Part shown: piece by piece, positions 1-64,000 of the stretch
Layout of the letters: each line of letters begins with the position of its first letter
Numbering within the stretch: position 1 is the first letter of the stretch
NCBI GenBank assembly: GCA_001661245.1
Contig: KV454013.1
Location: 714,502 to 778,501, forward strand
Reading direction: 5' to 3'
From: Pachysolen tannophilus NRRL Y-2460
Lineage: Eukaryota
DNA: 64,000 nucleotides
Notes under the pieces: model-generated
The model's database searches: none
Told to the model about the DNA's origin: nothing
What the model saw: the letters and a program-made list of their open reading frames with translations, nothing else
Translations under genes and position numbers: made by a program

Positions 1-168
1 TTTATCTTTTACTAATGATTATAGAGTTACATCGCGTATACGTTTCTGGAAGAAGAAAAAAATAAAAAAAAAAAAAAAAATAAAAATAAAAATTTAAACT
101 CGTTGAGTCTTTGATGAAGATAACTTTAAAATACATTGAGATATCAACCAAGAGTAGCATCTCATATC

Positions 169-2004
169 ATGGCATTAATTGAGAAGATAAGAAGGGCTTT
201 TGAAAGATATGATTTGGTACCAAAGCTAAAGAAATCATTGTCTTCTATATCGATATTACTAACAATAGTAGGAATAGTGTGGATACTTGTACTTCCGATA
301 AAGGGACAATTTAGAAATACTTATATCTCAGAAAATGCTTTGATGCCATCACAAGCCTACAGTTTTTTTAGAGAAAGTGAATGGAATATATTGAGAGGTT
401 ACAGATCTGAAGTTGTCAAGCTTGAATCTTTACCAATAACAGCTCGAAATGATGTATTAGAGATTTGGTTAAAAAGCTTGGGTTATAAGACATCGAAACA
501 CCAATATCATGAATTACATAGCAACAAATCAAGTGGTGATACCGGTGAAAACTTTTACGCTATTATGCATGCTCCTAGAGGGGATGATACAGAGGCAATG
601 GTATTAGCTGCTCCTTGGGTTACATCAGACGGTGAATTTAATACTGGAGGAATATCTTTAGCAGTATCTATGGCCAATTATTTTTCAAGATTATCTATAT
701 GGTCTAAAAATATAATCATTTTAATTCCTGAAGATAACAAGTATGCCTTGCGATCATGGGTTGAGGCCTATCATAACTCGTTGGATAAAACTGCTGGTTC
801 TATTGAGTCTGCCATTGTCATGGAGTACCCTTCAGATGGTGATCATTTAGAATACATTGAGGTAGAATATGAAGGATTGAACGGTCAATTACCAAATTTA
901 GATTTTGTGAATTGTGCCGTTTTCATTGGAGAACATGAGGGATTTAAGATTTCATTGCAAAATACTCCGGTTTCAAAACTAACGAGTAACACCTATTTTG
1001 ATAGATTAGCAATATTGTTGAAAGGTATCAAAAATTTAGCTATCTCAGGTGTAAGGAAATCAAATGGTTGTGAATCTTTCAGTGGTTGGAATATTCAATC
1101 GATAACTATAAGAGCAAAAGGAGTAAATGGTTCTCATGATATCACGAAATATGGTAGAGTTGTTGAAGCTTTATTCAGAAGTGTTAATAATCTATTGGAA
1201 AAATTTCACCAATCTTTTTTTTTCTATTTAATGTTACAGCCAAGAAATTTTGTTTCAATTGGTACTTATTTACCAAGTGTTGGTATAATAGCTGTTGGTT
1301 TTGCATTTATGTCGTTGAATAGTTTTTTCAATAATAGTTTCACCTATTCACAAATGATTGGTGGATTAGAGAAAATGTGCATTACTTTCTTAGTTGTAAT
1401 TATAAGCAGCATAATTTTTGGAATATCGTTATTAGTTTCAACAAATCACATTAACTATAACTTGTTGACACAATTTTTGATATCAAGTTGTGTCTTAATG
1501 TCATTAATGCCAATAATAAATTTACAAACAATCAAAATTACACTGAAACCAACATTTTTATACCTTTTTCAAAGTGCTTCATATTTGTATATTACAATGT
1601 TACTGGCCTCGCTATCAGTCGTCCATTTTGCATTAGCGTTTAGCATTGCTGTCCTATGCTTGCCATTATTATTTGTCAAAGTTCAACAAACAACAATGAT
1701 CAAATTACAACCTTTTATAAACTCTATAGCATTATTGTTATCGTGTCCATGGTTCAGTATTGTCTTACTTTACTACTCCCTCAAAGATTTCGATAGCATG
1801 TCTTCTATAACACGAAACCTATTAACTTCGTGGTCAGAATTACAGTCCTGGACTTGGTTCGTCATTATATTCGGTTGGTTACCTGCATGGTTATGTTTTG
1901 TCATTACAGGTAGTATTCTTCCTTTGCCTCAAGTCGAACATCTGGAAAGAAAAAAACTCCCGGTTATCACCAGCAGCAGCAGTATTAAAAAAAAGGAGAA
2001 ATGA
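169..2004 (+). CDS. GAA1: GPI transamidase subunit Gaa1
   Basis: Motifs RNTYISENALMPSQ, HAPRGDDTEAMVL, NGQLPNLD and NNLLEKFHQSFFFY; multi-TM C-terminus. First ATG at 169 (the ORF track starts at TTG 136). Confidence 0.95.
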   Translation: MALIEKIRRAFERYDLVPKLKKSLSSISILLTIVGIVWILVLPIKGQFRNTYISENALMPSQAYSFFRESEWNILRGYRSEVVKLESLPITARNDVLEIWLKSLGYKTSKHQYHELHSNKSSGDTGENFYAIMHAPRGDDTEAMVLAAPWVTSDGEFNTGGISLAVSMANYFSRLSIWSKNIIILIPEDNKYALRSWVEAYHNSLDKTAGSIESAIVMEYPSDGDHLEYIEVEYEGLNGQLPNLDFVNCAVFIGEHEGFKISLQNTPVSKLTSNTYFDRLAILLKGIKNLAISGVRKSNGCESFSGWNIQSITIRAKGVNGSHDITKYGRVVEALFRSVNNLLEKFHQSFFFYLMLQPRNFVSIGTYLPSVGIIAVGFAFMSLNSFFNNSFTYSQMIGGLEKMCITFLVVIISSIIFGISLLVSTNHINYNLLTQFLISSCVLMSLMPIINLQTIKITLKPTFLYLFQSASYLYITMLLASLSVVHFALAFSIAVLCLPLLFVKVQQTTMIKLQPFINSIALLLSCPWFSIVLLYYSLKDFDSMSSITRNLLTSWSELQSWTWFVIIFGWLPAWLCFVITGSILPLPQVEHLERKKLPVITSSSSIKKKEK

Positions 2005-2156
2005 TGTGATTAATCTAAGCCCGCTAAATCACATCAACAACGAAAACAACAACAGCCATATATATATATTTATGTCTTATAGTTCAAAAATAACATTAAT
2101 ACCCACTAAACAATAGAAATAGGTAGTTTATTTTATACCGAGTACCTAACTTTTCA

Positions 2157-2166
2157 ACACTGTGGC
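2157..2166 (+). promoter_or_regulatory. Possible Met31/Met32-type site upstream of the MFS transporter
   Basis: ACACTGTGGC, one mismatch from the AAACTGTGGC consensus; TATA-like TATATAAAA near 2421. Confidence 0.3.
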
Positions 2167-2506
2167 TGCAGATGAGATCGCGAAAACGCACCCAAAAATC
2201 ATGCAATGCATATAGTTGCGTCTATGTGTTTTCCCCATGGTATCAATCAGCTTTCTATAGATAGCCACATCTGTCTGTACTGTTAATATAGGAATTAAAG
2301 TGAGAGGTGTGGTGGACTGAATATTGAGTAATTAGCAAGGTTGGATCTTAATGTTCAGACTAAGCTATTACGAATTATATCTGAAAAATTCTTGCATCCA
2401 CTTTTCGGAAAATTTCAAGATATATAAAAAGAAGCATAAAGTATCAGTAGATCTGTTTCCTCAGTTGAGAATAGAGACAACAAGATATAATCTTCACTGT
2501 TCGGAA

Positions 2507-4192
2507 ATGGTTGACAAGAAAAATCAAGTTGATGAAACTATATCGATTCTTCAACCTAAAGGGTTGGGATCAGAAAGTGAATCAGAAGAGTTGAATAGCA
2601 GTCATTCTACTTTCCAAACTTACAAGATTATTGTTCCTCCAGTAAGTGGAAGTGATGAGAAGACAGCAACTGATTGTTTTTATATTACTAAAGATTGGAC
2701 TGAAGAAGAAGAGAATAGAGTTAAGAGGAAAGCTGATTGGATTGTTATGCCCTTATTAATATTGGGGTTCTTTGCTTTGCAGTTGGATAGAGGAAATATC
2801 TCGAATGCTTTAACAGGTACTATTTTGGAAGATTTGAATATAACTGAAGACCAAGTTAATGTTGGGAATCAGTTGTTATATGTTGGTATTGTGTTAGGTG
2901 AAATTCCAAGTAACTATGTATTACAAAGAGTTGGTCCTAGAAATTGGATAAGTTGTCAAATTGTTGTTTGGGGTCTCGTTGCATTTTGTCAAGCTTTTAT
3001 TCAAAATTATGCAGGTTTCCTTGTCACAAGAATAATATTAGGATTTTGTGAATCAGGGTTTATTTGTGCTGGTTTGTACTGTATCTCATATTGGTACAGA
3101 AAAGATGAATTGGGAAAACGTCACAGTTTATATTATTTTGGTAATTATGGTGCATCTTGTATCAGTGGTTATATTGCTGGTGGATTATTGGAAATTAAAG
3201 TTTGGAATGGTTGGAGATGGTTGTTTTTAGTTGAAGGTATATTTACCATGGTTATTGGGGTTTTTTTTAGTTTAATCTTCCCACAGTCAACAACCGATAC
3301 TTCTCCATTTTGGGCTCCTAAACTTCAACTTTTCAATAAAAGAGAGAGGTACATCTTAACAAATCGACTTTTACTTGATGATCCAATTAAAGCTCTTAAC
3401 TTGAGAAGACATATGAGTTTAGGAGATATCAAAAGAGGTTTGCTTAAATGGAGAATTTGGTACCACGGTATAATAAGTTTTGTCAATAATGGGCCTTACG
3501 GTGCATTGTCCACATACTATCCAACTCTTATCAAATCAATGGGATATACTCAGTTCCAAGCAAATGCTTTATCCTCTGTTGCATATTGGATTGGTCTTGT
3601 TTTTTCGTTTTCTGCAAATACCCAAGCGGATTATTTTAAACCAAGAGCTATTCCCGTTATGTTTTGGAGTATCTGGCAGTTATCATTTGCTATTGCCTTT
3701 AGGTGTATCAATGGTTCTGCATCATATCATCTGAGGTATGCTGTGTTGACATTATTAATGAGCAGTACTATGGTCATTCATATTTTGAATACTTACTGGG
3801 TAAGTTTGAATGCTGCTACACCAACAGATAGGTCAATAGCATTAGCAATGAACATTTCGTTGGTTAATATGGGAAATATTTATGGTAATCAGCTTTTCCG
3901 TAGTAGCGATCTGCCTGCATATAAACATGGAATGTTGGTGATCATCATCCTTTTCATTATTGGTTTCTTTTTAATTCTTTTTAACATGATTCAGTATTAT
4001 TGGACTAATAAACAGTTGGATAAGAAATATCCAGTGGAAAACACTAATGAAGTTGGTGCACAGCTGGTATCAATCGATCGTGGTGTTAATTCATACTCTA
4101 AAGATGAACATGGGTTTATTGTTGTTGATTTTACTAAAAATGCAAACGTTGATTACGACGAAGTTTACAGAAAGTTCAGATATTCACCTTGA
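2507..4192 (+). CDS. MFS transporter, Dal5/allantoate permease family, SOA1/AstA-like (sulfonate/sulfate uptake)
   Basis: Motifs WTEEEE..V.RK.D, ALQLDRGNISNAL, EIPSN and GWRWLFLVEG; about 12 TM segments; C-terminal FRY. Start at ATG 2507 chosen because it lies downstream of the TATA-like element; an in-frame ATG at 2351 also exists. Confidence 0.88.
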   Translation: MVDKKNQVDETISILQPKGLGSESESEELNSSHSTFQTYKIIVPPVSGSDEKTATDCFYITKDWTEEEENRVKRKADWIVMPLLILGFFALQLDRGNISNALTGTILEDLNITEDQVNVGNQLLYVGIVLGEIPSNYVLQRVGPRNWISCQIVVWGLVAFCQAFIQNYAGFLVTRIILGFCESGFICAGLYCISYWYRKDELGKRHSLYYFGNYGASCISGYIAGGLLEIKVWNGWRWLFLVEGIFTMVIGVFFSLIFPQSTTDTSPFWAPKLQLFNKRERYILTNRLLLDDPIKALNLRRHMSLGDIKRGLLKWRIWYHGIISFVNNGPYGALSTYYPTLIKSMGYTQFQANALSSVAYWIGLVFSFSANTQADYFKPRAIPVMFWSIWQLSFAIAFRCINGSASYHLRYAVLTLLMSSTMVIHILNTYWVSLNAATPTDRSIALAMNISLVNMGNIYGNQLFRSSDLPAYKHGMLVIIILFIIGFFLILFNMIQYYWTNKQLDKKYPVENTNEVGAQLVSIDRGVNSYSKDEHGFIVVDFTKNANVDYDEVYRKFRYSP

Positions 4193-4347
4193 TTTTCATT
4201 TCTACTATTTAAATTTTTTATTTCTTCCTAAAAGCTATTGCAAACTTTTTAATTTCAATTCTTTTCAAAATTAGTTAATGATGGATAGCTACATATATAT
4301 ATCTGTGCACTAATTAATATTTTTATTTATATTTTTTAAATCGACTA

Positions 4348-5886
4348 TTACTCTCTATACTTTTCCATAAATTTGTTATGGAATTTTTGCCAATCATATA
4401 TCCATTGGTTTCCTGGAGCCAAAAAAGTTGTTCTTACATGGTAAGTTCCTGGAACTTGACCAAACCCGGAACCTGGGACTGCACAAATACCTGTACTCAT
4501 CAATAATTCATGACAATAAAATTCATCTGCTTCAATACCCAATTCTTGAGCAATTTTGATAGCTTTTTGTGGAATCGATATTTTTGGGAAACAGTACATT
4601 GATCCTTCTGGTAATTGACATTCAACACCTTCCATTTCATTAAAAGCTTTATATAACTCTGTAGCCTTATCTTTCAACGAATTATGAATTGCAGATCTTT
4701 CTTTTTGATCTAATTCATATGATTCAGAACCTGGTTGAGGTGGATTTACCATTAATTGAACTAAAGCTTGACCTGTTACAACAGGACATAATGAAATCGA
4801 TGCCAATTTCAAAATTTGTTGCCTGACCTCTTCTTCAAATCCAATAATTTCCATATAACCTCCTCTTTGACCACATTCACCACTAACACCTTTTGAAGTT
4901 GAGTGTAAAGAAGCTAATTGGACATTGTCAAATTTTCCTGGGAACCTTTCTTGTAATGATCTTAAAGTTTTCTTAAAGGAAACAAACTCACCTTTGAAAA
5001 TATTTTCTTGATAAACTTCATCTGCAATAACTACTAAACCGTATTCAGCAGCAACTTCTAATATTTCTTCAATAACTTCTTGTTTTAACACAGAACCTGT
5101 TGGGTTTCCAGGAGTTATAACAACTAAAGCTCTAATATCAATTCCAGCTTTTTCATTTTCCTTACATAATTTACCTAATTCTTTAGGATTAACTGACCAA
5201 TTTTCTTGTTCATTTAAATAATATGGAATCACTGGTGCATTTTGTATGGCCAAAGTAGCGGTATATAATGGATACTGGGGGATAGGAATCATAAACCCAG
5301 TAGATTTCCCATTAGATAATAAAGACAACAAGTATGAAACAGCTGTTGATGCACCTGTAGTTAAAAAGATGTCATCAGCATGAGCTTTGTAACCATCTCT
5401 TTTCGAAATAAATTCAGCAATTGATTTTCTAATATAAGGTACACCTTGGGAATGAGAATAAGCACCAACAGATCCTGTATTTTCAACTAAAATTTTAGCT
5501 CTTTCAACAACATCTTTTGGAAATAATTTGCCAAGTTCTTTTTTCTCAATCAATTCTGGATATTGTAAAATCGATAAAACTTGTCTATAAAAAGTTAAAG
5601 GTTTTTGATCCAATTGTTGAGGATTCCCGATATTAGCATTTATAATTTGTTTAAATGGTAATTCCTTCCCCAGTGGAGATTTTAACTTCAGCCTTAATTC
5701 TTCAGCTTTTGTAGGAATACTACCACGAACAGCATACTTGGCATTTAAAGCATGTTTATTCAATTGAACAGCCTTTAACTTTCCTGCTGGTGTAAAATTT
5801 GGTACCGAAGATAACGATCTAGTAAACTTATAGTTTCTCAATACTGGGTTTACTTTATCGATTAAACCTGATCTATACCTAAGCAT
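4348..5886 (-). CDS. ALT1: Alanine aminotransferase with mitochondrial presequence
   Basis: Motifs AKYAVRG, ANIGNPQ, GAYSHSQG, ADEVYQEN and SLHSTSKG (PLP lysine) GECGQRGG; Arg-rich N-terminus; first ATG at 5886. Confidence 0.95.
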   Translation of the reverse strand: MLRYRSGLIDKVNPVLRNYKFTRSLSSVPNFTPAGKLKAVQLNKHALNAKYAVRGSIPTKAEELRLKLKSPLGKELPFKQIINANIGNPQQLDQKPLTFYRQVLSILQYPELIEKKELGKLFPKDVVERAKILVENTGSVGAYSHSQGVPYIRKSIAEFISKRDGYKAHADDIFLTTGASTAVSYLLSLLSNGKSTGFMIPIPQYPLYTATLAIQNAPVIPYYLNEQENWSVNPKELGKLCKENEKAGIDIRALVVITPGNPTGSVLKQEVIEEILEVAAEYGLVVIADEVYQENIFKGEFVSFKKTLRSLQERFPGKFDNVQLASLHSTSKGVSGECGQRGGYMEIIGFEEEVRQQILKLASISLCPVVTGQALVQLMVNPPQPGSESYELDQKERSAIHNSLKDKATELYKAFNEMEGVECQLPEGSMYCFPKISIPQKAIKIAQELGIEADEFYCHELLMSTGICAVPGSGFGQVPGTYHVRTTFLAPGNQWIYDWQKFHNKFMEKYRE

Positions 5887-6790
5887 GACTTTCAAAAATA
5901 TTTCTATCTAATCAAATAAAATAGAAAACTGAAAAAAAAAGAAGAGAAAAACAAAAATCACCTTCACTCTTAGTGATGAAGTATTGCCCTTCTATTTATT
6001 TATATTATTCTTAAATATTATGACTAAAACTGTTTTCGACTTATTTTTCATGGATGAAAAATTTCTGCCGAGATACATACATAAAGAGAAAAAAAAAAAA
6101 AAAAATCTGAAAAATTATAGATACTAATTATATTACAAACAAAAAACACACAGAGTAAAAAGAAGAAATTTTAAAGCAAGCTATATGAAAAACCTTTCAC
6201 CGTTTGCAACCTTTAGAGTTTTTTTTTTTTTCCTATCATTAATACCTCTACCATTATTCATTCTTTCTTGACTACGATGATGAAAAACTTTGCCTGGACA
6301 TAAAGTTATTATCAGTCTTCTTATAACTAAAAATCAAGGTCGTGTGCATAAGCACCAATAAGAGTGCAACCAAAACAGAAGTTCCTCTTTAGGATCTTTG
6401 TGTTGTTTGTGCACACCTTTTAATAGAAAAAATATTTTTTTTTTTCATTTTTTTTCAGCCTTCAAAAATTCAAAATTCAGAAAAAATAATCAACAGCCCT
6501 GGTGCTTCCCAATTAGATTATTTGGTTTTCTGCGCACTACTAAAAAGATTTTTCGAATTGTAAAAATTTCTTTGTAATTTATAACACGACTGTTTATTAC
6601 TATTTTTTTTTTTGCAGATTTGACCAAACAAACATACAAAAAAAAAATGTTCTAAATTTAATGGGAATCTGAGTTTGGAATTATTTGAAAAATTGGCATT
6701 CAACGAAGAAATAAGGTAAGAGGTTAGTGGAGTTTTCAGAGTTTGAATTTCTTGAAAGATTGAAAGATTGAAAGTTTTTTTGGGAAAATT

Positions 6791-8218
6791 ATGTCGACGG
6801 GTGACTTTTATGGAATTTTAGGTGTATCTTCCGATGCTACTTCAACGGATATCAAGAAGGCATATAGGAAATTAGCCCTTTTACATCATCCAGATAAAGT
6901 ATCTGAAGATATAAGAGAAGAATCAGAGATTAAATTTAAAGAAATTAGTCATGCGTATGAGGTATTAATAGATGATGAAAAACGAAGATATTATGATTTA
7001 TATGGAGTTGAAGATGGAAACGCAGGTAACGGTGGTGGCCCCGGTGGATATGGCGGCGGCGGGTTTGGAGGCAGCGGCCTGGGAGGTGAAGAATTTAGTC
7101 CTGAAGATTTTTTCAATTTTTTCAATGGAGGTGTTCCAACTGGGGGACCACGTCATGGTGGTAATGCAAATAATGGTAGATCAAATAATCAGAAACAAAA
7201 TAAAACTCCTAGTGCCAATTTAGATGTGGAAATCACTTTGGAAGATTTATATAAAGGTAAAGTTATCAAAACCACATCAACAAGAAATATATTATGCAAG
7301 CATTGTAAAGGAACAGGTGCAAAACCTCATTCTGTACCTAAAAAATGTTCATTATGCGATGGTAATGGGTACCAGGTGAAACTTAGAAGAGTAGGACCTG
7401 GTTTAGTTACTCAAGAATATGTTGATTGTAATAATTGTAAAGGAACAGGTAAGATTTTTAAAACAAAGGACAAGTGTAAAAAATGTAATGGGAAATGTGT
7501 TAAAGAAGAAACCAAGATATTAGAATTTAATATAAAAAAAGGTTCTCCAGCTTCGGGGAAAATTATCTTGGAACATGAAAGTGATGAAGAATATGGTAAA
7601 ATAACTGGAGATGTTATATTGAATTATACAACTAAATCTCATGATGTTTTCACAAAAAAAGGAGATGATTTATATTTAAAAATTAATTTAAAATTATATG
7701 AAGCCCTTTGTGGATTTTACAAGAAAAATATAGTGAAAACATTAGATAATAGATCTTTAGATTTGAAAATTCCTCCTGGAAAAGTATTAAGACCAGGTGA
7801 TTATATTAAAATTCCTGGAGAAGGAATGCCAATTTCCAAAGAAAAAGCCGCAGCATCTTCTTGGTTCAGTAAAAACTGTGATGATGTTTACGGTGATTTG
7901 TATATAGAATTGGAAATTGAATTTCCAAAGGATAATTGGTTTTTGGAAAAAAACGAATTAAATCAAATCAAATCAGTACTATCGAATGTTGAATATCCAA
8001 CAAAGAATGAAAACAAGAAAAGTTCTCTCAATGATAATGGAACAATTGAGTCATTTGAAGTCAACAAATTCACAGTCATTAAAAAAGAGTCATTACCAGA
8101 TTATTCTGTTGAAGAAGGTGAAACAAAAGAGGAGAATAACGGTGCAGCAGAAGATGATTACTATTACTATGATCAAGGGGGATATGAGAATGCGCAACCT
8201 GAGTGTCAGACGCAGTAA
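6791..8218 (+). CDS. XDJ1: Type I DnaJ/Hsp40 co-chaperone (Xdj1-like)
   Basis: J domain with HPD, G/F region, four CxxCxGxG-type repeats and C-terminal CaaX (CQTQ); GAA1-ALT1-XDJ1 order matches S. cerevisiae YLR088W-090W. Confidence 0.85.
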   Translation: MSTGDFYGILGVSSDATSTDIKKAYRKLALLHHPDKVSEDIREESEIKFKEISHAYEVLIDDEKRRYYDLYGVEDGNAGNGGGPGGYGGGGFGGSGLGGEEFSPEDFFNFFNGGVPTGGPRHGGNANNGRSNNQKQNKTPSANLDVEITLEDLYKGKVIKTTSTRNILCKHCKGTGAKPHSVPKKCSLCDGNGYQVKLRRVGPGLVTQEYVDCNNCKGTGKIFKTKDKCKKCNGKCVKEETKILEFNIKKGSPASGKIILEHESDEEYGKITGDVILNYTTKSHDVFTKKGDDLYLKINLKLYEALCGFYKKNIVKTLDNRSLDLKIPPGKVLRPGDYIKIPGEGMPISKEKAAASSWFSKNCDDVYGDLYIELEIEFPKDNWFLEKNELNQIKSVLSNVEYPTKNENKKSSLNDNGTIESFEVNKFTVIKKESLPDYSVEEGETKEENNGAAEDDYYYYDQGGYENAQPECQTQ

Positions 8219-8280
8219 ATAGATATATTTCACTATCCAGCACATGGTTCAGAAATAAACATGAAAAAAAAAAAAAAATC

Positions 8281-9260
8281 TAATTTAATTAATTTGTGTA
8301 CATATTTATATATTTTATTAACTCTCTTCATATTTTTTTTTTTTTTTAATATCCATACACTTTACAAAATAATAATAAAAAAGACACAAGTATCTTTAAT
8401 TATCTTTATTAGTACTAATATTGTTATTTGATTTGAGGACATTTGTACTAACTGTTCTCCTCAAATTTTTTTTATCAGAACCAGCTTCATTACTGTTACC
8501 GTTAATTACTATCCCGCCATGATTAACTCCTATACCATACCAGCTTGGCTGCTGATGTTGGTGCTGTTGATATTGATTAATATTCGTGTGTGTAAAACTT
8601 CTTGTTAGTTTGGCGTTATTATTAGTTTCAGGTCCACCAAGATTTGGTGAACTATTATTGCTTGTGCTGATCCCCATAGTTACGCCGTTGGCTAATTTCT
8701 TGCTGGTGTAATCTCTCATATTATCTAAATCTGAAAAACTAAGAACAGATGACCTTGTTCTTATCCTACCGGGGCGTTCTTCATTTCCAAAAGAAATGCT
8801 CTTGAAATTAACAGAATCGTTATCTTCATCATGTTGTGATATTATCAGCACAGGCGGTAATAATGATCCTTCTTGTGATTGCACATCTTGATTTTTGTAA
8901 AGATTCATCAATCCTTCTTCCAAATCGCTTAAAGATATTTCTTCTTTGTTCAAATTTCGAAGAATAAATTTGTTGTAATACCTTCTGACAGTTAATTTGG
9001 TCTTAGAAATGAGTGAACCCAGTGAAAAATTTAAAAATTTAAAACGATGTATTCCAGTACGGTACAACAGGAAAAATATAAACCCAATAAGTATAACAAG
9101 TATAGCTAGCGAAGTCATGGATGTACTATTTGCGTCATTATTTATAATATACTTATTGTTAACTGAGTTTCTACCAGATGAAGAAGCAGTTGCCTTAAAA
9201 TCAATCTTGTTTTCGATATTACTATTAGTAGATTCCAAACTTTGACCTGCACTTAATAAA
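8281..9260. repeat. Near-identical duplicate of 9429-10407 (3' end of YND1) abutting an N-gap; probable assembly artefact
   Basis: Offset 1147; the copy ends exactly at the N-run; visible differences are confined to homopolymer or AT runs. Confidence 0.9.
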
Positions 9261-9427
9261 NNNNNNNNNNNNNNNNNNNNNNNNNNNNNNNNNNNNNNNN
9301 NNNNNNNNNNNNNNNNNNNNNNNNNNNNNNNNNNNNNNNNNNNNNNNNNNNNNNNNNNNNNNNNNNNNNNNNNNNNNNNNNNNNNNNNNNNNNNNNNNNN
9401 NNNNNNNNNNNNNNNNNNNNNNNNNNN
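9261..9427. other. Assembly gap (N-run)
   Basis: Run of n characters. Confidence 1.
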
Positions 9428-9542
9428 TTAATTTAATTAATTTGTGTACATTATTTATATTATTTTATTAACTCTCTTCATTATTTTTTTTTTTAATATC
9501 CATACACTTTACAAAATAATAATAAAAAAGACACAAGTATCT

Positions 9543-11867
9543 TTAATTATCTTTATTAGTACTAATATTGTTATTTGATTTGAGGACATTTGTACTAACT
9601 GTTCTCCTCAAATTTTTTTTATCAGAACCAGCTTCATTACTGTTACCGTTAATTACTATCCCGCCATGATTAACTCCTATACCATACCAGCTTGGCTGCT
9701 GATGTTGGTGCTGTTGATATTGATTAATATTCGTGTGTGTAAAACTTCTTGTTAGTTTGGCGTTATTATTAGTTTCAGGTCCACCAAGATTTGGTGAACT
9801 ATTATTGCTTGTGCTGATCCCCATAGTTACGCCGTTGGCTAATTTCTTGCTGGTGTAATCTCTCATATTATCTAAATCTGAAAAACTAAGAACAGATGAC
9901 CTTGTTCTTATCCTACCGGGGCGTTCTTCATTTCCAAAAGAAATGCTCTTGAAATTAACAGAATCGTTATCTTCATCATGTTGTGATATTATCAGCACAG
10001 GCGGTAATAATGATCCTTCTTGTGATTGCACATCTTGATTTTTGTAAAGATTCATCAATCCTTCTTCCAAATCGCTTAAAGATATTTCTTCTTTGTTCAA
10101 ATTTCGAAGAATAAATTTGTTGTAATACCTTCTGACAGTTAATTTGGTCTTAGAAATGAGTGAACCCAGTGAAAAATTTAAAAATTTAAAACGATGTATT
10201 CCAGTACGGTACAACAGGAAAAATATAAACCCAATAAGTATAACAAGTATAGCTAGCGAAGTCATGGATGTACTATTTGCGTCATTATTTATAATATACT
10301 TATTGTTAACTGAGTTTCTACCAGATGAAGAAGCAGTTGCCTTAAAATCAATCTTGTTTTCGATATTACTATTAGTAGATTCCAAACTTTGACCTGCACT
10401 TAATAAACTATTTTCACTAGGAATTATGCCAATTCTATAAACATTGTCGTTGTTGTCCTTTGAGGGTATCTGGTTACTAACGTATAACAACATTTTACCT
10501 AAAGTCCATGATAACTCAGCGCCTTCAACCAAGTTAACAGATTGAAATGAAGGAATGTGTTGTAAGTTCTTTGCCTGTTCCAATTCATTGTTTTCACTAT
10601 TTAATGATTTTAATTGATCTTCACTTAAATAGCTTGTATCTATACCAATTCTTGGAAGTCCAAAACCTTCGTGAAGAATGTTGATTACCCAACTAGCTTT
10701 AAAACAGGAATCTTTTAAATACTCTAATTTCATATTTTCCCCATATTTTCCAGCTTCAAAATTACTTGAAATTGTAGCCCATTCTTCACTACAAAATTCT
10801 TTAACTTTTTCATTAAATTTCAAGAAATTATATTCACCTCCCATATTGAAAACATCATTTGCAGTGTACCAATATTCTGAGACACCAACGAATTTATCTT
10901 CTTTAAAATCAATCTGTGGTGCATGAACACCATTGAACAAACATGGATTATCATCACAGGGTAAATGCTTAAGCAAAAGAGGATATATATCTTTTAAACA
11001 AACTTCATAATCTCCTAAACCTTTTATCTTATAATCTTTATTATTATATTGGAAATCAATAACAACATCTTTTGGTGAACAAGGATCAAAAAGATACTTA
11101 TCATATTCTTCTTTTGTATCAATATTTTCTGGTAATGAGCTTATTGCATTTTTCAAATGTCTTCTTCTTGCCTCATTTGCTCCAAAACCTAACCATGTTG
11201 ATACAAATACTTTCCAAGATTGTGTATCACCATTTACGTTCCTCAAATTCACTGTAAATAAATCATTAGTATGTTTTGAGATCTCTGATTTATTTGAAGG
11301 AACAAATGCAATTTGAGTTGAAGCACCTCCCATATCCATAAATCCAAAACTTGTATGATCTTGATTTTGATCATAATTATCAAATTGTCCCATTAAATAA
11401 TTTAAACCAATCCAACCAAAAAGACCTTCTGTTTCTCCATCAATGACTCTAACATGATTTTGACAATCTGGAATATAAAAATTTGAATGTTTATTTATAC
11501 CTGTACAAACATTGTTTAAAATCTTAAATCTTGGTGTTTCTTGAACCATTCTCATACCTGCTGTTGCTAATACAAAAATAGGTGTCTCTGCTTGTTGATC
11601 TAAAGGAATAATTTTTTCAGCATATTCCATAAGATGTCGAAAATGTTCATCCCAAACATGTGAAGGTCTATCTTTAAAAGATGAAATCCCAGGAGATATC
11701 TTATAACTCCAATTGTCTTCTTGTACAATTTTAGGAATGGATCTCAAGATATTCTCATCTTTTGAACTTTCTTGTAAAAAAACTGGATCTGTCCATTTAT
11801 ACACTTGTAACCTTGAACCAGAGGAACCAGAATCAATGATAATTCCATATCTATCATGCTCACCCAT
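9543..11867 (-). CDS. YND1: Golgi apyrase (GDA1/CD39 NTPDase)
   Basis: Apyrase regions DSGSSGSR, LATAGMR, GETEG and DMGGASTQ; SWTLG; single C-terminal TM and a cytosolic tail. Confidence 0.95.
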   Translation of the reverse strand: MGEHDRYGIIIDSGSSGSRLQVYKWTDPVFLQESSKDENILRSIPKIVQEDNWSYKISPGISSFKDRPSHVWDEHFRHLMEYAEKIIPLDQQAETPIFVLATAGMRMVQETPRFKILNNVCTGINKHSNFYIPDCQNHVRVIDGETEGLFGWIGLNYLMGQFDNYDQNQDHTSFGFMDMGGASTQIAFVPSNKSEISKHTNDLFTVNLRNVNGDTQSWKVFVSTWLGFGANEARRRHLKNAISSLPENIDTKEEYDKYLFDPCSPKDVVIDFQYNNKDYKIKGLGDYEVCLKDIYPLLLKHLPCDDNPCLFNGVHAPQIDFKEDKFVGVSEYWYTANDVFNMGGEYNFLKFNEKVKEFCSEEWATISSNFEAGKYGENMKLEYLKDSCFKASWVINILHEGFGLPRIGIDTSYLSEDQLKSLNSENNELEQAKNLQHIPSFQSVNLVEGAELSWTLGKMLLYVSNQIPSKDNNDNVYRIGIIPSENSLLSAGQSLESTNSNIENKIDFKATASSSGRNSVNNKYIINNDANSTSMTSLAILVILIGFIFFLLYRTGIHRFKFLNFSLGSLISKTKLTVRRYYNKFILRNLNKEEISLSDLEEGLMNLYKNQDVQSQEGSLLPPVLIISQHDEDNDSVNFKSISFGNEERPGRIRTRSSVLSFSDLDNMRDYTSKKLANGVTMGISTSNNSSPNLGGPETNNNAKLTRSFTHTNINQYQQHQHQQPSWYGIGVNHGGIVINGNSNEAGSDKKNLRRTVSTNVLKSNNNISTNKDN

Positions 11868-12118
11868 TATTCTGAATTCTCTTTACCAATTATTTCATCA
11901 ACTATTTTAAAAATAATTTCATACCTTGTATTTTATTTAAATTATTATATACAAAAAGAAAGAATACACCTTTTTTTTTTTTTAATAGTAAAAAAAAAAG
12001 AAAACAAAACATAAATTATAAAATCAATTTTATTTAGTTAAAAAGATCAATTACCAATTTATTGTTTTAATAAAAATATTAATCATATCCTATAAGGTTC
12101 CTATAGGCTTAGTTAAAT

Positions 12119-12772
12119 CTAAATTGCCTTATCACTCAGCTCCTTTGTTGTTGATTTGTGTTTACGACGATGATGGTGGCGATGGTGGTTGCGGTTGTGG
12201 CTATCAGAACTATTTTTCTGCTTATTTTTGTTTTGTAAATATTCTTCCATTGGATCTTTGAACTCATCATCATTATTGTCATTGTCATTATTCTCCTTTA
12301 TTGTCTTTATAGTGTTACTTGTTTCTTGTAATTCTTCATCACTGCTTTTTTCCAAATCTTTATCTAACTCTTCTTTAATAATTCTTTCATTTTCTTTAAT
12401 TCTTTCCATTTCCTTTGGATCGTCACTTTTAAATGGCTTATATATACAATGATCAACTTTAACTGTTCTATCTAAGATCTTAATACCATTTAAATTATCC
12501 ACTGCTAATATAGTTGAGCGTTGGTCTTCATATTTTAAAAATCCAAACCCTTTTGAATTTCCTGTCTTTGAATCTCGTACTAACTTGAGATCTACAGGTA
12601 CGCCGTATTGAGAAAAGATGGTTAAGATATCACCTTCAGTAAGGTCAAACGGTAAAGACCCAATATATATATATGAACTATCTTTATATTGCTGGTGCCA
12701 TGATGCAGACAGGGAAATGTTATTATCCAATTCCTGTTGGTTTAGCTCTTGAATAGCTCTTATAGAATTCAT
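12119..12772 (-). CDS. IST3: U2 snRNP/RES complex RRM protein Ist3/Snu17
   Basis: Motifs ASWH..YKD, LTEGDILTIFSQYG, GFGFLKYEDQRSTILAVDNLNG and VDH; ATG at 12772 (MNSIRAI). Confidence 0.93.
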   Translation of the reverse strand: MNSIRAIQELNQQELDNNISLSASWHQQYKDSSYIYIGSLPFDLTEGDILTIFSQYGVPVDLKLVRDSKTGNSKGFGFLKYEDQRSTILAVDNLNGIKILDRTVKVDHCIYKPFKSDDPKEMERIKENERIIKEELDKDLEKSSDEELQETSNTIKTIKENNDNDNNDDEFKDPMEEYLQNKNKQKNSSDSHNRNHHRHHHRRKHKSTTKELSDKAI

Positions 12773-12918
12773 TTTTTGAATTTTAAAATAAATTCGAATA
12801 ATAGACAAAAGTGAATTGAAAAAAAAAAATAAATACAAAAAAAAAATACCAAAAAAAAATCACTTATTTTATAAACCAATTATTAGAATAATAATTTGAT
12901 AAATTGTTCAGAAATGAA

Positions 12919-14655
12919 ATGGAATACCGAATAAATCAGAGATTATCTATATCAGATGAACTTTGTACAGTCAAGTATGTGGGAGAAATACCTAATTGGC
13001 CTAATGAACTTTGTTTAGGAATTGAATGGGATAATCATTCAAGAGGTAAAAATAATGGTACTTTAGATGATGTTCGATATTTTTTCACAACGGATGATTT
13101 GAATTCTGGTTCGTTTATTAAAGTGAATTCCAAGAAATTACAAGGGGCTTCTGGGATTGATTTTGTTACAGGTTTAGCTGATAAATACGGCGGTGGTAAT
13201 AGTGGTAATGGTAGTGGTGGCACTGGTGCTACTCGTACCACTGGTACTACGAGTATTGGCGAATTAAGTGGTTTCAACACAAATGATGTCTTCTCAGGTA
13301 AAAAAGATGCAAATAATAAAGAAATCAAAATTGGTTCCAAGATAGTGGAAAGTTATGGGTTTGATAAATTAGATGAAATCCAATCCAATTTCCATAATTT
13401 AGAGATTATTTCGTTAGACAAGATGAAGATAGGGTTACCATCACAGTCTCTTGTATTGGATAGATTAGTGACTTTGGATTTAAGCTTTAATTTGTTTGAT
13501 GATTTAAACTCTGTTTTGAAAATGATAATAAATTTTAAAAATTTAAAAAATTTAAATTTAAGTGGGAATAAATTTATTAATTCAACTATAATAAATCATG
13601 GGTACATTCATACTTCACTTAAGCAATTACAAATGGCAAAGACAATGATTAATGATATTAACATACTTTGTATTATACAAATTTTCCCCAATATAACAGA
13701 TTTGGATTTATCTTTTAATGATTTAAGTGAGAAATCTATAACTATATTACAAAAAATAAACAAGTTGAAAAATTTAGAAAAATTAGAAATGTCATTTAAT
13801 AAGTTTAAAATATTACCCTTTTCAATATTGTCTACAAGTTTTAAAAATAAATTAACAAGATTAATCATCAACGATAATAATATAAATATTAATTCTATTC
13901 CTATAGATTTGGAAAATTTTGATAAACTTGTTGAACTAGATATACGAGGTAATTTAATTCAAAATTGGAAAGAGATTGATAATTTAAATAAGATTTTTCC
14001 TCAATTAACAAAACTAAGAATTAATGATAATCCATTATTCCCCAATATTGATCATAGTAATGTAAAAACTGATCAAAGTGGTAATTTTAATACTTTAGAT
14101 CTTTCAATAATTCATTTATTAGTTAGATGTAATAAGAATCTTTCTGTATTAAATAGGACAAAGATTACAAATAAGGAAAGAGAAAATTATGAATTATTTT
14201 TCATTTCAAAGATAAAGCAAAGAAAAGATTTAACAAAGGACGAATATGATTTAGTAAATTTTTCCAATACAAATCGTTGGTTAGAGTTATGTCGATTATA
14301 CGATATCAATCCAAATTTTATACAAAAATTACAACAACAACAACAACAACAAGAACAAGAATTGGAAAGTTTAAACTCAAGCACTAGTGGGAAACTACTT
14401 TGGAAATCTAGTATTTTGACACTTTTCATTTCATATAAAGATAAAGGACAAAATTTCCATCTATTTAAGAATTATACGATTGGGAAGTTAAAAGGTTTAA
14501 TAAGTTTAAAAATATTCAATAGCACACGGACAATTTTGGATTTTAAAATATATTACTTGCTCAATGGTAAAATTAAAAATTATTTAGATGATGATTTATT
14601 ATTGTTATTATCCAGTAGTGGATTAGAAGATAATGAAATCATTTATATAGAATAA
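12919..14655 (+). CDS. PAC2: Tubulin-folding cofactor E (CAP-Gly + LRR + Ubl)
   Basis: CAP-Gly motif TVKYVG..GIEWD..RGKNNG, leucine-rich repeats and ERENYELFF; adjacent to TMA20 as in S. cerevisiae; ATG at 12919. Confidence 0.9.
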   Translation: MEYRINQRLSISDELCTVKYVGEIPNWPNELCLGIEWDNHSRGKNNGTLDDVRYFFTTDDLNSGSFIKVNSKKLQGASGIDFVTGLADKYGGGNSGNGSGGTGATRTTGTTSIGELSGFNTNDVFSGKKDANNKEIKIGSKIVESYGFDKLDEIQSNFHNLEIISLDKMKIGLPSQSLVLDRLVTLDLSFNLFDDLNSVLKMIINFKNLKNLNLSGNKFINSTIINHGYIHTSLKQLQMAKTMINDINILCIIQIFPNITDLDLSFNDLSEKSITILQKINKLKNLEKLEMSFNKFKILPFSILSTSFKNKLTRLIINDNNININSIPIDLENFDKLVELDIRGNLIQNWKEIDNLNKIFPQLTKLRINDNPLFPNIDHSNVKTDQSGNFNTLDLSIIHLLVRCNKNLSVLNRTKITNKERENYELFFISKIKQRKDLTKDEYDLVNFSNTNRWLELCRLYDINPNFIQKLQQQQQQQEQELESLNSSTSGKLLWKSSILTLFISYKDKGQNFHLFKNYTIGKLKGLISLKIFNSTRTILDFKIYYLLNGKIKNYLDDDLLLLLSSSGLEDNEIIYIE

Positions 14656-14669
14656 AAGAAACACTTTGG

Positions 14670-15159
14670 TTTTTTTTTTTCTTTCAATCTAATGATAAAT
14701 TCCATAAACCATCACCTAAATAATGAATTAATTCAATACCAATACCTTTATTTATTGATTTGATTTCGTCGGTGCTCATAACCAATTTACCTATAGCTAA
14801 AGCATTTTCTTTACCTTCAGCGTTAATAATTACAATTGTACCTTTTGGTAAATTTTCTTGAGGTAATTTTGCACCTTTAGAAGTTAAACCTGGACACATT
14901 ATATTAGCTCCACTTAATACAAATTTAATAGCACCTCTATCTACTTGTACAGTTTGAAAACATGAAGGATATTTATGAACAATTTTTAAAAAAGGAAGTA
15001 CCTCATCTTGTTGTTGATATATGACCACATTATCATCTATACTGTATAACAGAATCTTATCTTCACACTTGTGAAGCACCAATTGTGATTTCTTCGGTAT
15101 TATAACATCTACTACAGCTTCCAACCCGGGATATTCTTGAATAAGATTGGATTTTAAAC
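14670..15159. repeat. Duplicate of 15271-15760 (3' part of TMA20) abutting an N-gap; probable assembly artefact
   Basis: Offset 601; appears identical and ends exactly at the N-run. Confidence 0.9.
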
Positions 15160-15270
15160 NNNNNNNNNNNNNNNNNNNNNNNNNNNNNNNNNNNNNNNNN
15201 NNNNNNNNNNNNNNNNNNNNNNNNNNNNNNNNNNNNNNNNNNNNNNNNNNNNNNNNNNNNNNNNNNNNNN
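15160..15270. other. Assembly gap (N-run)
   Basis: Run of n characters. Confidence 1.
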
Positions 15271-15284
15271 TTTTTTTTTTTCTT

Positions 15285-15949
15285 TCAATCTAATGATAAA
15301 TTCCATAAACCATCACCTAAATAATGAATTAATTCAATACCAATACCTTTATTTATTGATTTGATTTCGTCGGTGCTCATAACCAATTTACCTATAGCTA
15401 AAGCATTTTCTTTACCTTCAGCGTTAATAATTACAATTGTACCTTTTGGTAAATTTTCTTGAGGTAATTTTGCACCTTTAGAAGTTAAACCTGGACACAT
15501 TATATTAGCTCCACTTAATACAAATTTAATAGCACCTCTATCTACTTGTACAGTTTGAAAACATGAAGGATATTTATGAACAATTTTTAAAAAAGGAAGT
15601 ACCTCATCTTGTTGTTGATATATGACCACATTATCATCTATACTGTATAACAGAATCTTATCTTCACACTTGTGAAGCACCAATTGTGATTTCTTCGGTA
15701 TTATAACATCTACTACAGCTTCCAACCCGGGATATTCTTGAATAAGATTGGATTTTAAACCTCTTTGAACTGATGATTTAATATTTGAACGTGAATGAAT
15801 ATCTTCTTTTGTAAATCTTGACAAAAATAAAAAAATAAAAAATTAAAACAAAACTGTTAGCACAATCATTCAATGACAATTAAAGATAGAAAACAAAAAA
15901 AAAAAAAAAAAAAGAGAGAGATATATTGATGTACTTACTTTTTAAACAT
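15285..15949 (-). CDS. TMA20: Tma20/MCT-1 PUA-domain translation factor; exons 15949-15939 and 15816-15285
   Basis: Spliced product begins MFKKFTKEDIHSRS; motif VDRGAIKFVLSGANIMCPGLTS...HYLGDGLW. Confidence 0.95.
15817..15938 (-). other. Spliceosomal intron of TMA20 (122 nt)
   Basis: 5' GTAAGT, branch TGCTAAC, U-rich tract and 3' AAG; splicing restores the frame and the conserved MFKKF start. Confidence 0.9.
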
Positions 15950-16607
15950 TTTTTTTTATAATTACTTATTATTCTTAATAGTTTATAATAGCTTATAAAA
16001 AATATAATATAATATAATATAAAAGTATGCCCAATTTGGCTAATTTTAAAATAATTTTTTTTTTCTCAAATTTTTTTTTGGTTTTTTTTTGGCACTTCAT
16101 CACACGACTATGATTTGGATAATACAAACACGACTAAAATTAGTGTCCATGTCCAAGTCGGTGTTCATGTTTGTGTCCGTGTCAGTGTGACTTTTATTTT
16201 TTTTTCAACTGGGGCGCTCTAGATTTGAGTAAATGCACACTCTTTGCACGACCATTACCAACTTTAAGGGCTGGACCTAAATTTTATTAAAACCCAGTTT
16301 TTTTCCTCCACAAAGCCCCCAAATATTGACGTACAGCATAAAAAAAAAAAAAAAAAAAACACTTTTAGTCGTGGACGTAAACTACAAATAAAAGTTCTTT
16401 TAGTGCTCAAAATTACGCGTGCTCGTTTACTTCTCACTACTAAACACGGCCTTTTCCACATAGTAAAACAGAGTAAAAAGTCTGAGTATATTAGGGCACT
16501 AACATTTTTGTTGATTTTTTTTTTTTTTTTTTTTTTTTTTTCTATTTTCTTGATTTCGTATGGTGGTGAAAATTTTTGTATGGAATTTTTCATATTTAAT
16601 AATTGTC

Positions 16608-16646
<39 letters not shown>

Positions 16647-16684
16647 TATATACAAGTAATTAATTTGGGATTTAGTATATAATC

Positions 16685-18274
16685 ATGTCAGTTGATTTAC
16701 AGGATCAAGCTCCGGATATTGTGATTGGTGGCTCGTTGGATGAGAATCAACCACCTTCTCATAATTATGCTAGTGATCAAGAAGAAGAACATGATGAACG
16801 TGAACAAGAAGAAGAATTAAAACAAGCCAAGAAACTGGTATCATTTGCTGGTTTGGATGATTTTGAAGATGAAGAAGAAAAACGTCAGAGAGAGTTTGAA
16901 GAAGGTGGTGGACTTCCAGAACAACCAGAAAATCCAGATTTTTCAAAATTAACTCCACTTTCTCCAGAAATTATTAATAGACAAGCAACAATTAATATTG
17001 GTACTATAGGTCATGTTGCTCATGGTAAATCTACAGTGGTTAAAGCCATTTCAGGAGTTCAAACAGTTCGTTTTAAAGATGAATTGGAAAGAAATATTAC
17101 TATTAAATTAGGTTATGCAAATGCAAAGATTTATAAATGTGATAATGAAGAATGTTTAGAACCAGGTTGTTATAGATCTTTTAAATCGGATAGAGAAATT
17201 TCTCCAAAATGTGAAAGAGAAGGTTGTTCTGGCCGTTATAAATTGGTACGTCACGTTTCATTTGTTGATTGTCCAGGGCATGATATTCTTATGAGTACTA
17301 TGTTATCAGGTGCTGCAGTAATGGATGCTGCACTTTTACTTATTGCAGGTAATGAAAGTTGTCCACAACCACAAACTTCAGAACATCTTGCAGCTATTGA
17401 AATTATGAAGTTGAAACATGTTATTATTTTACAAAATAAAGTTGATTTAATGAGAGAAGAAACTGCATTACAACATGAAAAATCTATTTTAAAATTTATT
17501 AGAGGTACTATTGCAGATGGTGCTCCAATTGTTCCTATCTCTGCTCAGTTGAAATATAATATTGATGCAGTAAATGAATTTATAGTCAATACTATTCCAG
17601 TACCACCAAGAGATTTTAGTGCTTCTCCAAGATTAATTGTTATTAGATCATTTGATGTTAATAAACCAGGAGCAGAAATCGGTGATCTTAAAGGTGGTGT
17701 CGCTGGTGGATCCATCTTGACCGGTGTGTTTAAAATTGGTGATGAAATCGAAATTAGACCAGGTATTGTTACAAAAGATGATAATGGTAAAATTCAATGT
17801 AAACCAATTTTTAGTAAAATTGTATCACTTTTCGCTGAACATAATGATTTAAAATTTGCAGTTCCTGGTGGATTAATCGGTGTTGGTACTAAAGTCGATC
17901 CTACCTTATGTAGAGCTGATAGATTAGTTGGTCAAGTTGTTGGAGCAAAAGGACATTTACCTTCCATTTATACCGATATCGAAATTAATTATTTCCTTTT
18001 AAGAAGATTATTAGGTGTTAAAACTGATGGTCTGAAACAAGCAAAAGTTAGAAAATTAGAAACAAATGAAGTCTTAATGGTTAACATTGGATCCACAGCA
18101 ACAGGTGCAAGAGTCGTTGCTGTAAAAGCAGATATGGCAAGATTACAATTAACAGCACCAGCATGTACTGAAATTAACGAAAAAATTGCATTAAGTAGAA
18201 GAATTGAAAAACATTGGCGTTTAATCGGTTGGGCCACCATTAAAAAGGGTACTACTTTAGAGCCATTGAATTGA
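16685..18274 (+). CDS. GCD11: Translation initiation factor eIF2 gamma
   Basis: Motifs [29 protein letters not shown] and [13 protein letters not shown]. Confidence 0.98.
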
Positions 18275-18620
18275 ATTTTCCCAAATCTTATTTTTTTTTA
18301 TTTTTATTTCATTTTTTATCATTTCATAGGTGTAAATTATTAATTAGTTTCTGAGTTACTTTTTATTTTTTTTTTTTTTTTTTTTTTCTTTTCTTTTTTT
18401 TTTACATTATTTTTATTTATTGACGAAATTTGTTTTCTACTTTGGAAAAATGGTCTGTTAGCTAGGAATAGAAAAAGGAAATGAAAAGAATCATTAAGAG
18501 TATTTATTTTAAATAGTAGTTGAACTGTTGTTGTTCAAAGTTATTAAATTCATCTTATTGCTTACGTAATTTTTTTTTTATTTTATTTTTCATAGTACAA
18601 AAAATTTTTTTTTTAAAAAG

Positions 18621-18631
18621 TGAAAAATTTT
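18621..18631 (+). promoter_or_regulatory. RRPE element upstream of DRS1
   Basis: TGAAAAATTTT about 80 bp upstream of a ribosome-biogenesis gene. Confidence 0.6.
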
Positions 18632-18711
18632 GTAGATGATATCTCTATCTATTTTGTAGATATAACCATTCTTAATCGAAGGTATAGTTATTGACATTAT
18701 AGGTTTTGGAA

Positions 18712-21059
18712 ATGGCTCCAAAATCATCTGCAGTAAAGAGGAAGCAGCAGCGGGGACAACAGAAAGTTGCCAAAGTTGCACCAGTTGATGATTTTTTGTT
18801 CACAATCAACTCGGATAGTGAAGAAGATATACCAGATTTAGATGAAAGCGATGAGGAAGAAGAAGAAAAAAAGAAAAAGAGATTCAAAAAGTTATAAAGA
18901 CAAATTCGAAAAAACTGAAGAAAGCAAAGAAGAATGCTGCTGAAAATAACGATGAAGATAATTTAGCTAGTAAGGACCTTAATCCAGAATTTAGATTTCA
19001 ATTGGACGATGATATATCATCTTACTCAAATTTTGATGGATGGGATTTCCAAGTTGATGATAAACAGCAAAGTTCTTCCACAGGTGTGGTAAGCACAGAT
19101 GTTGATTTAGATAGCATTATTAGAAGGAAAGGTGGATTAGCACAAGTTGCAAATGTGGGTGTGACCGATTCTCTATCTGCGGCTGAAGAAGATGAAGATG
19201 ATGATGAAGATGAAGAAACGAATGAATCTGGAGAGGATGAAGATGAAGATGAACTAGCAATGGATGGTTTTGGAATGGGAATAACCGCATCTGACAAAAA
19301 AGATCATGAAGAAGAGGAGTCTGAAGAAGAATCGGAAGAAGAGGGGAAACAAAATGGTGAAGAGGAGCTAGTTGAAGAAGAGTTGAAACTTTCAAATAAA
19401 GATAAACGAGATAAACAAGAAGAACTGGAATCGGAGGATACAGTTGAAGAAATGGCCCAATTTTATGCATCGGATTCAGAAACTCCTGGTTATGAAAAAT
19501 TGGTACACAAGAGTTTTCAAACATTATCATTATCTCGACCAGTGTTGAAAGGATTGGCACAATTAGGTTATACAAGACCAACACCAATCCAAAGCGCATC
19601 TATTCCTATATCTTTATTGGGTAAAGATATAGTTGCAGGTGCTGTTACTGGTTCAGGTAAGACTGCAGCTTATATGATTCCAATTATTGAAAGATTGTTG
19701 TATAAACCAACAAAGATTCCTGCAACAAGGGTTATTGTTCTTGCTCCAACAAGAGAATTGGCAATTCAAGTTTGTGATGTTGGTAAGAAAATAGGACAAT
19801 TTGTGAATGGTTTAACATTTGGTTTAGCTGTTGGTGGTTTGAATTTGAGACAACAAGAACAAGAATTAAAATCAAGACCAGATATTGTTATTGCTACTCC
19901 TGGTAGATTTATCGATCATATTAGAAACTCTCCAAGTTTTAATGTAGATAGTGTTGAAGTATTAGTGTTTGATGAAGCAGATAGAATGTTAGAAGAAGGT
20001 TTCCAATCTGAATTAACTGAGATATTATCTTTACTTCCTACAAAGAGACAAACCTCATTATTTTCTGCAACAATGAATTCAAAGATTAAGTCATTGATTC
20101 AATTAGGATTAAATAAACCTGTTAGAATTATGATTGATCCTCCAAAACAAGCAGCAACAGGGTTGGTGCAAGAATTTGTTAGGATCAGGAAAAGAGAATC
20201 ATTAAAGCCTGCTGTATTATTCAATATTCTCAAGAAAATTGATTCAAAACAACAAAATCGTATTGTTGTCTTTGTTTCAAGAAAGGAAATGGCCCACAAA
20301 TTAAGAATCATATTAGGTTTATTAGGTATTAAAGTTGCAGAATTGCATGGATCTCTTTCTCAAGAACAACGTTTAAAAAGTATAACAGATTTTAAAAACT
20401 TGAAAGTACCAGTTTTAATATGTACTGATTTAGCTTCTAGAGGTTTAGATATTCCAAAGATTGAATTTGTTTTAAATTATGATATGCCTAAAAATTTTGA
20501 AATTTATCTTCATAGAGTTGGTCGTACTGCAAGAGCTGGGAGAGAAGGTAGATCTATATCATTTGTTGGAGAAAAATCTCAAGATCGTGCCATTGTTAAA
20601 GATGCAATCAAAAGTGTTGAATCCAATAAATCCGGGAAGGCTGTTGGTAGAAATGTTGATTGGAAAGAAGTTGAAGAAATCAACAAGATTTTAGAACTGA
20701 AAAAAGATATTATTGAAGAAATCTTGATTGAAGAAAAACAAGAAAAGGAAATTTTACAAGCTGAAATGGAATTGAAAAAAGGTGAAAACTTGTTGAAATA
20801 TAAAGATGAAATCCTGTCAAGACCTAAGAGAACTTGGTTCCAAACTGAAGCTGAAAAGAAAATAAATAATCCATTACTTATGGGTAAAGAGAAAAAATTG
20901 AATAGCAAGAGAAAGAAGGCAAACGAGGCAAAGGAAGAAACTGGAAGAAGCTACAAAAAGACAAAAACTGATAGATCTGAAAACCAGAAGCTGGCATATG
21001 CAAAACAAAGCCATGTCAAGAAGGACAAGAAGAAAAATAAGAGAAAGATGAAGAAATGA
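18712..21059 (+). CDS. DRS1: DEAD-box RNA helicase Drs1 (60S biogenesis); reading frame broken near 18865-18873
   Basis: Motifs [30 protein letters not shown] and RPKRTWF. The N-terminal DFLFTINSD segment is in one frame; DLNPEFRF and the helicase core are in the -1 frame. Confidence 0.92.
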
Positions 21060-21321
21060 ATCAATTCTATAGATGGTTAGAAGCCAGTATATTATAATAT
21101 AAGTAGTGTAAAGTAATACCAAAACTGATTTATTTTATTATTAAAAAAAAACAGCTGTGAATTTGTACAAAACATCTAGAGTAGAAGAACCTTTGAAAGA
21201 AGATCACTTCATATTTAATTATTGAAGAAAGTTTTTTCAACTTTTTTTTTTTAATTTTTGCGTTTTTTTTCTGTCTGGGTTTGCTGTTTGGGCCTAATAT
21301 CCAAAAGGATCTGAAAAGACC

Positions 21322-21945
21322 ATGGCTTCATTGTTAAAGAGAATAACGGACGAAATGTCAAAGTCACATATAAAGTATTCAAGTTTAATACACTTTGAGT
21401 CGTTTAATGACACGTTTTCACCATCAAGAATCTTTCTGCAAATAATAATATTACAATCTTTTTATTATATAACTGCTGTGGCGATGTTTTGCTTCTTAGC
21501 GTCATTATCTGGTTACCCATTCACATTTGATTGGATTTTCAGTTGGGAGCCAATAACTTTTCAAAATGCTTTAGGGCTTACATTAACAATATTATGGATT
21601 ATTGATAGTTTTGTATGTATTATATTTATGACCATAATAGTGGGTAGGTCGAAATTAGCTTGGGATTTTGCTTTAACTATACATGCTATTAATTTTTGTG
21701 TATGTTGGATTTATTCGGGGAAATTGCCTAGTTCGATGCTTTGGTGGGGCTTACAAATAGTGTCTTCTGTAATCTTGGTAAGTTTGGGAACTTGGACCTC
21801 ACGTTGGAGAGAATTAAGAGATACTTTCTTTGATGGATTAACTGATACAGAATTGGGAAATAATGACAATAATGAAGGGGAGACAATTGCAATGAAGGAT
21901 ATGTCTCGTCAGAATAATATTAATGAAGAGGAGCATAATAAATAA
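21322..21945 (+). CDS. SYS1: Golgi integral membrane protein Sys1
   Basis: Motifs QIIILQSFYY, IFSW, VGRSKLAWDFALTIH and RWREL; convergent with CYR1 as in S. cerevisiae YJL004C/YJL005W. Confidence 0.92.
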   Translation: MASLLKRITDEMSKSHIKYSSLIHFESFNDTFSPSRIFLQIIILQSFYYITAVAMFCFLASLSGYPFTFDWIFSWEPITFQNALGLTLTILWIIDSFVCIIFMTIIVGRSKLAWDFALTIHAINFCVCWIYSGKLPSSMLWWGLQIVSSVILVSLGTWTSRWRELRDTFFDGLTDTELGNNDNNEGETIAMKDMSRQNNINEEEHNK

Positions 21946-22184
21946 ATAAACAAATAAATAAATAAATAAATAAAATAGAAAACTGTGACTTTTTTTTCAT
22001 CTTTACAAGCTCATGTATATTACAAATAGTTCTATTTAGCATTAATATTATATTCATGTTTTTTTTAACAATAAAAAGAAAAAAAAAAAAAATTGTGTAA
22101 AATTAATAAAGTTGATCTAATAATACATCGTAATAAATTAAAAACATGAAAACAGAAAATTCAAAAAAAAAAAAAAAGTAAACC

Positions 22185-25100
22185 CTAAGTTAATTGTCTT
22201 TTTAGTTCTTTTAATGTCTGAAATTCCTTAGCAACCATGGCATAAACATCGTTATTGGAAAGAATGAGATTTGAAATACCCAACTCTTGTCTCACTTTAA
22301 TCATCAATACAATACTTTCAATTCTAGTAATAATATGATCCATTAATGTTAAAAAATCAATATTGGTCATTCTGTTACTTAAAGTATTAGTTGTGGTGGT
22401 TTCAAACGTGGAATAATTTTTGCAATCCCTATCACTCACACCTGCTGATAAATACGACAGGATTTGTTCTAATCTCAACCCCAAAGTTCTTAATTTCCAG
22501 AAAAGATCAGTATTCAATATACCATTGACACTGACACTACTGTTCAGAGGAGTGTCAGCTTCGTTAAATTTGAACCTAGAAGCTAAAGGTCTGGCATATA
22601 TTAATGTTATTGATTCAGGAGTTTCTAAACCTTTTAATTTCATTTCCCCGATATTTTCAATAACCCAACCAATATTCTCTAGTTGTGTTACTTCTTTATC
22701 TAACGTTACAGCCATATTTCCATACTCTTCACCATAAGCTTCTCTTATCGAAGTTGTCTTTGACTTATCATGGCATGCTTTAATCTTATTAAATTCAAAG
22801 AGGAAATCTGAACTTAAAGTGATTTGACCACCATCAGCAACGCCACTTATACGAGAAGTTCTATTAACCATTGGTCCAAAATAATCCATTCTCTTGGTAA
22901 TTATATCAGTTTCACATACAGGAATACCCCAATGAGCACCCATTCTTACAGATAAACCTCTGAAAATTAAATTGTTCGCTTCATCACTAATTTCACAACC
23001 TTGATCACTTTCTATAATCTCAGTTGGCCAATCTGCTATCAATAATTGCTGCTGAACAGAAAAACACCAAAGTAATGCTGATGTTGCTGTTGGGAAAGAA
23101 ACCATAAATGCATCACCTTCAGTTTTAACCTCATAACCACCAACTATTCTTAGTTGACGACGCATAATGGAATTATGTGTTTTAATAGCGGATCTCATGG
23201 CAATAGGAAAGTTATCCCATAATAATGTTGAATTTTTAATATCAGTGAATACCATCGCTACTTCACCAACGGGTGGCTCAATTTCCTGCTCCAATCTTCT
23301 CAAAGCTGTATCTTCTGGTAGGGAAGATTTATTCCTTCTAAACTTTAGCAAGTTTTCATTTTCTTCTGCTTTCCTTCTCAAAACAACAGAGTTATCTTTA
23401 TTTAAAGATATGACAACCGCAGTCACTTTATCAGAAGCACCATATGAGATAGCATAATCTCTTAACTTCTCAGCTGCTAACATAGGATTGTTTTTCTCTT
23501 GTCTAATAACATCTACTGCAAAATCATAAGAAACATATTTCCATAGTTCTTTCGTACCAATTGCAATCATTTCATCACTAGGTGATAGTTCAAGAACAGA
23601 TATATCAGGTCCAGAATGAATATGCGGCAATAAATTGAAAAACCCAACTGCTCTGGAAACATCAACAGTGCCATCCAATTTTCCATCACTATTTACAAAT
23701 CCACCGGTAGCTCTTATTCTATCATATTCCCCTTGAGAATACGGTAAATGCTCGGTAGTTAAAACAAGATGTTCGCCGTTTGATCTCGTCAACATAGCCA
23801 TGGTATCACCGATGTTAGCAGTATACAAAGTTTTGTCTTTAATGTATATAACAGTAGCGCAGCAACCACATAGACCATCATGTGAAGTCAAGTCGTAAGT
23901 TGTTGAAGTCCGATGGGCTGGTGTAACTGAAGAAAATGTTGAAGCATCGCTTTTGATAATTATCGAATTGATTTCTCTATTCATCGTCAAAAATGAACGA
24001 CGCAATGCATCATAAATGGAAGATTCATCCTTCTTTAATTCATCAGCAAATATCATAGCAAATGTCTCCTGAATGATTTTTGCAATTTTATGGCCCTGTT
24101 TATCATCGCCATTTTTACCATCAAAAATACTTATCAATATTTCATTTTCGTTATTTCTAAACTTATCCAAAACAACATCCCTTGTTGTAACACCATCACT
24201 ACTACCTAAAGTATCAGAAATACCATATCCAAACCTACTGAACTCAGAAGCTGTTGTACGAATACGGCTCGCAACTGTTTGGTCTGGGACTTTTTGGGTG
24301 ATTAATGTGACATCCATCAAACCTAAAACCTTAAGATTTTTGAGCCCAAGAAAACTATCCAAATCTCCGTGAAGTGTTACATCTTTGTTGTGACTCGGTT
24401 TGATTTCCAACCTTTTATTACCTGAAAAATTTAAATATTTCAAGTCACCATTCCAGTTCCAATTCCAATCATAGGGCCAGTTTGAAATGTTGTATTTCAA
24501 TTGATTTGAACCAACATCTAATACACTCAAATGGCTAATCTTAGATAGTTCAGACGGTAGCGAATGGAACCTATTACCGTTCAAATGTAATATCATCAAA
24601 TTCTGCAAATGTTCCAAATCATCTGAAGGTAACGAAGAAAGTTTGTTTCCTGAAAGGTACAAATATGTCAAACTATCCATTTTCTTCAAAGTACCAGGAG
24701 GAATTTCAATAATCTCATTATATGACAAATTTAATGACTTTAACCTCGAAAATAACGAGAAAACTTGTAAGCTTTGATCGTCTATTCTGTTATCAGAAAT
24801 AGATAGGTAAAGTAAACTATCTGACAAAAACTGTTCCGAAATTGGAGGCGAAGATTCTGATAAATTGCCTGTTTCAACATAATTTGAAGAATCTGAATTT
24901 TTAACTAAAGCACTAGGTCTTCTCGAGTTCAAAGGAGAAACTGAATCTGAAGAAGAATTCCTCTCTTTGCTGATACTGTCGACTTCGGTGATCCTAGAAG
25001 AAAAAAAGTTCAGCAGGGGCTTTGGAAAATCTTGTAAAAGATTTGAAGATAAGTTCAAGATAGACAATGAACTCAAATTCCAAATTTCTGGAGACAATAC

Positions 25101-27935
25101 ATTGATATTGTTTAAATGGAGGTCCAAATATTGTAATGAAGTTAACGAAGAAATTCCTGGAGGCAAACTGCTTAGATTGTTTCTAACACAAGATAAGTAA
25201 ACTAAACGTTTCAAACTACAAATATCCGATGGCAACGTGACTAAATGATTATTATCCAAGATGACCTTTTCAAGATTCGGAATATTTGTAAAAAAATTAG
25301 CAGTTAATGAGGTTAATTTAGCTTTAGATAGATCTAAAATTACTAAAGTCTCCAAATGATTTTTAACTGTGATACTAGTCAAAGGGTTTCTATTCAATTC
25401 AAAAAGCCTAACCTTTTGCAATTCATCATCAAACTGAGTAATATTATTTGAAGTTGTGTACAAAACCTCCAACTCCGGTAACGCAGTCAATGATTCAATA
25501 TTTGTAATATTATTATACCTCAAATCTAAAAATTTCAACTTCACCAATGTCCCAAGATACAGAGGTAATTCTTTTGTTAATTTATTTGCACTGAAATTCA
25601 ATTTTTCTAATTGACTTAAATGCGAAATGCTAATTGGTATTTGTTTCAATTCATTATATGAAAGATCTAATTCTTTTAAATTCTCCAACTCGGAAACTAT
25701 TTCTGGATACACTTTGAAGTTATTTGATGATAAATTTAAAAAATTCAACTTCTTTAAATTTCCAAAAGATTTCGGTAATGATGACAATTGATTACATGAT
25801 AGTTGTAAAGTAGTTAAATTTGATAAGGACTCAATCTGTGATGGTATTTCTGAAAGAAAATTTATCTTTAAATCAAGATATGTCAATTTGGAGGCCTCAA
25901 ATATATTAGAAGGAATTTTATGGGCTCTATTACCAGAATAGATTAATTTAGTCAAATTATTGCATGCTTGGATAAAATCTAGGGGTATTGCCATTGATGG
26001 ATTTCTTGAAATATCTAACGATTCTATGTCAAAAGTTCTCTGATATAATACCAATGGGACAGATTGAAGCTGTAAATCGGATAAATTCACATGAATAAAA
26101 TCTTTTGTGATGTGATTTTTTTGTTCATCGCTCAATTGTTTGAAATCACATTTTTCAATTGAGAATTTAACTAAATAACTTAAATCTTCTCTTCCCAACA
26201 AATCTAGCTTGTCGTTCACTGTATAACCAGATAATAGTAAATAATGGATCTGTATCTTCAATGGCTTTTCAAAAGGTTCTAAAGCCCTCGATAGACCACC
26301 TGTTCTTAACGTCAATTGATAATCGTCCAGCTTATTGAAAAAAAATTTCTTTTTAAGTTTAGGTATTAATTCTGCAGTAGTAATTTCTATTTCACAAGGA
26401 ATCGTGGTAAAGGAGTTATCTTCTTTAAAAACTCGAATGACAGAACGACGAGATATGGAAGGAACAGAAGAAGCAATTGGTTTTTTATCAGTCTTTGGAC
26501 TTTCCGGTGGAGCCTGGGCTAATGATTTTGTTTCTGCAACTCTGGATGATCTTCTAGACTCAGAATTTTCATTATTCTTCAGTTTAGTGGCTCTGAACGA
26601 ATCTGAAGGGGCTGTCATTTGCAAAACTGATGAGCCAGTTGAAGATAGGCTAGTAGATCTAGGTGCAGCGGTATCTTTGGGAGGCACAGGAGCATCAGCG
26701 GCATCAAGCTTAACATTCCAAGACTCCGGTGGTACCCAATTTGATAAAGCATTAGGATCATTTGGGAAAGTACTTTGGATACTCCCGTTTTTTTCATTTA
26801 ACGATTGAAAGTTTGCTGAGGAAACCACCTGACTCAAATCCGAGAAATCCTGTAATTGAGACATTTCAGGTATACTTTTTGATGGATTTTGTTGTTCAGA
26901 TACCAATGATGCTGTTCTAGTAATGTTTCTCGGAGATGGTTGACCATCTGTTGCTACAGAGGAACCTGGAGACTCTTCGGTTAATACCGGACCTATCGAA
27001 GAGTCTGCATATGAAGACATATGCCTCGATGAAGGAGACGATAACCTGAATCCTTGAAAACCCTGTATTAAAGATGAACTAGTTGAAGTTGAAAAATGTC
27101 TTGGACTCAATATATGATGGTGTGACTCTCTTGTAGCTGTTATATGTTCTGGATCGGATTTTCGAGTTTGTGGATTGAATTTGGCCAATGGATCTATCGA
27201 TACAGATCCACCAGAGTTTGATGAAGTATTTGAAGCCAATGATTCTCTTCTAGAAGAAGGATTGGATGATAATAATTTATTAAATATTCCACCTGAAGTA
27301 TGCTTCAATGTTCTCCTCAGCCTATGGCCACTTGGCTTAATCGGATGCTTCAATGGCGGCACTGTTTGACTCTTATCTGTTTCTAAATCACTTGGCCTCG
27401 AATGGAAACCTCTGTGATTATGAGGAGCTAGCTTTGAACTTCGTAAAGTATAATTATTCTTAGTGAGATTACTATTATTATTGTTGTTGTGATTATTATT
27501 CGATCCATCTTCTTTTTCCTTTGTATCTTTAGAAGACGCAATGGACACATTACTAGAATTTGATTTCAAATTACTCAATTTCTTCCTTCCAGTGCTAAAT
27601 ATACTACTATTAGAATTAACCTTATATAATGATTTCTTAAATTCAGTAATACTTGGATGCCTGCTGATGTTCTCTCCCTCGGCGCTTGCAACAGTCAGTG
27701 CATCATCATGATCCGCCTCTTCTGTTTTAGCCTTTTTTAAATTATTTTTCGGCAATTGATTGGAAGAAGTTTTGTTTTCACGGGAACCGCTAATACTTTC
27801 TCGTTTTTCATTCAGGTCAACAGCGGTTGCTAAAGATGAGGAGTTATTACTTGAATGATTCTCACCATCACTCTTATGCCCATTCGTAGACGATTTCAAT
27901 TCATTCAGTGGTTTTTTCACCTTGGGAAATGGCAT
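22185..27935 (-). CDS. CYR1: Adenylate cyclase (Ras-association + LRR + PP2C-like + catalytic domains)
   Basis: Motifs W.PPESW, long LRR array, NWPYDWNWNWN, VFTDIKNST, YEVKTEGDAFMV and DYFGPMVNR; first ATG at 27935. Confidence 0.97.
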   Translation of the reverse strand: MPFPKVKKPLNELKSSTNGHKSDGENHSSNNSSSLATAVDLNEKRESISGSRENKTSSNQLPKNNLKKAKTEEADHDDALTVASAEGENISRHPSITEFKKSLYKVNSNSSIFSTGRKKLSNLKSNSSNVSIASSKDTKEKEDGSNNNHNNNNNSNLTKNNYTLRSSKLAPHNHRGFHSRPSDLETDKSQTVPPLKHPIKPSGHRLRRTLKHTSGGIFNKLLSSNPSSRRESLASNTSSNSGGSVSIDPLAKFNPQTRKSDPEHITATRESHHHILSPRHFSTSTSSSLIQGFQGFRLSSPSSRHMSSYADSSIGPVLTEESPGSSVATDGQPSPRNITRTASLVSEQQNPSKSIPEMSQLQDFSDLSQVVSSANFQSLNEKNGSIQSTFPNDPNALSNWVPPESWNVKLDAADAPVPPKDTAAPRSTSLSSTGSSVLQMTAPSDSFRATKLKNNENSESRRSSRVAETKSLAQAPPESPKTDKKPIASSVPSISRRSVIRVFKEDNSFTTIPCEIEITTAELIPKLKKKFFFNKLDDYQLTLRTGGLSRALEPFEKPLKIQIHYLLLSGYTVNDKLDLLGREDLSYLVKFSIEKCDFKQLSDEQKNHITKDFIHVNLSDLQLQSVPLVLYQRTFDIESLDISRNPSMAIPLDFIQACNNLTKLIYSGNRAHKIPSNIFEASKLTYLDLKINFLSEIPSQIESLSNLTTLQLSCNQLSSLPKSFGNLKKLNFLNLSSNNFKVYPEIVSELENLKELDLSYNELKQIPISISHLSQLEKLNFSANKLTKELPLYLGTLVKLKFLDLRYNNITNIESLTALPELEVLYTTSNNITQFDDELQKVRLFELNRNPLTSITVKNHLETLVILDLSKAKLTSLTANFFTNIPNLEKVILDNNHLVTLPSDICSLKRLVYLSCVRNNLSSLPPGISSLTSLQYLDLHLNNINVLSPEIWNLSSLSILNLSSNLLQDFPKPLLNFFSSRITEVDSISKERNSSSDSVSPLNSRRPSALVKNSDSSNYVETGNLSESSPPISEQFLSDSLLYLSISDNRIDDQSLQVFSLFSRLKSLNLSYNEIIEIPPGTLKKMDSLTYLYLSGNKLSSLPSDDLEHLQNLMILHLNGNRFHSLPSELSKISHLSVLDVGSNQLKYNISNWPYDWNWNWNGDLKYLNFSGNKRLEIKPSHNKDVTLHGDLDSFLGLKNLKVLGLMDVTLITQKVPDQTVASRIRTTASEFSRFGYGISDTLGSSDGVTTRDVVLDKFRNNENEILISIFDGKNGDDKQGHKIAKIIQETFAMIFADELKKDESSIYDALRRSFLTMNREINSIIIKSDASTFSSVTPAHRTSTTYDLTSHDGLCGCCATVIYIKDKTLYTANIGDTMAMLTRSNGEHLVLTTEHLPYSQGEYDRIRATGGFVNSDGKLDGTVDVSRAVGFFNLLPHIHSGPDISVLELSPSDEMIAIGTKELWKYVSYDFAVDVIRQEKNNPMLAAEKLRDYAISYGASDKVTAVVISLNKDNSVVLRRKAEENENLLKFRRNKSSLPEDTALRRLEQEIEPPVGEVAMVFTDIKNSTLLWDNFPIAMRSAIKTHNSIMRRQLRIVGGYEVKTEGDAFMVSFPTATSALLWCFSVQQQLLIADWPTEIIESDQGCEISDEANNLIFRGLSVRMGAHWGIPVCETDIITKRMDYFGPMVNRTSRISGVADGGQITLSSDFLFEFNKIKACHDKSKTTSIREAYGEEYGNMAVTLDKEVTQLENIGWVIENIGEMKLKGLETPESITLIYARPLASRFKFNEADTPLNSSVSVNGILNTDLFWKLRTLGLRLEQILSYLSAGVSDRDCKNYSTFETTTTNTLSNRMTNIDFLTLMDHIITRIESIVLMIKVRQELGISNLILSNNDVYAMVAKEFQTLKELKRQLT

Positions 27936-28308
27936 TTCTAATAACGACAAATTTAATTGTCAAGATATTATACTATATTATACTATAATACGCTAGTTAT
28001 TTTTTAGTCTTTTTTTTTTTAAAAAAAAATTAAAAATTATTATCCCTATAGAACAAACTGATATTGAATCTATCTAGCAAACAAAAATATAATTAAACAA
28101 AATTGATTATGTTATTGATAATAAATAATTGATATAAAAACAAATCAAAAATTATCAATATAAATATAAATAACAATTGACTACTGAAGGATTGTAATTA
28201 AACCTAATTACTAGCTACACTTGTACTAGTGAACGAAAGTAACTACAATTTAGCAGTATTTGAAGTACGATGCAGAAGGTCTCCCGCAAAGAAAAATTTA
28301 AACCCGAC

Positions 28309-28324
28309 TTTCCTAATTAGGAAA
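28309..28324. promoter_or_regulatory. Perfect palindromic Mcm1 (CArG) site
   Basis: TTTCCTAATTAGGAAA, a 16-bp palindrome matching CC(A/T)6GG with the preferred flanks. Confidence 0.65.
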
Positions 28325-28392
28325 ACTAATTATATTAGGGAATGGTTGCCTAATGTGGCAACTAACAAGACTTCATCAAACGGTTAGTTGTA

Positions 28393-31300
28393 TTAGTCCT
28401 GGTGTTGATCTTGATCTTGATCTTGATCCAAGAACCTAGGCTCCATATGCTTCATGGTTTCTAGAAATCTGTATATCTTGTTGCTATGGCCCACTCCACC
28501 AGTGACACTTCCTTTTACATTTGGCTCTATGAATTTTCTTCCAATGGGCACAGACAATGAGGTATAATAATTGGAATATAAAAGTTGTAGACGATTTGGG
28601 GTTAGATAACCATCATTTGGTTTAAATGCCTGTGGATCCACTACTGAGTCTGGAAGAATTTTTCTAGAGTTTACAATCTGGTCAATGATAGAAGAGGGTT
28701 TTGTTGAAGTTGTTTGCGGTAAACATGGCTTGGCTGAAAGTTTGTCCTTGTTGTCTTCTTCTCTTATAATACAACGTCGAGTTGAGCCTAACTTTGTTCT
28801 CTTATTGTTTATTGTCACAGCAGAGGTCTTGAAATTACCAAAGTCATGTTCTAGATGACCTCTGTGATTTTCTAATTCGCTCAATTTTGTCTTGCTGTTA
28901 TTAACTTTTTCTGTCCTTGGTTTAATTTGTACTAATTCATCATCAAAATCATCGCTCTCATCCTCTAGGTTTAACATATCTAATATATCAGATGAGTTTT
29001 TCTTGACTCCAAAGGACACGTTGGTCTTATTCAGCAACAATGCATCTAGCTCGTCTTCGTCATCACTAATAATAAAGCTAACGGTCACATTATTTGCCTC
29101 CGTCAGTACATCTACTCCTGAGACTGTTCCAGTTTCTGCTACTGGTTCTGTTTTTTCTATTTCTGAATCTGGACCTTTCCTTTTCTTGAGTTCAGATATA
29201 CTGATATATGATTTATCCAGATCAGATGGAGAGGAGCTTCTTTTTTTACTCTGAGAGTCATCTTGATTTTCGTTTTCTCCCTCGGATTCAAATTCATACT
29301 TGGAACCAGCTACAAACCTATTAACTAATGCAGAAGCTGCTTGAAATCCAGTGGGGACATTATCAGGCATGAAAAATCGCTTCTCTAATTTTTTTTGCTT
29401 CGGATCGTTTTTAGCTTTTTGCTTGCTCTTGGTTGTCAGTTTTTTCTTATTTCGCCCGTTGGTTGTTATCTGTGTAGCTAGCTTCAAAAATTGATCATTA
29501 TCGTCCTTATCTGCAGCATGTATCAATTCGCCATTCTCCTCTGGTATTTCGATAAATTTTCTTTCGCATACAGGTTTGATATCTTTGGGTAAAATTCTAT
29601 CGGATTCATGATATTTCAACATCTGACCAGTTTGAATTTGCTTTTGAATGTAATCATAATTATCCATAGACTTATCAAATTTATTTTCCTCGTTTGATGA
29701 TAGCAATAAAACAACTTTACCATCTCTTTTTCTACCAGTTCTACCCATTCTTTGAATATTTTTAATAGGACTACTTGTAGAATCAAAACAAATAATCAAA
29801 TCAACTTCTCCAATATCAAGACCTTCTTCACCAATCGAAGTTGCCACAACGATATTATAAACACCTTTTTTAAAATCAGAAATTAATTCTTTTTGTTGCT
29901 GTTGGTTCATTCCTTGTTCCTGAGCTGCCTCGGAACTACTCAGTCTCGACAGTTTCCTGTAATCGATCATTTTCTTTTTCTTAATGGAAGACTTACTAGT
30001 CTCGACATTAAGTTGAGCCAAAGTTTTTCTTCCCTTCTTCTTTGGTTTTGCTTTTTCTCTAAAAGCAGCTTCATCAAATCTATCCTTTTCCCTTGCCTGT
30101 CCAATGAAAATGTGCGGTTTAAGTTCTGTTTTCAAAGTTGATTTGTGATTTATGTTATAGTTCTCAATAACTGTAGTTATCTCTAGGGCAGATTGTCTAA
30201 ATTCGGTAAATATGATCACTTTCGAATCAGTCTTGTCACCTTCTTCATAGAAGCTAGACAACTCTTGAATCATGTAATCAAATTTAGGGTGGCTTAAAAG
30301 TCCATCTTTGTCTTCTTCAATCATTTCTTCACACCTGGTCAACAATTTAGTTACCATCGGATGATAATAAAAAGCAGCTGAATATTTGTTTGTAGATTTC
30401 TTAGTTTCCCATTTTGTGGTAAACTCTGTGTGTTTCTCTTTAAAATAAGAATAAAAACTTGTTATTCCATATATGTTTAATCTACGGAAACACTGTCCAA
30501 CGACTCCTAATAATTGTAATAAAAAATAGTACATCCATTTTAAACCTTCAGCAATAGTAGGATTTCTAACAATTTTCTGACTAGCTTCAATCGCCAGAAA
30601 AGCATTGATCCTACTTGGCTCAGTAATCTCATATATTTGGAATTTATTTGCCATTTCAAGTGTTGGCTTGATGGCGATACATAACATTTCGATTAATTCT
30701 TCAATCTCTGTACTTAGTGGGCATGTAATTTTTTCAATTTTCTTTCTTTTCATATACTTCACTGTATCAAAACTTCTCTCAGTTCTGATCTCCACTTTGG
30801 AAATCGACAAATTATCAACCAACTCTTGAACACCATCAATATCAGAAGCTGGTGTTGCAGTCAATGCCAATATTCTAAAAGATTTACTAAATCTGTTAAT
30901 AAATTTAACAACATTATTGTATGCATAATTACCCTTTGCCCTATGGGCTTCATCTATAACCAATAAAACAATCTCTTTAGGGTTTACTAAACCAGTTTTC
31001 AAATCATTTTCAACAACCTGAGGTGTAGTGAAAAAAACTCTTTTACTTTCCCAAATTTCACCTCTATTTCTCTTTGCCTTATCCAATAATATTGCGGTAT
31101 CATGACTTGGAATCCCAGTTATTCCGTAACATGCCTTGAGCTGTTGTGCAACCAATGGCCTAGTAGGTGCCATAAATATTATCTTTGAATTTCTGGTCCA
31201 TCTATAAAAATTGAGCATAACAGTTGATGCAATCAAAGTCTTACCTAATCCTGTTGGTAGAGCACAAAGAACATTTTTAAATAATGATTTCGATACTATA

Positions 31301-31629
31301 TCAAATTGATAATCTCTAACTTCCAAATTTGTAGGATATAAATAACTTTGCAAATTCTCCTCATTAAGCTCATGGCGATTATCACCAAAAGAAATTGGAG
31401 TTTGTTGTCTTTCCTGGTACGTTATTTGGTTCCCATTTTCATCTAAACTAGCAGCTACAACTTCTCCATTCTCGCGTCGTACACCATTATGCGTAACTAA
31501 ACCTATTTGACGATTTAACGCTAACTCTCTCCTGCTCTCCACTTCTGCAAACAACTCATCTTCGTTGAAACCATCATCATCATCATCATCAAATGAATCT
31601 TCAAAATCGTCCTGGTAAACGGAACTCAT
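28393..31629 (-). CDS. MPH1: FANCM-family DEAH helicase Mph1
   Basis: Motifs VRDYQ, LPTGLGKT, DEAH, LTAT, TSIGEEGLDIGEVD and QRMGRTGR; first ATG at 31629. Confidence 0.96.
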   Translation of the reverse strand: MSSVYQDDFEDSFDDDDDDGFNEDELFAEVESRRELALNRQIGLVTHNGVRRENGEVVAASLDENGNQITYQERQQTPISFGDNRHELNEENLQSYLYPTNLEVRDYQFDIVSKSLFKNVLCALPTGLGKTLIASTVMLNFYRWTRNSKIIFMAPTRPLVAQQLKACYGITGIPSHDTAILLDKAKRNRGEIWESKRVFFTTPQVVENDLKTGLVNPKEIVLLVIDEAHRAKGNYAYNNVVKFINRFSKSFRILALTATPASDIDGVQELVDNLSISKVEIRTERSFDTVKYMKRKKIEKITCPLSTEIEELIEMLCIAIKPTLEMANKFQIYEITEPSRINAFLAIEASQKIVRNPTIAEGLKWMYYFLLQLLGVVGQCFRRLNIYGITSFYSYFKEKHTEFTTKWETKKSTNKYSAAFYYHPMVTKLLTRCEEMIEEDKDGLLSHPKFDYMIQELSSFYEEGDKTDSKVIIFTEFRQSALEITTVIENYNINHKSTLKTELKPHIFIGQAREKDRFDEAAFREKAKPKKKGRKTLAQLNVETSKSSIKKKKMIDYRKLSRLSSSEAAQEQGMNQQQQKELISDFKKGVYNIVVATSIGEEGLDIGEVDLIICFDSTSSPIKNIQRMGRTGRKRDGKVVLLLSSNEENKFDKSMDNYDYIQKQIQTGQMLKYHESDRILPKDIKPVCERKFIEIPEENGELIHAADKDDNDQFLKLATQITTNGRNKKKLTTKSKQKAKNDPKQKKLEKRFFMPDNVPTGFQAASALVNRFVAGSKYEFESEGENENQDDSQSKKRSSSPSDLDKSYISISELKKRKGPDSEIEKTEPVAETGTVSGVDVLTEANNVTVSFIISDDEDELDALLLNKTNVSFGVKKNSSDILDMLNLEDESDDFDDELVQIKPRTEKVNNSKTKLSELENHRGHLEHDFGNFKTSAVTINNKRTKLGSTRRCIIREEDNKDKLSAKPCLPQTTSTKPSSIIDQIVNSRKILPDSVVDPQAFKPNDGYLTPNRLQLLYSNYYTSLSVPIGRKFIEPNVKGSVTGGVGHSNKIYRFLETMKHMEPRFLDQDQDQDQHQD

Positions 31630-31928
31630 CTCCCTCGAAGCCAATCGATTACTGCTTGATAAATTAAATTTTATTTTAATTCTGTGTTTACATAGTTATG
31701 CCTCCTAAGAAGATTTTTTTTTTTCTTTAGCGAAACCCCAACTTGAACTTCCCCAGAAAGCTTTCCGCCTAAGTTCCGTTGAGCTCCAGCCTGAGCTTCC
31801 GCCTTTGTTTAGCCTAGCTTGTGTTTCTTTAGCCCTATGTCCAGAGGCCTGAGCTCCGCTAAAAAATTTAGTCCTGCTTCCCTTCTCTGCCCTTCTGCCC
31901 TTCGGCCTGCTCGAGACATCTCAAGCGG

Positions 31929-31934
31929 ACGCGT
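31929..31934. promoter_or_regulatory. MCB element (ACGCGT) upstream of MPH1
   Basis: Exact MluI box about 300 bp upstream of a DNA-repair gene. Confidence 0.4.
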
Positions 31935-32091
31935 AACCAAATAGCACAAAAATCATTGGTGTGTAAATAAATACTAATTATCCATTAAAGGAAATTCTTA
32001 ATGCAAGAAGAAGACTTTACTGCTCGGTACATGTACATGAATAAGAACTTTTAAAAATATTACCAAAATCTATTAGAATACTATACATCAA

Positions 32092-33543
32092 CTATCTTAT
32101 AGTCATTATCTTGCCAAGTGATCTATCTTCGCTAATCAAAGATGATGAACTTTCGCTCTTGTGTTTTGGGAGATCAAAAAACTTCCAAAACTTCAAACTT
32201 TCATCAGCAGCCACAGTGCCTAGTATTAGTCCATCTGGAGATAATGCACTCTGTAAGATTCTTGAATCGTGAGCATTCACTACGGTACCGGTTTTCTGTA
32301 AAGATGGGTAAGCCCACATAGTGATACTGTTATCTGGGTAGCCATGTGTTGCACAGATTTCTCTTCCAATTCCATTGGCGTACCCCCAGCTTAAGGAAGA
32401 GATTTGGGAACCGGTATCAATAGTGTTAACTCTTGCACCAGTTATTGTATTCCAAAAATGGATTTTTTTATCTGCAGATCCACCACCTGTGGCTAATAAT
32501 GACAATTGAGATGGACACCAGCTTAAGGCTTTTACGGCTGCTGTATGTGCTGTCTTGGTAAATTGTGGTGATGTACTTCTTGCATCCCAAATGTTTACTA
32601 TATTATCATTACCTCCAGAACAAAGTTGGAACCCATCAGATCTCCACTCAATACCACAAACTTCCCCCTGGTGTCCATTCAAGTTTGAAACTATATGGTT
32701 TGATATTCTGACATCATGATGGTGCATTGATCCAGATCTTGTACCTGAAGTTATTAGATGATCATGCCATTTATGTACACCCACTCTTGAATCCATACCA
32801 GTCATTTGCCTTAATTTTTGATTTGTCTCTATATCGTATATTTCAATTATATTGTCCTTTGCAACTGATAAGTATGATCCATCATCAGACCAACTGAGAG
32901 AGGTGATATTAGCACCACTTTGAGCAACAGAATTCACGCTTCCAGTTGTTGAATTCCAAACGTAAACGGTATCTTCCAATGCAATAGCTAATAAATTCTC
33001 GCTTGACCATTCCAATAAATTTAAATAAAAATCGTCTAAAAACCCTGGTGCGTCTAATACTTTATGAGCAGTAGTAGGAATTCTTCTGGAACGTGAATGA
33101 GCAGCGGCTAATTTATGTTTTGTCTTTGTTGAATTTATATCAGTATTATTTGAAGATTCAGTTGAAGTCGGTTTAGAACTTGTCGAATTCTTCGATGATC
33201 TTCTTTCTGGTGCTTCTTGTTGGTATTTTAATATCCTTGAATGTAACTCAATGCCACATGCTTTTGCTACGCTTTCCTTATATATTATATTGTTTTGAGC
33301 ATTCAAGTGAATCGAGGGAGATTCACTTGGTTCTGGTAATTTCTCATTGCTCGAAATAACTCTACCTAGGGTCTTGTGAATAGTAGTTATAAATCTATCC
33401 TTGGAAATTGAATTATCCTGAAATAAGGAAGGATTGCAGTTTGAATCATTTTTCCAATCTTTCTTAACAACGTTGAATTTAGGTGAAAATAATTTGTTAT
33501 GGTTTGCTGTCTTAATATTCGGACTCAATAAACTTGTGGTCAT
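32092..33543 (-). CDS. CDC20: APC/C activator Cdc20
   Basis: C-box DRFI, KILR-like RILKY, VLDAPG..DDFYLNL, WD40 repeats and C-terminal IR tail; Mcm1-Fkh promoter element. Confidence 0.88.
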   Translation of the reverse strand: MTTSLLSPNIKTANHNKLFSPKFNVVKKDWKNDSNCNPSLFQDNSISKDRFITTIHKTLGRVISSNEKLPEPSESPSIHLNAQNNIIYKESVAKACGIELHSRILKYQQEAPERRSSKNSTSSKPTSTESSNNTDINSTKTKHKLAAAHSRSRRIPTTAHKVLDAPGFLDDFYLNLLEWSSENLLAIALEDTVYVWNSTTGSVNSVAQSGANITSLSWSDDGSYLSVAKDNIIEIYDIETNQKLRQMTGMDSRVGVHKWHDHLITSGTRSGSMHHHDVRISNHIVSNLNGHQGEVCGIEWRSDGFQLCSGGNDNIVNIWDARSTSPQFTKTAHTAAVKALSWCPSQLSLLATGGGSADKKIHFWNTITGARVNTIDTGSQISSLSWGYANGIGREICATHGYPDNSITMWAYPSLQKTGTVVNAHDSRILQSALSPDGLILGTVAADESLKFWKFFDLPKHKSESSSSLISEDRSLGKIMTIR

Positions 33544-33918
33544 CTTAAAATTTTTCTATAAAATTTTTTTTCTATTCTGACTAAATGATAAGTAAAAAAG
33601 ATCTATTAAAGCAATAAAGAAAAGATAAAAAAATGAAAAAATTAAAAATACTCAAAAGCAGTAATGAACGAAATGCAATATTTTCTTTTTTGGTATGAAT
33701 TTGTTGTAATCGAAAACTGATAATGTTTCAAAAACTGGTATATGAAATGAACTTTTTCTCCTAGTAAAATGCTATTTTTTGTATATCTTGAAAGAATTCG
33801 AAAGAAATAAAATATAAAAATGTCATAGAAAATGAACAGAAATTTTGTGATCTATTAGTTTCAATAGAAAAAAAGATGATCGATTAATAGTTGACTAAAG
33901 TTGGTTTTGTAAATTAAA

Positions 33919-33947
33919 TTTGTTTACAATTTACCTTTTTGGGAAAA
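33919..33947 (-). promoter_or_regulatory. Composite Mcm1-Forkhead (CLB2-cluster type) element for CDC20
   Basis: Minus strand reads TTCCCAAAAAGGTAAATTGTAAACAA, i.e. CC-N6-GG, a 6-nt spacer and GTAAACAA. Confidence 0.75.
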
Positions 33948-34028
33948 GTAATGAAAATTACGTTACAAACAATAGAGACCTATATACGTCGTTGATGTAA
34001 ACTAGAAATTACCTAAAAGGGAAATTTT

Positions 34029-37000
34029 TCATTTTGTTTCTTCGTCCTCGTCTTCATCGTCTTCTTCATCTTCGTCGTCTTCGTCTTCTTCGTATTCTTC
34101 GTCTTCTTCGTCTTCTTCTGACCCATCTTCTGAATCATATTCACTTCCACTCTCACCATCGTCGTCTTCATGAGATACCGCGATATTTTCTACGTTTACT
34201 TGAAATCCATCAGTTTCTAAGGCTTTCCTGAAATCTTCTAATTTCGCTGGCTGAATGCATGCAAAGATTAACGAACTTTTGCTATCGAATAAAGGAACAA
34301 AATATTTTTGCATAATCTCTTTTAAATCAAAAACCGTGATTTTACCCAATTTAGCAATTAATTTTTTATTGTAATGTGGACCTCTTTCCATTAGGACGGT
34401 ATCTAAAAACTGGTTTTCAGCAGCACGGAAATAATTAGTCTCGCCGCTGGCAACAGCATTAACAATTGAACTTATTGCACCATGTACCATGGTCTCTTCA
34501 AATTTCAAAGTCCCATCAGCGTAATCATTCACAATTTTCTTGGCAACTTCTAATGCTTTTAATGCGTCTGAACCCCTATAGATACTGAAGGCCAAATGAC
34601 CACATTCAAGCTCTCTATAAATATTTGCACCATATGCTAATCCAGTACCTCTGATACCTCTCCAAAGAGGGCCCTCAACAGTTTGCAAATACTCTGATGC
34701 TAAAGCAATTTTAGGAATATCCTCATCCAAATAATCAGTTGGAATCAGAGTTATGGATTCCAAAAAAACGGCACCAGTAGCAGGTGCAGTTATTAAATAT
34801 GCTTTACCTGATAATTTTTTTCCTACCTCAGATTTAGCATTGAAAGAACGTGGTATTGGTTCTAATTTTGAAACCGAAGATTGTTCTAGAGGAATTAACT
34901 TCTTCCAAGAAGATACGGGGTTTTCAAGAGATAAAATATCACCACTAATGAAAATTCTCATATTGTTCAAATTGAATAATTCAGTTCTAATCTTTTCCAA
35001 TTTCTCTTCAATTTCAGAATATCTACCGACTTCTATTTTTTTCAACATTTCTTCATAAAATTCATTGGAAAATAAAGGATCTTTAGAATGTCTTAAAGAT
35101 CTTTTTCCAAAAACTGTTCTATTCAAAATAGATTGCATCATTAACGATCCACTTCTTTTTTTCTCAGGTAAACTATTAATCAACTTTTTAATAGAAACAG
35201 TTATCCTTTGTTCATCAAATTTTGTAAACCGGATAAGTTTTTTAAACCACTCAATGGCTTTCTCATAATTTTCCCTCTTTACTTGAATCCTAAAACTGAC
35301 AATTTCTTCAAAATTTCTCCCGCTAAAAGAAGTAGATAGATCAGTTTCTATAGTTTCTTTCTTAAGTTGAGATATAACAGACTCGTATGGAATTACTGTT
35401 CCGTCTTCAAGAACAATTGGTAATGAAGTAATATCCTCCAAAAGAGCTAGATATGGCAATAGCTCTTCATCAATTGCAAATGAAGATGTGATAATATTCA
35501 AGCAAATAAATTGACTTCTGAAATGCTCAAAATGGAAGAATAATGGGAAATCTTTTGGAGTATCGTTGTGAATATGTTTACCAACCAGCAATTCATGATT
35601 ATTATTTTTCTTGTTAAGACCACAACCAATTGAAGTTGTCTGAATAAATTCAATTTTTGCAGGATCAGGCTGTTCGAACTTCAGTAAAATTTCGTCTGGA
35701 ATGGGCATATCATTCAAAGCTTGGGCATTTTTCAATTTCTCCCGTAACTGTTTCAAATCAAACTTTGTTTTTCTCTCCTTGAAAGTTTTCTTTTCTTCAA
35801 GTTTCTTTTGTAAATACAAAGTAGATGATGGTCTTGCCAATACTGCCACACATTTATTATCAACAAGGTATTTTTTAAGAAATGAACACCATTGATCAAC
35901 GGTCCATCCTGCTAAAATATCATATTCGTCCAAATTTTTAGACATTTTTGCTAATTCTGAGCCATCAACATTACCATATAAAAATTCATCAATGGCAATT
36001 TTAGAAATAGATTCTGGAGTTAATTCTGTCGTATAGATAAACTCGGTTTTAACTGTTTCTATTACTTCTTTGATCCTTTTTAAATCAAAATATTCAGGAT
36101 TACTCAGAGTCTCTAACAATTTTATAGTGGTTTCAAAACATTCTTTTAATTTTTCAGTCGGTATACTAGAAATAGACAAATTGATTCCAGTCCTAATATA
36201 ATCGTCCGTGTGATATTCTACATTTGACGCTAAAGGTTCGTTTATCTCAACTAAACTTTTTTGTAACAACGAAATTGGTGAGTCAGTTAAATAAGTTCCC
36301 AAGATGTCAATTGCTATATTAGAAACGATATCTTTAAAATCGGGCCCAATCCATGATAACAAGATTTCACCTGTAGTTTCATCTTGATCAGGGAACTGAA
36401 CTTCCCTCACTACTTGAGTAGTCAAAGGTAAGACTTCAGGAGAGTCAACAAAAGGTCTCCTTTGAGCAATCAGTGGAAGCAGAGGTAATTCATCATCAAT
36501 CTCAGTCATTATTTTTAAAAGTTCATTTTTATCTACCGTACCAGTTACTATAACATCCAAATTGTCAGGTCTATAATTATCCTTGTGGTATTGTCTAATT
36601 TCACCACTTGTCAATTCCCTCAAATTCTTAGTTATCCCACCAGTCTCATAGGCATAACCAGATTTACCATACAATGCTCTTTTTGAATGCAAATTGGCTA
36701 TCGAAAACGAATTATCTTCAATACCAATTAACTCACTGAAAACAACACCTTTCTCTCTGGCATTCCCATCGACATGATAAACTTCAGTGTAACATGCCTC
36801 GTCAGTAATAGTTGGATGAAATAAATGGTCCAAATAAATAGGTAATAATTTTTTGAAACCTTCCCAACCTGCTGTACTTAAAGTGTACACAGTCTGGTCA
36901 GTCCCAGTCCAAGCATTGGTTGATGAAAAAGCCAAGTTCCCCAAAGTATCCAATAAACCTTTGAATGGATACTTCTTGGACCCCATAAATACCAAGTGCT

Positions 37001-37211
37001 CCAACGTATGAGGAGACCCAGAATCATCAAAGCATTCAGTCGCAACAGCAAAGTAACCTTCCACTATTGGCGATTGTTGATCTATCAAGGTAAGCTGAAG
37101 ACCTGTCCTCGAAGAACGCCATTTCGAAACCTTACATGGTGAATAATCGACATCAAAGGCAGTTTGCAACTTGAAATTAGTAGACATGCTTCTTTTAAGA
37201 AATTTAAACAT
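34029..37211 (-). CDS. SDD3: M16 (insulinase-like) zinc metallopeptidase, YOL098C/Sdd3-like
   Basis: Inverted zinc motif HTLEH in DSGSPHTLEHLVFMGS; TNAWT; EGPLWRGIRGTGLAYGA; acidic tail. Confidence 0.85.
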   Translation of the reverse strand: MFKFLKRSMSTNFKLQTAFDVDYSPCKVSKWRSSRTGLQLTLIDQQSPIVEGYFAVATECFDDSGSPHTLEHLVFMGSKKYPFKGLLDTLGNLAFSSTNAWTGTDQTVYTLSTAGWEGFKKLLPIYLDHLFHPTITDEACYTEVYHVDGNAREKGVVFSELIGIEDNSFSIANLHSKRALYGKSGYAYETGGITKNLRELTSGEIRQYHKDNYRPDNLDVIVTGTVDKNELLKIMTEIDDELPLLPLIAQRRPFVDSPEVLPLTTQVVREVQFPDQDETTGEILLSWIGPDFKDIVSNIAIDILGTYLTDSPISLLQKSLVEINEPLASNVEYHTDDYIRTGINLSISSIPTEKLKECFETTIKLLETLSNPEYFDLKRIKEVIETVKTEFIYTTELTPESISKIAIDEFLYGNVDGSELAKMSKNLDEYDILAGWTVDQWCSFLKKYLVDNKCVAVLARPSSTLYLQKKLEEKKTFKERKTKFDLKQLREKLKNAQALNDMPIPDEILLKFEQPDPAKIEFIQTTSIGCGLNKKNNNHELLVGKHIHNDTPKDFPLFFHFEHFRSQFICLNIITSSFAIDEELLPYLALLEDITSLPIVLEDGTVIPYESVISQLKKETIETDLSTSFSGRNFEEIVSFRIQVKRENYEKAIEWFKKLIRFTKFDEQRITVSIKKLINSLPEKKRSGSLMMQSILNRTVFGKRSLRHSKDPLFSNEFYEEMLKKIEVGRYSEIEEKLEKIRTELFNLNNMRIFISGDILSLENPVSSWKKLIPLEQSSVSKLEPIPRSFNAKSEVGKKLSGKAYLITAPATGAVFLESITLIPTDYLDEDIPKIALASEYLQTVEGPLWRGIRGTGLAYGANIYRELECGHLAFSIYRGSDALKALEVAKKIVNDYADGTLKFEETMVHGAISSIVNAVASGETNYFRAAENQFLDTVLMERGPHYNKKLIAKLGKITVFDLKEIMQKYFVPLFDSKSSLIFACIQPAKLEDFRKALETDGFQVNVENIAVSHEDDDGESGSEYDSEDGSEEDEEDEEYEEDEDDEDEEDDEDEDEETK

Positions 37212-37433
37212 AAATCGAATATATCAATATCTACCAGATCAATTAAAACCTGTTTCTTTGTATTTAGTGATGAATTCAATTTTGTAGGTGAAAAATTTCT
37301 GTTAAACCAAAAAAAAAAAATGCATAATTCACTAAGAAAAATCTGTTTAATGAACAGATGAAATAGCTAATTACTAAAATCATTTAATAAATTAATTATT
37401 TAAAACTCATTGGCTTAAGAAGAAACGCTGAAG

Positions 37434-38186
37434 ATGAGGTTTTTAACAGTTTTAGAAGTAATCTTTGTGTTTATTGGTTTTGTGTATTCACAAGCTGTGG
37501 AAGATCCACCTTTCACCCATAAGGTAACATTTACAATTGAAAATAATAACGAAGTTGGTGACCTTACAATAGGTTTATTTGGTACTGTGGTTCCAAAGAC
37601 TGTCAAGAATTTTGTTCAACTATCAACTGGTGAGAATGGTTATGGATATAATAATACAATTTTCCATCGTATCATCAAAGATTTTATGATTCAAGGTGGA
37701 GACATTGAAGGTAAGAATGGTATTGGTGGTTATTCAATCTATGGAGCAAAATTCGACGACGAAAACTTTATCTTAAAGCATGATCACTTTGGCCGTTTAT
37801 CCATGGCCAATGCTGGTCCAAATACTCAAGGTTCTCAATTTTTCATTACAACAGTTGGTGAAACAAAATGGTTAGATGGACATCATGTCGTGTTTGGGCA
37901 AGTTACAGATGGCTTTAAGTTTTTAAGTAAGCTTGGCGATGTAGAAACAGCAAAAGCAGATAAACCAATCAAGGATGTTAAAATTATTGGCACTAAAGTT
38001 GTTGAGTTGAAAGTAGATCAAAAGGAAAACAATGATTATCTTGAAAATTCAGATGTTCAACAACATCATTTGGGCAAATTTTGGTTACTTTTATTTGGAA
38101 TTTTCTTTTCGGGATTAGGTTTCTGGTTTTTTAAAGTTAAGAAACAATATTCTAAAACCATTAAAAATGATTTTGAAATGGCATGA
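37434..38186 (+). CDS. Secretory-pathway cyclophilin with signal peptide and C-terminal TM (Cpr4/Cpr8-like by position)
   Basis: Motifs [27 protein letters not shown] and [10 protein letters not shown]; hydrophobic N- and C-termini. Confidence 0.9.
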
Positions 38187-38369
38187 TCGAAGAATTACTG
38201 GTTAAATTTTCGATCTTTTTATGTATTTATATATATATATATATATATATTATGGAATTTGTACATGGTTTGTATTTTATACATATTTCTTGAATCATTA
38301 AAGAAAGTAAACAGAAGATATAGAACAAGTAAAATATTAATAACTAAGTTTTTTTTATTTTTTTTTTTT

Positions 38370-40067
38370 TCAAACTTCAGCTTTGTCATAAATAAACATC
38401 ATGTCACGTTGGACAACAACTCTTTCCAACAATCTTTTCGCAAAATCAAGATCGTGCCTTATTAGAATGTCCTCAATTAACTTAATAATCAAATTGTAAT
38501 TTCTCACAAGTTCCATCAATGGATTGATGTTAACCCCACCAAAACCTTTCACCACACCAGTCTTTAACCATTTTTGAGTCTCATCCATCGCCCCATACAA
38601 CTTATAATTTATAATTTGTTCATTATATTCAGATATATGATCTATATCTAAATCAGTAATCACATAATCAAAATTTCCCCATATGTTTCCTTCATTTCCC
38701 AATAACACAGTTGTATTTTCTGTTTTATCATAAGCTATTTTAAAATTCTTTAATGAATCTGGCTGAATCTCACCAAATAATGTAATTCCTGTCATACACA
38801 GTGGAACATCCATATGTATCGTAATATTTTTTTTATTTGTAGGCATAAATAAATCATTATTCAATGAGAAATCTTTATCTATTAATCTTTCATTTAAAAT
38901 TTGTAAAGCGGTACCACCTGGATAGTTGAGTGAAGAAGCGTAGAGCATGAAGGTTGAAGAAGCAATTGCAGTGACTGTAGATATCCCAATAAATACATTG
39001 AAAAAAAATTTAAAAATCTTATTTGAACGAGTTGTCACATAAACTGCACCATTAGCTCCAAGCATGGTGATACCAGGGATTGCATAGATAATAAATCTCC
39101 ATTCCTTATGTGGTTGAAATGACATCAAAAACACATATAATAAAGAACTTAACCCAATTGTTCTAATCGTGTTTACTTTTGAACAAGTATTGAAAAATAA
39201 TCCAGGAAGAATCAAACTTGGTACAATAGGAGGGAAAAAAAGAGTTTTGAAATATTTGAAGAAATAAGCACCAAACGGTTCAACCCCCCAATCTTTAGAC
39301 TTCCCTTGTACAACATTAAAATAAAATGAAGATAATTCAGGAAGACATGGAAATTGATCCCACATATACGAATCAACAAACAATGTGGCTAAAATTCCGC
39401 TAACAGAACCAACAAAAATTGTCAATATAGCAAAATCGTAAGGAGTCTGAGCAGATAATATTGAAACAAAACCAAGACAAAAAATGAAAATGCATAATTC
39501 TACTCTAAATACAATAGTAGTGAAAGCTAACCACGTAAAACCTGTAATGAAATCACCTTGTAAGCAAAAATTTAAAGCATGTATAACAAATGGTAAGGCA
39601 ATAAAGTTTGGTAAAGTCCTTGAAGCATAATAAACCATGTGGAATTGGAAATATTGAAATAAACCATAAAAAATACTTAATTTTCTATTCAACCCTTTTA
39701 CTGAAATGTTGTACAACGTATTTCTTAACCTTATCAACATAAGGCCATTTATTAACCCTAAAATGCATCTTACAACAAGCTGATAATCTAACAACGTGAC
39801 CAACTTCGATTCATCCATGAAAAAGGTAAAAGGTTTCAACAACAAAGCAAGTATCATTGGACCTATGAAAGTTCTCTTAACCAGACCCGGGAACTCATTA
39901 TGGTCAAACTTTGATAAGTCAAATAATCCATACTTATTCAAATCGTAAATTGCCTGAATATTAAAACTCTCTTCAACTTTTGTATATGGTGAAACATATA
40001 TGTGAAGCAAAATCGATCCTACCAACAAAATATCTAGAATAGCCCAATTATCCTTTACAGAAATCAT
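38370..40067 (-). CDS. ALG12: Dol-P-Man alpha-1,6-mannosyltransferase
   Basis: Motifs PYTKVEESFNIQA, YYASRTLPN, FQPHKEWRFI, NYPGG and CMTGITLF; ATG at 40067. Confidence 0.93.
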   Translation of the reverse strand: MISVKDNWAILDILLVGSILLHIYVSPYTKVEESFNIQAIYDLNKYGLFDLSKFDHNEFPGLVKRTFIGPMILALLLKPFTFFMDESKLVTLLDYQLVVRCILGLINGLMLIRLRNTLYNISVKGLNRKLSIFYGLFQYFQFHMVYYASRTLPNFIALPFVIHALNFCLQGDFITGFTWLAFTTIVFRVELCIFIFCLGFVSILSAQTPYDFAILTIFVGSVSGILATLFVDSYMWDQFPCLPELSSFYFNVVQGKSKDWGVEPFGAYFFKYFKTLFFPPIVPSLILPGLFFNTCSKVNTIRTIGLSSLLYVFLMSFQPHKEWRFIIYAIPGITMLGANGAVYVTTRSNKIFKFFFNVFIGISTVTAIASSTFMLYASSLNYPGGTALQILNERLIDKDFSLNNDLFMPTNKKNITIHMDVPLCMTGITLFGEIQPDSLKNFKIAYDKTENTTVLLGNEGNIWGNFDYVITDLDIDHISEYNEQIINYKLYGAMDETQKWLKTGVVKGFGGVNINPLMELVRNYNLIIKLIEDILIRHDLDFAKRLLERVVVQRDMMFIYDKAEV

Positions 40068-40149
40068 CTTGTCCCCTTCCGGTCTCAAGTTTTCTTTGAT
40101 ATCATGTAAATCTGATATAAATAAAGTGATAGCACTAATCTTTTTATGG

Positions 40150-40197
<48 letters not shown>

Positions 40198-40283
40198 TTT
40201 TTTTCACCAATTTTTAATAATTATTGCAAATCATTTATGTCAATCGATGCAAATACAAATGAAGAAGAGCTAAATAAAGTAAG

Positions 40284-41516
40284 ATGTTTCCCAATGACGA
40301 TGAGATTCCGCAGTTGGTGAGAAGTGAGGAAGAAATAGGGGATTTGAAGTTAGAGACAACACCAACTCCAAGAATAGTTCATCAAAAAGAATCTACTAAA
40401 ACCGATGACGTAGAAGAAGAGAAACAAGTTGTGGAGAATACAGATAAAGTTCCAATAACGATTATAACAGGTTATCTTGGATCGGGTAAATCAACTTTAT
40501 TAGATTATATTGCCCGTAGAGGTGGACGTAAATTAGCAGTTATTTTAAATGAATTTGGAGATTCTTCTAGTATTGAAAAATCGATTGCCATTAAAAATGG
40601 GAATAAATCATATGAAGAATGGCTTGATTTAGGTAATGGATGTTTATGCTGTTCAGTTAAAGATGTTGGAGTGGCAGCAATTGAGAAACTAGTTAATGAG
40701 AAGCGTGGGAAGTTTGACTATATATTATTGGAAACTACTGGTATTGCTGACCCTGCACCAATTGCAAGTATGTTTTGGCTTGATGAAGGCTTGGTTTCAA
40801 ACGTTTACATAGATGGCGTTGTAACGGTATTAGATAGTGAGCACATTTTGAAGTGTTTAGACGATGTTGGTGGTCATTGGCATGGAGATGACAGTGATAA
40901 TAGGTCAGAAAAAGATATTACCACTGCACATTTGCAAATTGCATTAGCAGATACAATTCTCTTGAATAAAATTGATAATGTACTGAGTTCTATAGAGAAG
41001 GACAAAATAATTTCAAGAGTTAAAAGTATTAATTCAGTTGCACCAATTTATGAAACCAGTTATGGTAACATTGATCTAGATAAGATTTTAGATTTACATG
41101 CATATGATTCTAAAACTGATTTATCTTTTTTAGAAACTCCATCATCATTTCATGATCCAAGAATTTCTACAATTTGTCTTCAATTTCCTAAATTTTTTGA
41201 TGAAAAATTCAATGAACAATTGATAAAGTTTGAAACTTTTTTACAGCATATTTTTTGGGAAGGTAAATTAAACGGAACAGAAGTCGAGATACATAGAACT
41301 AAAGGTTTAATAATGAATGAATCTAAATCAATAATTAAAGTTATTCAAGGTGTTAGGCAAACATATGATATTATTGATGGGAAGAATTATAATGGTAATG
41401 GTAATACTTGTAAATTGATTTTGATTGGTAAAAATTTACAAAAAAATGATCTCATTCAAGAATTTTCTAATTATGAACTCGGATTCAATAAACGAGATAT
41501 TTTTTGTCTGAAGTAA
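40284..41516 (+). CDS. ZNG1: COG0523/CobW Zn-chaperone GTPase Zng1 (YNR029C-like)
   Basis: Motifs [22 protein letters not shown] and NKID; N-terminal IPQLV motif; divergent from ALG12 as in S. cerevisiae. Confidence 0.9.
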
Positions 41517-41582
41517 TTAAAATTTTATAAAGCAAAATTAAATAATATTTAAATTAAAAAAAAAATTAATTAATAAATTATG

Positions 41583-41625
41583 GAAAATTATGGAAAAGTG
41601 TGGAAAAGTATGGAAGAGTTCCGAA
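41583..41625 (+). promoter_or_regulatory. Step-type heat-shock element array
   Basis: GAA at 41583, 41593, 41603, 41613 and 41623 (exact 10-bp period), upstream of a small HSP gene. Confidence 0.55.
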
Positions 41626-41880
41626 ATTTTTAATATACAACTTTCTTTCTTTTTTTTTGCTTTTCTTGCTCTTCTTTTTTGTACCTGTACAAACCACTTT
41701 TTTAATTTAATTTCCCATCTAGATGTGACATTAGACTAATTTATTCTTTCCAATTCTTTCTTAATACTCCACTAAATTGAATAAACTAATTTCTTTCTAT
41801 AATTAATTAATTAACTAATTAATTAGCTAATTAATTAAAACTAAACTGTAAAAATAACCTTCCATATGCCCAAATAGCTG

Positions 41881-41898
41881 GAACTTACTGGAAATTTC
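41881..41898 (+). promoter_or_regulatory. Gap-type heat-shock element
   Basis: GAA(41881)...GAA(41891)nnTTC(41896); another GAAnnTTC at 42071-42078; TCACGTG at 41924-41930; TATAAAA at 42111. Confidence 0.5.
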
Positions 41899-42266
41899 TA
41901 GGTACATACATAATTGAGCCGCATCACGTGTGGCGAGCTGTGATCTGTACAATCAATCAATAATACTGTGTTTTTCTTTTACTTTTACTTTATTTTTGGT
42001 TGAATTAGGATGAATCCGATCCTCATGATCATAAGATTTGAAATGAAAAAAGAAAAATGTGGATTTTTTAGAATTTTCCAAGAAATACGGATGGATGGGT
42101 TTCGAAATGATATAAAAGGAACAGGAGGTTTTAATTTTTTTCATTCTTAATTTGTTTTAAATCATCAGAGATAAATAATCATATTAGTTTTCAGTATTCA
42201 TTTAGAGAGTTTTTTATTACCAATACAGAATTATCAATTTATAAATTTATAAAAACAAGTTAGAAA

Positions 42267-42950
42267 ATGTCGTTCTTCTTAAACAACGATCCATTCTGGA
42301 ATTTTTTCGAAAACATTAACGATGAGGTTTCTAGTTTCAATGACTTTGTCAATAGTCAAAGACCAAGACAAAGACAAGCATTAGCAAAAGGTAACCGTAC
42401 AAGAAACCAAAGACAAGTTACCGCAGATGGTAATCAACCGGAAGGTGCAGGCTCATCACAACAGTTGACTAGTCAAAGAGGTAATAACAAGGAAAACAAC
42501 CAGGGTAATGGTAATGGTAGATTAACCACTTCTTCATTTTTCAACGATCCATTCTTTAACAGTGTTTCTCCATTCGATTTCAACTTTGATGCTGATATTG
42601 ATATTGTTCCACCTGTTGATATCATTGATAATGAAAAGAATTATGATGTTCATTTCTCAATCCCAGGTGCTGCTAAAGATCATATCACCATTGATTTCAA
42701 CAAGGACGATAACGAATTAGTTGTCAAGGGTGAAATTCCAGAAGTTGAATCAACAAAAGTTGAAGGTGAAGGTAAGAAAGCACGTAAATATATTGAACGT
42801 TCTTCAGGTAAATTTGAAAGACATATCGTCTTACCAAGTAAACTGGATGGAGATAATATTAAAGCCAAGTTTGAAAATGGTGTCTTGCAATTAGACGTTC
42901 CAAAATCAACTGAAGAGAAACTGAACAGCAAGAGAATTGAAATCTCATAA
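42267..42950 (+). CDS. HSP26: Small heat-shock protein (Hsp20/alpha-crystallin, Hsp26-like)
   Basis: Motifs PPVDI, ERSSGKFER, AKFENGVL and C-terminal IEI; HSEs in the promoter. Confidence 0.85.
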   Translation: MSFFLNNDPFWNFFENINDEVSSFNDFVNSQRPRQRQALAKGNRTRNQRQVTADGNQPEGAGSSQQLTSQRGNNKENNQGNGNGRLTTSSFFNDPFFNSVSPFDFNFDADIDIVPPVDIIDNEKNYDVHFSIPGAAKDHITIDFNKDDNELVVKGEIPEVESTKVEGEGKKARKYIERSSGKFERHIVLPSKLDGDNIKAKFENGVLQLDVPKSTEEKLNSKRIEIS

Positions 42951-43160
42951 TTCAAAACTTAAAAAGCCAAAAATCCAAAAATCTAGGAAAAAAGATAAGT
43001 TTACGAGTAATGAGAGTAATGGAAGCAATGAGAGATGAATTTCAATGATGCCCATCATCTAAATAAATTTTTTTATGTAGTCTTATATATTCTTTTTTGT
43101 ATAGGCGTTATTGAAGAGTCGTGTTCTTATGACTCAAAAAAATAAATTTTTGAAATTTTT

Positions 43161-43181
43161 TGAAAAATTTTCAGCTCATCT
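43161..43181 (+). promoter_or_regulatory. RRPE + PAC module upstream of UTP8
   Basis: TGAAAAATTTT (43161-43171) followed by GCTCATCT (43174-43181). Confidence 0.7.
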
Positions 43182-43399
43182 TGTAGAAAAATAATAGTAG
43201 TAGTAATTCTTTAATACCAAAAGTAAATTTAATTATAGTATAAAGTAAAGAGGTATTGGAGTAGTTATTTAAAAAGAAGTGGTGGAACTGATTTATTTTT
43301 ATATTCTTTATTTCCTATTAGGTGGTTGATATATAAAAAAAAAAGTTTTAACTGTTTTTGTTTTTTTTTTTTTTTTAATATTGGAATTTGGAATTGATT

Positions 43400-45805
43400 A
43401 TGCCCTCGATATTAGATCCGTATTCGATAACTGGACTTCCCAGAATTTCAACAACTTCTTCTGATGATGGATTTTCATCGTTATGTGCAATATCAGAGAT
43501 TTCGAATAAGGATACCCCATTTATAGATTTGGCTATTGATGGCTCGATTATTGGAACTTATATATTAAGACCAACTCCAAAATTGGTTTGGTCATTCGCT
43601 ATATCTCCTATAACTGTTGTTGATTGTTTGGATAGTTTTAACACTGTTGAAGATGGTGAAAGTGATAAAGTTGTTGTTTGTGTTAGTGAACGGAAGAAAA
43701 AATTTTTCATTTTAATTGAAAAATTGAAAACTGATTCAGATGATATAAATGTTAAGAGTGAAAAAATTTTAATAACTGGGAAGAAAATTATTGGATTAAA
43801 ATTTTCTAATAATGGAGATAGTTTTTATTCTATCTCTGAGAATGGACAAGTTGGATTATATGATTTCAAATTTGAAGGTGATGAAACGAAAAAAATAGAT
43901 CCAATAAGTTTTATTGAAGGTACAAGTAAAACTTCAAAAGTTTTATTTCATAAGTTTATGAAGACTAGTCAATCTCTTGATATTGCAAAAGCTGAAGGAT
44001 ACTTGTTATCATTGGAATATTCAAATAAAAATTTTAATTTCAAAGTATATGCATTATTAAATGATAAAAATATCTTAGAAATGAGTAATTCGACATTATC
44101 ATCATTGTCTAAATTAAATTTAGATTCATTAAAAATTATTTATGATCCATCGGGGAATTTAATAATCTTGGATATTATTAATTATAATTTATTTTGTTTC
44201 AAGATACCAACAGGTGAATTAATGAAAAAAATTTCTCTTGCAAATAAATTGTCAAATTTTCCTCAAAATAGAGAAATAACACTTTTGGTACCTGCACCAA
44301 ATAGATTATTACTAGCAATAAATAATACTATATTCTTGATTGAATTGAAACATGAAGCAATATTGGATACATATACAACATCATCACCATCATCGGTTTT
44401 AGCATTGCTTCAATGTCCTTTTGTTAAAGGTAACTCTTTAAATACAAAAGAATCGAATTTTTTTGTTTTAAATAAAAATATGAAAAATGGTTCGGTTTCA
44501 TTGAAAAATTTTTCAATAGATGTTGGATATGGTAATTTAGCTGATTGTTTAGGTAAAGGTATCAATAGGGTTACAGAATATTCAGATGATAAAGTTTTTT
44601 TCCAAAACGAGGTTAAAGCTTTCACAGATTTAATCAAGATTGATTCGAATAAGCTGCAACTACAAGAAGAAGATACAATAGCAAGTGGTGAATTATACCA
44701 ATTATACTGTTTCTTGAAAGAAAGCCTGCTTTCAGCAGATGTTCTGAGATGGGAATCGATTTTTGTTCCATACATGAAAACTTCAACAAAATCTTTTGAA
44801 TCACTTAGAAACGAAATTAAAGATTCAAGTCTTCATAAAATCGACAATCAGAAACAAGATTTTAAAATTTTTGAATTGGAAAATGATAGAATAATTGATT
44901 CAAAATTTATTTATAAAATTGTCAGTTTAATATTTAAACGTGGAGAAGATGGCAAATTAGCTTTATATAATTCTAATTTTGTTCCTGAAGCTACTTTAAC
45001 ATATTTACTTACACATCCTCTTTTCCCAACAGAATTCACTAAAGGGTTACTTCAATCTTTAAATAGATTCCCAAGATTAATTAGACAAGCAATTGTAACA
45101 TGTCCAAACTTATCTTGTCTCGAGTTAATTCAACAGTTGGACCTTATTGAAAATAATGAAATTTTCAAAGATTTGGTTGTTAGATTAGTTGAAGAATATA
45201 GTAGTGAAAAGATCACACAGGAAACAATGAAAATTATGAATTCTAATAACCAACTGAATTCCGAAACAACTAATAATGGATCATTTGATTTGGATAAAAT
45301 TATAGGAAAGATTATTCGTTTAAATTTTGGTTTTGAAATATTAAATTCTTTTATTGATTCCAATGGTTTGATCTTGAGTTTACATTATTCTAAAAATGAA
45401 TCGAATTTGGAGAAATTCATCAATAAGATAGATTACAAGATAAACTCTTTATTGGTGAATTCACAATTACTTACATTGGTAAATCAATCATTGATCAATG
45501 CTAACGAGTTATCACCTGAAATTGGAAATAACACATATATCAAGAAATCTAAAAAGACAAAGAAAAATAAAAAGAAACTGGAACAACTGCAAGAATTAAA
45601 GAGATTAGAACAAAATACCAATCAAACTCCATTAACTATATCTGAAAATATCAACGAAACAAAGATGAGATTAGAATCAATGTTAACCATTGACAAGAAA
45701 AATGATCATCATGGCGGGTTATTCAAAAATAACACTATTAACGGTGGTTCTGGTTCTTTTGATAAAAAAGTTCCTTCATATTCCGTTGAAAAATTAATTA
45801 TATAG
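43400..45805 (+). CDS. UTP8: SSU processome / tRNA-export protein Utp8
   Basis: MPS...LPR start, PTPKLVW, YLLTHPLFP, RQAIVTCPNL and terminal YSVEKL; RRPE-PAC promoter; ATG at 43400. Confidence 0.88.
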   Translation: MPSILDPYSITGLPRISTTSSDDGFSSLCAISEISNKDTPFIDLAIDGSIIGTYILRPTPKLVWSFAISPITVVDCLDSFNTVEDGESDKVVVCVSERKKKFFILIEKLKTDSDDINVKSEKILITGKKIIGLKFSNNGDSFYSISENGQVGLYDFKFEGDETKKIDPISFIEGTSKTSKVLFHKFMKTSQSLDIAKAEGYLLSLEYSNKNFNFKVYALLNDKNILEMSNSTLSSLSKLNLDSLKIIYDPSGNLIILDIINYNLFCFKIPTGELMKKISLANKLSNFPQNREITLLVPAPNRLLLAINNTIFLIELKHEAILDTYTTSSPSSVLALLQCPFVKGNSLNTKESNFFVLNKNMKNGSVSLKNFSIDVGYGNLADCLGKGINRVTEYSDDKVFFQNEVKAFTDLIKIDSNKLQLQEEDTIASGELYQLYCFLKESLLSADVLRWESIFVPYMKTSTKSFESLRNEIKDSSLHKIDNQKQDFKIFELENDRIIDSKFIYKIVSLIFKRGEDGKLALYNSNFVPEATLTYLLTHPLFPTEFTKGLLQSLNRFPRLIRQAIVTCPNLSCLELIQQLDLIENNEIFKDLVVRLVEEYSSEKITQETMKIMNSNNQLNSETTNNGSFDLDKIIGKIIRLNFGFEILNSFIDSNGLILSLHYSKNESNLEKFINKIDYKINSLLVNSQLLTLVNQSLINANELSPEIGNNTYIKKSKKTKKNKKKLEQLQELKRLEQNTNQTPLTISENINETKMRLESMLTIDKKNDHHGGLFKNNTINGGSGSFDKKVPSYSVEKLII

Positions 45806-46266
45806 ATTATTATAGCATCAATTTGAATTCAACTTGTAATTTTATACACTATTTCGTCATTAACTTCACCTCTTCTTGTAGAAAAATGTGTGGTATTAAA
45901 GATTTTCCACTAAAAAAAAAGTTTTCACTTAGCCTGCAATCCTGCATAATCAAGCGGGAATACTACCGACATAAAATGATTGGACCTAAACTTTGAAGAG
46001 ATAAGATATTCATCTTCTTGTCCAGTTTTCCAGAATTTGATTCAATAATTTTTTTTTTTTTTTTTTTTTTGACAAGATTGAGTGCGAGCTGAGTTAATTT
46101 TTATTGTGGTTCTTGAAATTCAATATTGCAGTTTTGTTTTTGCATTTTTTAATTGTGCCACTGTCACTGTATATATAATATTTATTATAAAGTAAGAATA
46201 CTTTTGAAGAAGCCAAACACAAAGAGAGTGAATTACATTTAGGCATAGAAACTTATACACACACTC

Positions 46267-46270
<4 letters not shown>

Positions 46271-46297
<27 letters not shown>
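46271..46297. repeat. (GA)n microsatellite
   Basis: Direct reading of the sequence. Confidence 0.9.
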
Positions 46298-46301
<4 letters not shown>

Positions 46302-46377
46302 AAGAAAAAGAGAAAAAGAGAGAAAAACATATATATTTATAGAGCTATAGACACATACGCAATTATTTATAGAGCAG

Positions 46378-49300
46378 ATGGATGATTATAATTTTTCGCC
46401 CACATCTTCTTCTTTTACAAATAAGAACAATAGGAAAGTAACATCTTTCCCTCAGGCTTTTTCATTTTCCAATCCTTCTTCATTTCATCATCAGGCAAAT
46501 GACGTGCCTGGATCAAGACAGCATATATACGGGAGCTTCAAGGCGACACCGTCTCCTACTAGCAACAACAACAACAACATTTTCAGTTCAGCATCGCCTG
46601 CTGTCAATTCAGATGAAGCAATTCATGAACAAGCAGCCGAGTTGGCCCGAGTAGGTGTCTCAGAAGAAAGTGATGAGGATCACACAGGCGATTATAATAA
46701 CAATGATAACAACAACAACAATAATAATGGTAGTAGCATTGGAGAGATTCCCTCGTCATCAACTGATACTCCAGCAGATTTAGATTTTTTAAACAATAGT
46801 AATGATATGGATAATCAATTATACAGAAATCCAACATATTCGGTTAGTCCCAAAAATAGTAATCCACCGAGCATTGTTGATCAGCTGGATTTTCTGCCTT
46901 ATCATCCATTTCATCCTGATCCTTCAGTTGACTCAAATACACCTCTTTTACATGATCCTTTTAAACAACATAATATCATAAATGGAACTAGCAGTTCTCT
47001 AATTCCAATAACTTCAGTAGATTTGGAAAATGGATTACCAATTCGTCGAAATTTTTTTCTGCGGTTTCTGAATAATATATCTCAGTTATTAAAACCTCAT
47101 AATTTAAAAAACTGTGTGGTAAAACCGCTGACTTATTTCCCAGCCGTTTTTTTGGGAGTTTTATTAAATGTGTTGGATGGCTTATCTTATGGAATGATTA
47201 TGTTCCCTCTTAGTGAAGCCGTTTTCAGTTCAATGGCACCTGCCGGACTTTCAATGTTCTATATATCTTGTATCATCTCCCAGTTAGTCTTTTCTTGTGG
47301 AGGTTCGGCATTTCCTTCAGGTATTGGCTCTGAAATGATTGAAGTAACGCCTTTTTTGCATTCAATGGCATATAGTATTTTGAACAGTATTGGAAATACA
47401 GAAGAGAACCAGGAACTGATAATAGCCACTACAATGTTCGCATATGCAATAAGTTCTATGGTTACTGGTGCTGTCTTTTATACATTAGGAAAATGCAAAC
47501 TAGGTTCATTGGTTGCCTTTTTCCCTAGGCACATCTTGGTAGGATGTATTGGAGGTGTTGGATATTTTTTAGTTGTTACTGGGATTGAAACCTCATCTAG
47601 GTTAGATGGTGGCCTACAATATACTTTACCTGTTTTGAAGTTCTTACTTCAACCCATCACGTTATTACAATGGACAATTCCTCTTTTGTTGGCAATATTG
47701 TTGATAATAATTCAAAGATATAATCGTAACGCTTTAATTGTTCCAGGTTATTTCATCGCTGTATTTATTACTTTCCACTTATTAATATTCTTAGTTCCAT
47801 CTTGGGATCTACCCTTAGCAAGAAATTACGGTTGGATCTTTGAATCCCATGAATCAAAAGAACCTTGGTATGGATTTTATCTGTTGTATAAATTTGATAA
47901 AGTTCACTGGATGAAAATTTTGTCACAAGTTCCAACTATGTTTGCATTGACTTTTTTCGGTATATTACATGTTCCTATAAATGTTCCTGCCTTGGCTGTA
48001 ACTTTGGGTGTTGATGAGTATGATGTTGACAGAGAACTTGTTGCACATGGATATTCAAATATTTTATCGGGATTTGTTGGTTCTATCCAAAACTATCTAG
48101 TATATACAAACAGTGTTTTATTCATTCTTGCTGGAGCAGGCAAAGATTCTCATTTGAGTGGAATTATGCTTGCTCTTGGAACCGTAGCTATGATGGTTGC
48201 CGGTCCCGTAGTGATCGGATATATACCAGTTTGCGTTGTTGGTGCATTGATCTATTTATTAGGGTATGAATTGTTACGAGAAGCTTTATACGATACATGG
48301 GGTCGATTAAGCAGATTTGAATATTTAACAATTGTTATCATCGTAATAACAATGGGTGCTTGGGATTTCGTCTATGGTATTTTGGTTGGTGTGTTATTGC
48401 TGTGCATTTCTTTTGTAGTTGAAGCTGCTCAGAGACCTGTAATATCTGGTGTATATACTGGAAGTTATGCGAGATCTACAGTATTGAGACACCCAAAGCA
48501 ACAGGATTTTTTAAAAGATGTTGGGGATCAGATATATATTTTGAAACTTCAAGGATCATTATTTTTTGGATCAATTGGCGGTCTTGAGAGGAAAATACGA
48601 AGCAGATTTGAAGAAAATGCTTTTGCAAAAGAGCCAGTTAGATATTTGGTTTTAGATATGAATTCAGTGTTGGGTATCGACTTTTCTGCAGCTGAAGGTT
48701 TCAGAAGAATTAAAAACTTGATTATTGGTAAAAATTGCTACTTAATAATATCTTCTGTTTTTGAAAATAGCAATATCATAAAATCTTTGAGAGATGCTGG
48801 ATTATGGGAGACTCTGGAAGATAATAAAAGAATTCAATTATTCACTGACTTAAACTCATCTTTAGAATGGTGTGAAAATACTTTTCTCAAAACATATAGT
48901 GTCTACAAGCTCAAGTCAGGCCGTAATATTGTAGTCAGCTGTAATAACCACAGTAGCACCAATGCTAGTGGTGGCAATGGGAATGGGAATGAGAACGGCA
49001 ATGTCACTGGAAACAACAATAAAGTAACTAGAAAAGAGTTGACTATTCCAACTAGACAACGCAAAACATCCACAGTTGCTGCGGCTGCTGCTTCTGGAGG
49101 GTTTGGTGGTAGTTTAATGTCTTCATATTACGTTGAAGATTCGTTATCGGAAGGCTCTCCGCGTCATGTTCAAATTGTAAGAGCTGCTAAGAAGACAATT
49201 TATGATGAAGGTAATAAGTTATTTTATGGTGGTAATGATATAGCTGCAGATAAGCAACCGTTACCTCTTATATTAACAATATTTCAAAGTTTATCAGATA

Positions 49301-49716
49301 AAAGAGATGTCAAATTTTGGCTTCGCCTAGCACCTTTTTTCAAAAAAGAAGTGATACCTGCAAATATAAGTTTCCATTCCAGTGATGATAGTCCTAGTAT
49401 GTTTCTTGTTGAAAACGGATTAATCAATATGGACTACAAGTACGAACTAAATAACAGTAGTAAAGTTGGAACTTTACATGCAAGCATATTACCACTTACA
49501 GCTTTTGGAAATTTGAGAAAACTGATTTATTCAAGTGACTTGGTCTGTGAATATAAAACAAAAGTGGATAGCACAGTGTGGACATTAAATGCTGAAACCT
49601 TGGAGAATCTAAAGTCCAAACATCCAAAGTTGTACATCGAGTTGGCTGAAATTGAAATGAGATTGATGGAAGAGAGGTTCGATACAATGACTTGTAATCT
49701 TATTGTTTCTTCTTGA
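46378..49716 (+). CDS. VSB1: SulP/SLC26-family vacuolar transporter with STAS and cNMP-like domains (Vsb1/YGR125W-like)
   Basis: Motifs PAVFLGVLLNVLDGLSYG, GSEMIE, FFGILHVPINVPAL, QNYLVYTNS and LEWCEN. Confidence 0.88.
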   Translation: MDDYNFSPTSSSFTNKNNRKVTSFPQAFSFSNPSSFHHQANDVPGSRQHIYGSFKATPSPTSNNNNNIFSSASPAVNSDEAIHEQAAELARVGVSEESDEDHTGDYNNNDNNNNNNNGSSIGEIPSSSTDTPADLDFLNNSNDMDNQLYRNPTYSVSPKNSNPPSIVDQLDFLPYHPFHPDPSVDSNTPLLHDPFKQHNIINGTSSSLIPITSVDLENGLPIRRNFFLRFLNNISQLLKPHNLKNCVVKPLTYFPAVFLGVLLNVLDGLSYGMIMFPLSEAVFSSMAPAGLSMFYISCIISQLVFSCGGSAFPSGIGSEMIEVTPFLHSMAYSILNSIGNTEENQELIIATTMFAYAISSMVTGAVFYTLGKCKLGSLVAFFPRHILVGCIGGVGYFLVVTGIETSSRLDGGLQYTLPVLKFLLQPITLLQWTIPLLLAILLIIIQRYNRNALIVPGYFIAVFITFHLLIFLVPSWDLPLARNYGWIFESHESKEPWYGFYLLYKFDKVHWMKILSQVPTMFALTFFGILHVPINVPALAVTLGVDEYDVDRELVAHGYSNILSGFVGSIQNYLVYTNSVLFILAGAGKDSHLSGIMLALGTVAMMVAGPVVIGYIPVCVVGALIYLLGYELLREALYDTWGRLSRFEYLTIVIIVITMGAWDFVYGILVGVLLLCISFVVEAAQRPVISGVYTGSYARSTVLRHPKQQDFLKDVGDQIYILKLQGSLFFGSIGGLERKIRSRFEENAFAKEPVRYLVLDMNSVLGIDFSAAEGFRRIKNLIIGKNCYLIISSVFENSNIIKSLRDAGLWETLEDNKRIQLFTDLNSSLEWCENTFLKTYSVYKLKSGRNIVVSCNNHSSTNASGGNGNGNENGNVTGNNNKVTRKELTIPTRQRKTSTVAAAAASGGFGGSLMSSYYVEDSLSEGSPRHVQIVRAAKKTIYDEGNKLFYGGNDIAADKQPLPLILTIFQSLSDKRDVKFWLRLAPFFKKEVIPANISFHSSDDSPSMFLVENGLINMDYKYELNNSSKVGTLHASILPLTAFGNLRKLIYSSDLVCEYKTKVDSTVWTLNAETLENLKSKHPKLYIELAEIEMRLMEERFDTMTCNLIVSS

Positions 49717-50015
49717 AGACTGCCTGTAAATAGACTTGCTATACATATCTATCTTTATCGTTATTGTAGTCCCCAATTCTTGCTCCTTTTGTTGTCCTCA
49801 CCGCCTTCATTATCGTCGTCATCGTCGTAATCATCTTCGTCATCGTCGTCATCGTCGTAGTTGGTTGCAATTGTTACTGTAAATTTGGTCGTGTGCGAAA
49901 TTTTGGTTTTTATTAGTTTGATATCAACAAGTGTTAAAACAATCAAAACAATTAATTGTATATATTAACTAAATAGAAGTTAATTTTATTGATTTATGGT
50001 GGGTTGAAGTGAAAA

Positions 50016-52310
50016 ATGGTCACATCACCAACAAAAGTAATTAAGAAGTTTGGTCACTCGAGATCTCCTTCATCGAGTAGTAATAATGCGAATTCAATGG
50101 CTGGGGAGAAAGTTGCTCCTCACAACAAGTCAAAATCAACAACTAGTAATTCTTCCGAAACTAGGAGAACGAATGGTGGGAATGGCAATGGTAATCAAGC
50201 TTATGGAGGCAAGTCTGGTTTTGTTCCACCTCTTCCGTCTTCTTCTTCTTTGAATAATAGTAATAATAATAATAATAGTAATAGCCCTGGTGCTCATAGG
50301 AGAATGTCGTCGATGGAATTAGCTAAACAATATGACGTTGATAGGAAGAATATAATCAAATCGTGTTTTAGTAAGGTTGATCATGATGGCGCTTTACATG
50401 AAAGCTACATTACACATGTTAGGATAATTGAAGATGCGCATTATCCATCTTCAAGGCCGCCAGTGTCATCTTCGCCGTCCAACAAAAAGCAAAGAATCTT
50501 GATGATAGCAGTGAAGAAATCTGGAAGAGTTAGATTGCATAAAGGTAGAGAGGGAAAAGATGGAGCGGTACAAATTGGTAGAACTTGGGACTTGGATGAA
50601 CTTACAAAGATGGAGAAAGATGAACAGGTGCCGACTGGGTTCATGATGCATCTCGGGAAGCAGTATTATTGGGAAACAAATGATCCGAAGGAAGTAGTGG
50701 TTTTCAATAGATCAATAGTGGATACTTATATGAAATATACACATGGTAAATGTCCAGAGCTAGTCAATTGGGATCCAAGAGTCTTGGGTATATCTTCGGC
50801 AATCGCGGAAACTTCTAGTAAACGGTCAGTCCCAGGTTCTAGTGTAAATAAAGTTCATACTAACACTAGTGCTACACCTACACCCACTGTAATTGCTACA
50901 GAGACATCTTCGTCAATACCCCTTTCTTCAAGGACAGCGACTTCAACGAATTCTGAATTAAGTATTCCAAAAACAAGGACAAAATCTCAAGATACTGCTT
51001 CTCAAAGAATACCTCAATCGCTGAACGATTCTTATAAAAGTGTTGAAAGTAGACAGCTGCCATTGCGACAACAAATGCCTCCAACACCAATGTATCCGCA
51101 AACCAATAATTCTTTTTCCTCTTCGGAGAAAATACCTGCTGTTAAGCCAATTCCATTTCCAGGAAGTACTACCCAATCAGTTGAACAACAACCTTATGGC
51201 TATAACTCTGCTAACCAAGAGCAGACTATGCCATATCAAAGCAGTAAAACTAAGAAGCAATTATCAAATGACAGAGTTCTGAAAGTACCACAGTCTAATG
51301 TTTCTTTGAATAATGGGGCAGCAATATCAAATACTTCTGTTGAAAGACTAGTTTCTAGCAAAAGCCCTGTAGAAGATGTCAACTTTTTAAGTTTCAGTAG
51401 AAAAAGTTATCAAGAAGTTGAAGAAGAAACTGTTAGAGGAGATAATGATTTTAACGGCAGCTTTCGTAATCATGATAGACAAAGAGCTGAAGACCAAGAA
51501 GAAGATGTTACAGCTTTAGATGACCTTTACGATGACTACACAGAGCAAACCCCAGATGTTGAAGAAGTTCTTGCTCCAGTTACAAATTACACTAATTCCG
51601 GTGCTGCTAATCTGTCACATAACGCTTACCAACAGAAAGAGCGCAAACAAGAGCTTACAACTGATACTTTTCCTTCTAGCATTGAAGAAAAATTAGCCCA
51701 TAATTTAGATGAATTGGATTTCAATGAGCTTCCTGAGTCTACTGGTTTTAAAGTACAGGTGCTGGTAAACAGATCCAATCAAAATCAATTTCCTCTGACT
51801 AATCAACCTACTAGAGATAGATGGAATCAGTCTCAAGCAAAATCACGTGAAGAACAAATTCCACAAAAAGAACTTAAAAAGAGTAATTACGCTAAAGATA
51901 AAAATTTTAATCAGAAACTGCAAGTTTCAAAGAAACAACTGCAAAATCCAAACCAGGAACTTGGTGAATCTCTTGCTGATAGATTTATTGATCAGCTTTT
52001 CCAAGAAATCAATTGGAAAGACTCTGATGATGTAACAACAATAGAACAAAAACTTTTGAAAGAATTGAACAAAATCAACAACGAGAAATGCGAAGAATTA
52101 ATATCAATAAGTAACAACAACAGCATTTTAGAGCAATCATTGGACAATTGTTTGAAAGAATGCGATAGGTTAGATCCAATCTTTGCCTTTTATAACGTTG
52201 AACTAACATCTTTCCAAGATGAAGTTAACCAAATCAGTGGCGAGACTGAAGCTATTGGCTTGATCAATAGAAAGAAACTATATAGTGAAATTGTTAAAAT
52301 GAATGGATAG
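50016..52310 (+). CDS. Sec3-like protein with N-terminal PIP2-binding PH domain and coiled coil but no Sec3 C-terminal region
   Basis: Motifs YITHVRIIED, LHKGRE and QIGRTWDLDEL; low-complexity middle; coiled coil followed by a stop at 764 aa. Confidence 0.8.
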   Translation: MVTSPTKVIKKFGHSRSPSSSSNNANSMAGEKVAPHNKSKSTTSNSSETRRTNGGNGNGNQAYGGKSGFVPPLPSSSSLNNSNNNNNSNSPGAHRRMSSMELAKQYDVDRKNIIKSCFSKVDHDGALHESYITHVRIIEDAHYPSSRPPVSSSPSNKKQRILMIAVKKSGRVRLHKGREGKDGAVQIGRTWDLDELTKMEKDEQVPTGFMMHLGKQYYWETNDPKEVVVFNRSIVDTYMKYTHGKCPELVNWDPRVLGISSAIAETSSKRSVPGSSVNKVHTNTSATPTPTVIATETSSSIPLSSRTATSTNSELSIPKTRTKSQDTASQRIPQSLNDSYKSVESRQLPLRQQMPPTPMYPQTNNSFSSSEKIPAVKPIPFPGSTTQSVEQQPYGYNSANQEQTMPYQSSKTKKQLSNDRVLKVPQSNVSLNNGAAISNTSVERLVSSKSPVEDVNFLSFSRKSYQEVEEETVRGDNDFNGSFRNHDRQRAEDQEEDVTALDDLYDDYTEQTPDVEEVLAPVTNYTNSGAANLSHNAYQQKERKQELTTDTFPSSIEEKLAHNLDELDFNELPESTGFKVQVLVNRSNQNQFPLTNQPTRDRWNQSQAKSREEQIPQKELKKSNYAKDKNFNQKLQVSKKQLQNPNQELGESLADRFIDQLFQEINWKDSDDVTTIEQKLLKELNKINNEKCEELISISNNNSILEQSLDNCLKECDRLDPIFAFYNVELTSFQDEVNQISGETEAIGLINRKKLYSEIVKMNG

Positions 52311-52577
52311 TCTATATAGAGATTTAACTTTGATATGAAGCTCAAGGTCGTTTTTGAAACTGACAATTGTCGTAATCGTTGTCGTAGTCGTTGTCGTTAT
52401 TGTAATCGTTAAAATTATGTCGTTTGAAATTTAGAACGAGAAGAAATCAAAAAAAAAAAAAAAAAAATTAGAAAAAAATTAGAAAAAAACTTTTAATTTG
52501 TAAAAAACCACATAAATTTATAATATATATTCTATATTAATATAATCAGTTAATTAGTTGTAGATGAGCAACATATA

Positions 52578-53492
52578 ATGACGAAGAAAAATAGCATAAA
52601 TTTTGATCAGATATTTTCACAATTTGTGCTCCCGACACATTTGCCCAATACCATAAAAGAGGATACCTCAAACGTTGTGGAGGATAACAATGACGATAAG
52701 AATGCTAGTAAGAGTGACTTTGATGGGACTAATGAGCCAATTTCATCTCATTCTCATTCTAATATGCCATCTTCACTACCGGCCAAGCCAATAGTTTCTA
52801 GAAATAGTGATACAAAACAACTATGGCCGCAGCTGAAAGGAGAAACTGGGGTTAAATCTAAAAATCATTTACTGGAAGAACATAATTCTACTTCTACACG
52901 CACTTCAAAAGCACCAATACCAATTCCAGGTACTTCAATAGTATTGACTACTCCAGAAGACATTCAGAAATGGATTGAAGAAAGAAAGAAAAACTGGCCA
53001 TCGAAAAAAAGAATTCTTGAAAAAGAAGAGTTGAAAAAACAAAAAATTGAAACACAGAGTATTAGCACTAGCACTTCTAGTAAATCTATAGAATTAAAGG
53101 GTAAAAGACCAGGAGATAATAACAATGAAGATGATGAGCGTAATGATATTAAAAAGAGGAAAAGAATTTGCAAATATTTTGCTAGAGGAAATTGTCGTAA
53201 TCAAAATTGTCAAATGTCTCATGATTTAAAATCCCTGCAAATGGAACAACTGCAAAGACCTTTGAAAAATAATAAATTGGTTTATTTCAACGGAATACCT
53301 GTGAATATTCCAGAAAGATACGCTGCTTCCTTGAACAAAGGGAAGTCGTTACATACTTTGATTATTGAGAATGATATTTTCTTTAAAGAGCAAAATGAAA
53401 AAATTTTAGATTTTATTGAAAAGTTGTTTACGAAAAAAATTTTGGATGATGATTTGGATCAGTTGGCTAATGAATTGAGTTTCAAAAAATAA
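52578..53492 (+). CDS. RSA1: Rsa1/NUFIP1 snoRNP assembly factor with a CCCH zinc finger
   Basis: NUFIP/PEP motif IPGTSIVL.TPEDIQKWIEERKKNWPS; zinc finger CKYFARGNCRNQNCQMSH. Confidence 0.82.
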   Translation: MTKKNSINFDQIFSQFVLPTHLPNTIKEDTSNVVEDNNDDKNASKSDFDGTNEPISSHSHSNMPSSLPAKPIVSRNSDTKQLWPQLKGETGVKSKNHLLEEHNSTSTRTSKAPIPIPGTSIVLTTPEDIQKWIEERKKNWPSKKRILEKEELKKQKIETQSISTSTSSKSIELKGKRPGDNNNEDDERNDIKKRKRICKYFARGNCRNQNCQMSHDLKSLQMEQLQRPLKNNKLVYFNGIPVNIPERYAASLNKGKSLHTLIIENDIFFKEQNEKILDFIEKLFTKKILDDDLDQLANELSFKK

Positions 53493-54251
53493 ATTGTTAA
53501 ATTTAAATTGTATTGATAGATATATAGGACTAATGTATTCCATTTAATTAAAAACTACTCACTGTTAGAGTTAGTATTTTCAATTTTTACATTGTGTAAA
53601 TGATCTTGTTCAAAAGTTTTTTTTTGGCTTTTTTGTAGTTTTATTTGAACAATAAAGAACCCCGACATCCAATCTTTTTATTTAATGCTACATTGGTTTC
53701 CTACTTGTGCAAAAACTTTTCTTTGAACAATTAATTATACAGTTTATCACATGGGAAAAGCTACATCCCGCACCATCATATTTATAATTAGTGCCTGCGT
53801 AGTTATGCAGTTAAAAATCTAGGTTGATTTCTCAAATTTTAGGCTTACGATTGACTGAATCAATACCATTTTAAAATATTTTATGATTCCAATCCTTGAG
53901 ATGATTCCATCTAAATGCATGATAGTGAATTATTGTGAAATTTGAAGAACAGAGAATAAGTTTGAACTTAGCTCGTAACATGTACAAAAACTAAACCTTA
54001 AGCCATGAATTTTTTATGACTAGTATAGATTTCCTATAAAAAAGAAAAAGAAAAAAGAAAAATTACAACAGAAGCAACAATCTTTAAAGTTAATTTAGAT
54101 AAAAGCAACTAGATGGGTCCCATAGTATAATAGGCTTTGAAAATCATGAAATTTGATTGACATTGATCCAATATCCACCATGAAAATATGGCAAAAAAAA
54201 AAAAAGCATTACCAAGCAAGTTTATGCATATACTTGGTAATTTTTATTTTT

Positions 54252-54323
54252 CGCTCTACATGAGATTCGAACTCACAGTCTCCGCATTAGGAGTGCGATG
54301 CCTTACCATTTGGCCAATAGAGC
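54252..54323 (-). tRNA. tRNA-Arg(CCU), intronless
   Basis: Minus strand GCTCTATTGGCCAAATGGTAAGGCATCGCACTCCTAATGCGGAGACTGTGAGTTCGAATCTCATGTAGAGCG: acceptor stem GCTCTAT/GTAGAGC, A box, anticodon loop CT-CCT-AA and B box GTTCGAATC. Confidence 0.95.
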
Positions 54324-54759
54324 TTTATACAATCTTATATTGGCAAAAATGCGATAAATGAAGATTACTGTCAAATACGGGAAAAATCTGATAAAATCTG
54401 ATAAAAAACACAATTATTATCTTATCATGAGTTATCTAATTCTAAAACAATTCAATCTGTATTAGCTTTTATATATATATATATGTATATTAAATCAAAT
54501 TATATGAACACTAATCGGCCACTTCGTGAATAAATAATCAATCATTCAAGGGACGAAACAGGGGGGAAAAAGAACACAAAACAAAAGCAGATTCAAAAAG
54601 CTATATACATCATTATAAAACAGACGATTCTTGAAAATACTATATATAAGATAAGATATGGGGTTCAGCAATATAAAAAAAAACGATAAAAAAACAAGTA
54701 AAAAAAAAAAAAAAATATTCTCACCAAGATGATATCTAACACAGGATAAAATGAAAAAA

Positions 54760-57754
54760 TTAATAGCCTTCACATAATGCAATCAATTTTTCAATTGAAG
54801 CTAAATGCTTACCATTATAACTATTAGTTGTATTTAACTTTCTTAGGTACTGTCTAATTTTGGTAACCAAGATCTGCTTGTCTGTACCTTCATTGACTCC
54901 AATTAATTTTTGAATGACATAGTTGGCAAAAGGATCTTTAACCATTAAGGCTAAAGAAGAATTATCATCAACGTCTTCATTATTGATATCATTGTTGTTC
55001 TCTAAAACTTTTGCTAAAATGAGTTTTCTGTTATCAGGAGATCCAAAGACAATCGACTTTTCAACAACATTTGAAGCAAACTTATGTTTAGAAAACTGTA
55101 ACAAATCATCAATGATCAATTTTGTGATACTATCTTTATCTTCTGGTTTACCATGTTCTAAGATAAATTGAGAAACATAATTACCAAATTGATGTAAAAT
55201 TAAAACTTTCGAATAATTCTTCAATGAATACAAAATAAAGTCTGAATCTTCTGGACGACCAAATTCTAACATCTTCTGAACAACTCTACAACCGTAAGCA
55301 TTTGTAGATAAATGATACAAGTGAGGTTTCATCGCTTCAAATATAAATGATATATGTTCAATTGGTGTTTTTTCAATAGCAATCTGGATAACATGATTAC
55401 CATTTGAATCTTTACAACAACGAATAACATCAGCAGGATTCGACAACTCTTTTATGAGTTCACATTGCTCGTCAATGTTGATAAACTCTATAGCACGTTG
55501 AACAACACGACATCCGTACATCTGTAATGATAAGTCAAGAAGGTGACCCTCCATAGCTTCCAATAAAATTTTCTTTTGAACTTCACTACCAAATTCAAAA
55601 TATTTTTGAATAACATAATTACCGAAGACATCAGTCATTAACTCGAAAGCAATCTCTCTTATTTCATTGAAAATAACTTCTTTTTCTTCTAAAGTTGAGC
55701 CACTTTCAAGCTGAGCTTGAATAAAACGAGATCCGTGTTGATCTTTACTGAATTCAATTCCATGTCCATAAATATCGGATAATTTGTAATTTTTTGGATC
55801 ACTATTTCTAAATTCTTCTAAAAGCGGAGATCTTTGAATATAAGCAGGCAAAGGCCCATTTTTGGAACGAGGCGGTCTGATTCCATTACCATTGTTATGT
55901 GATGGAGAGGTTGCCTTATTATTGTAACCTCTTGCTGTAATTTTTCCATTATTATGGTTGTTATTTAAACCATTCTGTGGGAATTGAGGAGGAGAAGGAG
56001 TACCTTTTCCTTGTACTATATTGGATCCCAGTGGGAACATTGGTGAAGATTCATTTGGAAGACCTGATATATTAATTGAGGGTTGTTGTTGTGGTTGTTG
56101 TTGTTGATGATGATTATTCAACGAGATAGTTTCATCACCAGCTAACAGTACTTGTGGTGTTCCTTGCGGTGACCGCAAAGTTGGTGAAGCCGCAAAAGCC
56201 ATAGATGGAAGGATTCCATATGGATTAAAAGGTGGCACTAAATATGGTGACAATGATCTATCAATCAACCCAATACCAGGAACGTGAGAAGAGTTAGAAT
56301 TCAAGCCTTGAAACCCATTTGAAAAATTGGTACCATTTGAGTTATTCACACCATTAGAACCATTTGCCTTATTTCCATTAGATTTGACCTCATTAGAATT
56401 TTCGAGAGCAGTAGCAGATTTATCTTTTCTAGCTTCATTTACAAGTGATTGATTAACATCATTTCTTCTTTCAGGTAATACTTCTTGTTGATTCAAATCT
56501 TGAGATGGCATACCAAAAGGTGGAAACATACCTGGTGAAGGTGGATATTGAAAGCCAAATTGACATAGCTGAGCATTATAAATTCCTTGGTATTGTTGAG
56601 GTAAAAATTGAAACTGTGGAGGTTGTTGCAGAAAACCTTGACCTGAAGGTTGGAAAGTCGAGGCAGATGCTGGATTCCAAATATTGTGTTTCATCGAAGC
56701 CGCCGCTGTTGGCTGATCACCATTTTCAGAAGCAAGAACAGCACTATTATGTTCCGATGAAAATGACATTCTATGCTGTTGCTGCTGTTGATAACTATCG
56801 ATCCTATCACTGACTGATTGATGCCTTGAGTTAACATTTGTGATTGACTCATGAATGGAATTAGGAGAAGTTGAGCCTAAAGCATTAACAAACTCCAGCG
56901 GAGGCAAATCCCCATTAATACCACTAGGTCTTCTTGAACTTCTTGCACTTTGTTGGTACTGTTGATTTTCAGAAGTAGTCTTTGTCAACGAGAGTTGTTG
57001 TAAATCTGATTCTAAATCTCTTGTTCTCTGTGCAACAGAGCCAAATTTATCCAAGAAATTAGTTGGAGAATTATCTTTGTGAGCAGATGCGGAACCCGTA
57101 TGGCCGTTACCACCACCACCACCACTACCGGCAGCAGCGGCGGCGGCAGCGCCACTATTATGAGATAGATAAACTGGACTCTTGGTGATGACATGACCTG
57201 CAATAGATGCAGAACCAAACATATTTGAAGGTTGAAACCTAGCGCTTGCTGTCGCTGTCAAGTTATTGTTATATGTACCCAACGGAGCACTAATAGCTGA
57301 TAACGCTTCCTTATTTAAACTGCTAAAAGGATTGGAACTTTCAGTATCGGCATCGCTATTAGCATAAAATGAATCTCTTCTTAAAACCCCACTGTTACTA
57401 TTTCCTCCTGCCAAAGAGGACTGTTTTAACTGGTTGGGACTAGGAGTGGCAGCAGTGGCGCTTAATGACGACATAATACTAGCAACTTCAGGGTCGATTT
57501 TATCAAATTCTAATTTAGAAGAAGACAGCTGCTGGTCTGTTTTATTATGTAAAGAAGTCAAAGGCATCGTATGCTTTGCGTTATTCCAAACAGAAGTTGT
57601 ACCAACTGCTGATGGGTGAAACTTACTTCCTCCTTCTTCTGTAACTAATCTCAAAAAATCTTGTCAGTATTAACTAAAAATTTATAAGCTTTTAAAAGCG
57701 TTTTTTTCAAAACCAGTTCCCAAAATACTAACCTGACAAATTTTCAAAATCCAT
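54760..57754 (-). CDS. PUF3: Pumilio-family RNA-binding protein Puf3; exons 57754-57733 and 57644-54760
   Basis: Motifs RSPLLEEFR, DQHGSRFIQ, DVFGNYVIQ, YGCRVVQ, KFASNVVEK, D.FANYVIQ and KHLASIEKL. The ORF-track start is not an ATG; a short upstream exon (MDFENLS) supplies one. Confidence 0.9.
57645..57732 (-). other. Spliceosomal intron of PUF3 (88 nt)
   Basis: 5' GTTAGT, branch TACTGAC and 3' TAG; the phase-1 join G|TT keeps the frame. Confidence 0.72.
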
Positions 57755-58509
57755 GAAACTTTAAATAATACTAAACAGTTATTTTCTCTAGTCAAAGTTA
57801 TTGAAGACCTTATTAAAGGAAAAAAAAAAACAAAAAAAAACAACAAAAATAAAATTTTAATTTTAAAAAATAAGAGATATATATATATACAGGGTTAAAT
57901 CTCGAGGGGAAAAAAAAAATACAAGGGAAAGAAATTTAAACTATTAACAAGTGAATGGATATACTATATTATTTTTTTTTCTTTCTTTTGATTCTATTCT
58001 ATTTTGTATTCTGATAATAAATATATATTTAAATAAATCAATATATATAAAATATATATTATTTAATTTATTTCTGTTGATTTCGATATTTTTTACGTTT
58101 TTACGGTTTTCCAGTTTTGTAAATCTCTCGCCAAAAGAAAAAGTTTAAAAAAAAAAAAAGAAATCCAATTTTTGAAAAAGGCTAAAAAAATTAGAAATAT
58201 TAAATTACAAGACAAAATAGTTCAGTTTTGAGTTCGATTAGATACAAATAAAACTATTTCAGCAACAGCGCTTCAGTAATACCGTTTTACTACTAAGTTT
58301 GATTATCTGTTTTGTTCAATTTGTTTTTGCATAGAAAGTATTCTTATCTAAATTTCAGTATTAAATGTTTAAATAGCTTATATTTATATATATATATACA
58401 GATATATGGTAGTGTATTGGAAACCCCAAGTTTCCTAAAGCAGTAGTTGAATATCACACATGTGATAAATTCTTAAATTTTGTTGTGTTGCCAAAGATTT
58501 TTTTTAAAT

Positions 58510-59802
58510 TTAAAAAGTTTCGACATGGGTCAAGGGCATGTTTTCATTATTGTACCAGTGTCTGCCGTTGAGGTTTCTTACACACCGTTCAGCGTCATCT
58601 ATGTTTGTGAAGACAACTAGCCAATAGTTGAAATTCATCAAATCGTTTTTTAACAATAATTGTATAGCTTCTTCTTCAATTGGGTATAAATCATAGTTCC
58701 AAAAAAAATCATGTAATTCTTCGCTTGTTACATGTTTTGGGAGGTTCAGTAACAAGACACAATTTGATCTTTTGATTTCAAAATTAACTTTATCTTGCTC
58801 ATGCAATGGGATATGATCAGCTAAAGGCATACTATTTAAATTTGATGAAATTTTTCCAATTCCTTGACCTGATTCTAATTCTGTATTTTCCTGTAATGAA
58901 TCATGCTTTTTTTGTTGTTTCAATAATTGTTCTTTTTTATTTTTGTGGAATTTAATAAAACTAGCAAATTCATTTTTATTTTTATCAACACTATCCAATT
59001 CTTTTAAATTCAAAAATTGAGATATCTCAAGATTTTTCAACAATGGGGTTTGGAAAAATTCAAATTCTTGGTTTAAATCTGCAAATGAAAAAGTCACATC
59101 TGTACCATTCAATTGTCTTCCTAAAGTTTCTAGCCAATAAACTGCTGCTTCTTCAAAACTAGCGAAAATCAAATAAAAATACCCATTAGATAATAAATTT
59201 TTAGGATGCCTTCCTTTTACAAAATCAAAACTTAAACAATGTTTTTGTCCAATATCATAAACTCTTTCTTCCCTCATTGGATATATTCTCTTGAAATCAG
59301 AATGCTCCAATAATGAATCCCGACTTTTAAATTTCAAAATATTGGATTTGAATCTCGTCAAATTAGAACGAGGCAAATTTTTAGGCGCTTCCTTAATATC
59401 CAACAACTCAGAACTAAGACTGCTGCTATCTTTATAATCCAAACTGGTTGAATCTAAATTATCCATCAAAAATTTTGATAATTTAGGAACTTGATCTTCA
59501 ACATCTTTAGCTGCTGACTTGAATAACAATTTAAGCAATTTATCTTCCTCTCGCAAATTACTAGGATTATTTCTTGTAAATTTTGGTGAATTCCCTAAAT
59601 GACTATTATTATGCACCAGTCTGGGTCCATCATGAGTTTGAGTCTCTTCTTCTTTTTCTTTTTTGATATTATAGGCGGTTAGTGATGACCTCACACTAGT
59701 CTTCAAAGCAGTAGAAAACCACGCTTTTCCATTATAACATAAACCCACACCTTGTCTTATGTGCTTCCCTACCAATAGGTTTCCAACCAGTATCTGAACC
59801 AT
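58510..59802 (-). CDS. PET54: Mitochondrial RRM-like translational activator, Pet54-like
   Basis: Segments KGRHPK..GYFYLIF, VLLLNLP...FFWNY and F....DA....RN.NG resemble Pet54 as recalled; close to HSV2 (YGR222W/YGR223C are neighbours). Start at ATG 59802 preferred over 59883. Confidence 0.65.
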   Translation of the reverse strand: MVQILVGNLLVGKHIRQGVGLCYNGKAWFSTALKTSVRSSLTAYNIKKEKEEETQTHDGPRLVHNNSHLGNSPKFTRNNPSNLREEDKLLKLLFKSAAKDVEDQVPKLSKFLMDNLDSTSLDYKDSSSLSSELLDIKEAPKNLPRSNLTRFKSNILKFKSRDSLLEHSDFKRIYPMREERVYDIGQKHCLSFDFVKGRHPKNLLSNGYFYLIFASFEEAAVYWLETLGRQLNGTDVTFSFADLNQEFEFFQTPLLKNLEISQFLNLKELDSVDKNKNEFASFIKFHKNKKEQLLKQQKKHDSLQENTELESGQGIGKISSNLNSMPLADHIPLHEQDKVNFEIKRSNCVLLLNLPKHVTSEELHDFFWNYDLYPIEEEAIQLLLKNDLMNFNYWLVVFTNIDDAERCVRNLNGRHWYNNENMPLTHVETF

Positions 59803-60287
59803 AATTACAAACAAACAAAACCCCACACTGTTTAAACACACTATATACAAATATACAATATTAATACACTTAACTTCTTTCATACCTTTGGAAAACTCTT
59901 ATATACAAAAAATGGGTTTGGTTTTTTATCTTAAATTCACACGACAAAACGATCAAAGGTAATGTTAAATACCAATATCAAGATGAAAAGTACCAAACTT
60001 GAAGACAAGATCTTTGGTGATGGGACATGTTCTCAGAAAGTTGAAATAAACTTATTTCCAAAGTAGATAGATATGTACTTTTGTGTTTTATGATTTTTTA
60101 AACTTTTCTGTTATTTAGTTGACTTTCAGCTTAGTTTTGCGGTTTTCACCTCTTTTATCAAGTAAGTCTTATCGGCCAAAAAAAGGTGCATAAGTTCTTA
60201 TAAAATGCCTAAATATCTTTTAATTGTGTAAAGAATTCAATTAAAATTTTTTTAATATAAATTAAAAATTTCATATAACAATTAAGA

Positions 60288-60671
60288 ATGCCAGCGGAGA
60301 AAGTAACTTGGGAACAAATTGGTGAAAAAAATGGATTTGCCTTGATTTCACCGGCTTATAAATCTAATGGACATGTTTTCACCTCAGGTTGTGTTGGTAC
60401 TGACCCTAAGACCGGTGAACTTCCAACAGACGTTACTGAACAAACTGAAAATGCCATCAAAAATTTGAAAATAGTTTTGGAAACTTCGCAATCATCTTTG
60501 GACAAAGTTTTAAAAGTCTTATTATTTATTTCGAATCTGGAAGATGCTCCAAAAATTAACGCAGTTTATGCAAAATATTTCACCAGTAAACCTGCAAGAT
60601 CATGTGTTATTGTTGCTTTCCCAAATTCGTCTTTAAAAGTTGAATTGGAGTGTGTAGCTGAATATGACTGA
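60288..60671 (+). CDS. RidA/YjgF/UK114-family enamine deaminase
   Basis: Motifs VFTSGCVG, EQT..A..NL..VL, PARSCV (catalytic Arg) and VELEC. Confidence 0.92.
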   Translation: MPAEKVTWEQIGEKNGFALISPAYKSNGHVFTSGCVGTDPKTGELPTDVTEQTENAIKNLKIVLETSQSSLDKVLKVLLFISNLEDAPKINAVYAKYFTSKPARSCVIVAFPNSSLKVELECVAEYD

Positions 60672-60789
60672 TTCAATAATATATATATATATATATATAT
60701 TCATTTATTTGAATTGATCATTTTGATCAACTAGATACATATACAGTTTTAAGTAAACTATAAATTTTTTTTTTATTACAAGTTTTCGT

Positions 60790-62049
60790 CTATTTCAAAT
60801 CTCCAAAACTTCTCCATCCTTCCCTAATAATTTCCCAATTTTTCTCAACTTCGCCATTTTTACCTATAACTTCGTCTTTCTCATCAATAACATATTTTTC
60901 CCATTTACCTTTGAATTTCCAAATAATAATAATACTGTTTTGATCAGACCAACCTAATACACCTTCATCGTTTATGGTATCATCTAATTTATTGTTACCA
61001 GGACCTACGGCATTTGTTTCATTTAAATGAATTGAGCAAAAAGACCACTTGGATTTAAAATATGAAGGTAATAAAAATGGGACACTGTGTAAAATATGCT
61101 GTCTGTTATTATTAACATTATTCAAACTGTAAACATGTAAAGTATTCTTGTCCGATAATACTGCTAGTTTCGAGCTATTTGGTGAAAAAGACATTGATGT
61201 AATGATTACTTTATCAATACCTCTTCTGAATTCGTATATTAAATTACACGTAGTAGTCGAATGAATTCTTATAATGGTACCTGTGTCAGAGGCAGAAGCA
61301 ATCATAGTACCTGATCTGTTCAATGCAAGACATCTTATCCTAGATTTGTGTGCTTTTATTATAGAAACCAAATTTCTTTCCTGTCCCAATGGTGATACAT
61401 CTACTAATTGAATTTGACCAATCGACCTACCAGGAAATGCTAAAATTTGTAATGTATGCAGATCATCTCCATTATTAGAAATATGATGATGAATGTGATT
61501 ATTACGAGCCTTATTACTAATATCGCCATCGTTAAAATTACGATGAGAATTAGACATGATGATTCCTGAACTCAATTCACAAATCCCATGTTCATTGTCG
61601 TAGGACTCATAACTGCAAAGTAACTTAGGTGGAGAGCTAAAAATGTATACATATACTTGATTTTTCAAAACACCAATTATTCTAATTCTCGATAACAATA
61701 CTTTTAAGACGGGAGAATTAAATTCCAATACCAAAGAAGCTTTTTTCTTCAAATCATCCCATATTATTATTTTGCTGATGGGAAATTTAGGTGATTTGCC
61801 TCCTCCAACTAAAGACAAATAGTTTGTTCTGTGCAACATAGAAATATACCCTATACCTGAGTTACCGCTGCCACCATTTTCGGCAGCAAAATTTTTCTGC
61901 ACCCTCAATTCCATAGGATCAGTATTATATATGGCAAACCCATTTTCGTGGCATATGGCAAAACATCCTTGGTCTTGGTTGAAAGAAGCATTTAAAAGTT
62001 TTGGTTCTTTTGTTGTTTGATTATTCAGTATCGGTTTATGTGTATTCAT
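60790..62049 (-). CDS. HSV2: PROPPIN (phosphoinositide-binding beta-propeller) Hsv2
   Basis: Motifs FNQDQGCF, MLHRTNY..LVGGG, IKAH, GTIIRI and EFRRG; C-terminal REGWR. Confidence 0.9.
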   Translation of the reverse strand: MNTHKPILNNQTTKEPKLLNASFNQDQGCFAICHENGFAIYNTDPMELRVQKNFAAENGGSGNSGIGYISMLHRTNYLSLVGGGKSPKFPISKIIIWDDLKKKASLVLEFNSPVLKVLLSRIRIIGVLKNQVYVYIFSSPPKLLCSYESYDNEHGICELSSGIIMSNSHRNFNDGDISNKARNNHIHHHISNNGDDLHTLQILAFPGRSIGQIQLVDVSPLGQERNLVSIIKAHKSRIRCLALNRSGTMIASASDTGTIIRIHSTTTCNLIYEFRRGIDKVIITSMSFSPNSSKLAVLSDKNTLHVYSLNNVNNNRQHILHSVPFLLPSYFKSKWSFCSIHLNETNAVGPGNNKLDDTINDEGVLGWSDQNSIIIIWKFKGKWEKYVIDEKDEVIGKNGEVEKNWEIIREGWRSFGDLK

Positions 62050-62555
62050 TTCATCAAAGAAAAAAGGAGAAAAAAAGGTAACAAAAAAAAAAAAAAAGAA
62101 ACTCCTGTCTTTATCTCTTCTTGAGTTTCAAGTTCTTCCTTCTTTTGAATATTTCCTTATAACTCGAAAAATGTATTATTATAAAATGTTTCTGTTATGT
62201 TTTTGTTTTGTTTTCAAAATAAAATAAAAAGTAGTTTGACTCCACACTTCACGTAATAATCAAAAACTAAATATTCATGAAGTAACAACAGCAATACACT
62301 CTAGATAGCAATGGACAGAATCTTTTTATTATCCAAATGATACTCTAGCAAATAAAACATATCTGGATTTTTAGAAAAAGCATTATTTATTTAAGATAAA
62401 GACAGTAGCAGAAAACAAATTTACCTTAGTTTTAAGAAAAATTACACCACGCGAAGAGTTAAAAAAGATGCCAAAAAATAAAAACAAAAAAAATTCATTT
62501 AATTATACAAATGATGAATTATTAAAGCCATATTCTATGTAGAAATTATGATTGA

Positions 62556-64000
62556 CTAGTCACTTTCAATTACCATCACTTCTCCGTCATCGCCGTCATC
62601 ATCGCTTGAATCCTCACCTCTTTTTAAATCATTTACTATGAAATCGATATCACTAGTCACTTTAACGTCTAAGTTATTGCTATTATTACCGCCTGTACTT
62701 TTATTATTTAAATTGAAATTTTTCATCCTGTTTATCGGTGTATTTACCAATTGGTTTGATTTCACGGATTTAGTTTTGAATAACGATGAATTTTTGAAAT
62801 ATCTGCTGACCAGTTCTTCAGATTTGAGTAAAAATTCTTCATTACGTTCACTTGAAATATTTTCTTCTAATGCTTTTTTTAACAAATCTGTTGCAACAGG
62901 ATCATTGGGCTGAATCGATAGGGCAACATGTAATGTCTCGATTGCTTTGTTGATTTCATTTCTTTTTAAATGAACTAAACCTATAGCTGAATAAATATTT
63001 GAATCTTTAGAAGATATTTTTAAGACTTGATTAAAACTTTGTAACGATTTATCATATAACCGTAATCTTCTATAGACATGTCCCAAATTAGCGTGAATTG
63101 ATAACCAAGCTTTTGAGTCTGAATTTAAATCTTTAGCTCTTTCTAAAGCATCTTGGAAAAACTGTTCTGCTTGATTTAAATTGTTTTTATGGTACTGTAT
63201 CACACCCATTTCATTTAGCAATAATGGATCTGTAGGACATATTGAATATGAATAATTCAAATATTCTTCTGCCAAAGTTATATTATTCATTTGTAAATAT
63301 TGCATACCTAAAAATAAATTTGGTAAATGAGTCCCTGGGAATAATCTTGATGCTGTAGCGTAGGCACTTATAGCTTGTTCATGTTCTCCTTCAGCAGCAA
63401 ATGTATGTGCAAATCCAATCCATGCTTGACCAAAATTTGGATTTAATAATGAAGCTTTAGAGAAAAATCTTCTTGCTTCTGAAATTCTATTTATTGAAAG
63501 ATAATATATTCCAACTGCTAACCAAGTAACATGATTATTAGGATGATTTTCTGCTAATCTATGAGCAACTAAAAATAATTTATTTTTACCACCTAATTCA
63601 TGAAGACAACTAAGATAATTTGGTAAAACGGTAAAATTAAATTCATCTTTTTCCAAAATTTTTTCACATATTTCTAAACATTGTTGAAATCTACATTGAA
63701 CAAATAATAAATCTGCTCTGCTTAATAATATATCACTATTTTCTCCCAAAGTATATTCTTCTTTTAACCTTGAATCAGCTTCTTCATAAGCTTTAATGTT
63801 AATATACTTATTCAATCTTGTTGTATATAACAATTTAACCAATTCATTATTATTATCGGCATCATCAAAGTTTAACATTGATAACAATTCCCATTCTTCC
63901 TTTGGTGTCATTAAATTATTTTTAATTAATTCATCAAATGCTTCAAAACATTTTACATCTACCAAGACTGCTTCTTTATAACATTCTTCAGCTCTATCAA
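62556..64000 (-). CDS. CDC16: APC/C TPR subunit Cdc16 (partial; 5' end lies beyond the window)
   Basis: Motifs DVKCFEAF, ARRFFSKA, AWIGFAHTFAAEGEHEQAISAY and NLGH; the frame stays open to the window edge. Confidence 0.93.
   Translation of the reverse strand, partial: DRAEECYKEAVLVDVKCFEAFDELIKNNLMTPKEEWELLSMLNFDDADNNNELVKLLYTTRLNKYINIKAYEEADSRLKEEYTLGENSDILLSRADLLFVQCRFQQCLEICEKILEKDEFNFTVLPNYLSCLHELGGKNKLFLVAHRLAENHPNNHVTWLAVGIYYLSINRISEARRFFSKASLLNPNFGQAWIGFAHTFAAEGEHEQAISAYATASRLFPGTHLPNLFLGMQYLQMNNITLAEEYLNYSYSICPTDPLLLNEMGVIQYHKNNLNQAEQFFQDALERAKDLNSDSKAWLSIHANLGHVYRRLRLYDKSLQSFNQVLKISSKDSNIYSAIGLVHLKRNEINKAIETLHVALSIQPNDPVATDLLKKALEENISSERNEEFLLKSEELVSRYFKNSSLFKTKSVKSNQLVNTPINRMKNFNLNNKSTGGNNSNNLDVKVTSDIDFIVNDLKRGEDSSDDDGDDGEVMVIESD

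Follow-up and report, generated by a model that had tools for sequence, protein, structure and literature searches.

A 64-kb nuclear window of Pachysolen tannophilus NRRL Y-2460 almost certainly follows the known CUG-alanine code, NCBI genetic code 26

Introduction

The switch of the codon CUG from leucine to alanine in the budding yeast Pachysolen tannophilus was described in 2016, when tRNA analysis combined with proteomics was used to establish it (Muhlhausen et al., PMC4937558), and it is also credited to a second study of the same year (ref. 12 in PMC5951914). The alanine clade as given in PMC5951914 consists of Pachysolen, Nakazawaea and Peterozyma, and the trait is used in PMC11182611 to diagnose the order Alaninales, in which the NCBI taxonomy places P. 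tannophilus. The P. tannophilus tRNA(CAG), as described in PMC4937558, clusters with alanine tRNAs and has both a G3:U70 pair and A73, and the proteomic data of the same paper assign alanine to 97.2% of 907 CUG positions with full fragment-ion support. According to this literature, the CUG decoder would be a member of the alanine tRNA family whose anticodon mutated to CAG and which would have retained the G3:U70 pair and A73 recognised by alanyl-tRNA synthetase, the ancestral tRNA-Leu(CAG) having been lost earlier. As the literature has it, alanyl-tRNA synthetase ignores the anticodon, and a tRNA carrying CAG would therefore be charged with alanine.

The CUG-Ser codes, that of Serinales/Candida (table 12) and that of the Ascoidea/Saccharomycopsis Ser2 clade, also belong to budding yeasts and concern the same codon lost from leucine. 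They are likewise attributed to capture by a tRNA whose synthetase ignores the anticodon (PMC4937558, PMC5951914), but they insert serine.

Here we report on CTG codon usage in a single stretch of DNA of 64,000 nucleotides, referred to throughout as the window. An earlier note on this stretch had proposed that CUG encodes alanine (table 26) and that the code would be novel only if the organism lay outside the Pachysolen/Nakazawaea/Peterozyma clade. The organism is Pachysolen itself, and the code is therefore not novel.

CTG content and source of the window

The finding covers the following span:

3731..60539, no strand assigned: span of the finding, nuclear DNA with 26 non-redundant long open reading frames (ORFs) that total 16,373 codons, 92 of them in-frame CTG

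Adding a duplicated ORF fragment at 8396-9118 brings the number of in-frame CTG codons to 95, and by our own arithmetic the 92 codons correspond to a CTG share of 0.56%. The density is similar to that published for the same code: PMC4937558 counts 16,824 such codons in 5,288 proteins, compared with our 92 in 26 ORFs.

Translations of GCD11, ALT1 and UTP8 made with table 26 had identical entries in the public protein collection (NCBI, UniRef and nr) in all three cases, whereas exact look-up in that collection returned none of the three when they were translated with table 1 and none of the three with table 12. The public protein model P0258 of P. tannophilus NRRL Y-2460 is identical to the table-26 reading of the window except for two stretches that are spliced out, and a second model from the same strain, P0138, has alanine at all six CTG sites that could be located. 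The VSB1-like protein, when read with table 26, shows a 100% match to its own entry in the database. The window thus comes from the organism for which code 26 was described and shares its public translation table, with no difference in kind.

The sole tRNA in the window is the following:

54252..54323, minus strand: tRNA-Arg(CCT), predicted by ARAGORN and matched by Rfam RF00005 at 61.9 bits

No tRNA(CAG) was detected in the 64-kb window with ARAGORN or Rfam.

CTG columns in masked alignments

Five genes were aligned with their homologues after every CTG had been masked as X, which gave 34 CTG codons, 24 of them in columns with no more than 30% gaps. Alanine makes up at least 75% of the homologues in three of these 24 columns:

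48400..48402, plus strand: CTG codon 675 of a VSB1-like SulP/STAS protein (46378-49716), in the motif GVLL-X-CISF, alanine in 119 of 119 homologues
47416..47418, plus strand: CTG codon 347 of the same VSB1-like protein, a conserved alanine column, alanine in 91 of 119 homologues
3911..3913, plus strand: CTG codon 521 of an MFS transporter (2351-4192), in the motif D-X-P-A-Y (SSD-X-PAYKH), alanine in 99 of 119 homologues

The first and third of these had been put forward before as alanine positions, and both hold up, the VSB1 column being invariant for alanine with the query masked. The conserved alanine column at VSB1 codon 347 was absent from the earlier list of sites.

The same threshold of at least 75% alanine is reached by 84 of 220 columns of ordinary alanine (GCN) codons, by 2 of 390 columns of serine codons and by none of 503 columns of the other leucine codons (TTR and CTH). 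If CTG behaved as a serine codon, the probability of at least three such columns among 24 would be 2.5e-4. Columns with at least 50% leucine number 0 of 24 for CTG against 304 of 503 for the other leucine codons (P = 2.2e-10), and the mean share of leucine among homologues is 6.6% at CTG columns compared with 61% at the other leucine codons. For serine, the corresponding counts at 50% or more are 0 of 24 against 131 of 390 at serine codons, with a probability of about 5e-5 for 0 of 24 by our own arithmetic. CTG columns in this window therefore behave unlike leucine or serine codons and include an invariant alanine, and this is also what sets them apart from the CUG-Ser codes. Conserved columns that were mostly leucine or serine would have spoken against the earlier proposal, and the tally contains none of either kind. 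Within the window alanine is favoured, the case for alanine specifically depending on three columns, a small sample.

Three of 24 is also a lower share of conserved alanine columns than that of GCN codons (P = 0.006). PMC4937558 describes the reassigned codons as lying 'mainly at conserved alanine positions', with reference to cytoskeletal and motor proteins. CYR1 and an M16 peptidase contribute 17 CTG codons, none at a conserved alanine column, and both genes were retained in the tally. Three CTG codons of CYR1 lie at columns dominated by another residue, namely codon 206 (Phe in 82 of 119 homologues), codon 974 (Pro in 75 of 119) and codon 1826 (Cys in 93 of 119).

Other CTG sites

All CTG codons cited in the earlier note are present and in frame where it had placed them. 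Six further sites from its list were compared with homologues:

3731..3733, plus strand: CTG codon 461 of the MFS transporter (YH-X-RYA), Arg 30, Leu 24, His 23, Thr 13 and Ala 9 of 119
5689..5691, minus strand: CTG codon 66 of the alanine aminotransferase ALT1 (4348-5886; EELR-X-KL), Glu in barley AlaAT (3tcm) and Leu in human ALT2 (3ihj)
18032..18034, plus strand: CTG codon 450 of GCD11, eIF2-gamma (16685-18274; DG-X-KQ), Gln in 9 and Ser in 5 of 14 cluster members
60537..60539, plus strand: CTG codon of a RidA/YjgF-family frame (60279-60671), Ile in yeast Hmf1 and Met in four others
15651..15653, minus strand: CTG codon of a TMA20/MCT-1 homologue (KI-X-LY), Glu in human MCT-1 and Thr in eIF2D
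12710..12712, minus strand: CTG codon 21 of IST3 (12119-12772), a variable N-terminal column, Pro in S. cerevisiae Ist3 and Asp in human RBMX2

Comparisons with solved structures involve one to five sequences per site, mostly at variable columns. The MFS codon at 3731 had been read as an alanine position, but the column is variable and has alanine in only 9 of 119 homologues. An EELKAQL motif had likewise placed alanine at the ALT1 codon, and the two solved alanine aminotransferases, the sole ones aligned across this stretch, differ from one another at the site, one having glutamate and the other leucine. The remaining CTGs had been described as lying at small or polar positions other than leucine; this is apt for GCD11, where the column is polar, but wrong for RidA, where isoleucine or methionine occupies the column in five of five solved homologues among the alignments shown. 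With two of the four main homology matches left unsupported and RidA misdescribed, the right conclusion stood on fewer good sites than had been listed. Codon 39 of SYS1 (IF-X-QI) had been called ambiguous, as its Pfam scores of 174.6 with leucine, 175.0 with alanine and 176.0 with serine bear out. One of the six CTG codons of UTP8, codon 619, could be aligned to a solved structure and corresponds to Asn in S. cerevisiae. The TMA20 stretch has a second copy across an N gap, giving duplicate frames.

Scoring methods and their discrimination

An average-substitution likelihood gave -109.0 for serine, -110.6 for alanine, -110.9 for threonine, -111.6 for lysine and -136.7 for leucine, which ranked 18th of 20. 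Among the other sense codons, 53 had 15 or more aligned columns, and as a control this substitution-table method assigned the standard residue to all 53 of them. At CTG the method rejects leucine only and cannot separate serine, alanine, threonine and lysine, and it was therefore replaced by a profile score together with the count of conserved columns. Profile log-odds over the 24 CTG columns (pseudocount 0.3) were +7.6 for alanine, -4.3 for lysine, -8.6 for serine and -19.7 for leucine. With each of three pseudocount weights alanine took first place, and leucine came 10th or 11th of 20. At CTG alanine leads the next-best residue by about 12 bits, as against at least 30.5 bits in 300 of 300 draws of 24 GCN columns.

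Pfam scores were compared for translations with tables 1, 26 and 12. By our own addition the summed scores for alanine and for serine each lie about 7 bits above that for leucine and do not differ from one another; the differences between tables are small and mixed, and Pfam therefore cannot separate alanine from serine. Several families score slightly higher with leucine than with alanine, including Gaa1 (441.3 against 439.1), MFS_1 (109.5 against 107.9) and ArsA_HSP20 (32.4 against 27.0), as well as Helicase_C of a 1078-aa helicase at 28393-31629 (by 1.8) and CYAA_C (by 1.5). The two strongest of the conserved alanine columns lie outside the Pfam matches of their proteins, VSB1 codon 675 beyond the Sulfate_transp match at 253-654 and MFS codon 521 beyond the MFS_1 match at 136-506.

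Discussion

The window is almost certainly nuclear DNA of Pachysolen tannophilus NRRL Y-2460 in which CUG is read as alanine according to NCBI genetic code 26. This agrees with the inference drawn in the earlier note: the public record is translated in this way, and the column tally rejects leucine and serine and favours alanine.

Under the standard code CUG would be leucine, and the alanine matches would amount to chance substitutions at a few sites. We regard this as vanishingly improbable, given that no CTG column is even half leucine, that conserved alanine columns appear at CTG and at none of the 503 leucine-codon columns, that leucine ranks 18th of 20 in one scoring and 10th or 11th in the other, and that the three table-1 translations are missing from the public collection; the proteomic results reported in PMC4937558 also speak against it. 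What leucine can claim is the slightly higher Pfam score in Gaa1, MFS_1 and ArsA_HSP20, the RidA codon at a Met/Ile column, and a single variable column, VSB1 1049, at which it is the commonest residue (26%). Serine, the residue inserted in the Candida and Ascoidea clades, fares better in the less discriminating measures, since it equals alanine in summed Pfam scores, is marginally first by average-substitution likelihood and occurs at polar CTG columns, including GCD11 450 and VSB1 502 and 813 (20 of 119 homologues at each of the latter two). It is nevertheless an extremely unlikely reading in view of its negative profile score, its failure to dominate any CTG column, the rarity of conserved alanine at genuine serine codons and the lack of the three table-12 translations among the public proteins. 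Furthermore, the source is P. tannophilus, for which PMC4937558 reports a tRNA(CAG) of alanine identity and alanine peptides at CUG.

It is also very improbable that CUG is mainly alanine but decoded ambiguously or according to context, with another residue at some sites such as those in a hydrophobic core. The lower conservation of CTG columns relative to those of alanine codons and the Met/Ile column of RidA are consistent with such decoding, and PMC4937558 lists 8 positions with alanine plus another residue and 18 with another residue alone; however, a similar number of deviations was reported there at the unambiguous codon AUG, and its authors conclude that CUG is unambiguous. The low conservation would have a simple source in the code table, where no GCN codon lies one base from CTG and the single-step sources are codons for Leu, Val, Met, Pro, Gln and Arg, so that new CTGs would be expected to settle at tolerant sites. 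A further, very doubtful idea is that CUG-alanine codons are not interchangeable with the usual codons for alanine, being enriched at weakly constrained sites with a few at conserved columns of another residue (RidA 60537, CYR1 1826 and CYR1 206). Beyond mutational origin, such a pattern could reflect residual site- or context-dependent decoding as a residue other than alanine, or a selective disadvantage of CUG where an alanine is critical.

The correct code was recovered in the earlier note from sequence alone, by means of a small number of conserved columns. A stretch of 64 kb rejects leucine decisively but barely suffices to place alanine above serine. The result carries no scientific novelty, as the CUG-Ala code is known and the trait is now diagnostic of its order. 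On a practical level, table 26 is required for this window, and use of the standard code would introduce 92 wrong residues into 26 ORFs, among them the invariant alanine of the VSB1-like transporter.

Alanine at CTG columns

Our analysis supports the interpretation of the earlier note that CUG encodes alanine here (NCBI table 26) rather than leucine (table 1) or serine (table 12). As a guard against bias, each CTG codon was masked as X before the protein was aligned with its homologues, and the residues in the alignment columns at in-frame CTG codons (CTG columns) were then tallied for five genes.

Genes aligned for the tally of CTG columns, with the window's tRNA gene
2351-4192, plus strand: Dal5-like MFS transporter, 119 of 120 homologues, own entry dropped
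16685-18274: GCD11 (eIF2-gamma), 14 cluster members, own entry dropped
22185-27935, minus strand: CYR1 (adenylate cyclase), 119 of 120 homologues, own entry dropped
34029-37211: M16 peptidase, 129 of 150 representatives, 21 outside 850-1250 residues dropped
46378-49716: VSB1 (SulP/STAS protein), 119 of the 120 homologues listed, own entry dropped
54252-54323, minus strand: tRNA-Arg(CCT), the sole tRNA gene found in the window

The five genes contain 34 CTG codons, one of which fell in a column without any homologue residue, and 24 columns had no more than 30% gaps. Leucine made up at least 50% of homologue residues in none of these 24 columns, compared with 304 of 503 at other leucine codons (P = 2.2e-10), and serine in none, compared with 131 of 390 at serine codons. 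Alanine reached at least 75% in three of the 24, as it did in 84 of 220 columns at ordinary alanine codons (GCN), 2 of 390 at serine codons, 2 of 248 at threonine codons and 0 of 503 at leucine codons; if CTG behaved like a serine codon, three or more such columns among 24 would be expected with a probability of 2.5e-4. The per-column profile score (in bits) favoured alanine (+7.6) over lysine (-4.3), glutamine (-6.6), serine (-8.6) and leucine (-19.7), and alanine scored highest at all three pseudocount weights. In controls with 300 random 24-column draws per amino acid, the profile score ranked the true residue first every time for all 20, and an average-substitution method recovered the standard residue for every other sense codon represented by 15 or more columns (53 of 53).

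The individual sites put forward in the earlier note, all of them in frame and where it had placed them, bear out its observations in part. The alanine positions that it had named are evident at VSB1 48400 (Ala in 119/119 homologues) and MFS 3911 (99/119), while MFS 3731 is variable (R 30, L 24, H 23, T 13 and A 9 of 119) and gives no support. A further conserved alanine column, absent from its list, lies at VSB1 codon 347 (47416-47418; Ala in 91/119). The column at ALT1 5691 (alanine aminotransferase) holds Glu in barley AlaAT and Leu in human ALT2, and that at IST3 12712 is variable, with P in S. cerevisiae and D in human. Among sites described as small or polar, GCD11 18032 is indeed polar (Q 9, S 5 of 14), and TMA20 15653, with E in human MCT-1 and T in eIF2D, can be graded polar; RidA 60537 is instead hydrophobic, with I or M in five of five solved homologues. 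The flanks of this RidA/YjgF-family CTG (60537-60539, plus strand) diverge too, reading FISN-X-EDAP compared with FLADINHF or FIKDMDSF in solved homologues. SYS1 codon 39 is as ambiguous as had been stated (Pfam scores of 174.6 for L, 175.0 for A and 176.0 for S).

Specificity for alanine

The support for alanine specifically rests on three columns. By average-substitution likelihood serine (-109.0), alanine (-110.6), threonine (-110.9) and lysine (-111.6) were unseparated, and leucine alone (-136.7) was rejected. Switching between the three tables changed Pfam bit scores little: alanine and serine each exceeded leucine by ~7 bits (sum of printed values), several families slightly favoured leucine, and the two strongest alanine columns fall outside Pfam matches. 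The 17 CTG codons of CYR1 and the M16 peptidase include no conserved alanine column, and the prevailing residues in three CYR1 CTG columns are F, P and C. The profile margin for alanine is ~12 bits at CTG, compared with at least 30.5 bits for ordinary alanine codons in 300 of 300 draws, and conserved alanine (at least 75%) is rarer at CTG than at GCN columns (3/24 vs 84/220; P = 0.006). CTG columns are also less conserved for any single residue, with 4 of 24 reaching 75% as against 98 of 220 GCN columns (P = 0.004).

A GCN codon never becomes CTG by one base change; the sources of CTG are Leu, Val, Met, Pro, Gln and Arg codons. The simplest reason for the small alanine margin and the few conserved alanine columns is that new CTG codons arise from non-alanine codons. 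On this origin, deduced from the code table, a new CTG would persist where a change to alanine is tolerated.

Gene content, assembly gaps and gene models

Genes of yeast type lie close together throughout the window (G+C ~31%). Pfam assignments among them include GAA1, the Dal5-like MFS transporter, alanine aminotransferase, eIF2-gamma, adenylate cyclase, UTP8, the VSB1-like SulP/STAS protein, SEC3 and a PUF protein. In-frame CTG accounts for 95 of the 16,614 codons in its 27 long ORFs. One of these ORFs, 8396-9118, is a copy of the last 240 residues of a GDA1/CD39 (YND1-like) gene (9543-11867) because a block of at least 620 bp (8561-9180 and 9708-10327) is duplicated on either side of a 167-N run (9261-9427); this looks like an assembly-gap artefact by which three CTG codons were counted twice, and leaving this ORF out brings the totals to 92 CTG codons among 16,373 codons across 26 ORFs. 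A 111-N run (15160-15270) is likewise flanked by the same TMA20/MCT-1 coding stretch (14684-15159 and 15285-15842) with identical translations, which is more likely another gap artefact than a true tandem duplication. Across the 26 ORFs the CTG trinucleotide occurs 398 times in the +1 frame, 92 times in the coding frame and 28 times in the +2 frame, a skew that fits codon avoidance in an AT-rich genome with frequent NCT-GNN junctions.

Two public gene models are shorter than the ORFs. That of adenylate cyclase runs to 1425 aa, compared with an uninterrupted ORF of 1916 aa, and that of the MFS transporter (537 aa, compared with 613 aa) begins at a Met inside the ORF and treats two in-frame stretches as introns. 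The true starts of both proteins are uncertain, their N-terminal extensions showing poor or no alignment with homologues.

Public translations and published decoding

Three ORFs (GCD11 16685-18271, ALT1 4351-5886 and UTP8 43400-45802) were translated under tables 1, 26 and 12 and looked up as exact matches in a public collection (NCBI, UniRef, nr). All three table-26 translations were present, compared with none of three for table 1 and none of three for table 12; the genome's depositors and processors therefore already read CUG as alanine. The public MFS entry (P0258, PACTADRAFT_75249) equals the table-26 reading except for the two spliced-out stretches, that of adenylate cyclase (P0138, PACTADRAFT_40970) has A at all six CTG sites locatable in the model, and the table-26 reading of VSB1 is 100% identical to its own entry. 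The source of the MFS and adenylate cyclase entries labels both as Pachysolen tannophilus NRRL Y-2460. The next-best relatives in the homologue searches were only 56-61% identical; Kuraishia, Ogataea, Komagataella and Babjeviella are among the named matches listed, all of them other budding yeasts.

CUG-Ala is not new, being already known for exactly P. tannophilus. According to Muhlhausen et al. 2016 (PMC4937558), the tRNA(CAG) of this species clusters with alanine tRNAs, carries A73 and a G3:U70 pair and has no long variable arm of the kind found in leucine and serine tRNAs; proteomics gave alanine at 97.2% of 907 CUG positions with full fragment-ion support, with deviations at CUG no commoner than at AUG; and the authors propose that the old tRNA-Leu(CAG) was lost and the free codon then captured. 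Krassowski et al. 2018 (PMC5951914), whose alanine clade comprises Pachysolen, Nakazawaea and Peterozyma, cite another 2016 report of this code (their ref. 12). Groenewald et al. 2023 (PMC11182611) made CUG-Ala part of the diagnosis when erecting the order Alaninales, to which NCBI taxonomy assigns P. tannophilus.
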